The notes below the pieces were generated by a model. It had not been told where the DNA came from and searched no databases. It worked only from the letters and a program-made list of their open reading frames with translations. A stretch of DNA of 58,402 nt, the filler included, from Sluysia triapertura (taxonomy: Eukaryota), in NCBI GenBank assembly GCA_046118255.1. It is 4 parts of 4 records of this genome, joined end to end, with 100 filler letters (N's around TTAATTAATTAA, not from the genome) between each part and the next. Parts side by side here need not be neighbours in the genome. Positions count along the whole stretch, not along the records: positions 11,936 to 33,693 come from JBJNIA010247315.1; positions 33,794 to 47,325 come from JBJNIA010034155.1; 2 more parts are not named here. One strand, given 5' to 3'. Positions 1 to 58,402 of the stretch are shown here, piece by piece. The translations under genes were made by a program, and so were the position numbers. How positions within the stretch are numbered: position 1 is the first letter of the stretch; every line of letters begins with the position of its first letter.

Positions 1-69
<69 letters not shown>
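1..69. repeat. (AAT)n microsatellite at window start
   Basis: Perfect AAT run. Similar runs lie at 5251-5294, 11936-12010, 31749-31799, 38138-38212, 47426-47503 and 58337-58402. Confidence 0.98.
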
Positions 70-70
<1 letters not shown>

Positions 71-699
71 GTAATAAGGTGATTAACGATTAAATCGCAT
101 GTGACAATGACATTGTCGTTTATCTACCATATTAGTAGATAGAAATATCCCCGGAGAAGGAATTGGGTTGGGTTACCTGGTTTACTAGCTTAAACGGATG
201 CACATATTTCTTATTTTATTATGGATTAGTATTTGAGGAGAATGAGTTAATTAATTAGAAAATGATGTTTTAGATTTTGATTTATATGTTTATTGTATCT
301 GTACATTTATGGAACTTGAGGTATTTACATAGGATTTTATTTTAAGTAAAGCCAATTTTAATGGTCAATAAAAACTTACTTTAAGACATATAAAATAAGT
401 TCCTACAAAAAATCATATATAATACGATGTCTTCATTATACTTCTGTAAATTAATGATAAATAAAGAAGAAACTTGACGTAAACAATGAATTATACCTTA
501 TTTTTTGAATACATATGTTGTATTCAACATCCAATAAAAATAAAAATATATAAAACAAATACGTTACTAAAAAAGTAATTTTAAAAAATTAATTTTCTAC
601 TTACAATTGTAAATAGTTTATTATTGATAAAAATTTTAAAACAATTTTGGTGACAAAAATTATTAATGACTAAAATTATTGAGAAGTTTTCTTACAAAG

Positions 700-1460
700 T
701 TTAGTTATATAAATTCTGATAATAATTAAAGATAAATTATACACAAATATTTATTAATACAATACTTATAAAAATTGTTTTTGTCTGAAATAATGTAAAT
801 ATACTGCCAAACATTTTAAGTACGCACACTAATTGTTATAATGACGCAAATGTTTTTGGTTCTTCTTAAATTTGAATATGACGTTATACAAAATTATTTT
901 CAACTATGGAAATAATTTTTTCATGTATAAATACTTTTATACACCAAATATATACAATATTCTTTGTTTAATTTCTTTAATCTTTAATTAATAATTTGTT
1001 TTCATTGTTGAGGTACAAGCCTAAAGTGCCATTTAGAATAACGAATGAAGTCTAATGTCGTTATTAACAAAACATTCTATATCAATGAAGGCAAATTTCA
1101 TTTTATTTTTTTTTTCTGCCGACCAATTTTTGTATATACAAAAAAGATAATTGACACACTAAGATATATTTGAATAAAATTATATGCACAAATATTGATA
1201 AATGTGCAGGTCTACCAATTAACCAAAATATATCAAATACAATATATATTCAAGTTTCTACCATCAATTTGAGTACCTCTAAATGATAAAATCACATCTT
1301 TTCATAATTCACGAACATGTAATTAGTTACTGGAACACCTTCTTTATCAATTAAATATATACCATCTGATTTTGTATCATTAAGATCAAGGTAATTAGTT
1401 TCTGATGTTTGTATTTTAAATTCTACATCTCCATCATTATTATTTATTATATTTATAAAT
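700..1460 (-). pseudogene. Maverick/Polinton major capsid protein (PY, double jelly-roll) relic
   Basis: Minus-strand translation gives NNDGDVEFKIQTSETNYLDLNDT, VPVTNYMFVN..KDVILSFRGTQI, NY*LKIKEI and IRIYITKL. These match the recalled PY pattern GPIEF.IPGSGEDYLDL..T / VGPVNNFLHSLFSQVDV.LNG..I / YKVKIKEA / GNLRLELKF. Many stops, frameshifts and deletions. Confidence 0.65.
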
Positions 1461-1509
1461 AACCACATAATTCAGTTTTTCCAAAATTCATTATTTAACA
1501 TTAAATATA

Positions 1510-2110
1510 GTTCCACGTGTATTTCTTCATGATAAACTTTTTCTTGTACCGTTTCACCATTACCTTTTTTAATACATACATTACAGGATATTCTCTTTAC
1601 AAATTTCATGAATTTGAAACATGAAATTCTTACGGAGTCATCAACTTTACATTTGTATTTGTTTTAAATTGTGTTTTTGCCATATTTCCATAAAGTTAGT
1701 TGAATTAATATCCAAAGGTTTAAGTCCATCAAGTTTTCAGTGTTTACTTTGATTATGTGCATAAATTATATTAGGCAATATAATTTTTTAGTCCGTCTCT
1801 TACAGTACGAATAAATCGTTCAGTTAACACTGAATAATGATTAATTACACGTTTATCTAGTATTTTTACCTAAATCAGTTTAAAAATTTATAGATTTGTT
1901 GCTTTTAATTAATATCGTTACTGATTCAACCCTTCTCTTCCAAACCTTGAAAACATATTAACACAATTTAAAATATATTTGTAACCATTATTAATTTTTG
2001 AATATGGAATCATTTCCATTACATCAGCTTGCAATAATTCATTTATATTTATGTGTTGGAAATCTTCGTCTTCTAGGTTTATCAATTATTTTGTCGTCTT
2101 TTTTTGCTAA
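1510..2110 (-). pseudogene. Maverick/Polinton retroviral-like (rve) integrase relic
   Basis: Colinear blocks KPRRRRFPT, INELLQADVMEMIPYSKINNGYKYILNCVNMFSRF, F*TDLGK, INHYSV.TERFIRTVRD, LPNIIYAHNQSKH*KLDGLKPLDIN, KCKVDDSVRIS and YPVMYVLKK.NGETVQEKVYHEEI. These follow the Polinton integrase order WQADLVDM..YSK.N.GYKYIL.VID.FSK / LQTD.GKEF / ERFNRTLK / YN...H..I.MKP.DV / KVGD.VRIS / TY.LKD.NGE.I.G.FYEEEL. Confidence 0.85.
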
Positions 2111-2239
2111 ACTCTATGTTCTATTTATGTGCAGTAGGAAATTTATTCTATCCGTGCATACACACTAAAATTTCTGCATAAATATAAGTTGCATTTTCTC
2201 TCATATTCTTTTCGTATATTATATCTCATATTCAAGTTA

Positions 2240-2900
2240 ATAAAATAATACCAATTTTTCCAAAATCGTCTGATATGACAAAATTGGCTGGTGCATCAAA
2301 ATCGTCAACCATTGGTAAACGAAAGCTTTCTGCCGATAAAAATTTGGTAAATAATTAAATAATAAAACAATTCATTTGTGAAAGATAATGCACCAATGTA
2401 CAAAAAAACTCATACGAAATGTACGTTTTACAAGAAGATATATTTTACAAATTCAAATCATATGTAAAAATCCTGTCAACTTAATTTGGTGCTATTTTAT
2501 TAGAAATAATCAAAGATATAACATCACTAAATGAAATAATAAACAAATTCAGTGTATCAAATGTAATTCCAGAACATCCTTAAATAAAAGTTAATGATAA
2601 AACCAAAAGAACAATGGGAAATATTTGCTCTAAGACAATATTACTGATATGAAGATAGATAAAAATGGCTCATAAACACCTAGTTTGGTACATATAAGAT
2701 GGTTTCGATATTATTTAGTATTTTGTGTTACTAATATATATTTGTTACTGAAAATTATTTTCATTTATTTAGGGTTCTAGGTATACAAATATCGTCCATC
2801 TTAAAATCTATATCTAATTTACTAGCACCAAATGCAAATTAACATTTATTCTAATCCATTACACACCAATTAGAACGATCTAATTTATAATAAAAACGAA
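2240..2900 (-). pseudogene. Decayed ORF, possibly C-terminal half of the Maverick minor capsid (penton/PX)
   Basis: Mostly open frame DTLNLFIISFSDVISLIISNKIAPN*VDRIF weakly resembles PX LYVYSDIVEPQIVGD..APLLRIV. It lies on the same strand, directly upstream of the integrase relic. Confidence 0.3.
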
Positions 2901-3304
2901 CTAAGTGTGCGAGAGTGAACCATATATACTCCTCATATTGATTTAAATAATTATACTAAACAATTTGAATTTATTAGGTTGATTGATTGATTGATTGATT
3001 TATTATAAACGTAGTTTGTGTTTTTGAAAATTTGCCGTGAGTAATTTAAAATTTTTATTTGTTTTCAATTAATATATTCCGTAATTAATTAAATTTTTAT
3101 TATATGAACTCATTATTATTATTTTAACTCAACTTCGTACCTTAAAATTTTAAAATTTTAATGTAATATTCCGTAAACATTGTACTTTGTGAAGTTAATT
3201 GTATTATTATAATTATTATAAATATTATTATTATAAGTATTATTATTATTATTAATTATTCAAAGCTAAAAAGTTTTTCGTCACATTTATAAAATATATA
3301 TATT

Positions 3305-3880
3305 AAAGTGGATCTTGTACTCAAAAGTTTATCCATTCCTTCGTTTAGTATGAAGTGAATGTGGTCAATAACTTATATTCTGTTAACCTTTTAAACTGAA
3401 GACTATTCATACTTAATTATGCGTTATAAAGCAATTTTATTTTATCTTTTGATTTTATCTCGCCATCATTAGATCCTTCAAAGAACACAAAATAAATATT
3501 ACTTGAACAAATATAACAAAAACCGTTCCAACTTGAATAAAATCTATCAAATTGAATTGCATTAACTCTATCGTTATCAGTAATTCAAAAATACGACGTT
3601 AAGCTATAAAAATAGTCACATTCCTTGAAGAAATACAATATTCAATAATTCCTAGCAACTGCTAAGCATGATCTAAGCTTCCATTTCATCATTGAGATTG
3701 ACGACAACATTTTGTGAATAGAAAATTCATCTTTACGAATCGTGGTAAAGCTTTTTGAAATAAATACCGCAAAATAATTGAAGATTCGTTAAAAACCTTT
3801 CTTGATCTATTGAGAAACTTTGCATAACAAACATAACAATGTAATACCAAACTATATTTAAATTACTAAAAGAAAAACTT
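3305..3880 (-). pseudogene. Unidentified decayed ORF upstream of the Maverick relic
   Basis: About 150 codons in one frame with only scattered stops (ISKSFTTIRKDEFSIHKMLSS...QFDRFYSSWNGFCYICSSNIYFVFFEGSNDGEIK...). No family recognised. Confidence 0.3.
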
Positions 3881-3891
3881 GAGAGACTTAC

Positions 3892-4400
3892 TGTGGTGAA
3901 CTCAAAATCTAAGCACCCTAATCGTAAGCAAACAACAACACAAACTAACACATTCCTTATAAATACAATCTTAAACAAATTCCAACACAATCGTGCACAA
4001 AATACTAAATCATCAAACAATACACACACAAAACAAACACAATTTTTATAATACCATACACCTTAAAATATACACTGATTATTGTTAGCATTGTTATTGT
4101 TATATCGTTGTTGTTATTTAAAATCACTAATTTTGTGATTTTGTATTCAAATCTATATGTTGATTGTTCATTTTGTTATGAAACCTTTATCCGATGATAA
4201 TGCATTGTCTAAAATATTGTCTAGATAGAATAATGAAATAGCAGATCAAAGCAACTAAAATGTTTCGAATTATTTAATAGAAACTATAGAGAATGCAAAA
4301 TTAAGACCAAGAGTTCGATCTACGAAGTGAAATTTGATTGACAGAGTTATTGAAGATAATTTGCAATTTAAACAATTCTTTTGCAACAAGTTTCGTCTAA
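3892..4400 (+). mobile_element. LTR-like terminus of the TGTGGTG family followed by a short ORF remnant
   Basis: Starts TGTGGTGAACTC, then a G-poor CA-rich tract and an ATT/GTT-rich tract. The same architecture occurs at 14058, 28073, 40714 and 43261. Confidence 0.45.
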
Positions 4401-5250
4401 CGATGTGATAAATTTGTTGTATAATTTATTTTTTTTGTTATAAAGCTTGTTTATTAAATTAACCTTTAAATTAAAGTTGATATTAATTTTCCACCAGGCC
4501 TCAAACCGGATTTGAATGTAAGTGAAGTTAGCGATTTAAGAATAAGAAAAATATTTAAATTGAGAATTAAGGACGTAAGCAAAGCTGTAAGGCATTTAGG
4601 TACTAATAAACCAACAATAAAAAAATTTGATTATAGCAAATAAGTCAAAGTCACAATATTCTCGTAAGTCTTTCATACTTATGTTCCTAAAGCGTATGTC
4701 TAAGATGAACTTTAAAGTTTATACGCATATTTAAAATCTTTTAAATTTCATATCTAATAGATATTGATTATCTCGTAACATTTTAAATATCATAGAAATA
4801 AGAAATTATCAATTATTCTTTAAAAATAATATAGCAATTCAAAATTATAAATCACTGTTTATATACAATTATTCAATAAACATATTCGAAGGGTAACACA
4901 ACACGACAATAATAATACGCAAATCACTAACCATAACAATATAAATATTACTTATAAAGTTTAGTAAATTACTAAAGATAAATCCTCAATTACAATGTTT
5001 ATCACAAATGTGTTAAAGTAGCCCTCCTATATTTTAAATTCTTTGTCTTGTCCACCTTTTTGGTTCTGATTTTATTACAAAAATGCGATCGTTTATGTAG
5101 TAGTTGGGTAATTGCTTAGGAGATTAAAAATTGGAGAAAGGAAATAAGTGCTTCATATAATTATTTGTTTCTTTTAGTCAGTCATAAGCCGACCAATTTC
5201 AATAATTAAAGTTTAACAGTATGTCAGGATAATAATAAATAATAAATGTA

Positions 5251-5295
<45 letters not shown>

Positions 5296-5372
5296 GTAAG
5301 ATGAAATTACCTAGATAAAGAAATAAATGATTAATACTAATAATAATAAAAACAAAAAAATAATTAACTGAC

Positions 5373-5461
5373 CTAATTTCAACTCTTCTGATTTCTTGTT
5401 ACTCATTCAATTTCATTGGCTAAAAAATAATTAATCATAGTACTAAAAATAAATACTTACC
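5373..5461 (-). CDS. Probable 5' end of an unidentified spliced gene (MSNKKSEELKL...)
   Basis: 41-nt GTAAGT...TTTTAG intron (5460-5420), then ATG at 5406 with 11 codons ending at a G|GTCAGT donor at 5373. Confidence 0.35.
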
Positions 5462-5958
5462 GATAGTATAAAATAGAATCATTGTTGAAATTTTAGTCAC
5501 AATTAAATAACAAAGTTACGAGGAGAAAAGTTTGTTGTGATTTAATAATTAGAGCTTCGTTTTGGTATTATTCGTAATAAAGTAACCATAGTTCTACTAT
5601 TGTTCCTGTATTTAAGGCATTGGACATCAATCGCCAATTAAGTGGTTAAAGTACTTATTGTTAATTTAGTGGCTAAATATTTAGACATCAATTGTTAATT
5701 AAGTAGTTTACTGTCGTTCATATAAACCAGACAATTCATCGTTCGTGATATTCGTTGATTAGACTGCTGATTTCAGTGATCATCTATCGATTTTTATTTA
5801 TTGTCACCTGATTAAATTAAGCTATCAGTAAGTTTGTCTTGATAAGATTTAATTCCGTTAGGAATTAAAAAATCGAATTTTTTAACTCTCGAAATTTGCA
5901 AGTTTGGTTTATGCCAGACATAATAATTTTTCTAGAAATACAATTATATTATTTATTA

Positions 5959-5994
<36 letters not shown>

Positions 5995-7150
5995 ATTACA
6001 GTTATTCATAATAAATAATTTCCCTCGGCTTCCAATTTTATCGTCTCCTACAATTACGCAAATGTAATATCAAAATGTAATATCATTATTACACAAATAA
6101 TTTGCCACATGCTAACTTAAAATAAACATAAAACTAATTAAATACCAAATTTCTTTTATATAAAAAGTTTATTATGCAATACGTCATGCGTCAACTGTAC
6201 ATTGCACGTCGATTTCAATAACGTGTCGAAATTGGTATTCTAGTCAGCATCAATGTAATATATACTTTAATTACATTTAGGCATTATAATATTAATAAAT
6301 TTAATTTTAGATAAAAACTAATTAACTAATTTTTACGTTATCTACGTTGACGTGTTTCGTAACATTTCAGTATTAGGAATACTAATAAAATTCAACATTA
6401 AACATGAGTTCTAACGTTATTTTATCATGTGCAGACATTTTTCACAAAATTATTAAATTAAACAATTTTTAATTGAGTTAATTAATTAATTAATGTACTT
6501 TTATATTTTACAAGTAAGACCTTACAAAGGATTCTCTCTTCATATCTTTTTTCTTTTATTTTGATTTAAATATTTTATACGTTTATTCCATTAACACAAT
6601 TCGTCGTAATGTTTGTCCTGTTCGTTAAAATATTGTAATAAGGATGAATAGATTTTTTTCAATTGCATTTTTGGTGATTTATACTTATCTGTTTTATTTC
6701 ACGAAGAATTTATGCTTAAGTCAGTTTTAGTGTGATTGAGAAAAGTTTTATTGTGGTACTTAAGGCACTTAATGTTTTGTTGAAACGGTATTTTATTTTT
6801 TTATTTTTAGTAAATACAAAACATTTAATTTTATAAATTTCAGTTTTATATAAATTGAAATTGAATAACAAGAACTAATTTCGTTAAATTTGTAGAGGAC
6901 ATATAACATATTTGGACATTTTTTAAATCTTACCAACACACTAACATAGTTGAACATACTAAGGTTTCCGTATTTTCGAACTGATAGTTCACACATATCA
7001 GCATTGATTAAAATGTAATACTTACTAATAAAAACTCATAGAAATTTAAAGATTTTAAAATATATAAGTATTTACTTTAAAAGTCTTTGAAATGCATAAT
7101 TTGTTAATAAAATAATCAACATTCTTAAAAATTTTAAAATCATTATAAAC

Positions 7151-7260
7151 GTTAAAAATTATTAACAATAACTACTATTAACACTTTTATGAGGATCGAT
7201 GTTAAAAATTATTAACAATAACTACTATTAACACTTTTATGAGGATCGATGTAAAAAATT
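7151..7260. repeat. Perfect 50-bp tandem duplication (2.2 copies)
   Basis: GTTAAAAATTATTAACAATAACTACTATTAACACTTTTATGAGGATCGAT at 7151-7200 and 7201-7250. Confidence 0.97.
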
Positions 7261-7442
7261 GTGAAACTACTAATTCGGTTACTACAATTACTAATATATT
7301 TAAGATCTATCAGTACATTTTCAAAGTTATATAGAATAAAAGTAATAAAATTGTTATTTTTAATTTTAGACATGAATTAGTATTTAATATGCGCATATAA
7401 CACAACATTTCTAATTTTAAAATCATTATGCATTTCAAGTAG

Positions 7443-7975
7443 TTAATACATATACAAAGTACCAAAAATAATTCTCGCTACAGATACTTCTTTAATTTCA
7501 CAAGTACAGTTTTCTCTTAAACAATCACCAAAATCACGAATGTTTTTATTTAAAGATCCAAGGTTTTGAGGCTGTCCTTGTATGATTGGTTCTTCATTTA
7601 TATAATATGAAATGTATTGATTTACAGAATATAGCAATGTACTATCGTGACTGTGAATCAAACGTAACTCGTTATATAAACAATCATTTTAAAGCGGACC
7701 AGAACACTCCTTAAAGTATAGTATCTGATTCTGACGCCTAAACTCGATAACTCAATTTTAAATATTCACTTCATTTAATATGCACCCATCTAAAGTCACT
7801 CTTTGATCTAATGTTAGATTTTGTAGTAAATCTTTAAAATTGTTGTCTTTCAAAGTATTCAACATTTACTCAATAATCTCGATATATTTTAAAGATGATC
7901 CTGTCACATATGTAAAATCAGTTCCAAAAAAGAATAGAATTGCTTGCTTAAAATACAATAAATTCGTTTGTGCTG
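7443..7975 (-). pseudogene. Unidentified decayed ORF immediately downstream of the second capsid relic
   Basis: About 175 codons in one frame with four internal stops (AILFFFGTDFTYVTGSSLKYIEIIE*MLNTLKD...RDFGDCLRENCTCEIKEVSVARIIFGTLYMY*). Extends the listed 7443-7661 ORF. Confidence 0.4.
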
Positions 7976-7989
7976 GTCATATAGCAAAT

Positions 7990-8380
7990 ATAATAACAAA
8001 AATAGCAATATAAGTTTATATAATTATAATTAATTGTTAATGTTTAGTAATTTGAGATAAATTCTGATGTAACCATTGCAATAATTTCCAGATATTTGTG
8101 TAACTTGTTGATTATACCTTTGATAGAAAGAAATATAATAATAATGCATCACTATAAACAACCACTTTTAATTGCACATTGCATGTGAGAGTTTATAAGC
8201 TGTTTTAGTGAGGATATTCTTAAGTGTTTTCTTGTTTATAATTTTTAAGTGAAATAAGATATAACGCTTATGGAAAGTTTATATAATACTTATTATTGTA
8301 AATTTACACATTCACCATTTTGCACTGTATATTTTTAGAAAGATATACGAGCCATTTTAATAATTGAAATTTGGTTATAT
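7990..8380 (-). pseudogene. Second Maverick major capsid relic (C-terminal part)
   Basis: KMARISF*KYTVQNG, NILTKTAYKLSHA and NGYIRIYLKL resemble PY YPITRVEVKTFTIPSG / KKNPFNFKH / TGNLRLELKF. Shares ATCAGAATTTAT with the copy near 710. Confidence 0.45.
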
Positions 8381-8940
8381 TATTGAATCACGTGTTAGTA
8401 ATAATTACTAATTTAGTTTTCATGAAATCTAAAATGTGATTTAAGTTAAATGTAACTTTAAATTTTAATTTATTGTGTTATTATAAGCTATATAAAATCA
8501 AAATAGATTTTTTAAATTTATTTTTCAAAATTTTAGCTATAATTTAAATTGTGTAATACGCAGTGTTTTTTATATAGAAGTTATTTACATTCATAAAATT
8601 TACTATTTCAGAACATTTAATTTCTACAGTTTAACACCAAATGACAACGAAACATCTTGAATTAAGACTTATATTAGAATACACAATTTATTTAAAATAG
8701 GTATGCAAATAAATTAATTTATCAAAGTCAAAATTATATAAATTGCTAAAGCACGCGATTGTAACTCATCCTACTTTGTATACGAATTTCTATAATTTTT
8801 GGTCAGCAGAAATTTTAAAAAGGTACTTTTATTTTTTCCAAATCGGTACCTAAATCAAAAATGTTTTATTTCAGTATGTGTTTAAAATTAAACTTGACTT
8901 ACTCTTTATCTGATCTTCATAAATTGTAAAAAATCATTTT

Positions 8941-9105
8941 TATAAAACAAGCATAAAATCAAATCTTTCAATATTATCTTCGACATGCGAATCAGAATCA
9001 CTTTCGTCATCCAACATACCATTACAATTAGGACATTCGACTATCCGCCTTTGGTGGATATTATATTATGTCATAAATTCTACATACACGCATAAAATCT
9101 CATTT
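8941..9105 (-). pseudogene. Possible RING-finger C-terminal remnant
   Basis: FYACM*NL...RRIVECPNCNGMLDDESDSDS: a C.. CPxC pattern followed by an acidic tail, frameshifted. Confidence 0.25.
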
Positions 9106-9495
9106 TGAACTCAGTTAAAACACTAACCCTTAAACCAATGAAATCATAGAATCTCAGATAAATTAAATTGTTAATTACAAACATTGTTAGAAATTAGTTT
9201 TATAAATAGTTTTACAGACAGTTATTTTATTGTCATTATTATTACATGTCACATCGTCACCTTCCTTCTTCTACTCTATTATTCATATCTGCTGTTGTTT
9301 TCCCGATTTTGTTGTACTGGAAGTCATGCATCATAAATAGATGACTCATAAGCCGGCTTTAATCGTCGAAATTGCAAAATTCATGGAGGAAACAATCGTT
9401 TATTTATTTAGTGGATTCAAGAATGAATTTTAGAAAATTAATAATCATCTATATGTAGCAACTATCTTGAATTTGAAGTGCTTAATATAATTTAG

Positions 9496-9915
9496 AATTT
9501 ACTTAGTCTTGAAAAAGGTTTGTTTGATGCCAGATAGTTAGCAGTCACTATTCGTGCTAATGATGAATTAATTAAGAAATCATCTGATGTGCATAACAAA
9601 ATATTGGCAAAAAGCATACACAAGAAGGATCGCTGGGGTCCGATTAACTATATGAAGCTACCAAAGATCGACTTCGATGTCGTTTATGATGGAAATGGTA
9701 GCTGAGAATAAAAAGCTTGAATTACTTCAACAAGATAATAAAGTGTTGCGGGCATCATTGAATGAATAGGAAACATTTCAAATGATACTTAAGAAATATA
9801 AAAAGCATTACTTGACAAAATTGAAAAGGGTGACATTATAAACATTGTCGAAATAAAAATCATGAAAGTAAAAACATCTATAATAATGTTAACAGCTAAA
9901 GAATATCTTGGCATT
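9496..9915 (+). pseudogene. FGFR1OP2: FGFR1OP2/SIKE1-family (STRIPAK coiled-coil) pseudogene
   Basis: SLEKGLFDAR*LAVTIRAND-ELIKKSSDVHNKILA, LYEATKDRLRCRL and MEMVAENKKLELLQQDNKVLRASLNE*ETFQMILKKYKKH align to the recalled FGFR1OP2 TIEKALADAKALVERLRDHD / LNEVARHRPRSTLV / [37 protein letters not shown]. In-frame TAGs and frameshifts; no intron seen. Confidence 0.75.
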
Positions 9916-11835
9916 CCAAATACCTATATAAGTTGTCGAGACCTTATGGAAGCTTGAAAATGACTTGGAAAACCTTTGGAGGCATTAAGGTACCTTTGAA
10001 CTTGTGAATCTTTAGATCATTTAAAACTTTATTAACCTCTATGCACTCTTGAAACCTTGATAAGCATCTAAGATCTTCGAGTAATCTTATAAAGTATTTA
10101 AAATCTTTAAAATAGTTGAGAAATGAAATTGTTGTCATTGGTATTAAGAATAAATTTAGTATAGTAATAATTAACATGAAGAAGTAGAAAAAGGAATCAG
10201 AGAGGTGAAGGTGAAAACATCTGGAGCCTCCCGAATGCTTTATAAATTACTAGAAAGCCTTGGAATCATAATAAAACCTTTAAACACAGAATAAGATTAA
10301 GTCTAAAAATATATTAATTAATGAAAAATCTTAACTCAATTAAGAAAAAGTACGTTTTGAATGCGGAATGCTATGTTAAATTTGAAACTGTGTATGTATT
10401 TGTTTTGAAGAGACCTCTCGATGAAGGTATGGTTTGACCGAGTTCATGCGAGAAAAGCCTTAATATTGAGCAAAGTCAAATTTCAATTAATTTTTAATTA
10501 TGGAATGTTGAAATTTTAATACTTAGAGTGATGCAAATGTGATGATGGAATATGAGATGATTGCTATGAAAAGGAGAATCTATAAGTGAGTTCGAAATGT
10601 GTGTAAAATGGTTCGTTTGAGAATAAGAAGCATAAAACATTTTTCATTAGAAAATTTGATGTGAAACAGAAAATTAATTAAATAATTGAAAGTGAAATTA
10701 AATTCATTATTTTTATGTACGTTGATAATAAATCAAATTTCTATGTTTGGTACGTAATAAAGTTTGATAGACGGTACCATGTAATTGTCAAAATTGTTAG
10801 TGTCGGTTTGATTTTTCAAGAGGTTTTGATGATTTGTGTGAGAGAGTGTTTGATCGTGAGACTGGGAATAAAATAAAGATTTCTAAATTTTTAACACACA
10901 ATAACAACAATGACACAATGGTACAATTATAAAGATCCGTGCATAGGATAAAGTTTTTATTTATTTTTTATTATTTTATTATATTGAAATAAGATAAATA
11001 ATTAATTTTATTTTAAATTTTGTTTTTATTAATTTTAATTTTAGTAAAAATAATTTTGCATTATTTTTAATATAAGTTATTTAATTTGATTTCTAGCTGT
11101 TTCTAAAATAATTTTGTGAGAAACATCCTACGTAACTTATTCTATCAAAATTTTAAATATTTCTGCTTTAGATATTACTGTTAAATTTTAAAAAGTATTT
11201 TTACAAAGAATTTTATTGTAATCGTGATTACTCTTGGTTAAGTTCACCAGAATTATTTAAGTAGCATAATTACTATTAATTTTCTAGATATTGATATTGT
11301 TAATGTTTGTTGCGTCACTCCTGGTAGTTTTATTTTAAATAGATTATAGTGTCCTTAATATTATTAAAAACGCTATTGTTATTTTTGTCATTTTTGTTGA
11401 TTTTAGTATTATTTAGTGAAGATTCTTATTAACAATAATAAATTCTATTTTGATTTTTGTTTAATAGTATATTATTGTCTTAGTTTTGATTTAATTTTCA
11501 AGAGCTTAATTTTAGGGCAACAGTTATTAATGTTAAGTAAGAAGATTACTGAAAAATTATACTTCATATACTGACTACTTAAATTATTAAAATTCTTTTA
11601 AGCTAATCAAGTTAATATTGAGTTGTAATAACTAATAAAATTGTAAGACGCAACATAGCAATGAAATACAAATTATACTTTATAACAATATAAATCACTC
11701 TTCAATGACAAATGTTAACCATGGTTGACACAACTTATTTAAATTTTCGCACCCGTATTAACGCAAAATATAAACATTAAGAAAGATATTACTAACCCTT
11801 GTTCTAAAAAGAGAATTGTTTATTTTAGCCAATTA

Positions 11836-11935
11836 NNNNNNNNNNNNNNNNNNNNNNNNNNNNNNNNNNNNNNNNNNNNTTAATTAATTAANNNNNNNNN
11901 NNNNNNNNNNNNNNNNNNNNNNNNNNNNNNNNNNN
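11836..11935. other. Artificial assembly spacer N44-TTAATTAATTAA-N44
   Basis: Identical 100-bp construct three times in the window. The 12-mer stops all six frames. Confidence 0.97.
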
Positions 11936-11997
<62 letters not shown>

Positions 11998-12039
11998 TAA
12001 TAATAATAATACGTATACACAATTCTAATTACAACGTTA

Positions 12040-12520
12040 CAATAGAAAAGAATTGTCTAGAATGTTCTAGAACATTGGAATTGGAAATTTTATTCTCCTT
12101 GGTTTAGCTCATGCAACATTTTTTATGATTTATTCCAGTTTTTTATTCCATGAAAGAGTAAAGGTTTTTATTATTAAGGGCATTTTGATTTTAATAATTA
12201 AATTATTAAAATACACGTAAATTTTCGATTTTACTATTTTATTTTATAGAAAAATCTCGATCTACCGAGGGGAAAATTTTAAATTAAAATATGAAAATAT
12301 TTCACTAAAGATCCCGCAAGCATTTTAATCTTAAAATAATCTTCCGACTTTCTAAATACATTTTTAGCTGTTAAATATAAAATATTACTTTAATAAAATC
12401 GTTATTCGTTGAATTTTTTATTTGTTGTTAATTGGATTTCATTCGATTACATAAGTTCTAATTTATTTAATATTGTATAAGACCCTCATAAGCAGTTTTA
12501 TTTAGAGACCTATTAGAAGT
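12040..12520 (+). mobile_element. 5'-truncated copy of the TGTCATCAC LTR-like family
   Basis: Shares ATGTTCTAGAACATT, TTATTAAG..ACGTAAA, GAGGGG.AAA and GACCCTC blocks in the same order as 16611-17291. Confidence 0.5.
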
Positions 12521-12967
12521 GCTTTTTAAATAAGTATATTAAGATTATATTAACTCTCTAAGTTAAGTTATATTTCGTTGCATTATTAATTGGGTTTTGT
12601 TATTTTGCATAAGTTATTTTGAATTTTAATCGACGATGATAAAATTTTATATTTAAGTTATATATTTTCCAAATGTATCACTATTATGAAAATAAAAATA
12701 AAAATTAAATTAAAATTAGCCTAACATTATAATTTTGATAGGCATTTCAAAGTTTTTGTGATTAATTTTGTACTTTTTATTAATAACTTAATAATTTATT
12801 AATTAAAAATAATCTTATTAAAAAGTATATTTTTGTTAAATATTATTATTGGTTTCATTAATTGGTTTTATTGATTTTTTTAAATCCATTTGTCTGTTCT
12901 TTATTCTATTAGAGTAATATATCTTATTTTTAATATTTATTTTTAAGCATATATTTTCTAAGTAAAA

Positions 12968-13016
12968 TGAACTGACCGGGGATCGAACCTGAGACATCTC
13001 GCTACGCAGTTAGATG
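12968..13016 (-). pseudogene. 3' part of a tRNA-Ala-derived pseudogene or SINE head
   Basis: Minus strand ...GCGTAGCGAGATGTCTCAGGTTCGATCCCCGGTCAGTTCATTTT: B box plus the same 3' acceptor arm as 35856-35927. Confidence 0.7.
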
Positions 13017-13039
13017 ATTAAAATACGAAAATCGAATAA

Positions 13040-13346
13040 AGTAATTTTCGCCGTGAAAATCTGGATCCATTCCGAACAGTATTGATGATTGAAAAAATTG
13101 TCTTAAAAAATTTTTATTCACACAAAATTAGAATTGATACTAAATGAAAAATGGCGAAATTTCTGAAATTGACGCTAGTTTATATATTAGTCATCTTCCA
13201 ATAGTAATCGATAGAATGTTTTAGAAACTTCTTTTCTATTTTTAGTAAACAATTATCTTTTTTAGAAAATAACTTATTTTATTGAAAAATGGAGGTTACT
13301 TTAGCGCAGTAAATTATTTTGAATTTTTAAAAGGGATGTGATGACA
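13040..13346 (-). mobile_element. Inverted partial copy of the TGTCATCAC LTR-like family
   Basis: Minus strand GTTAAGT|TGTCATCAC...TTCTAAAACATTCTATCGATTACTATTGG...TATATAAACTAGCGTCA...TTCGCCATTTT matches 16611-16830. Confidence 0.65.
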
Positions 13347-14057
13347 ACTTAACAAAATAATAACTTAAAAATAATAATTACAGTTTTAATAAAATAATTA
13401 TAATAAATATAATAATTATACACATTTTAAAGTCCTAGAGGTCTTGTTAATAATTATAAGTACAAAATGGCATTTAAGGTCACAAATAAAAAACAACATT
13501 TAATTATAAATCTGTACTTAAAAAATTAGCACACATGACTGATTTGTTAAATAATACATTTCAAACAATGACTTAACACTTAGCACTTGGTACATTGACA
13601 TTTGGCAACATTTTTTCATTATTATTTTGTAAAAAATTTGTAAAACTAGGTTAACATTATTATTTTCGTAGTTTTCGTTTATATCATTGAGTTAAATACT
13701 ATTTTAACATTTAAAATATATTGTTCTTATTTAGGTTAAAACTTCAATTTAGTAAATGTCTGTGATGACAAATAAACAATTATTTAACTTTTGATTTTCA
13801 AATTACTTCATCATTCGACGATTTCAACAATTTACATTTGTTTAATCCATCAGATAAAATTTACGTTAATTTTATTAATAAGTTTAATGCTATTTTTCAC
13901 GATCATTTTAAATTGACCCATAAAATTTTGTTGAAATATTAATATTCAATTAAAAGTCTTTGTAGTTTTTTATTGTGATTTATTATCCATCTTCTTATTA
14001 AATAACCTTCTCCTACTTCGTAAATTATCAGCGTATTTTAAAGTGCTATTTCAAATG

Positions 14058-15796
14058 TGTGGTGGCCAACCTAATAACCTTAACCAATAAATTGATGTAA
14101 AATAACTAACCTAACCAATTGGCTAACCATTCAAAATACTTTAAAGACTATTTGATTGAACGGTCAAACAAGTTACAATAAAACCAGACAACCCAATAAA
14201 AATAAAAACAATAACGCTCATAAAAAGATAAAAGAAAGAAATTTTGTTAAGGCAAACAGTAAAAAAATTTTGAAGCCAGTACAAATAAAAAAGAAATAAT
14301 AAAATATTATCCCTTAACAAACAGTGAATCTGAATTTGGCTTGGTCAACTATCATCAAACTATTGTTGACGATCAGCAGAGTGCCTCAGATAATAATGAA
14401 ATAAAAAGATTTATAAAAGAAGGTGACGAAGAGATTGAAAAAGAAAGTAAATCATATAATTCAAATGAAAATCTTGATTACCAAATTAAAAAGGAAATCA
14501 TGAATAAAAGTAACCGTTATTTATTTACATGCTATGAATCTACTTTTGGTTTAGTCGACATTTATCAAATTGTCGTTAGTTATCAACAAAATGTTTCAAA
14601 CAACAATGAATATCTAATCCTAAGACATTATAAAAATGTTATTAACCATTTCGATTATTTCGACAAAATAAACCCCGATATTAATAATGACAAGTACAAA
14701 AATTGTATGAAATAATATTCAAAGAATACAATACAATTGTAAAGTCACCTTATAATCATATGCCTGATCAAGTTTATAAACAGATAAATTTTGATGATTT
14801 TTACAAATGTTATAAAATTGACCGCGATCTCATGTTTTATCATCATAAGAATCTTAACTATGATCAAGATAATAGAAATAAAGAAAAGAAAATTGTGAAA
14901 GCTATCCAACTTTTCAGTGACATTGATAATAAATATAAATCACGCGCTTATGAAAAAGATTATGAAGCTGATCTCTTTTCTTATCATAACTTCCACAAGA
15001 ATGATAAAACAAAACAAGTTTTTTTTTACTGGTAACGTTCTTTTCTTCGTATGAAATGGGAACCTGTTTAAAGAATTGAGCTGAATGCAATTACATACAC
15101 GGAATGACCAATACACAAATCCTAGAATTGTATGAAAGCATCCAGTTTATGGTCTCGCAAGCTGCTAGTAATAATCATACAGTAAAATCTAATAAAGTAA
15201 TATTAATTGTGTTTTTAGATAATTATTGTATTAAATTTTCTTTAGATAGTGAAGCATGGTGTATTCAAGAAGTTTATGCAGAAATAAACATGAGTATGTT
15301 AAAATTTGAAGTGTTAAGTTTGGAAATAATATTTGTTCGTTCACTTCCTTTGTATGATCAGTGTAATTTGTAATATATTATTAAACTTTGAAATAATAAG
15401 TAAATTTGACTCAAAACAAAAAATAAAAGAAGCAATTATTAGATCTATGGTGTAAAACTAACTATGGTGTAAATTTAAAACAGAGAATAGACTATTCACA
15501 AAAATATAAAACACCAAAAAATGAATCCATAAACAATTTATATCGTTGCAGTTTGACGTAAAACCCATCGTTCTTTAAAAGCATTTTAAGGCATATTTTA
15601 AAAAATATTTTTAGAAATTAAATTGTCATCAATTCAACTCTAATCAACAGACGTCACAATACAATAACTATAATTTCAATAAAGTTCATAATTCCATATT
15701 CATTTTGAGTTTAACATTAAGTAAACATACTCAAACATAAATTAACAAATATTTTTCTACTAATTATATATAATAAATAATGTCTTAAATACCACA
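14058..15796 (+). mobile_element. Candidate full-length non-autonomous LTR-type element carrying the CCCH-family ORF
   Basis: Begins TGTGGTGGCCAAC and ends ACCACA, flanked by AAATG/AAATA (5-bp TSD with one mismatch). A decayed TATGGTG restart plus CA-rich tract begins near 15446. One frameshifted ORF lies inside; no gag/pol motifs seen. Confidence 0.45.
14341..15373 (+). pseudogene. CCCH-family ORF copy A (finger degenerate)
   Basis: Three listed ORFs form one disrupted frame. KYKSRAYEKDYEADLFSYH (about 14931-14990) reads as a YKxxxC-x8-C finger with C>Y and C>F. RSFLRMKWEPV*RI matches copy F ESILSTLRIEPVFKI, and DRDLMFYHHKN matches copy B DDFIMWQIKN. Confidence 0.55.
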
Positions 15797-16610
15797 AAAT
15801 AATGTTTATCAATCGTTACATCTTCTTATTCATATCAGCATTCTACCAAAAATGTTTACTGCTTAATTCGAATAACTTAATATCAAAACATTCAATGGAA
15901 AATAATGAATGACAATTAATATTAGATAAGTACAGATGATAAATCAATGATTTAGTTATTGTATTATAATGGAAAATAAACATTTTTGTATTTTTTACTT
16001 TGTTTAATTTTAATTATTTAAATTTAACAATTGAAAAAAGGATTGTTTCAATATCATCTGGTTTAATCAAATTTTTAAACGTATGTCTAATATCAAGTTT
16101 AGTAAAAATTATTTTTCAAAACACACTAACAAACTATTATATTAATTACTAAAGTACATTTTTTAGAAAACTGAATCAAGAATCACTGCAAGTTAGAAGA
16201 AAACGTTAGAATAATTTTTGCTAGAGAGGCAGATAAACAATAGAGGTAAATGGGTTACAAAAAAATGCCCATTTTACTTTCACATTCCAATAAGGATAGA
16301 GAAAATAGACGAAGATTATTCAGAAATAGCTAATCAGATAGATAAACTGATTATTTAATATAAAACTATTATAATATTTTATAAATAATGCAATATAATA
16401 TAAAATATTAAGTCTCAAAAATGTATTTAAAATAAGAGAATCAGAACCACAGAGTGGAATTTACAGTGAAGATTATAATTATTGGAAAAAATTAAAAATT
16501 ATTTAAATAAAATTTGCTGTATTATTATGAAATTCTATTATATTTTGAAATTCATATATGATAATCATATTGACTAACATTATAAATTGTTCTATTCTTA
16601 TTTGTTAGGT

Positions 16611-17291
16611 TGTCATCACGACCATTTAAAATCACGAAAAATGCATTAAAATTATTTAAAAATCAATTAAAATGCTTTAGAAATCTTTGAAATTACTTTT
16701 AAAATATTTATTTTCCAAAAAAGAAAATTAGCTTCTAAAATGTTCTAGAACATTCTATCGATTTTCATTGGCTGATAACTAGTATATAAGTTAGCATCAG
16801 TACAATGAAAATCGCCATTTTGAAATCATCGCCATTGTGGATTTTATTTTGTTTTACAACTCAATCACTGGACAATCGTTGATTTAATCCATGATTAAAA
16901 TAATTTATTTTTATTAAGTTTATGTTAATTTCGTGTAAGGAAATTAATATAATAAAATTTACGTAAAATCAAAATCTGTTTAATAAAGTGTAAGGTTTCC
17001 CTGATATATTGAGGGGCAAAATACAGGAGTTGTTAAGTTAAATACTAGTTGTTAGTTTTAAATTTAATAAATTTTCATTAAAATTCAATCTTTATATTTA
17101 ACCCTACCGTTCCTTAATTTTATAAACAATTTATATTATTCAATTTTTGTAATTATTGTAATAAACGTGTTTTGAATTCTCTTTTTTGATTTCATTTATT
17201 GTATAATAATTCCAGCCCTTATTTATTAAGTTTTTTAGACCCTCTATCATTAAATTTTGTTAAATAGAGTCATTACACCCTCTTTACGACA
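16611..17291 (+). mobile_element. Solo LTR-like element (TGTCATCAC family), 681 bp
   Basis: TGTC...GACA inverted termini, flanks TAGGT/TAGGA, internal ATTGG (CCAAT) and TATATAAG boxes, AATAAA near 16982. Homologous copies at 12040, 13040 and 37226. Confidence 0.65.
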
Positions 17292-17939
17292 TAGGACGTT
17301 TTGCCGTAGGTTAAGATTTAAAAAACTGCAGTATAATTATCACATGTGATCCCTTTGTGGTTATAGTAGTGTATGATATATTTGTTTATCATTAAATGTA
17401 GTTTTGAAAGTGTTAATAATACAAAGAAAAACTTACCTTATTTCATTTAAAATTACTAAAAATAATATTACTAATATAAATAATGAGTGTTTAACAGTTT
17501 GGTAAATCAATTAAGTCAGTAACATTTATTCTGCTCATTGGAAAAGTTCGCGTATTAGATTCTTGTGTGACCCGAATAAAGAATTCATTTATTTTGCGAT
17601 AGAGAATTTTTTGAAAATATCATTGAGCTTTTTAATGTTAAGTTTAATCTCTGTTAGGAGATATAAAAATACTACTTAAAATCCTAATCATTACGTTTAA
17701 TTTCGGCTAGACACAAAATGACTCATATAATTCAAGCTGCTTTATTTCTTTCTCATAATTCATGAATTATCACATTAAAAATTTCAATAAAGTACTTTTT
17801 TTAAGAAAAATAAATATTAAATTAATTTATTTTCAAAAATTTACTGCAGTAATTTACGAATAAAAAGTATGTACAAAAAAGTAAAATAAAAATTAAATTA
17901 TTTTAGAAATTTCTTTTCAAATTATTTCGTAAAAAATAA

Positions 17940-18450
17940 AACTATATAGCAACCTGGCAAAATCAAACAGAACAAAATAAAACAAATGTCAAACGAATTA
18001 TTTTTTTAAAGTTTTTCTTGCTTTTCTTTTTATTTCTGTTGTTGCTTTTGTGACGTAGATTAGTTGAAGTACGTTTTTTAGCAAAAAAACTACATTCTCC
18101 TATTATTTTTCTGATTGTGCAGATAAAAAAGCATAAAGTATGATGCGAAACGGTGAATTTCAATAGCAACAAATTGTTAACAATCATAGTTATATTTTTC
18201 GCAAACGCTAGAATTAAGTAGTGTTGTTGCACAGGATTAAACTTTTAACTTTAATTTGCAATCTTACAGTTTCAGTAATTTATGAAATTGAGTTTTAGTT
18301 TGAAAGTCTAAGATTTAAAGCAGTTCTAAATGTTGAAGTTTGGTAGGTGAATTGTGAAATAAGTTAGACTTGAAGTTTGGATGTGTTGGTATATGTGTGT
18401 AAGTAGTACCATATGATTGCGTAAAAGGGTGAGAACACCACACCCTTTTC
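17940..18450 (-). mobile_element. 3' LTR-like copy of the TGTGGTG family with polypurine tract
   Basis: Minus strand reads GAAAAGGG|TGTGGTGTTCTC (PPT 18450-18443, terminus 18442), then a CA-rich tract and AGAAATAAAAAGAAAAG as in the 28073 and 43261 copies. It lies downstream of CCCH copy B on the same strand. Confidence 0.5.
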
Positions 18451-19065
18451 ACAAGTATTGTTACTTATCATTATCGTTTAACTACAAGTATCTTTAAAAA
18501 TACCGATAATAAAGTATAATTTGTCAAGATGCACTCTGGCAAGGTGTCTTTGAAAAACTTTCATAATATTGCTAATTTTTTCTTATTTTTCAAATTAATT
18601 TTTAATTAATTTTTTTAAATTAATTTTTTAATCCTATGGAGACGCACTCGTTAGTGACAACACGTAAACTTACTAAACTTTTCTTGTACTTATTAAAGTT
18701 TATACAAACATGTATTCTTTACTTCAAAATAGCAAAAACTGTGTATTATGCTCGGAATACTTCTGAGGGTTTCTTACGTTAAGCTGACAAATAGTTTATG
18801 CTTTGGTTTTCTTATAATAATTGCCGATAAACTTTATTCTCTACAAATGCGTAATTCTTAAAAAGAACTTTCTTATATGTAAATTCTAAAAGATGCACTC
18901 CCCTTGAAGATGCTTATGCTTTAAATTTTATTTTAAGAATATGAGACTCAATACAATTGAATTTATGTTTTTTTCATCTAGTAACTTATTACTACTTATA
19001 GATCCAAATGATCAATTGAAATATTACGTTTAATTCGATTGAACTTGACTTCGTTAACTTAGTAA

Positions 19066-20260
19066 TTACTTTAAAAAAATCAACTAAGTAAAAGACATAA
19101 AACTACAAAATATATTACTAAAGATCGAAAAGAAATATATTACAATTTATTCCAAATAACAATAAAAATAAGTCAAAATTATTATTAGAAAAAATAAGAT
19201 TTTAAAAATGATTTTATGTTTAGCCTAAACTAAACATGATTTTTATTTTTGTCTCCTAATACTGATAGTTTCAAAATTTTTAAATCTCAGACACTTGTGT
19301 CAAAATTTGTGTTTTAAGATTTTTAACTTTTAAATAGATTTTTTTACATATTTACGTTTACATTTCATATAATCATTAAAGCTTAAATATTCTTTATTAC
19401 ATTGGATTATTTCCAAGATTTTTTTGAGCTTAATCAAATATATTATATTTAAATTTAAAAATTTAATGACTATTAATCTTGAAGTTTGTTTCTTACAGAT
19501 CATTTTCTTGACACGTTTCAAAAGCAAACTTTCCACGTTTCTATAAAATATTAAATATTAAAACGCAATTATAAAAGTATGAATGCGGTTAGAATGAAGA
19601 ATCAAGTTTACTTTTAAATTATGATACTTGTTATCGTTGAAAGATCTTTCGCTTGATGATGAAATCAGTTGTATTTTTTGCTTGTGATTCACTAACTGTG
19701 ACATCCACACTAAGTTATCCGAGATCTCAGCTACATTGTCTGCATACGAACAGTTACTGCCATACCTCGTGCATTTTCCAACAAGAGTCGCAGCATATAT
19801 GCACCAACCAGACTTAAAGTGTCATGACCCATCATCCAGATCTGATCATATCAATTGAGTTCCGATAGTAGACTAATCAGTTTGAAGGATGTTCTCTTTT
19901 AAAGAACATTCTTCAATGAGTATACTGCCGCTGACTGAACACTTTTGGGGCTTCCAGTTTTTTATTTCTTGAATTATTTCCGGTCTTCCTAATAATTTAA
20001 ACGCATCAAATTGACATATCTAAAATCGATCATGTTAAATTCGTTTTTAATTTGCCACATAATGAAGTCATCTTGTAAACTCTTTAATGTTACATTCGAA
20101 TCACGCTTATTAAAAAAATAAGGCATTATAAATAAGTCATTATTACTTAACTTAAAACGTTTGAGAATAATGTTTACTTCGCTTTCATTATGAATAAATA
20201 ATAGTAAAAAATTGCACTTTGAAAATCATTTTTCTGTAAGTTTTGATAAAACTCACAAAA
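19066..20260 (-). pseudogene. CCCH-family ORF copy B
   Basis: LLFIHNESEVNIILKRFKL...DDFIMWQIKNEF, finger HFKSGWCIYAATLVGKCTRYGSNCSYADNVAEI (final H>D), and C-terminus FSNIFCSFMSFT*LIFLK*. Stops and frameshifts. Confidence 0.75.
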
Positions 20261-20519
20261 CGTTTGTCTTAAATTATTGTTGTAGAGCTCTATTTAAACT
20301 TTGAATTTTATGTTTTACATTTTATATGAATTATTATTATGGATTTTTATTATAAAATTACTTTATGGAATATTTAAAAGTATGATTTTTATTATAAATT
20401 CTTAGTATAATTTTAAATTTTATTACATATTAAATTAACGTGATTAATAGAAAATTGAATTAAATTATTTTTAAATTAAGATAATTTTAAAATAAAAAGT
20501 TCAATGTTGGTATTTAAAT

Positions 20520-21290
20520 TATTTATGAAGGTTTACAATTTATTTAAAAATTACAAGAGGTACAGAATGTATCTTTTGGTAATTTGTTATCTGCTATTAC
20601 GAAATATGACGTATAAAAGAATTGATCAAGTTTGACAATGATTATATATGTTATGGTTGCATGAAATTGTAATTTCTTCGAAGATGAGATCATAGTTAAT
20701 TTTGAAGTATACATTGAAGTATACCTTCATGAACAGAAGGTATGTTCTTCTTCATAACGATATTAAGACTTATATTTCAAATATGTGTAAAATAAAACTC
20801 TATGAACTCTATGAATTTTATAAAAAATCATCAAAATAAATTATGGATACAAAATATTGAAAAATAGATGTTATTTTGATAAGCAACACAATAATTTACT
20901 TTTACATTTTAATTTATGGACCTTAGTAAAAATTGAACATAAAAAAATAATAATGGTTAAACATTTTAATTAATTTCATTATTCAGAAATATTGTTTGGA
21001 AAAAATACAGTTATTTAAATAAAAATATTATTTCTTGAACAATATATTCGTTGGCTACTGATACAGTAGGAATTTGAATATAAAACTTTTTCTGAAAAGA
21101 AACATCTATATCCAAAATACCAGATTAAGTGATATAAATATATCTATCGATATTTACAACGATGTACCAACAAAAATAAAACACTATAAGACAATTTCAA
21201 TTTTTTAAAAATTGCTTATGAATGCTTTTATAAAAATATATTTATCACTTTGAGTAGTTATAATTTTATGAAAATTATATATATTAATAT
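20520..21290 (+). pseudogene. CCCH-family ORF copy C (finger largely deleted), head-to-head with copy B
   Basis: QEVQNVSFGN matches copy F VQVQNISTN. C-terminal DNFNFLKIAYECFYKNIFITLSSYNFMKI matches the C-termini of copies D and F. Confidence 0.45.
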
Positions 21291-21479
21291 TAATATTATA
21301 ATTATCAAAAAATTACTTTCGAATATTAATTCATTCAAGAAAAGCAAAACAAAGTATAAATCACCAATAAAATTTCGTTATTCACTTGACAAATAAGATT
21401 TTTTCTTATAACAATTGAATTTTTGAAACTGTAATTCCCTTCATTAGTAGTTTGTCATTATCGTGATATCGAAAAAATT

Positions 21480-22420
21480 TCAGTGTCACTTTGACACTTT
21501 AGTTTAAACTAAATCCCAATTAGAGAATTAGTTATGATCAAAATCGATTTTATACTTGGAATATTCTACTTAAATTTAATATTTCAAGGTTAGTTATTTT
21601 AAGTCATCATTGTTATTTTTATTTGAATTAAAAGTACAGATTCAATTCGACATATTTGACATTTAAAAATGAAATTAATAGTTAATTTTTCAATTTTATT
21701 ATTCACATCAATTTGTAATAGTAATTGATTATTATTTATTGTAGATAATATGATTTTTAATAAAACTAAAAGCAATTTTTAGAAAATAAACAAAGCCTTG
21801 GTATTCCTTGTATTAGACATTATTTTGTATAAATGTTAATTTAAATTTTGAAAACGAAATATGGTACAGTTCAGAACTCCGTAGAACAAAAAATAAAAGA
21901 ATCCAATTTTACGTTTCAATTGATTATGTTATATAAATTATTAAAATAAAAATGTTCTATCTAATCACATTAAACGTCATTGTTTGAAAAATGTCGAAAA
22001 AAGAATTTATTTCAAAATAGAAGCATTAGTTTAGTGTGAAGGCAAGTTGAAGATATGTGTAGAAATTCTTAATTATTAAAGGGTCAATTTTTTGAAAAAT
22101 TAGATTTATGTCTGAAGAATTTAAAAGTTATTTAATTAAATAAAATTTTATTTATTACTTCTGGCTGAAAACATGGATTTCAGTAAAAATCACGATAAAA
22201 CATTAATTTTTTCATCTGGAACTCTACAATAAATCTACAATAACTCTACAATTATAAAGGTAAAAGTTTCTATTAATAATATTTTGTTAAAGAACAACTA
22301 TTACTGAAAAAATGAGTGTAATAAATTTCTGAATAAGTGTCTATTCCAGAATCTAATGCTTGAACTGTTTAGGAAATGTTATGCATAAGGTAAACACTTG
22401 GAGAATGGTCATAACATGAA
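21480..22420 (+). mobile_element. Highly decayed Helitron/Helentron-like relic (PIF1 C-terminus plus AP-endonuclease-like segment)
   Basis: In order: VQIQFDIFDI, KRIQFYVSIDYVI*IIK (cf. RxQFPLxLAYAITIHK), ITLN...LKNVEKRI, LLLLAETWI (cf. EEP-domain ETW motif) and ISVYSR. Many stops. Confidence 0.35.
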
Positions 22421-24127
22421 ATGATTTACTATTAGTTATACTATTAGTTATAATTTACTATTAGTTATTATAATATTATAATATTAGTTATACTTTCACA
22501 ACTAAAAATAATATTTTCTTTTTGGAAATACTGACAGAATTCTGTCATAGATAAATCTGAATAATTCATTCGACTTTACTCTTTTGGACCACTTATTCAA
22601 TAAAGCTTTTTTAAGTTTATTTTATTAAACTCTAAATCTGTATGGATAATAATCACCAACAAAAATTCATTACAATGGTCATTACAAATATTAAAATTTA
22701 AAGTTATTTCAGTAAGAAAAAACCCACACTTAACGCAATAACTTATAATAATTATATTAATCATAATAATGAAAATAATCAAAAATACTTTATTTTTAAA
22801 CTGTTAAATAATTTGTATTTTATTTTTTCATTTTGGTATAACATAAAATATCGTTCTTTGTTTATTTTTTTACATTTTTGTTTAGATTTATAAATGATTA
22901 ATACTAGTATTAATATAAATGTAATTATTATTTGCATTATTACAATAATTTTCACCTTAAGCATCACAAAATTGTATATTTTATATTTTCATTAATATTG
23001 ATTCTTCTTAATATCACCAATTTGATTAAATTCAAATTTAATGCATGCGCTGTATAAATTAAAACAAAATTATAAATACAATTTTTATTTAAAATAAAAA
23101 ACCTAAACTTTAATTTATATGATATGAAACTATTGTGTTTTTTTATAAGATAAGAAATTTTTAGGAAATACATTCTGAATTAATTTAATACTAATACGAA
23201 ACGTTGTGAACAAATCAAAATTAACCAATATTTTTTCTTACAATTTCACTGACTTTTGAAATAAAAACATACTTCATTAACAATATTTTGGAAAAATATT
23301 CTGGCATTGTCATGTTTAGTAATCAATTATCATTTATTGATAGAAAACTAAATATGTACAAATATCTGGTTAAATGAGATAATATATTGTTGTTTATTTT
23401 AATATCGGACAATATCTCATGTTTAACATGGTTTTGGTGAAGAATTTCTTAAATATTTAACATAAATTTTAAAATTTAAGATGTGAAAATGGAAAAAAGT
23501 AAACACGAAAGATCACTTAATCAACATTAATTAAAAATAGAATGTCATTGAGAACACATACGATTTTATTAACACAGACATGAACAAACGAATACTAACA
23601 AGCGCAAACAAATACATACCAAATAAATAAATAAATTATAATATGGCCAATATTACAGGAAAAATTTATTATTGAGACATGATAATCTATACAGAATCCA
23701 CAGTGATAATAAGCTAGGTGATAAGTTATATATATGTTTTATGTTTCCAAAATGTATAACCAGCTACAAAAGAATGTCACATTACTGGAATATTATGTAA
23801 TTTTTGAGTACTTATTTTGCAGTAGATATTATTACGAAAATACATATATTAAGATCATTTATGATTTTAACTATAGAAAAAATTTGCCAAATCATAAAAA
23901 TATAAATAAATAAATAAAATAAGTATAAAAATTTCAATTAATTTTATGTGAAAACTAAAATTTATTTTAAGTGAAGTTTATATAGATTAATAAAAATTAT
24001 TTATCAAATTTTAATTAATTAAATCAGTAATTAAATGAAGTTTGTTTTGAATAATAAAAGTGAAATAAAGGTTTCACTGTGTTTACTTTAATTTTCTATA
24101 CGAATCTCTAAAATATATTCTTTTCAA

Positions 24128-24185
24128 TTTCAAAAAATAAAACAGGAAAAATAAGCAAAAGTTAGACTTTTTATTTCTAAAAAAA
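24128..24185 (+). repeat. About 55-bp dispersed direct repeat, second copy at 27675-27730
   Basis: AAAACAGGAAAAATAAGCA(A/T)AAGTTAGACTT(T/A)TTATTTCTAAAAAA at both sites. Confidence 0.85.
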
Positions 24186-24977
24186 ATTCGTGCAAGATTA
24201 TATATTTGCAATTTTTGTTATCGTGCAAATAGATAATTATTTAATTTTTTTTGAAAGATAAATTTTCTAATGATGATTTTAAGATCGCCCTTAATTATTT
24301 TATCATATTTTCTTTTTAAATTAACGATTCTGAAGTTAATAACAAATATTAAAAAAATGATTGTCATTATAGCACAATTATTTGTACAGAATATACAGTG
24401 ATAAAAAGATAGGTAGTAGTTTATATATTTGAAACAATCCAGAAAATGTAAAATTATTAGAAGTATTTAAAAAAACAATGCTTTTATAATTCAGAATTAT
24501 GAAACATGTCATATTTTAAGCTCTTTTGAATACATATTTTGTAATAGGTAAGGCTCTATTAATTTATATATTGCCATTATTGTTAAATATTTAATACTTA
24601 CAATAAAAAGTAGATAATTACTTTACAAATAATAAATTAAGAATTATCTGATACTTTTTAATTAAGTTTCATAAATTAATAAAAAAAATATTTCTAATAA
24701 ATAACTTTTCTAATAATAACTATTTTAATTAATTTTTATTGTTATGATTAAACAACACTGTGAAGTCAATAATAAACAAGTTACATTTGATATATTTTCA
24801 CTTTAATTTTGTTTTAAACAATGTTTTTTCACTTGATTTCATTTTATTGATTCTATTTGAATTTATATAATGCTGAAGGTTTTTATTTTAAAAGTGTGGC
24901 CAGTGTTTTAAAATCATTTTATAAAAATGAAATGATAAATGTCATTTACATTTTTTAAGATTAGACTGGATTTTGAA

Positions 24978-25100
24978 ATATATAAATGTGTGTCTGTTCG
25001 TTTGTACTCGATAGATTCAAAAACCATACATCCAATCGCCGTGAAAATTTGAGAAATTATTAGGTACATATCAGGGAAAGTTTATAAAAATTTTTTTAAA
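24978..25100 (+). mobile_element. Non-autonomous Helitron 5' end
   Basis: ATATATAAATGTGTGTCTGTTCGTTTGT...AAAACCATACATCCAATCGCCGTGAAAATTTG resembles the recalled invertebrate Helitron 5' segment with a GTCT/GTTT microsatellite. Confidence 0.55.
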
Positions 25101-25839
25101 AATAAGGTGCAACCATGGTAACCATGAATATCTCTGTTTTGTACATATGTTTTATTCAAATGACATATATGTAGGGATAATTTTATTGTTAATTTTCATT
25201 TTGATTTATTGTACACATTTGATCATTAATAAATTATGTCTGATGTATCAAAACTGCCTTTTTGTTCAGATTTTTAACACAACAACGGATACAGCTATTT
25301 ATAAAATATTAATGGCTTAAATATTTTTCAGTAATATACATTTTTGAATGTCAAACACCTTTAAAAATAACAAATCTGATTGACTGGAATTTCTTTAAGG
25401 TAGTAATCTGTCACACATGGTACATTAATTAACTACTGAGTCTACTAATAAAATGAAACTAACGAATTATTGATTTTTTTGTAAAAATTTATAATTATAT
25501 TTAGATTAACAACATTTATATTTTGTAAATGTATTATTTTTATTTAAGGAAAAACATCAGTGATAAAAAAAACAATAAATGAAATATACTGTGTAAAAGT
25601 AAATTCAACTAAGATTGTTGTATACTATTTGATTTTCTCGAAAATACTGAAATACTTAGCATTACTGGTAATTATAATGCATTACTGTACAATTGTTCAA
25701 ACATTTAAAATAAACTTATTTCTCGATTTACATGGATAGGATCTTGAGAAAAACGTGTATATCGAAATTGCAAATTTTTGAATGTAAAACCCTTTGATCA
25801 TATGAAGTTTATTTTAAATATTTAATTTTTAATCTTTTC

Positions 25840-25900
25840 TGAACTGTGTAAAAGCGAAAACGTGTAAAAAAATTACCGTGTAAAACGAGGAATAGGTGTA
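25840..25900. mobile_element. Right end of a Tc1/pogo-type MITE
   Basis: Repeated (C)GTGTAAAA subterminal motifs ending CCGTGTAAAACGAGGAATAGGTG|TA, with a TA target. Confidence 0.5.
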
Positions 25901-27146
25901 TTTTGAATTAATATTTAAAAATCAAACAATATTTCGAAGAAAACCTGGAAAACCTGTTGAAATAAGTGTATGGAATACTGAAAAGTGAAAGACATGTGAA
26001 ATTTTGGGTTTGTCTTTTAAGGTAGTTACTGAAACAAAAATAATATTCAAATTAATATAATAATATAATACAATTAATATTTAATATAATATATAATTAA
26101 TAATAACATTAAAATTATCCTTTTAAAATCATTTAATTTTAATTTTTGAATTATTTAATGATTTATAAATTAAAATGACCACTTTAAATGTCGTTTTCAA
26201 TATATACTAAAAAATAATTTCATCGAAATATAAGCTTAAAACTTTATTAAATTAATTTTAATTAATTACAGGTTTAAACTTTCTTAATGTTCGCACAATA
26301 AAATTTAAAGTTTGTTTTAGTTTTTTATATTCAATATTATATAATTGTTTACAATGTTATTTGTTGTTTATGATTTGTTTATGATTATCCGCCAATACCT
26401 CATTTTGGGACATATTTTCAAATATTTTTCTTTCAATAACTATTACTTTTAAAAATAATGAGATCATATTACTTATTAAATGCCATTATGCAGTTAATTT
26501 AATTTTTTTATATTTTTGAATTGCGTGTTGTAATAAAGACTTTTTTATTTATTGATTATTGTTAATTAATTTTATAAAACTGAACATATTTTTGATTAAT
26601 TTGTTAATAAGCTGTTAGAAACATATAAATCTTTATTTTTGTCTTATCTTTTGTTAGCAGAAGCATTAAAAATATCTTTATAAATTATGATTTTCACAAA
26701 CTTTAAGGTTTTAATAATTAAAAAAGAAACAAGAAACATTTTTATATAATTCTTTTTATTGGAGAATTGAAACACTATAAGTATATTGTGAGGATTACAA
26801 TACACACATTTTAATTATTGTAAAATACCTAATTTATAGAAACACATTAAACGAATTTCTGAATTCTACATTTTCAGTTGACAATTAAATAATTACGCAG
26901 TGGTATATAGTTGTTAAGGCTTAAACAGTGCTGTTAGGATTCTTAAGAGCTTGGATGAAGAAAAATACATGATTAAAAACTATTCGATTTACGTTGCTTA
27001 ATCAAAAGGACTCAAAGATGAAATCATCTGTTAAATTAATTAAATTAAAATTAAATTAATACTAAAAATTAAAAATTATTGATAAAAATAATTATTGAAA
27101 TAAATAAAATTAGTAATAAAAAATAGTTATTATTATTATTTTTAAA

Positions 27147-27680
27147 CCAGCTACACCTGGCCACGTAATTATGGGTATACAATGTTTTTGTTATTCTATA
27201 ACCTGTTCAGAGATTGTCTGGTTTTCCGACTCTAGAACAGACATAAGTATCAATGTTTTTTTAAATCGAATTTTAAAGATTGGTCCTGAGATTTGGAATT
27301 GCTATTTCTATCCGTTGAAATCAGAGGAATGCGAGGAATAAGGATATCTTTAAAAGATCATGTGAAGATAATTTATTCTACAATGTTGCCTTTTAATTTT
27401 TCTTTACTGAAAGCTCTGTGTCGTTGAAAAGTTTTCTTGGTTGATATTTCGCAACGTTATAACTGACACGCCGATTTTCAACTGCAGTATGTGCAGTGGT
27501 ATTCCTGGTAGATCGAGTGAATTCAGAAATTCTTTTGGATAATCAACAACTTCCACACAGTGACTGAATAATATTGTTAAATTCCTAGACATCTTTGTTC
27601 TTGGTCACAAGAGTAGCTTATTCACTCAGCCAATTGTGATTCTTATAAATGGTTTTAATATTTGTAAATACTTATTTCAA
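27147..27680 (-). mobile_element. Helitron RepHel PIF1-like helicase C-terminal relic with 3' terminus
   Basis: YKNHNWLSE*ATLVTKNKDV, DYPKEFLNSLDLPGIPLHILQLKIGVSVITLRNINQ, ILIPRIPLIST, SQ.QSLK, CSRVGKPDNL and KNIVYP are typical Helitron helicase motifs. Ends CGTGGCCAGGTGTAGCTGG|T (CTRR terminus). Confidence 0.92.
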
Positions 27681-28072
27681 AATAAAAACAGGAAAAATAA
27701 GCATAAGTTAGACTTATTATTTCTAAAAAAATGATATTTCTAGAAAATGATGTCAGAATATCTCGGCTGATCGATCGTTTTGCTTCCGGGATTGCATATT
27801 TGTAGTTTATAAAACCAAACGATTATTCGAATGCGACATTGTTTTATAATTTCGAAGAACATTCTGAGATTTAAAATGTTATTATAAAATTAATAATAAA
27901 ATTTATAATAATAGTTAATAATGTAATTACTAATCATATTAATAGTTAAAATAATAATGACAATAATTTTAATAATTAAAATTAATAGACAAGAAAGATG
28001 GTAATAAAACATATATTTTAGAGTTTTAAATTGATAAAAGTACATGTTTTAATTAACTTAATTAGATAAATT

Positions 28073-29200
28073 TGTGGTGGCCAACTTTATCATTCAAAAT
28101 CTTGAATACATTACAACATACTAAAGTTTACAATTGTACAACATTAAAACCATAAATTACATCAAAACCATTAAAGTTGTATTTTAAATTCAAATTTAGT
28201 AATATGTTAAATGTAATTTCGCTCAACACCTTCAATTTCATTAAATCTCTCTCTCAATTTCTCTTTTCTTTAATTTTTTATTATTCTTCTTTGTTCTCAT
28301 TTTATGTAATTTTATGTAATTGTAATCTTCCTTCAGCAATTAATTTTTGACACAAATTCTAAATTCAGCAGTTTGAAGCTTAATTACTTTAGCATTAGGC
28401 AATGGTTAAAAAAATTTGTAAAGTATTTAAGGCATTAGTAGAACGAGAAATTGCAAGAAGCATACCTGCTCAACAGGATCAGAACAATAGATAAGTTACG
28501 AACCGCAAAAATACTTGAACAAGATATACCTTCACAGATTCATAAATATAAGACAGAATCATATGTAAGAATAAATGAGTAAGAATCAAATCTAAGGAAA
28601 GAACACGAAGAACAAATTTTTAAGAAAGAAACATTTGTAAAAGATATAAAAAGAAATAAAAGAAATAAAAAGACAAAGACTTTATTTAAAGATCTGCATG
28701 CATCTATGTTATTCATTCTATTCTATTGTTGCTTTTTATATTCAATGTATCCAACCTCTTTAAGGCTACAAAAGAACAAATGTAAAAAATTTTGAAACAA
28801 GAAACACAATTAATGTCTAATAAAGAAATATGTAATGGTGAAGAATACATATTATCGCAGAAGAATTTAATTGTTGCATGTCTTTTTATTTTTATTCTAT
28901 CATTTATTATTATTTATTTTATTTTATTATTATTAATCTTACTTTATTTTATTATTATTATTATTATTATTAATTACATTATTACAAAGTTATTATCATT
29001 ATTGATTGTTATTTTTATTATTTACAATTTAATTATATTAACTGTCAGTTTGGACATTATTCAATTTGCTTTAGACAGTTTCTATCACCATGTTACAGTC
29101 CTTAATTGCAGAAATTTTTAATTAATATTGTGTCGCAACAAACTACCTACAAATTTTATTGGCTTTGTAATTTTTATTGGTAATCTTAATTGACTGACCA
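28073..29200 (+). mobile_element. 5' LTR-like segment of the TGTGGTG family
   Basis: TGTGGTGGCCAAC, CA-rich tract, AGAAATAAAAAGACAAAGA, then an ATT-rich tract. Colinear with 43261-44200 and upstream of CCCH copy D. Confidence 0.55.
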
Positions 29201-29419
29201 TTAACAATTGAGATAAATTGCTCACACAAATATTATATTTTAAAAACAAATTTTAACTTAAACTTATACTAATCAATTTATGAACATTTGTTATAGTTTC
29301 AAAGAAAATTAAAAATCTCATTTTCATATTTATTGTTTAATTCATTTAACCTTAGTTAAGGACACGTCATCAATATCCTCTATTATTTGATCGATTTTGT
29401 TTAGAAATAAAACTTTAAA

Positions 29420-30332
29420 ATGATGCATAAAAGCAATGATCAAATTTTGAATATCTCCAAATATTTAAATAACTAGTTTTCTAAAATTTCCATACAACAA
29501 TATATTGATTCGATAATTTGGAGTAAAGTAATCAGTTATTTATTTGGTTCCACGTTAAAAAACAAGACAAATGATCAAACCAACCGATTAATAAATATGA
29601 TGTTAAACGAATTGAAAATTGTAATAATTTTTGAATCTAGTGCTTTTGATAATGATTTCTTAGATTCATTTATTTATTCTAATTTAATTCTGAAGAATGT
29701 CATCCATGAAATGAAACATAGTTTAAATGATGAAAACCTACTCACATAATCGATTCGCATAATCATTCTCATCAAAATACAAGAGATACAGAACCACCAA
29801 TTAATATATGTTATTACAAAAATGGTCAATGTGTTCTAGGTACTTCAGAAGCTGGCGAATGCCTTATGTATGGTAAACATTGTAAATATTTTCATAGCCT
29901 AACATATTTACAATGTCTTTCATATGATGACAAGATATTACTATGCATTCAGAACGAATTGCAAACCTATTGGCAACATTGAGATCAAAATCAATACTAA
30001 CAAGTCATTCCTTTATTAGCAATACATTTCTTGATATGTCAAACGATCTAGTTTTGAACAATTTAGGAACTTATGTTAAAAACAAAAATTCATTCTTTCA
30101 GGTGAACTATTATATTTCAAAGTTATATTATAATGATAATGATTTCGTCTATTCTTTCAGAACCAATAGTGGCATGTATAAATCAGCATATTCAAAACAT
30201 TTTAGGCTTTTGGCATTATATAAACGTTTTAGTTTAAACTGTTTGTTTAATAATTACATAAACTATGTATCAAATATATGTTCTGTTGTTACATTAATTA
30301 CTTATTCTATGAAGTTGTATTTGAAAAACTAA
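29420..30332 (+). pseudogene. CCCH-family ORF copy D
   Basis: Finger YYKNGQCVLGTSEAGECLMYGKHCKYFHSL (about 29811-29900), then a frameshift into HSERIANLLATLRSK...YSKHFRLLALYKRFSLN...SNICSVVTLITYSMKLYLKN*. Confidence 0.8.
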
Positions 30333-30567
30333 ATAAAGGAAGAATTTTATTTGAAATAAATAAAATTAATTAAATTAATTATTTGGATAAAAACTTAATT
30401 ATTCTTAAATTCAATAAATTAAAATTTCTATTAAAAATAAGTAAATCTAAAACATTCTTTAATAATCTAAACATATACCATCCAAAAAATTAAACTACAT
30501 TTGGGTCTAAAGAGTACAATTAAAAATTGTATAATTAATTCCAATGAAAATAAATTGTCAGACTTAC

Positions 30568-30655
30568 CTAATAACTGAAATAGTCAAAGTATCGAATTCC
30601 GCAGCGAGAAAGCTCGGTCTCGATTTCCGTTTAGTCAATTTTACGAAGTTTAACA
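30568..30655 (-). CDS. Probable internal exon of an unidentified gene
   Basis: GC-richer 88-nt block between AAAG| and AG|GTAAGT, open as LNFVKLTKRKSRPSFLAAEFDTLTISVI. Confidence 0.35.
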
Positions 30656-31744
30656 CTTTATTATTATATTTTTTAATGTCAAATAATTAAAAATAAGAAA
30701 TAATAATAATTATTATTATGATCATAAATTTGCTTGAATAATTATCTTTATTGTTATTAAACAATTCCTATTAAACTTAAAAAAATATTTTACATTTACT
30801 TAATTTATAATAATTATTATTTATTATGAATGATTTATTTTAATAAATAAAAGTTGTTAATGGATTGTTGATGAAATTATTGAAAATCGGTAAAATATTG
30901 AAAAAGTGTTAGACAAAAATTGACATATTGTAACATATTTTAAATACATATTGTAAAAACATATTGTAAATACATTTGTATTTAACTGTAGAAAATGTTC
31001 AAAGTTCATTCTTTCTAATCCTGAATGGAACAACGTGAACGTAGTTAATTTTTCGTGTTTATTGTCTTCTTTTTTGGTCGCAATTTTATGTATAATGAAT
31101 ATATATATCACCATATAGTATCACTAGCCTAAATAATAATTCAAAATTTTATTCCAATCTCAAACCATATTCAATACTTATTCAATTCAATAAATTAATT
31201 AAATAAATCATATTTATTCTCTTTTGTTTTACTGAAAATTAATAAATAATCGATTTCAAGTATATATACCAATGTTAATAAATAGTTTTAAGATATTTGT
31301 TTTTTTATAAAAGCATAAATTTAGAAATATATTACAATGTTGTTTTAAATAACGAAAAACATAAGAAAAATAAAATATATTTTCACAAAACTTTGTATGA
31401 GCAAATGCAGGTGTTCGAAGAATTTTTTAACATAAATATATATATTTATTGTATACTTAAAAGTTTAAAATAAAATATAATTTCCTTTGAAAAATATTAA
31501 TAATTCGACATTTTATCTATACTTAGATACGTAACTAAAAGAAAGAAGTATATGGTGATACATTGATTCAGAAATTAAAATAGACGAAAATATTAATTTT
31601 ATTGTTAAATATGTGTACATATTATTATGTGCATATTATGTATGTATGTACTGGTATATTGTATTCAATAACGTTCAGAAAAGTGCAAAAAAGCAAAATT
31701 CTATTTATTTTGAAATATAATGAATGCTTTACTTTAAACGCTTT

Positions 31745-31799
<55 letters not shown>

Positions 31800-33556
31800 G
31801 AATACGTACTTTTAAATTTTGTAAATATATTTTAATAATTTCGTTATAAAATTATAGCTTTTTTACATATGTGAATTATAAAGCTGGATATATTGCATGA
31901 ACAAAAATCAGTGCTGAAAAATTGGAAACGTGCCGAATTTTCAATGAATCTTCATTTGATTTAACCAATATTAACTTTATTTTTGTTAATGCACTAATAT
32001 GTAACTGAATTATTTTGCATGATGACTTTGACAATTCTTTAATGCAATCTTCAATTATAAACATGTTTATCATTTTTATTTCTTTTGCAATTTACTGGAA
32101 AAATAAGTAAATATATTAACTTATTAATATTCGTATCGAATTAAATAAAGTTTATATAAAATAAGCGAAACATAACTTATAACACTTACCTAAATCAACA
32201 TATTTTGCAGATATATCCTGTTCTACTAAAAATGTTCATTAGAAGACACATTTTAGCAATTTTTTTCTGGTTGACACTTATTTTCTGGGCTTGATGGATG
32301 TGCAAAAATGAACATAACCAGAAATGTTGAAATACATTGGAAATAATAATATCATAGGCGACATCTGCTAATAATCTTCTAAGAAATTATTACGAATGTT
32401 TGAGAGCGTTATACGTCTTTAATTATTTGAAGTTCAATGTTTAGTATCATATTATTACCACAGATTAAATATAATATGATTTTGTATCTATATTGAATTT
32501 TTAAAAGCTTTTTTACATAAGAATTCTTTTAAACTTCTTCTTAAAGATGCATACTATCTTAGGTTTATCAATTAAGTGATACTTTATCAGTGTATTATTA
32601 TCGTTAAAGGTGATTAAAGTTTGTTTTAAATTTTATTTTTTTAATAATAGAAATAAGGTTTTTTTCAACATCAATACTCGATAGACAAAAAATTTAATTC
32701 ATTTGGTACACTCAATTCTATATTAATATTAAAATTTTAATTTTAATATTTCGTTCACTGACTCAACATGATCAACAAGAAAACGCCGCATTTTAATTTT
32801 AACGAATAATTACTTATCTTTAATTCAATTAAAAGTAAATAAGAAACGCATTAAATTCATATTAATAAATTTTATCAAAAAAAACAAATAGAATGAAGCA
32901 CTTACTATTATGTTCAAAAAATACAAAATTCTGCACAATTTAAATAAGCGATTTTTCGAAATTTGTCTACTTCGTCAATGGGTGTTTTACTTTTTTCAAT
33001 ATTTTCATACTTCTTCATACTATCTATCCTATTTAACGATACCGGTAGGAAGTACTGGTTCATTAATGCTATATCATATTTACATAAAGACGAAAATATC
33101 TATTTTAAATAAATTTTAATATTAATATATTTTTTAATATATTTTTTTCAATATATATTTTTCAATATATATTTTTCAATATATATTTTTTAATATATAT
33201 TTGTTAATATATTTTTCAATATATTTCTAAAACATCGTATATAAAATAAATAAATATAATTAATATTTAATAATTAAAAACACTTCAATTATTATCAAAA
33301 TATTTACAAAATGTAAAATTCAAAACATCCTAAAAAAGTGTACACGAAAAGTTGTAAAACTTAAAGTCAATTAAATTAATAATAAAAAGAAAATAGTTTT
33401 GTATAAACAAAATTTTTATAGAAGAAAATCGAAGTAATTTATTTAATGGGAAAGCAATTATTGTATTTTTATAAAAAAAATGATGCATTAATCACTATTT
33501 ATCCAATTTATGAAATGTAAGTAAATGGAAATAAACATGTTTCCTTAAAGTTAGTA

Positions 33557-33598
<42 letters not shown>

Positions 33599-33693
33599 TT
33601 AACTCTTGATGATCGAAATAATGTTATGCTACGAAGAAGTATTTCACAGAATGTAATGACTGTTAATATATTATTATAAGATATACATAGAGA

Positions 33694-33793
33694 NNNNNNN
33701 NNNNNNNNNNNNNNNNNNNNNNNNNNNNNNNNNNNNNTTAATTAATTAANNNNNNNNNNNNNNNNNNNNNNNNNNNNNNNNNNNNNNNNNNNN
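33694..33793. other. Artificial assembly spacer
   Basis: N44-TTAATTAATTAA-N44. Confidence 0.97.
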
Positions 33794-35855
33794 CCAAATC
33801 AAATATCCAACTAAATTTTTATTCCAATTATTTTCCAAACGTTGAATTAGAGCTTTTCTTTTTCAGCTTGTCTATAAAATTCTGTTTGCTTTATCACTTA
33901 TTAAAATTTAATTCGTAAACTTTCTTTATATACTCTCTAATAATATTTGGCTGTCGTAAAATAAATATTCGTTGATTTAAAATAAATTGGTCTAATAAAT
34001 ATCCGTTGATTTAGCATAAATATTCAATTTAATATACACTTTTGTTAAACTTCCTTTAATTTTTTAAACTGCGTTACCATGTTTATTAATGATTTGTTCA
34101 GCGCATAAATAAAGATTTTCGTACAAATAAATGATTTGTTTATAAATAAATGATTAATAATATTATGATTTCCGCATAAACAAACCATTTAATTATTACA
34201 TTCGTCCGTTTTAAATGAATATCCGATTTAGTTTAATATCCTTTTTGAATAAATATTGTTTATTTTCGAATTATAATTAAAATACATTTTATTATTATTT
34301 ATAAATTATCATTAATTATTATTATTTCTTTACATATTATTTTCATTTAAAATTATTTACAAAATTAAAATTGCTACAATTATTAAAATTATTTACAAAA
34401 ATTACAAATTGCTACAAAATATTTACAAAAATTTACAAATTGCTACAATATTATTCTTTACAAATAATATTATTCTTTACATAATTTATCCTTACCAATA
34501 GTTAATAAGAATTCGCCTGTGATCCTAGGCTTGCTATGTAAGATTTTGAATAATCTTAATATATAAAGTAATACACTATTGATTTTAATATGTTAGGACT
34601 TAAACCACGTTATATCTAACGTCAGATATATTAATGAATTTTTACTGATCCAGATTAAAGGATCGAATAGTTTTCCAAAAATTTAATAGTTAATATTCTC
34701 TATTGAATTTTTTTTGGATATTTTTGATTAACTTTCATTAATACAACTTTATGTAAAGAAAATTTTCATTATAGAATATAAATGATTTTATTTGATTAGT
34801 TTATATAGAATATAATATAAATTATAAATATATAATTATAAATTATAAATATAGAATATAATATAAGAATAAATGGATTATATAATTTATAAAGAATATT
34901 GTTTACATTTTTTTATTCACATAGAAATAGGAGTATAATGAAAACCTGGTTAAATATTCAATATTTATAAACCGTGGTTCCGAATTACGAGAATGTTAAT
35001 TACTGAACTCTATTTAAAACCGCAACTGTTTCTAAAATTATTTATAAAAATGTTTAAACTTTTTTGCGAGCAGACTATAGTAATTTTAACAATTTTATCT
35101 TATTGTTTTAATTACATTTAAATTCTTATTTTTTATATGTTAAAGGTTATTGACCTAATCTTGATTAAAAACTTTTATTATTACTAAAGTTATTATTATT
35201 TTTATTTTATTAAAACAAATTAATTTAATTTAACTTTTTAAACATTTTAAATTTAGATGTATTAATTTTAATTTAAATAAATTAAATAAATTTATATTAT
35301 AAATAAATTTTAAATACACAAATACAACTAAAAATTAATTATAAAAACTAAAGATAATTATCACAAGAGAACATATGTTCATTAACCAATCTGACATTTT
35401 ATTAATACTCGCTTTACTCTAAATTCTACCGTACTGTAAGCTGTAACACTTTATCATAGCAACATGATAGTAAAACAAATATAAAAACTCGAGTAATGAA
35501 ATTGTTCGTTTAAGAATACTATCCTTAGAAAGTTGATGAATAACCGAAAAATAAATTGTAAAATCTATTGTCAAATTCATTATTTTTAAATTTGTAGTTA
35601 GTAGAAATAATTTTAATATTACAAAAGCAGATGAAGTAGACTACAAGGAAACATAAGTTTATAATTGATCAAAGTTTTGTTGGTTTTTTTAACGGAGTCT
35701 GACAATAATACTGCTCAATTGTACTCCCGATTTACAAAGATCTTCAAATAATTTGTTAGGAATTTCATGGATAATTGAAATATGAAAACATTGGGATATA
35801 GGCCTAAGGTGCCACCTGGCATGGTTGACTATTCTAATATAAAAATTATTAGACG

Positions 35856-35927
35856 GGACTAATAGCTCAGTGGTTGAGCATGGAACGGCGCAGTGAGAGG
35901 TTCCGGATTCGATCCCCGATCAGTCCA
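35856..35927 (+). pseudogene. tRNA-Ala-derived pseudogene or SINE head (72 nt)
   Basis: A box TAGCTCAGTGG, D stem GCTC/GAGC, B-box-like GGATTCGATCC, acceptor GGACTAA/TCAGTCC, followed by TTTT. The anticodon stem does not pair. GTGAGAGGT resembles invertebrate tRNA-Ala. Confidence 0.75.
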
Positions 35928-36538
35928 TTTTATGAAGTCTAACAAAAAAGTTGTAAAGATTTAAAGCATAAAATGCATAATGAAAACTTCGTTGAACGAT
36001 CTCTACAATTTTTCTAACAAGTGTCAGTCAATCTAGATTAACTTTTAAATAAAGGTTTTAACAAAGCCAACCAATATTTAACATCTCAAATATTCGAATA
36101 GATTTTACTTAGTTTTAACCTATGATAATGTATGATTAGGTTATTTTTGTTCATTGAATTGTGAAAGTAGTTTTGATAATATCAAAACTTAACCATAATT
36201 ATTATTTGTTACTTAATTTTTAATTTATATCACTTTTTACATTATTTAAAAATTGATTGAATTATGCGTAATTATGAATTGTGCACATTTTGTAAAGGTG
36301 TAGTAAAACAAAAAGTTTTAAATAATTTAAAGTGATTTAAATAATAACATTTGTTCTCTTTTCCGCCTGTTAAATTTCTATGAATTTAAATATTGGTTTA
36401 AAAAAAATTAATGCAACAAAAAAAGCAATAATATTATGGTCATAACAATACTGCATAATATATTGTATAATATAAAACGTATAATACAAAACAATGATTC
36501 TAAAATATAAAAAATGCACATCGAATCCAAATTGATTT

Positions 36539-36738
36539 TCAAGTGCCAAATGATAATCTTAAGCCTCCATCAATTCTTATAAGTGCACCATTTATCATTC
36601 GATTTTCAATAATTTTTTGAACACAATGAGCAAATTCATCTGGTGTTCCCAACCGTTCCGGAAACAAGGTATGAAAAATATAAGCATCTTTCATTCTAGC
36701 TTCAAGGTTCATATTAATGTCATCGTTTTCAAAAATGC
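36539..36738 (-). CDS. HSD17B10: Last exon of 3-hydroxyacyl-CoA dehydrogenase type-2 (HSD17B10/scully-like SDR)
   Basis: TTTAG acceptor, then GIFEND...HTLFPERLGTPDEFAHCVQKIIENRMINGALIRIDGGLRLSFGT*. Compare HSD17B10 [38 protein letters not shown]. Upstream exons not located. Confidence 0.88.
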
Positions 36739-37225
36739 CTAAATTAAAATTATTTACAATATTTCTGCTGAAATATAATCATAATTTAAAAACTTAATAC
36801 AATTACATGAAAAAATTAAGTATGCTTAAGCATAAATCATTAATACATATTAGAAAAAAATATAATTTATTTGGCAAGAAAATAAACCTGATATCTTCTA
36901 TACATACTGAGTTAAAGTGTTATTTTAGATTTGGTGAGCATGGTTTTATTTATGGCACTTCATATCAGAAGTAATTTTTTGTCATTCGCAACACATCAAA
37001 GCATTTAACAAGGACTAAAAACTGAAAATTAAAAGGAAAAAGGTAGCACAAAGATTCTCTGGTATATTCTGTTCTCTGTTCAATAATAAACAAAAAAGAT
37101 TAGAAAAATTGCTTCCGTTAATTAAAATCTATTAAATATTAAATAAATATTAGATTTATTTTAGATTTTCTATTATATTAAATTTATAATTTGTTGTATT
37201 TTTTAATTAAATAATTTCGTTAGGT

Positions 37226-37800
37226 TGTCTTCACAAATTTAATACAAAAAGGCAAGTAATATTATTAAATTCCTTCTAGAATTTTCGAGAAATTCCACTG
37301 ATTTTGATTGGTTGATAACTAGTACACATGTACTGCCATTAGTCTAATTTCTTTTCACAATTTATTAACGTGAATTAAAAAACACGAATTATAAGTAAAA
37401 AATTTGTTTTTGGACAACTGTCTTTTTCCAGAAGATCAACACCAAATTTATATCAATTCATTTGTAAAACTTTAGTAGAGAAATTTTAGTAATCAATTAC
37501 AAATTACCGATCCGTGACTATGTGTCGAGTTGGAAACAAAATTATCAACATTGATCAGTTTCAGCCGATTCAACCCAGCATTGTTCTTTTGAGTATTCAA
37601 TAAGTTATTTTTGTAAAGTAGCTTCAATCCCCGGGATTGAAATATTAAAATCTAACTTAAAATTTCATTTCATTTTTTATGCCCTGATTGAATTAGGGAA
37701 AAATTTATATTTAAAATCATAACATTTATAATTAAATTTCTCAAAAGATTTTAATTAAAAACTATCAATTTTTATTATCCCTTTTATTGTTAAGATAAGT
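37226..37800 (+). mobile_element. Diverged copy of the TGTCATCAC LTR-like family
   Basis: GTTAGGT|TGTCTTCAC...TTCTAGAA...GATTTTGATTGGTTGATAACTAGTA...CCCTGA..AGGGAAAAAT. Confidence 0.6.
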
Positions 37801-38151
37801 GTTGCCTTTATTGTTAAAATTAAAATTAACAGTAAAATATTAAAGTAGCTGTCAACATATTCTTAAAATTTCCATATTATCGGCAACGTTAATATCCAAT
37901 ATTTTAAATTCTATTTTTATGAAATATTTAAAGAAAATATAAAATACTTGATTGTTAATCGAAAACGTGAAAGGATAATAAATGAAACTATTATTTAAAA
38001 TTGAGAATATATAAAAATAGTACGAAACTATGAGAACAAAACTACTATGAAATATGCATGGAAAATAATAATAAGCTGTATCTGTAATGAAATGTAACTG
38101 AATATGAATTATAGAACTGAACAGTATGTATGAAAAGTAATAGTAATAGTA

Positions 38152-38213
<62 letters not shown>

Positions 38214-39722
38214 CTATGTACAAAAAAATAAAAATAAATGTAGTAATGAACTGATACGATGATGATAATAAACCATTTAAATTTATAAATTGTACATAAT
38301 AATAACTCTACATCAATTTTCTATATTTTGATAACTTTGTATAAATTTTAATAATAAATGCGTATATTATGAGTAATAAAATTAACAGTGATATTAAAAT
38401 TCTAACATTAACAATTGAGTCTTATAATAATTATCCATAATAAATTTTATATAAATCGCAATTTTATAACTGGGAAAAGAAGTATAAATAGCGGCGAAAG
38501 GAGTAAACAAAACACACGCAAGCTCAGATAAAGAAAAGAAAAGAAAAGAAGATATTGCAACGACTATTTTGGTGAAAGACAATACTAATTTAAATTTCAA
38601 CTCCCAACTTATTGATTCGAACATTTGTTTTGGACTAATTACATCCTGCTCTCAGAACTGTCTGGTAAGATAACTATTTCCAGTATAAATTTCGAGTATA
38701 TCATTTAATATAAATTACATTTTTTGATTAATTAAAAACAATTATAAACCAGTGTTTAATTTGAAATAATGAATCTCATTATTATCAAAATGTTTCTAAG
38801 ATTCTACGATTCTAAAAAACTATCAATTAAAGATGCAAATACTGATTCAATTGTTAGAAATATTGTATGATGAAAGATACAATATTCAAATTCATCATAA
38901 AGTTATTACAAATTGGATCATTGCACATGTAAGGAAAGTTATCAATTAAAGATGCATTAACTTATGAAGGATCCATCTTCTCAGCTTACGATTATTTCCT
39001 GTTGAAGATGAACATTTTAATATTGTGCTTATTATTGATTTACAAATATTAATTATAAATTTCTGTACCTACAATATCTATTTAAGTTTTTATTATGCTT
39101 ATTTTATTTTATCGGGACATTTTACAAAATTACTAAAACTCATAACCAAAATCTATTAGAATATTTAAAGTTTTTGGACTTTAAAGTATATTTAATAATA
39201 AATTGTAACGTTGTTAATCTGTTAGCTTGTACACATTCGTCAATTACAAGAGTTGTGATTATTTATATGCAACCACCAAAAAAAGTTAAAAAATTGCTTA
39301 CTCTTTGTAATTATACTTTAAATAAGTTTTAAAAATAAAAAGGGGATTAATATACAGTTATAAATTGTCATGCGTTGTTTGGTTAATTTTGCGCGTCATT
39401 TAAAACATCGTTAAAATATTATTACAGAAAGACTAAATATCTCTTGCTAAATTAACCTAGGTGTTACTAGAAATCTAATTTATAACGAATTATAAACTCA
39501 ACACTAATCCTATAATTAAGACATATTTCTATAAACCTATTTCAGAAGTTATTGTAAATATAAATACCTGAGTTAATTACTTGAAAAAGCTACTTAACTG
39601 TATTGCATTTAAATGCTATGGACAAGCCTTTAATTGTGTAAATCTCGGAGTATCACTGGCGAACTCTTTAATATAAGATTTTAAAATACAATTATCATTG
39701 CAGATTGTACACAGTAAACTAC

Positions 39723-39752
39723 ATCATGTAATACTCGCGAGTATTACATGAT
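39723..39752. repeat. Perfect 30-bp spacer-less palindrome
   Basis: ATCATGTAATACTCGCGAGTATTACATGAT equals its own reverse complement. Confidence 0.95.
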
Positions 39753-39976
39753 ACAGCTTAAAAACATAAATAAATAAAACTTTGTATTCTTATTTTTAAT
39801 ACGATCTTAACATTTGTGAGTGATACTAAATATTAAATTCTAAACCTTGACAATCGAAATATATTCAGTTTCAAAAGTTATTATATGGTGTTATAATACA
39901 TAATGAATATAGTAACAATATGTTTATTATGTAAAAAAGTTGCAGTTACCAAAAAACATTATTCAAACATTCATAA

Positions 39977-40133
39977 TTACTTCATTTCTGGCCGCTGACG
40001 CAGTAATGCGTCATTTTTTATTCGAAATCCAGTATCCGCTGGCGTAGTGATACGTTTTTTTTGACAGAATAACTTTGTTTGTGTTGCCATCAAACAGTCG
40101 ATTAAGAATTATTAACGGCCAGTTATGAGTTAA
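39977..40133. mobile_element. piggyBac-like MITE
   Basis: Left TTAC-TTCATTTCTGGCCG and right CGGCCAGTTATGAG-TTAA form imperfect TIRs with a TTAA target. Subterminal palindrome TGACGCAGTAATGCGTCA. Confidence 0.6.
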
Positions 40134-40713
40134 ATTCATAAATAATAAAATTACCAAATTTAATTAAAAATAATACAAAATTTCGTGATATCAGATGATG
40201 AAAACAGATTTTTGTCATGATAAAAATAAACTTGATTAAAATAATTTTAGAATCATGATAAAATTCGATTCAGTTTGAATTGTGAAATATTATTTATTAA
40301 ATTGATTTTTAAATAGTTTTTAAAAATTAATATTTAATATTTTTATTTAATTAATTATTTAGTAAAACCATTTTATAATGTTAAAGAAAAGTGTTTGATT
40401 ATAAGTTCGCTTCTAAATGATAACAATATCATAATTATAAAAATGAAAAATAATGTAAGGCATGCACGTCTATAATAAAAATGATACTTTGCGAAAATGG
40501 GTATCACGACTATATTAGTGTTTGTTAATAATGGATTTTAGTGATTCTAAATCCCAGTCGATATAAATAGTCAAATTTTAATGAGTACGCTTCTGATCCA
40601 GTTCTTGTTACTTATTTTAATGCTTATAAAATCAGAGGTTAACTTTTAATCTTAATGTACTTACTAATATCAAAACAATAAGGTTATTACGATATATATT
40701 TAAGTAATCCAAA

Positions 40714-41100
40714 TGTGGTGGCATTAAACCAAACTTACAATGTTATTATGTAGGTCCTCATATAAAAAAGATACTACAAAACTAATATTGTGCTTGTAGT
40801 GAACACGAAATCAACTGAATAATTACAAACATAAATAAATTATTAAACAGATTACTCAAAGTCATACAAAACACAAACACAGTTGTAATAATTTATTATT
40901 ACTGTAATATTACAATTATTATTATCACAATAATAACTATTGTCATAATAATACTAAATTGTTATAATAATTCTGTAATTATCGTTATAACCAATGTTGT
41001 TACTGTTGTAATAGTTACTATTATTGTTACAAATGTTTCATTCATTTCTTTCCTTTTGGTACATACGTTTATGTAATGCACATGTTAATTGTTTCTCGCA
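40714..41100 (+). mobile_element. LTR-like terminus of the TGTGGTG family (diverged)
   Basis: TGTGGTGGCATTAAACC, then CA-rich and ATT-rich tracts. Confidence 0.4.
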
Positions 41101-41699
41101 TTTTATCATTATTGTTTATTTCTACATGATTTTATAATTGAAGTATTAATGAAATTTCTATCTAAACAGAATAATACGTAATTATTTAAATCCGAAGTTG
41201 ATAGTTTACAATGAACAATTTTTAAGTACTAATGATTAATTCAAAAATACAAAATGCGACCGTCGAAAGTAAATTTTGTTCCAAAATCATAAATTCTATT
41301 TACTGTCGATTTTAGTGATTTAGATTCTCATCGCAATGGGAAGCATAATGATACATCATCAATTTGAAAGAAATATCAAAAAAGTAAAACTAATCATTCA
41401 AATAAAATTAATCATACGAAAGCGTTTAAAATTGGGTTTAAAAGAACCAATTAAATCACAAAAACTTCAGTGAAATGTAGATCTACGATGAACTGAAAGA
41501 AAATTATAATTATACAATTATACAATTATTACAATAAATTTAAGAAGTCAATACAATAAATACGAAAAGTCAAAACATGAATTAAAGGAAAAATTGGTTA
41601 CACTTAGAAGGTAATTCCAAAAATAAAAATACTTATAATTATTACAAAAATAACAAAATTATAAAAATTGAAAAAACATCGATATTGGTAATAAAATGT

Positions 41700-42215
41700 A
41701 TGATAATAAAGTTACTTTTTCTGGGCCACATGAATTTTATCAGCTCGGAACAAACTCGTTAAATAATTCAAAACTACTATATTATAAATGGTTTCATTTT
41801 CAATTTCATTCATTGTGTACTTGCATTTCATTGTCATATGGTTTAGAATTCACTAATTTTTGTTGTAAATACGTATTTGTATTTGTAATTATATAACATT
41901 CATTATAATAGAAGTGACGTATCTTATTTTAAAAGTCAATTGATTTCAGAAATTTGTTTTGAAATTTATCCAGTTTTTATAGGTATAGTATGCTTATTTA
42001 CATTGTTAATATTCTTTAATAATTTTAATCATTCAATTTTCGTATATATTATACAAGGCACATTATATGGAAGCTTTCGATATAATAGACCATGGCTTAA
42101 TTATAATATTTTTAATTGTAAAAATTCTATTTCTTTAGGTCATAAAGTATTCATGGCCAGTGTTATCCTATATCGAGTATTATGAGTACGTTAGATACAA
42201 TACATATTAATCAGT
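41700..42215 (-). pseudogene. Maverick minor capsid (penton/PX) N-terminal relic
   Basis: YVLYLTYS*YSI*DNTGHEYFMT, PKEIEF, LPYNVPC, TIPIKTG and SEIN*LLK resemble PX FYLTLPSNSS..YPDNT.S.F.T.LPK.IEL / WYNV / IPPGYY / EIN. Confidence 0.5.
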
Positions 42216-43260
42216 ATATTTATCATTATTAATTATACTGCATCTACATCTACATCTACATATATATAATTTGTTTTGGAATAGAAGTTTTATTTTTTTG
42301 TTAATTTGTTTACGATAAGTTATTCTATCTTTGTTAAAGGCCATAAGCCTAAAATTTATATTCATAAAGTTCAATTAATTTTTGAAAATTTAAAAATAAA
42401 AATAGTAAAAATTTTAGTCAACATTTTTATAAAGATTATATTTTATAATTTGTTCAAAATTAAGAAATATAATAATGTTAGTATTAAGTATTAAAATACC
42501 ATGTTAATATTAAAATATATAAAAATAGAAATTTTTTCTGTATGTATTTTCTAGATTTCGTAAATAAATTAGTACACATTATTTTGTAAATAAAAAGTTG
42601 ATATTTATTGATTTTTTTAATTTAAGGAATTAACATTAACTTTGATATAAAAATAAAGGAGTTAATATTAATTTGAAGTAAGTATTTAATTGCAATTTAA
42701 TTAAAATAATTATGAAAATAATTTTATTAAAATAATTATCAAATGATAAAAATTAGAAATGCAAAATGTATATATTTATTTTCATTTTGTTTGAGTTTAG
42801 ACCTTCAAGTTAGTTTTTTCTTTATAAGTTTTAGGCCATTTTAAATTTTGCATTATAACAGATTTTCCATTATATAGAAAATCTTATAAAATCTATAATT
42901 ATATTATATTTTTTATTTTTATTTTGTTTGTTGATTGTAACTTTTTAACATTTATTTAATAAATTTTCGAGTTAGCCAACGGCGTTCTAATTACCAAAAA
43001 AGTTTTAAAATTTTGTCAGATTTTTACGGTTCTTAAATAGAACCGAAGAAAAAATTTTCCTTTTATTGATTCCATTTAAAAAAGGAATAAAAGGAAACTT
43101 CTAATATGTTGTTAATAGGTTCTATTTAATTCTGAACCTAAGAAAACTATAAATTAATTAAAATTCTTTATAAGGATTTTGGTTTTATTTAATAAGAGAA
43201 CCACACAAAATACAGTAAGTATATTCGACATCTTAAGAAAACAAACGAAACCCAAATTAG

Positions 43261-44230
43261 TGTGGTGGCCAACCCAATAATTTGAAATTTTACATCAACA
43301 AGATATAACAAAATCACATCAGAATATTTCATAATTGTAACTATCTTCAAACATTCTAAACATAAAATTTCATTACATCGAAAATCATCAAACATATACT
43401 TAAAAATTAATTTAAAACTTTTTAAATTTAATTCAACATATCACACATTCCATAACATTTTAACTATTTTCCATCAAAACCTTTTATCCTTTAGTTCTTT
43501 CAGATCCACTAAAAACATTTTTAAATTTACAACCCTACTACACAAAAACCATATCCACTTTCAAAACCATCAATCTACATCTTAAAATCAATCCAAAATA
43601 TTTCAAATTTACAATTTTTAACATTCAATCTTTAATATCACTCAAAATATTAAATCAACACTTTGAAATCCTTTTTAGAGAGTGCAATCAAATTGTTACT
43701 TCTTTAACATCTTTAGTTACGTATTATTTTCTTTAAACATTCTCCTATCAACCCTTTCTACACATTACATATAGTAATCACTGAACAAGGTCTTTTCAAA
43801 AGAATCTTAAAAGAAGTCCATTTTTATATAAGAAATCATTTGCAATGAATTTTAAATATGTCAAGAAATAAGATAAGATACAATAAAAATTCATGTTAAT
43901 ACAAAAAAGACAAAGATTTATGTTTTTTTACAATTCATTTCATTTTATTTTTCTTTATAATTATTATCATTTCCGTCATTTTTATTATCATTAATATTTA
44001 TTATTATTATTACTATAATTATTATGATCATTACTAATTCTCATTAATTTTAATTAAAAATTTTTATTTAGTGGTTTCTGTATAGTCATTACTGATAATT
44101 ACCCATAGATTGGCATGTAGGACTTATTTTTGTCTGATTGGACGTCCATTCGACTTCTTTTTGCAACTCGCATAACTGTATTATTAGTAGACGTCCAATC
44201 ACGACACAAAATCCAATCAATATAAACAAA
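43261..44230 (+). mobile_element. 5' LTR-like segment of the TGTGGTG family
   Basis: TGTGGTGGCCAAC, long CA-rich tract, AATAAA...AAAAAGACAAAGA, ATT-rich tract, then TTGGCATGTAGGAC (possible PBS near 44110). Upstream of CCCH copy E. Confidence 0.55.
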
Positions 44231-44329
44231 TTAAAATTAGTTTTGTTATTAATTTTTCAAAACAAAGTAAAAAGTAAACAGTTTTACACAAATTAAAAAG
44301 TAAATATTTTTAAAAACTTTAAATTAATG

Positions 44330-44589
44330 CAATCTGTTACTGCTCTGTAGTAGTAAAATCATTTCATTACAACATTGTCATGAATAGAACATTTAGTTTT
44401 TGGTTTTATATTTTATTCGAATATGTTGATGAAAAGTCAGTACTCAACTTTAATGGAAAAGATAATTTTAAAAATCAACATATTGTTCATTCTGATACTT
44501 GTATGTATATAAAAGATAAGAGATTTAAAGATGGATGTGAACTATTGCGATGTTTTAAAGACTATGGTGATTTATTAGGCCAAATTTAA
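44330..44589 (+). pseudogene. CCCH-family ORF copy E (heavily deleted)
   Basis: TFSFWFYI matches copy D LFIWFHV. KRFKDGCELLRCFKDYG is a shortened FKxGxC...CxxYG finger. Confidence 0.45.
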
Positions 44590-45739
44590 CTACAAATAAA
44601 AAATTTATTTTAGTTAGTATTGTCCAAGTTTAGTGGAGATACAATAAAATAAAACAGAATTTTAACGTGAGTCCACAAACGTACTAGGCTTACCAGTTAG
44701 AGCTAGCAGTTGGATTTGTAGATAAGATTTTTAAGTAATGGGAAGAAAGAATCATCTAAAGTGTAGCTTTCGCTAAAGTATTTCTTACTTAATAATTCGA
44801 TTATTAACTTCGATATAAACTGTCCAAGGTATACGTGATTTTGCTATTATTACCTTTCGATTTTAGTAGGATCTGGAGGTATACAATTTATTTTTAATTA
44901 AAGTAATTAAATCAATAGTTTAGTAAGTATTTTACGATGATCCTATGAAAAGGATCTATAAAAATGATTTTTCGTGATTAGACTTAAATTCTAATCGTTG
45001 AAAGTGTAATCTTCGATAGATTTTATATTTAAAACTGTAATTTTAAAAGACAGTAAACGATTACGTAATATGAAAATTAATAAAGGATTTTACAATGATA
45101 TAAAAAATAATAATTTGCGAGGAATTGGTTTAATTACTATCTCAATAATATTATAAAGCAGATTTTACGCTAGATCTATTATAAGATCTAATAAATTAAT
45201 TAAAAATTATTTTGCCTGTATTTTAAGAGGATGTTTTTACACATATCCTATCTTAATATAAACTAACTAATTATTTTTGCACAAGTTGCTAAACAGCTTC
45301 ACGAATTCTCTTGACAAATTAATTGACTAAATTGTATGAAAAATCTTGTAAAAGTGTTAACAAATTTCGTGGTTATTTATACTTGTTTTAGCCTGACCTT
45401 GGCCATACTAAAACAAATTATTTTATTTAATATATTAAAACAAATTATCATTTACTAATTAAAAATTAATAATTTAACTAATTGAAAACTAATTATTAAT
45501 TAAAAACAATTAATGTAAATATTAATCAAATAAAAACTAAAAATCACTTATTAAAATTACTTTAATATATTACTCCAAAATAAATAATATAAGTCATAAA
45601 TATTAAACATCAATAATTTTGTATCAGTAAAATTATGTACACATTATTCAATATTACTCATAACACAACAGTATGTTTCATGAATTGCTAGAAGTATCAC
45701 CGAAAATTATAAATTTTTTGAATTGTAAAAGTAATAAAA

Positions 45740-46624
45740 TTTATGTAAGAGTAGTGCAAGTACAAAACATTAGTACAAATTTTGACTAAACGATTTTACG
45801 CACTTCAATCCAAACAATTAAATGTAAATTGTTTATTCATTGAATTATATCATGGCAAATAAAAATAAAAGCATTCGTACATTAATTGTATCGGTTAATG
45901 ATCAAGTTACAGGAAATTTTATTAATATATTTTTAACTTATCATAAATATAGTAGATATCAATTCTTTAGCCATGACTAATAAAGTGAAATCATTAGAGA
46001 CAACATTGTCAAATGATAATTCAAAAGCTAACCATTTCAAATCGTTCTATAATGGGAATAAAACTCTACAAATGGCTCTCTGTCCGTATACGTCCACTCC
46101 AACTGGTGAATGTTACAAACACGGCAAAAATTGCGTTTACTGCCACACAATTTATGAATTTCATTATGTTCCCGGTTATCCAGCTTGCTTCGTAGATCAT
46201 TGTCTTAGGATAGAATCCATCTTATCAACTTTGAGAATCGAACCTGTTTTCAAAATCTAGTTTCCAATGTCAACAACATTATAAATGGTAGTTTTACTAA
46301 AGTTTCAGACAATTCTATGATGGAGAGTCAAATGGTAATAATTATATATTTTCACTTGAATTTTAATAACTTAAATCATTTTTATTTGTTATATTTTTTA
46401 GAATAATCTATGAATACTCTGAGTGGCATAACCGGAAAATAATAAAGCAATTCACAAACATAATTTTGTTTGATTTAGATTTAGTAAAAATAACTACTTT
46501 TAGCTCTTATTTTCGTTTATCAATAAATTTTAAAAGAATTAACTTCAATTTTTTTGTAAAATTCGTAAAGAAATAAGTTTGACAATATTTTTCAATCATT
46601 GCCTACACTTTTCTTCAAAAATAA
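45740..46624 (+). pseudogene. CCCH-family ORF copy F
   Basis: VQVQNISTN, ISWQIK, finger (LYK)MALCPYTSTPTGECYKHGKNCVYCHTIYEF, HCLRIESILSTLRIEPVFKI*, and C-terminus FSSYFRLSINFKRINFN...SIIAYTFLQK*. Confidence 0.8.
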
Positions 46625-47238
46625 ATTAATTCTATTAATAAAAGATTTAAAAATACAAATTGTCATATTTAACAAAGAAATAAACATATTACTACCACAA
46701 TTAAGTTATTAGGAAAAAACTTCTAAGAAATCAAGTGTTGAAAAACTTCTAAAAAATCAAGCGGTTAGCCCTAGCAGGTAAAACGAAGTACGTTGTGAAC
46801 TCACATACTTACTTTTATTCGTGAGTATTTAGCTTTATAATCTCACAATAAAATGTACTCAAATCTTTTCAATAAATTATAAAGCTTGAAAAGCACAACG
46901 CCCTCCATAGCACTAAACACATAACAATTCATAAAATCATGTAGAAAAGCCTATAGAAGTAGTAGAAGAAACTTTTACTGTAGGCGATCTCACCGATATT
47001 TATTCTTGTTCGTAAGTTTAACCAGAGCAAAAGTATCATCACATAATATTCAGTTATGAATTTTATAACTGTAAATTAATTTTTATAAAATTTAGTTTTT
47101 GAAAATTATATATATATATATATATATTTGGATACGATAAAATGTATTAATTTTAGTATTTTATTACAAAATTCTTAATTTATTTTCATTTTCGAAAATT
47201 GTACCGTTTTTTATTAAATATTTAATTAATATTTAGAC

Positions 47239-47325
47239 CAGCAGTCGTCAACCCGCGGCTCCGGAGCCGCATGCGGCTCTTTTCGCGAAAAACTGTGGCT
47301 CTCATGCAGATTTACAACAAATTAA
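47239..47325 (+). mobile_element. hAT (Charlie/Buster-type) transposon end, truncated by the gap
   Basis: ATTTAGAC|CAGCAGTCGTCAACCCGCGGCTCCGGAGCCGCATGCGGCTCTTT matches the recalled Charlie-type end CAGGGGTCGGCAACCCGCGGCTCCGGAGCCGCATGCGGCTCTT, with an NNNTAGAN-type 8-bp target. Confidence 0.85.
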
Positions 47326-47425
47326 NNNNNNNNNNNNNNNNNNNNNNNNNNNNNNNNNNNNNNNNNNNNTTAATTAATTAANNNNNNNNNNNNNNNNNNN
47401 NNNNNNNNNNNNNNNNNNNNNNNNN
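47326..47425. other. Artificial assembly spacer
   Basis: N44-TTAATTAATTAA-N44. Confidence 0.97.
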
Positions 47426-47507
<82 letters not shown>

Positions 47508-48049
47508 AAATACTGAATCAAAAATTAAAAAAACATTTTGATAATTTCAAAGGAAATAGTTTCAATTCTAGTATTCTCAGGAAACTTAAACTGCAAGAAA
47601 ATCATTTAAATGTAGAAAGTAAAGGAAAATGAAAGTATAATGGTAAGTAGGAACACAACAACTTACAATGATAGTAAAATAGAAATATGTATACTATTCT
47701 ACTCAGAACTAAACCATTTCATTTGAACACCCAAAGCATGTTTCTTAAATTAAAAAATACAATATTCTAAAAATTGTTTTAGTCATAAATTGTTTTAAAG
47801 CACTATCTACATAAAATACTTTGTTTCTTAGTTGCATAAAAATATTCATCCTTATTAAAAATTCGTTTTCAGCTTAATTTCAATTTTATATTATTTTTGA
47901 AAATTTCATCTGAGGTTTTAAATTTTAAAATTATTCAATCTACAATAAATTGTTTCACCATACCGAATTACTCAGTTTAGACTAGCATGAATAATCAGCA
48001 ACTATTATTGTCATAATTTTGATAGGATTTCCTAGTTAAAGTGTTATAG

Positions 48050-48253
48050 AACTGCGGAAATGTTTCGAATTTTCTATGATTGAGCAAAATAAAAAGAAAG
48101 AATAGCTAGATTTTTGAGTTTAATGTGGGATTTTTGGCTGAATTGAAGCGCGATTAAAATGGCAATAAGGCGATTACGCCCAACTCATTTGAAATTCATC
48201 GCCAATATGCCAAGGACTGGAAACAATAGATAGACTACAATGGTGAAATCTAA
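48050..48253 (+). pseudogene. Possible Tc1-like transposase C-terminal relic
   Basis: MWDF, ELK/SAIKMA, LKFIANMPR and IDYNGEI resemble Tc1 ENVW..ELK.AI..W..L..SMPRR..VI..NG. Confidence 0.3.
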
Positions 48254-48816
48254 ATTTAACTTCAGTTTGTACAATTCTATCACCTGATACCGATATCGGC
48301 AAATGCTGATTAGGGATACATCGGTAATCATTAATCCACTTCTCATGTCCTAATATTAAAGTGGTTAATTATGCTTGAAAGATTATCACAAATTTATTCA
48401 AGAGTCATTTGCAACTTCTGGACTTATTGGTAAAAATGTACGTAATATGTTCATGCACAATCAATTTAAAGAGTTAAAATTGAATGTATTTTACACGTTT
48501 ATCTGATAGTGAAGATAAGATAAAATAAAAAAATATTAAAGGAAATTAAAATCTTTGAAATAATACATACATGTGTCAAGAATTTAAAATAACGTCATAC
48601 CACAAAAGATTCGAATTATGCATTAAACAGTCAGGGAACCAGAACGGTTTGGTCGAAATCTGGTTCAAGTATGTGGAATAACATGCGAGATTAGGGTATT
48701 TAAAATTTTGGCAAAAAGTTTAATAAATGTAAATATTAGATATTGAGATTTACCAAATATTCAGTAAATCTTATGCATAATTATTATGTAATAACACATT
48801 TAAAAGAACAAAGTAC

Positions 48817-49007
48817 TTGTTCAATAAAAACTGCCAAGTAGAATGATTAATTTCGATTGTCAACTCATTAATAACCGACAGCTTTTCAGGCCGCACTGAA
48901 CCATGAGGACACAAAAATTCCCAATTAGTTATTGGACCTGGTTCAGCAAATGTGTTGAATCGTACCACCCATTGACGGCTCAAATAATATTTGAACATGG
49001 AATTGCC
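48817..49007 (-). CDS. USP33: Internal exon of ubiquitin carboxyl-terminal hydrolase 20/33 (first DUSP domain)
   Basis: ACAG acceptor and GTACTT donor bound [64 protein letters not shown]. Compare USP33 [34 protein letters not shown]. USP20 and USP33 cannot be distinguished. Confidence 0.9.
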
Positions 49008-49138
49008 CTGTTAATAAAAATAGTATATTTCACAAAACATATTATCGATTATCTATTTGCTATAAAACGCAAGTTCGAATTTTGGAATTATTAAGATTTG
49101 ATTGTGATTCTAATATATTAAAATAATTTCATTTTAAA

Positions 49139-49241
49139 ATGGGGTTCTAAACTGTGTCCTACGGAATACTGGCACATCGTTTTAATTATTTTTAATCTTT
49201 ATTTTTTGATTAAAATCTTTATCCAGTTTTGGTGACCCAAT
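49139..49241. mobile_element. Decayed hAT-type MITE in the USP intron
   Basis: GGGGTTCTAAACTG...CAGTTTTGGTGACCC imperfect TIRs resembling CAGGGGTTCCCAAACT. Confidence 0.45.
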
Positions 49242-49419
49242 TTTAGGAAGCAACTTTATCGAAAATGTGATTTCAATAAACCAGATGCAGAAAAATTAGG
49301 AGATTTTCAACTTTAGATTTAATGTGTTGAAGACAATTTATCATATAAATATAATGTGTACTTCCAAATATAAATATATATTTCCATTTGCATAATCCTT
49401 CACAAAATCAATGCATTTT

Positions 49420-50160
49420 TTGCGCAAATAAAAGGAGCAAATATTAAGCGTTCGTGGAGCTTCATTATACGAGCAGGTTCTTTAGTGAACAGATTCAAAT
49501 AACAAAGAACTTAAGAATATCATTCCAGGGTGGATGGCAAAGACCTATTCACATCCGTCAGGTCATAAAAATAAGGAGAAATACGAAGATATTGAGAAAA
49601 ATTAGAAAACAGATGCACGTAAATGCAAAACGATTAGAGCAATTAAAACGATTTCGAATTAATTCTTGAAAGTTGGAAAAGCGTCAGGAGTTTAATGAAC
49701 CAAAAAAATGAGCTAAAATACTCAATTCAATCACTAGTACAATATGGTATTGGCAAATAAATCCAGCTTATGTTACAATTTTGGAAACCTAAATTTCTTA
49801 TCATTGTTACACAAAATCCGTACTTTAAAGATATGTTGGTCCGTACCTTTATTGAAATGCAGCAACATTTCAAAGAACAGTCTTTCTCTTTAAGTGCCAT
49901 CCAGGACCTCACACAATACGAAGGAGTAATGCCGGTTTTTCCAAAATCTAGTTGCTTTCCCCGATTTGAAACCTACAGATTTCATTGTACAGCTGAAACC
50001 TATGCTGTAACTCATGCATACGTGAAGATTTTTAAGAAGTCAGTTGAACTGTTTTATACTTCTGTAAAACTTCAGTGAATAATCTGGTGGTCCAACTCAT
50101 TACACCTGCTTTTATAACACAATCAGGGTATAACAAATATGACACTCATAACATAATTAA
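49420..50160 (+). pseudogene. Unidentified GC-richer decayed coding sequence
   Basis: Two long frames (KELKNIIPGWMAKTYSHPSGHKNKEK... and MLQFWKPK...FETYRFHCTAETYAV...) with stops and frameshifts. No family recognised. Confidence 0.35.
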
Positions 50161-51735
50161 CGAAAATTCTCAGTTTAAATCATATAATCATTAAACATAA
50201 CAGTTTTTCTTATATATCTTACAAGCTTTACAATCAAGAAAACCTTTCTCATTAAATAGAACATTATAAATTTTAAACTGTATACTAGAAAAATTTTACG
50301 AATCATTAAAGATTATACACAAAGAGTATATTTAAAAGGATTTAATATTAGAACACCTAACAATATATAACTCTTCATATTTATTTTGAATTAAATTATT
50401 GTTTCAATTATGTACGATCTCGCGGATTAAAGACAAGAAGATTAAGAGAAAAAAAAAGAAAAGTATGACACAAATACACTGTCACCATATAATTGCATTC
50501 TACAGATCACCAATAGCCCAAACATTATCATCTCATCCTTATTTTTTCTAAATTGCAAATATATATGACAAATTTGAAACACGACACGTTTATTTGTAGG
50601 AGATTTCTGGTTGAAGTACAATTTAATTAATTTCTTTTATATTTTTATTAACTTTAGATGTATTTTTAAAGTTTTTACTGTCATGAACATAGGAATGACG
50701 AAATGGCATAGCATGGATTGTGTTAAAAAAGAACTTAGATTGTTTACAATAAAATTATAACGATAATTTAATAATAATAAAAATAATAAATAATGATAGT
50801 AAAAATGTGAACAATAAAGAATTGAAAAGTACAGAACTATGTAATAATAGTAATATTGCTATTAGTTAATATGCCAAAAGCTAACAAAAAGTTATTTAAA
50901 AAATTAAATAACAATAACACATTGATTGAAAATTAGTAAATAAAACGAAATACCAACTTTTTCAAATTGACCACAAAAATTTCATTTTGTTAATATTATT
51001 TACATGATCAAAACCAATGCAAAGTTATTCTTCATTTCCAATTTAATTAATTACACTTATTAACTTTTATCTATTAGTAGCTTTTATCCTTTGTTTATTT
51101 TCGTTACTATAATTTTACTTATTAATTTCATGTTTACTTGAATTTTAAAATTTAATTTACTTGAATGCCTTCATTAATTACATTGATTTAAACGCATAAT
51201 ACACAAGATTCATAATATTAATAAATTGTCTAGATCTTGTTTTAAAATTTATTCATACAGGTATAGTTATTGTTAGGAATTTATTAAATAAAGGTGATTT
51301 CAATGTTATAATAACAGAATGAAAAGAAATTTACAAGTGAATTTGTAAACGTAAATTTTGAATTGATTGTACATATTATTTTTATTATGGTTCACATATT
51401 TTAATCTATTTCTTAACCGTTATTTAATTTTGTAAAATAATTTGTGACAATTTTACTTATTTTGATCTTATATACTTAACGCAAGCTATTTCATTATTTT
51501 CATTAATGTTAGTATCGGAACTAATAATAATTGCTATATATTCATTATATAAATACATTTAAATTTTCGTACGAAATTTATAAAACTGTGGTTGATTTAA
51601 TATCTGGTAAACTACGAACAATGAAGAAATATGAAATAATACAATATAAAAGTAAAATTTCAAAAAATTGTTTTTAGGAATTTTATTTTGTTAAAGTTTA
51701 TTTATTTTATATTGAAATAAAACTGTGATTTAATA

Positions 51736-52722
51736 ATGAACATTTTAATAGAAGAAAATAAAGAATTTATTGAATATTTCAATAATTTGAATTTAAATAG
51801 TGGATTAAAATTTTTTGAAGGTTCATTTTATTATGCCAAATCAATAGCTGAAACTTCAAATAAACCGTTTATTGTTTATATGCATTGTGTTCCAAGAAGT
51901 AAAAATTTAAGTGTGCAAAATCGAAGAGCAAAATCATTTTTGACAAAATATTTATGTCATGATTTATTTGTAGAAGCCACATTAACAAATGACATGATTA
52001 TATGGCCAGTGAATGTTTCACGAAAAAGTTCACGTGATACATTGTGGGATATATTATCATATTTGACAAATGATAATTTTACAATGTATCGTGTTGACGA
52101 ATTAGAAAATTATACTTTTTTTAGTGGTAGACCGTCAGATAGTAGTGCTGCATTGATTTTAATGCAACGAATGATAACAGATTACTCTTTACGACAAATT
52201 ATATTCGTAGAAAGGTTTCTACCTAGAAGTTCTGAAGGACCTAATTATTTTATGGAAATATTTTACAATTTCATAAACGATTATAATAAAATTGAATCTA
52301 GACTTAGTAAAATTAGAACACAACGATTAGAAGAAATTGTAGAAGAAACAAAACAAGTCCAACTTAAAGAACAGAGATTGAACGAACAAGAACGAAGAAG
52401 CAAAGAAAGATCAGAAAGGCATTTAAATGCCCAACAAATCGTATCAGAATACAAAGATTACAAAGGTGCTGATGGTTATACATTGAAATTTCGACTTGAT
52501 GGTCAAATGATTACGAAAGTATATTCTCCTGATTCTACAGTTGAAGATTTAATTATATTTGTTGAATCACATGGTTTAATGAGAGAAGATATCGATATTA
52601 TCTATTATCCAAAAATAAATATATTGAAGAAATATAAAGAATCAACAAAATTATCGGAAACAAATATGAACAGAAAAGAATTAATCAATGTAGTTAGCTT
52701 AAATGATACATCAAATTCTTAA
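51736..52722 (+). CDS. Intronless UAS (thioredoxin-like) + coiled-coil + UBX domain protein, FAF1/FAF2-like p97 cofactor
   Basis: Intact 328-aa ORF. FFEGSFYYAKSIA...KPFIVYMH and LCHD...MIIWPVNV match the FAF UAS domain, followed by an E/Q/R-rich coil and LKFRLDGQMITKVYSPDSTVEDLIIFVESHG...YPK (UBX). AATAAA lies about 20 nt after the stop. Confidence 0.88.
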   Translation: MNILIEENKEFIEYFNNLNLNSGLKFFEGSFYYAKSIAETSNKPFIVYMHCVPRSKNLSVQNRRAKSFLTKYLCHDLFVEATLTNDMIIWPVNVSRKSSRDTLWDILSYLTNDNFTMYRVDELENYTFFSGRPSDSSAALILMQRMITDYSLRQIIFVERFLPRSSEGPNYFMEIFYNFINDYNKIESRLSKIRTQRLEEIVEETKQVQLKEQRLNEQERRSKERSERHLNAQQIVSEYKDYKGADGYTLKFRLDGQMITKVYSPDSTVEDLIIFVESHGLMREDIDIIYYPKINILKKYKESTKLSETNMNRKELINVVSLNDTSNS

Positions 52723-53234
52723 TTAGTATATTGTTATTTTTAAATAAAATAATTTAGTATTCAAAATTGTTTCACAGATTTGTTTATTAATTTGATTTGC
52801 GTTTAAATATTTAAGATACATTTTATTTATCCTGCCATATTTACGTTAAATTTACTTAAAATTTATAGGGGAAATTCTAAACGAAGGTTTTAAGTCTATT
52901 AAATTTATTATTATTTTGTGGTTAACAAATTTTTATTTATTTAAATTTTGTCACATAAAATCTTTCATAGTGTCTAATTGTTTAAAAAATAATAATTAAC
53001 TTCAATACGTAAAAAATATCAATACTATTTTGAAAATCTTATTTTATTACTCATAACCAAAATATTTATGTCAAGATTGATATATCTTCAATTTATTATA
53101 TAAAATATGTTTCAGATAATTTGACATTATCTGATTTTTGGTTTGAAACAAAATCATATTACTGTTACAAAGAAATTGTTATAAATCATATTAAACCCCA
53201 ATTTCTTATTCTTTCCAATATTTTATGGACTTAC

Positions 53235-53280
53235 ATAACTTAAGTAAATATAAATTAACGCTCTTTCTTTTACTCGTAAC
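53235..53280 (-). CDS. Probable upstream 46-nt exon of the USP20/33 gene
   Basis: TTTACAG|...|GTAAGT. Reads LRVKERALIYIYLSY (cf. USP33 AQKERRRISNLLNIM just before the DUSP) and ends in phase 0, compatible with the 49007 acceptor. Confidence 0.55.
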
Positions 53281-54183
53281 CTGTAAAAGTCAAGTTAAAG
53301 TGTTAAATGATTGACAAATTATTATTATTGATTGACTCAATAGTATTAGCAATATTTTATTCCATCTTCATTTGTCTATCTTTGTAACATTAAATGCGAT
53401 AACTATAGTTTCGCATATAGTTAGCATGTTTCTTCTCTATTTTTCAAATACATATTGTCAACCAATTTTATGAATTGAATTATTTTGATAATTGTTTCTG
53501 CCAATGATTTCAAATTCGGTAAAATTTTGTATGTACCTGGTATTTATGAAACAAATTTTCATCACAAAGACACCATAATGTATGACTTATTTAACAAATC
53601 ATATCGTATTTAAAATAAATAAACAATGTATGAAATTACAATAAAATGTTTCAAATTTAAAAAGGGTTTTGATAATTATAAATCAAACTATCATTCATTA
53701 CAAGTTTTTTCACTATGCAAATTGTAAGCATAACCAAAAGCCAACATAGTTTTATATTTCAAATTTATTGAAATTCTGTTATGATAGAAATGTATAATTA
53801 AAGAAATCATTTTAAAATCATAAACTTTGTTCAAAATTTAACTATTTTATGGATGGTTTTATATTTCAAATATTTTAATAGTTTTATATTTCAAATATAA
53901 ATTTTCAACAATTAAAACACATTAATAATTTATAACCTTGACAATTCAAAGGAAAAACGATTATTAAAATCACATTTGTTAACATACTTTGGATTCTATT
54001 AATGATGAGATACAGTCATGATAACATCAACCTCACTAAAAATATTCTTAAAGTATTCTTAAAACATTCTTAGAGTTTCATTATGTAAGATCTCGAGTAA
54101 ATCCAAGTTTCCCTCCGATTGTGTTCGTGGGTTTTCTTGCGTTGTTCGTATTTTATTTTGTATTTTGCAGCAACAATATGATA

Positions 54184-54196
54184 CACTGTGCCGCCA
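54184..54196 (-). mobile_element. Possible LTR-retrotransposon primer-binding site
   Basis: Minus strand AAAAG-TGGCGGCACAGTG followed by a GC-richer leader; loosely resembles tRNA-Leu-type TGGTGGCAGCGGTG. Confidence 0.25.
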
Positions 54197-57100
54197 CTTT
54201 TAGATATCATTTAATATCATTTTAATATTAAATTTAAAACACGTGCCAGGTAACTTTAGTACCTTTTAATACTAGTCGTAGGGTTTAAGAATAATCTCCA
54301 GCACGAAATTAATAAACTTTTCAATCGATTTTATAATTTGAATAAAACGCCTTACAACTAAAATTATTATTATAGAATAAACAAAAGTTTAATTAAATTG
54401 ATTCAATTTATAAATAGAATTAATCTATTTCCATTTATAAAATAAAGAGTCTTTAATAATATTCAATTAATTTTGAAATAATCAATTTAAAAATCCACTA
54501 TAAAATGAATTAAATTTAACAACAAAAAGGTCGTAACCTCTAAATACACAAATCATTTTAACACATAAATCGAAACAGTTTTTCTCATTTTCACATGCGA
54601 TGATTTATTCTAAGAACAATCTACACGGCAATGAACATATTAAGCCAGGACCAAATTTATTGACAAAAAATCTTTGAAAACTTTGGTGATTTACTAGAAA
54701 TCAATAAACACAAATCAGCATCCTGAAGATTTAATTTTTACAAATCCCGTGCAATTCGCAAGTTTTATTTAATAGGATTTTGTCTTACCTTAAGTAAGGT
54801 GTAAAAATTTTTGAAAAACATTTAACTTTTGAAGCTAGACTTAAGCTATTTATAAAACCTGAATAAATGTGAAGTATTTGATTTATTAAGAGCACTTCTT
54901 AATAAAATAACTTAATTTGTTACTTCATTTAGTAGTTATTTCTTTTATTATTTACAGAGTATTGTACTTCATATAATCTATTATAAAATATTTAATTTTG
55001 GTGTATTTTTTTGAATAAGCCTGTTTTGCGTCATTTATTTGTATATAAGTGTGATCTTTAAAAAACGAACAAGGACTATATTGATAAGACTCTTGTTAGT
55101 GAAAATTCAAAGATATAACTTATAGATACATCCTTCACTTGAAAATAAATCATTGTCTATAGGTGACCCTCTTTTTAACACATTGAGACGTTATGTGATG
55201 CAAAGTATATAGCCTGAATTTCTTCATATTTATGTTGAAATTATATAAATTAAAAGTGATAATTTCTAAAACACAGTGTAACATTTATTAAGTAGAATAT
55301 ATTATTAAAATTTATGAGAACCTTAATGTATTCTAAAATAAGCTTTTATGCTATAAATTTTTGCTTTTAAATAAGGTTGAATATTCATCAAGTAAAAGTG
55401 AATGAAAAATATTTATTTACGAAAATATTTTACCGAGAAAGTTAAACAAATTGACATAGCCGAAATAGAACCGCCATTACTTCCCAAGATTTCATTTTTA
55501 CACCATTTGAGTTTAATTTATCCCGTTCCGAACATAGTTTTAACGGATTTAAACGTTTTTAAATTATACCAGCACATAAAGAACAATCGACTACATTGAA
55601 ATAGGATATAACTGAATCCTAAACAGCTTGCAACGGACATCAGAATATTTTCTAAGATTAAAGCAGGACTAAAAAACTAAATTATAAACTATTCAGATTT
55701 TTGCCTTTTACAATTATGCACTATGACTGGTGGTGGTAAATTTTTTTATAAAACTTATTTCATTTTAGAAAATTAAAATTATTTGAATTTTGTACATCGT
55801 CATTAACCCCCTCATTTTCACTTCTACCCTGATGAGGGTAATTAACCTCTTTTTCGACCACAGAAATAGATGAATAATTTGCTTATTAGATTTGAATTTT
55901 TTTACTAAAATTTCATGAAACGTATGTAGTATCCATATTTTCCAAAATGTCTTTAACATTTTAAAACCGTTTGAGTACTATCAGCTCCTTATAACTATTG
56001 ACGCGCGTAAATCGATATAACTCCTACTTTTACTTCCGCCATTTTTGTTTTGAGTAATATTAAAACGGTTAAAGGTATCATTATTAATATTACTATTTGA
56101 AGATCAAAATTACATTGTTTATTTTCATTTATTAAAAATAAAATTATTTATTAGAACTATACGTCGATGACTGATACATCAATTATTAATTATAACTAAC
56201 CCCTATTTCTTTAAGTAGTTTATCAGCTGTTTCGCGTATAGATAACATATGATCATCTCGTTTCCTAAATAATAAAACAAAAGTTAATTTATCAAATAAT
56301 ACTGAGTAAATATATCAATTAGATAAAAGTACGTAGCTAAAACTTGGCGTGCACAAACTTTTTAAGTTGCGCCCCAATTTCAACGTATTTATTTTTGGCG
56401 TCCCCAACTTAATAAAAAATCATATTGCCACTATAAAAAAACTTCATAAATAAAATAAACACCTTTTTAATAATAAAATGTATTTTTCTGTTTCTTATAA
56501 ATTAAATATTAGGAAAACAGTTCTAATTCTTTAGCAAAAATAAAGAAACATTATATCAAAAATGCAATATTATGTCTGTTCATATTTCACTTCTGCGAAA
56601 TATTAATATTTTTTCGACACATCGCTGTTACTTAATAGCTGCTATTTCGCGATTGTGATAGCAGTCTGCTATTGCTATTTTTAATTAACATCTTAAAATA
56701 ATAGAATACCAAATAGCGTATCATCTCTAGTGCACATGTATAATTGCTTTATGAATTTGTAAATATATTGCTTTGAAATTTTATTCTTGATGATTGTTCT
56801 ACATGTAGAACGTAAATTATGGAAATAGATGATGGAATTACTTGAATTGGTAAAAAACAAAAAACTTTGCTTTTAAAATCAAACAATTTTCGCCCCTAGT
56901 TTGCGCACCTTTGGTATAAATTACAATTAAGTAGTACTCAGAGAAAAAATAATGCGAATAATGATTAACTATGATTAAGATGGAGAAATTTGGCTATATA
57001 ATCATGTAAATCCAAACACTTGTAAATTGTTATATAAATAGTGAAATTATAACATTGATTGAAATTGAATGTAATACATCATTAATTTTGAATAACAATG

Positions 57101-58332
57101 GGTTTTATTGTTATAAAAGTAGTAAAATAACATTTCAAAAATATAAAGATACTTTAACAATTCTATTAATAATTATACTTGGAACGGTTTATGTTATTCA
57201 GTAATTTAATTTCGCATAAACATAATTAGTGTAAAAAGTAAGCGAATTATTCGAATGAAGCAAATTTATGAAACAAAATTTTATGAATCGAAAAATTCTA
57301 AACGTATTTTGAGTGCAGTCTCGTTTTTAAATTTATATATATAATTTTGTTTTGATAATGTTATTTACGATGAAACTTCATTTCATGGTTTAAGGTGCAC
57401 TTCTACCTCTATCAAACCAGATTGTATTTTAAAAGACATCAAGTATAAAAATTATAATTTGAGTAAAATATGACATTTCTATACAGTTTTTAAAACAGAA
57501 AAAAGAAAAGAAATACTAAATAAGAAGTTATTATTTGATTACAATACCATTTTTTAGATATCTTAAATTTCAATTCCAATTAGGAATTTATATTTTCAAC
57601 AAATTCTTCAAATCCAATCTTAATAATTTATATCATAAATGATAAATCATTTTAATGGTGTTCTCGCAATATTAATTAATTTTCTTTTCTATTATTGGTT
57701 TGGCTAAATTATTATTCATTTATACTTTGATTTACAATCATTTGGTGGTTGTGATGGTTTGTATTAATTTCTATTTTAATAAAATTATAGTCTGATTCGT
57801 AGCAAGTTTCAGTTTGTCTCAAATTTTTTAAGTTTTAAGATGTTCCTTTTAAAGGTACCGAATTGTTAATGTTAAGTTTTTATTTTATTAAAATTTTTAT
57901 TTTAAAACTTTTTCTCACAAAATTGATAACCAAGCATTTCTTTATTTTTATATTTCATAAGATGATTTGGATTATTTTTGATACTCTAATAAAAATTCGT
58001 ATTTTAATAATTTCAAGCTTGTTTTGATAAAAATATTAAATGACATTATTTTAAAACAATTATTTGTAATGTTTTTGCGAATTTTAATTATATACTTATC
58101 ACATAGCATATAAACCGATAAAATGATTAGTTTATATGTATTGCATTACTTGGACCAAAGCAAAAATATTGACTTACTTTGAAATGAGTCAAAGTCACGT
58201 TAGTAAAAAGAATTTCTTAAATATGAATTCAAATAATATTTAAGTACTTATTTATTTCAATTATTATTATGTTTAATACTTTATATTAATACTTAATATT
58301 TGTCGCTTTTTAAATATGGATTTCATATTACA

Positions 58333-58336
<4 letters not shown>

Positions 58337-58402
<66 letters not shown>
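58337..58402. repeat. (AAT)n microsatellite at window end
   Basis: Perfect AAT run. Confidence 0.98.

Follow-up and report, generated by a model that had tools for sequence, protein, structure and literature searches.

Does this stretch of DNA from Sluysia triapertura (58,402 nucleotides, called the window here; features in Table 1) contain LTR-type elements that carry a CCCH zinc-finger gene, or a zinc-finger gene family lying among LTRs? The former had been proposed in a sequence-only reading, with about six paralogues of one ORF as cargo.

Table 1. Features of the window, in positions of the whole stretch
Feature	Position	Strand	Remark
L1-related segment 3447-3844, then TGTGGTG at 3892	3447..4170	+	p=0.010
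LTR-type 5' terminus, 13-mer	14058..14070	+	exact motif
ORF A, 368 codons in three frames	14263..15373	+	probable copy
L1, solo-LTR-like unit, 1087 bp, TGTGGTG...AACCACA	17356..18442	-	termini and duplication
ORF B2, stop-interrupted, 5' limit approximate	19561..20140	-	absent from the earlier list of copies
L2, solo-LTR-like unit, 1079 bp, 13-mer start	28073..29151	+	termini and duplication
ORF D, 302 codons	29420..30332	+	robust paralogue
15-mer ending TACCACA	32448..32462	+	common only to 46685-46699
Further TGTGGTGG start, C-rich DNA	40714..41010	+	related to 3892-4170 (p=0.005)
L3, LTR-like unit, 13-mer start	43261..44217	+	collinear with L2, 52-55% identity
Inverted L1-related fragment	44260..44695	-	464 columns, 51% identity, p=0.003
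ORF F, single-frame, 195 codons, four stops before finger	45673..46260	+	robust paralogue
Second 15-mer ending TACCACA	46685..46699	+	weak

The finger is homologous to finger 3 of Unkempt, an RNA-binding protein that regulates translation in neural tissue. Its C-x9-C-x6-C-x3-H spacing is that of Unkempt ZnF1-3 (PDB 5ELH; Pfam zf-CCCH_UNK, PF25427), and the YYK lead-in and the linker that mark an Unkempt-derived finger were also found. The match was clearest for ORF D (PDB 5ELH, E=1e-6; HMM, E=6.6e-9; Pfam, E=1.7e-6), in which positions 29767-29943 correspond to the finger-2 tail, linker and finger 3 (first Cys at 29830); D additionally shares with Unkempt the terminal His of finger 2, a TxDTE linker and the residues after the finger. 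B2 has an Unkempt-type finger at 19803-19738 with the last His changed to Asp (Pfam, E=1.4e-5; HMM, E=2.4e-4), F a complete one at 46081-46146 (Pfam, E=0.0029; HMM of F alone weak, 0.18), and A a probable one at about 15030-15103 (HMM, E=0.053). The first Cys falls at codon 137 in D and F, compared with codons 111-138 in Unkempt (10th-90th percentile of 56 named proteins).

The fingers had earlier been placed in the ZFP36/TIS11 class, an assignment that gives way to Unkempt finger 3. ZFP36/TIS11 proteins contain a tandem pair of C-x8-C-x5-C-x3-H fingers. The window fingers share with them the CCCH type and a basic/aromatic lead-in, but each ORF has a single finger of x9/x6 spacing. Tristetraprolin matched B2 at E=0.84-1.4 only, and the best non-Unkempt CCCH chain reached 0.15 with D, against 1e-6 for Unkempt. 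Three of four protein-library matches were Unkempt fragments, the fourth being a repeat-inflated unrelated protein; no intact family member was found among 1.84 billion representatives. The finger segment of D is 33-38% identical to Unkempt, whereas named animal orthologues are mostly 55-93% identical to an Unkempt fragment. On an Unkempt profile that excludes the RING region, only positions ~88-157 matched above the null. Fingers 1-2 gave no significant match (p=0.11-1.0 by best local score, and 0.05-0.66), nor did fingers 4-6, an alignment of F to finger 5 requiring large gaps; the ORF C terminus is unrelated to Unkempt and had no match in the atlas. Unkempt has six fingers in two clusters, compared with one in the window family, of which three or four divergent, broken copies are present, and the ORFs were rejected as Unkempt orthologues.

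Frameshift-aware alignment of the 21 pairs among seven regions yielded scores of 69-74 for the three pairs of D, F and B2 and 36-55 for the other 18 (null median 45, 99th percentile 72.8, n=725). With a D+F profile, B2 scored 112 against a null maximum of 74.7, and A was the top residual match of the window but inside the null range (58-60; null p95 60-63). F is linked to the family via D and B2, with which it scored 72 and 68, respectively, in excess of the nulls. The six paralogues claimed are thus reduced to three robust ones, D, F and B2, and a probable one, A, while amplification of the CCCH ORF, to three or four copies in the window, held. Among the copies listed earlier, fingers were confirmed in D, F and probably A, but not in B (19066, minus), C (20520, plus) or E (44330, plus). 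The last three found no support: a finger is not detectable in them, and random DNA is just as open (0.86, 0.18 and 0.74 of 600 null windows reached their openness, compared with 0.007 each for A and D), and E overlaps the inverted L1-related fragment. The true minus-strand finger is that of B2. A family-wide N-terminal block (VQNxS..W(Q/F)K) was not significant, the N terminus of D matching 0 of 10 regions at p<0.05 and that of F 1 of 10 (p=0.045); what remains of it is that D and F alone are collinear from the ATG to the finger (first 30 amino acids, p=0.0016; all 136, p=0.0096; gapped shuffle test, p=0.056). Nor was the C-terminal block significant (D, 0 of 10; E, 1 of 10, and that not D).

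None of the copies is functional, and the finger protein cannot be made by any of them. The frame of A is broken twice (near 14700 and near 15035), its finger contains one stop, and the ORF has an internal duplication (14307-14400/14517-14610); in D, the only stop is codon 19, and the frame breaks near 29745 and again near 29938. Stops are nevertheless few against a background of 8.5% (A, 1 of 368 codons; D, 1 of 302; F, 4 of 195; B2, 3 of 145). Identity by codon position was 45, 51 and 28 of 93, compared with 23.9, 24.5 and 27.9 expected. Selection acted on the protein while the copies diverged to the point of saturation at synonymous sites, a result subject to ascertainment bias, and they died recently, with few lesions. 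Saturated third positions together with few stops point to several long-selected sources and a recent death.

An exact-match search of the window confirmed the 13-mer TGTGGTGGCCAAC at 14058, 28073 and 43261, all on the plus strand (3 versus 0.01 expected; none of 100 shuffles reached 3). TGTGGYG starts numbered 6 versus 2.3 expected (6 of 100 shuffles reached 6). The proposal that the TG motifs are LTR-type termini was sustained: all six fit the published CsRn1 5' motif (PMC3601003, Table 3), and two open TG...CA units with target duplications. The 3' motif MSYYAMA was found 55 times window-wide versus 55 expected, so that only its position and the duplication carry weight.

The two units, L1 and L2, have short inverted TG...CA termini and target-site duplications within the 4-6-bp range. 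L1 is flanked by a perfect, GC-rich 5-bp duplication, AAGGG (5/5; 18447-18443 and 17355-17351), and some 420-500 nt into the unit lie AATAAA and a T-rich tract. As described earlier, its TGTGGTG at 18442 (minus) is preceded by GAAAAGGG; this word, then read as a PPT, is better explained as the target-site duplication, AAGGG recurring right after the inverted terminus 1087 bp away, and the purine run 18443-18450, which includes the 5-bp duplication, does not qualify as a PPT. L2 ends in ACCTACA, an exact MSYYAMA, with a 4-bp duplication, AATT, which matches at 4/4 but is AT-rich; a second possible AATT end lies at offset 282, and four-base AT-rich duplications come cheaply. L3 resembles L2 with or without the 13-mer (p=0.005 and 0.010). 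The homology stops at 29149, the upstream flanks are unrelated (p=0.36), and neither a recognisable terminus nor a duplication was found at the 3' end of L3. The inverted L1-related fragment scored above all six window-wide nulls against L1. AATAAA with a downstream T/GT-rich tract was seen by eye in L1, L2 and L3, a combination common in 77% AT DNA. The unit at 14058 resembles those at 28073 and 43261 only in the motif (p=0.27 and 0.51).

ORF D starts 269 bp past the end of L2 and B2 lies outside L1; as each of these two units is bounded by a duplication of its own, neither ORF forms the interior of its neighbouring unit. The earlier view of the ORF as cargo inside an LTR element is contradicted for these two, and enclosure is possible for A and F. 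For A, which starts 205 bp past the 13-mer and within the expected span of a 1.08-kb LTR, a weak candidate far end lies at 15790-15796 (duplication 4/5); for F, the 15-mer at 46685..46699 paired with 43261 gives a weak enclosure (duplication 4/5). The 15-mer at 32448..32462 may be the right end of a larger unit or a minus-strand LTR start. The 15-mer pattern was derived from its own two sites, and with 2 mismatches allowed, 14 of 100 shuffles gave 2 matches. Each of the four fingers has the orientation of the TGTGGTG start closest to it, the sole minus-strand finger adjoining the sole minus-strand start.

In agreement with the sequence-only reading, the stretches scanned gave no match to families of gag, RT, RNase H or integrase. 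No paired LTRs surround any finger ORF, the longest non-tandem repeat families being 40-60 nt. No TGG that could belong to a PBS occurs within 5 nt of the end of L2; no tRNA-like word was seen by eye at TGGYG sites, save weakly at 3894, and the window contains 0 tRNA genes. Neither two LTRs nor a PBS nor a PPT of an element carrying the ORF was recovered. A zinc-finger-carrying element is a possibility only, because the best-defined LTRs adjoin the genes and do not enclose them. TRIMs have a PBS, a PPT and a pair of short direct repeats at their termini; no such pair was found, and this class was discarded. Ginger1/Ginger2 DNA transposons were discarded as well, their TIRs spanning 40-270 bp or 50-180 bp (PMC2836005, in its available text) and the inverted ends in the window only 6 bp.

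The closest known termini are those of the CsRn1 clade (CsRn1, PwRn1, AgCR; PMC3601003, PMC2582038), whose 5' TGTGGYG and 3' MSYYAMA were both found, the first in 6/6 starts, the second exactly in L2 and with one mismatch in L1. A 4-5-bp duplication is also shared, and AATAAA followed by a T-rich tract may be. The units of ~1.08 kb, however, exceed clade LTRs of 146-407 bp (14 AgCR elements) and 381 bp (PwRn1), the L1 duplication is 5 bp instead of 4, and the window shows solo units, with no tRNA-Trp PBS behind L2 and no CHCC gag or pol.

We favor, at a little under an even chance, a rapidly evolving gene family that descends from Unkempt and is decaying in a graveyard of LTRs. The setting would be a transposon graveyard in an AT-rich animal genome, with two components interleaved. 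The putative solo LTRs of ~1.08 kb would stem from several diverged Ty3/Gypsy-type lineages and, by established retroelement biology, from LTR-LTR recombination; the 13-mer was probably conserved as the integrase-bound end and not through close kinship of the copies. The three or four pseudogenes would represent a lineage-specific family with uninterrupted ORFs of 200-370 codons around Unkempt finger 3, probably founded when the 5' part of unkempt was copied via RNA in truncated form, and then multiplied. A full 5' retrocopy finds no support in fingers 1-2, whose homology is not significant. Judging from the available text of PMC12136788, the intact source proteins most likely used the single finger to bind zinc and, weakly, A/U-rich RNA, and would have lacked the UAG-reading fingers 4-6 and the RING. 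LTRs would have inserted near these loci, and L2, in sense upstream of D, may have served as its promoter. Counting against a gene family are the 4/4 co-orientation, the start of A so close to its 13-mer, and the fact that all members in the window are dead, as is typical for copies of an element but less typical for clustered genes. The window holds one other broken, uninterrupted host-gene copy, of the SIKE family (E=1.6e-5), so decayed gene copies occur there without the 13-mer.

It is possible, though we rather doubt it, that a Ty3/Gypsy lineage whose termini are CsRn1-like carried the ORF as an accessory gene, and that the window keeps nested, truncated remains of this lineage. Part of an unkempt mRNA would have been captured by template switching and the finger kept under selection in subfamilies, either to bind the AU-rich RNA of the element or in competition with RNA-binding proteins of the host. 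We keep this reading because of the 4/4 co-orientation, with LTR starts 0.2-2.4 kb away; subfamilies would also yield several contemporaneous, mutually saturated, recently dead sources, and L2 and L3 are related while D and F form the closest collinear pair. No paired LTRs exist, however, although decay as small as that of the ORFs should leave pairs obvious, and neither the PBS behind L2 nor a gag/pol family in the stretches scanned was found. LTR-mediated capture and re-amplification are documented in animals (Tan et al. 2016; available text of PMC5131818): there, too, uninterrupted, truncated host-gene sequence adjoins an LTR in more than one copy, but such retrocopies replace part of the interior between two LTRs, with microsimilarity at the junctions, and are young and near-identical to the parent, whereas no LTR pair flanks the finger ORFs, whose copies diverged under protein selection. 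Planarian Burro/GYPSM1 accessory domains and bdelloid extra ORFs are precedents for host-derived domains kept by invertebrate retroelements, inside identifiable elements with gag-pol; the text of that review (PMC6431247) contains neither 'CCCH' nor 'zinc finger'.

The closest form of the earlier claim appears improbable to us: non-autonomous TG...CA cassettes (14058-15796, 28073-32462, 43261-46699) that lack duplicated LTRs, contain one finger ORF apiece and are mobilised by integrase in trans. Every 13-mer is indeed followed at a distance of 1.7-4.4 kb by a TACCACA, and a finger ORF lies in the interval; two right ends are identical at 14/15 bases and found nowhere else in the window, and two of three intervals have 4/5 duplications. 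Yet the DNA before the right ends is unrelated (4/4 tests, p=0.29-0.43), the best 12-mer match among 20 random sites was >=9 in 922 of 2000 trials, the middle interval lacks a duplication and its start, 28073, pairs better with the end at 29151, and inverted termini of 6 bp are well below Ginger TIRs. Least credible of all is that splicing joins the finger segments, as exons, into transcripts of live host genes, or that assembly errors have broken up genes that are in fact intact. Spliced host genes are present (USP20/33-like exons) and the scaffold has three gaps, but in-frame stops lie inside or just before the fingers of A, B2 and F, codon spacing is preserved exactly across the lesions of D and F, a nearby 328-codon host ORF is intact, and D falls below the identity of named animal orthologues.

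Unkempt is well conserved among animals, and three or four single-finger, selected paralogues imply a hidden fast-evolving family, whatever the vehicle. The fuller proposal, that a CsRn1-like Ty3/Gypsy lineage captured Unkempt finger 3 and kept it by purifying selection across subfamilies as a single-finger accessory RNA-binding protein, with fossils here that may be TG...CA cassettes, is unlikely; the finger would then serve RNA packaging or stability, or act as a decoy against host AU-rich-RNA control. A retroelement vehicle would make this a new kind of captured accessory gene, a host RNA-regulatory module borrowed by a transposon, and no report of one was found in a literature search that reached few subscription journals and repeat databases. 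Were it a host family next to solo LTRs, it would be a modest lineage-specific curiosity. Masc is a CCCH protein. Its Pxyfem retrocopies in Plutella are likewise partial gene copies clustered in a transposon graveyard, but Pxyfem acts as RNA complementary to its parent (available text of PMC9674220), whereas the window copies show third positions saturated among themselves and protein-level selection.

No finger was detected behind the 40714 start, which has four candidate CAAA duplication ends; the region 41281-42293 is weakly like F (p=0.015, the best non-overlapping of 55 pairs). The TGTGGTG at 3892, beyond the interval of the sequence-only reading, may be an LTR start, or an LTR end with a PBS-like word.

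The window contains solo-LTR-like repeats and three or four dead paralogues of an ORF with an Unkempt-type finger. The sequence-only reading had proposed an LTR-type element family with a CCCH gene as its only cargo; what it saw is real but overstated. Of 129 stop-free segments of at least 55 aa, 126 were searched with Pfam (the three omitted were of low complexity). UNK-like CCCH fingers were identified in the segments 19561-19821 (-), 29734-29979 (+), and 45937-46257 (+), belonging to the ORFs B2, D, and F, respectively. Frameshift-aware pair scores picked the same ORFs, 3 of 21 pairs scoring 69-74 (null 99th percentile, 72.8). A profile built from D and F gave B2 a score of 112, where 100 shuffles peaked at 74.7, and ORF A was the top remaining match (58-60, about the null 95th percentile). 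Reading-frame openness, with frameshifts allowed, corresponded to fractions of 600 null windows of 0.007 for A, 0.007 for D, 0.058 for F, and 0.058 for B2. The remaining proposed paralogues, B (19066, -), C (20520, +), and E (44330, +), were rejected: they failed in the pair scores, did not match the D+F profile, and gave openness fractions of 0.86, 0.18, and 0.74. This puts the count at three firm copies (D, F, and B2) and one probable copy (A) rather than six. The N- and C-terminal blocks said to be shared both failed significance tests, but from the ATG onwards D and F run collinear, codon 137 encoding the first finger Cys in each (for F, the first in-frame ATG was picked by eye). Behind the start at 40714, the stretch 41281-42293 (+) weakly resembled the F region at the DNA level (p=0.015) and has a 98-codon open stretch at 41889; no finger was detected in it, and it is possibly a fifth, more decayed copy. 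A short inverted repeat (29870-29920) lies within the D finger, such that the minus strand echoes the finger sequence.

The identity of the finger was evident from comparison of D with Unkempt ZnF1-3 (PDB 5ELH). The match (E=1e-6 over 59 residues) runs from the terminal His of finger 2 through the linker and finger 3 into the residues beyond, whereas the second-ranked CCCH chain reached only 0.15. Among 1.84 billion representatives, four matches were obtained and none was closer than three Unkempt fragments (P0002-P0004, 33-38% identity), which were named only via relatives of P0004 and their own alignment to Unkempt motifs. The fourth, P0001 (E=7e-20), was dismissed as artefactual: this unrelated protein of 3273 aa contains 17 repeats, which account for the match. 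An Unkempt profile from the first 420 residues of 56 named proteins (out of 120 listed) matched D (6.6e-9), B2 (2.4e-4), A (0.053), and F (0.18), always at finger 3. Fingers 4-6 were not found in the finger ORFs by profile comparison. By eye, fingers 1-2 were seen in B2 and F and D could be extended into fingers 4-6; neither was significant. The C-terminal 133 aa of D yielded no Pfam match and no usable atlas match, and AlphaFold, given the single sequence, produced no usable fold (pLDDT 43.8). Unkempt ZnF1-3 is described as binding A/U-rich RNA (~2.4 uM) and ZnF4-6 as binding UAG (~0.4 uM) (PMC12136788). With a single finger retained, a derivative would be expected to bind A/U-rich RNA weakly at best.

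In a 31-codon finger block, the bases shared by D, F, and B2 numbered 45 of 93 at codon position 1, 51 at position 2, and 28 at position 3, where composition predicts 23.9, 24.5, and 27.9, respectively; the block was selected for protein similarity, which inflates sharing at positions 1 and 2. Sharing at position 3 is at chance, pointing to long divergence as coding sequence. Lesions amount to one stop and two frame breaks in 368 codons of A, one and two in 302 codons of D, four stops in 195 codons of F, and three in 145 codons of B2 (background, 8.5% stops per codon). Saturation at position 3 together with few lesions indicates that these are not neutral retrocopies made one after another from a single gene. 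We infer three or four sources for the copies, each under its own selection and still active in the recent past.

The exact 13-mer start motif was confirmed three times, always on the plus strand (14058, 28073, and 43261; 0.01 expected). Its 7-mer form, TGTGGYG, occurs at 3892, 14058, 28073, 40714, and 43261 (+) and at 18442 (-). As 2.3 matches are expected and six were reached in 6 of 100 shuffles, one or two may be due to chance. The 300 nt behind these starts are rich in C and poor in G (skew 0.40, 0.20, 0.43, 0.18, 0.80, and 0.41; background 95th percentile, 0.28). DNA downstream of the starts is pairwise related at only 51-55% identity. By local shuffles, and as values selected among many comparisons (190 pairs in one of them), 28073 resembled 43261 beginning at the first base (p=0.005; p=0.010 once the motif was left out), 3892 resembled 40714 (p=0.005), and the 18442 unit resembled 3447-3844 (p=0.010) and, on the minus strand, 44695-44260 (p=0.003). 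No relationship was seen between the upstream flanks (p=0.36 and 0.73). A PBS is recopied from tRNA, and the 13-mer was therefore weighed as a PBS. This was rejected for 28073 and 43261, where homology begins at the motif and extends downstream, not upstream; the motif at 3892 is a possible PBS.

LTR ends were sought 150-4600 nt behind seven starts. The start at 18442 (-) gave one end with a perfect duplication, AAGGG, which was confirmed in the sequence (chance ~2e-4 per candidate end by a hand estimate from base composition). The purine tract previously read as a PPT before a 3' LTR consists largely of this target duplication, which flanks a solo unit of 1087 bp. Of the ends listed for 28073, one alone has an exact 3' motif; it defines a 1079-bp unit with a candidate AATT duplication on both sides. 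This end (29151) sits two bases from the end of homology with the 43261 unit. Against it, AATT is also found after a less good end (offset 282), four CAAA matches follow the start at 40714, and the 3' motif occurs at chance frequency across the window. D starts 269 bp past 29151 and B2 ends ~1.1 kb ahead of 18442; thus, both lie outside the units. A long direct repeat pair was found neither by self-blastn nor by a repeat search of 11990-33690 and 33800-47320, and given the low decay of the ORFs, paired LTRs should be easily visible. Neither a 5' LTR for B2 within 20200-21300 (p=0.22) nor a 3' LTR for A within 15400-16500 (p=0.59) was found. For the CsRN1 clade, the integrase motifs TGTGGYG (5') and MSYYAMA (3') are tabulated (Table 3, PMC3601003); AATAAA followed by a GT-rich stretch is also described (PMC3601003). 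CsRn1-like elements are reported with LTRs of 146-407 bp, 4-bp duplications, a tRNA-Trp PBS, and a CHCC gag (PMC2582038). The window units agree in termini alone, which indicates resemblance to CsRn1, not membership. Unlike Ginger, they lack TIRs of 40-270 bp (PMC2836005).

Features of the window
Feature	Position	Strand	Evidence
Finger ORF A (probable)	14263 (start)	+	
Finger ORF B2	~20140-19561	-	
Finger ORF D	29420 (start)	+	
Finger ORF F	45673 (start)	+	
Solo-LTR-like unit	18442-17356	-	
Solo-LTR-like unit	28073-29151	+	
LTR-like unit	43261 (start)	+	
SIKE/FGFR1OP2-like gene copy, broken, uninterrupted	9490-9900	+	Pfam SIKE, E=1.6e-5
Pif1 helicase 2B fragment	27407-27604	-	E=7e-12
USP20/33-like exons, spliced	~48000-49010	-	Pfam DUSP
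UBX/FAF-like ORF, intact, intron-free, 328 codons	51736-52722	+	Atlas score 0.93

Pfam was also run with stops as X on 20400-28070 and 47426-58402 (six frames), 30330-32470 and 44700-45670 (+), and four short stretches; the remainder of the window was scanned as stop-free segments. In agreement with the sequence-only reading, no gag, RT, RNase H, or integrase was matched in the scanned stretches. The matches were Pif1, DUSP, SIKE, and two below threshold. The Pif1 fragment is probably a Helitron relic. A repeat of 53-59 nt (92-93% identical) occurs at 24127-24185 and 27674-27731. The stretch 1650-2150 (-), which by eye resembles a decayed retroviral-type integrase in Maverick/Ginger style, gave no Pfam match.

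An Unkempt-derived host gene family lying beside solo LTRs is a reading to which we give slightly less than an even chance. It would account for solo units with their own duplications and ORFs outside them, for the absence of LTR pairs, and for another broken host-gene copy in the window (SIKE). That the finger ORF is instead an accessory ORF of an LTR retroelement is a tentative option; it explains the recent death of several saturated sources and the shared orientation of each of the four fingers with its nearest start, the sole minus-strand pair included, and gene capture by LTR elements has documented precedents (PMC5131818; PMC6431247). In the literature searched (excluding Repbase and Dfam), no LTR retrotransposon with an additional CCCH ORF was found, and "unkempt" appeared in no paper among the matches listed of a broader search. 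Loss of unkempt is reported for a mite (PMC7738191).

Unpaired TG...CA cassettes enclosing the finger ORFs appear improbable. The ends at 15796 and 46699 have 4/5 duplications and would enclose A and F, respectively, and 46699 and 32462 have 14 of 15 bases in common; the DNA preceding all three ends is unrelated. Live genes or assembly error are less probable still, every finger-ORF copy being broken ahead of or inside its finger. It seems rather doubtful that genome-wide data would place the finger ORF inside LTR elements.

The window has a GC content of 23% and contains AAT microsatellites. Its N stretches (11836-11935, 33694-33793, and 47326-47425) separate records, so that 14058 and 28073 lie on different contig pieces from 40714 and 43261. 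In each, a 12-base AT spacer that carries stops in every frame stands between two runs of 44 N; AAT runs come after two of the three. The spliced USP20/33-like exons and the intact UBX/FAF-like ORF identify animal DNA. The best named matches of the USP20 exon, among 16, were bivalves (50-54% identity). A GC-richer, coding-like stretch is located at 49400-50078 (+). The UBX/FAF-like ORF, which has no Pfam match and gave no homologues at E<=0.001 in a sequence search, is possibly a fast-evolving retrogene. The SIKE-like copy carries stops and a frame change and is adjoined by a C-rich/G-poor tract (-, ~10900-10280) weakly resembling the 43261 unit. The stretch 36545-36720 (-), presumably the last exon of an HSD17B10-like dehydrogenase, gave no Pfam match. 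Rfam returned 0 matches and ARAGORN 0 tRNAs; a tRNA-like pair called by neither (12963-13021 and 35874-35932, 76% identical, opposite orientation) may represent SINE heads. A separate short dispersed repeat, 76-83% identical, occurs at 13148-13226, 16732-16821, and 37273-37331.
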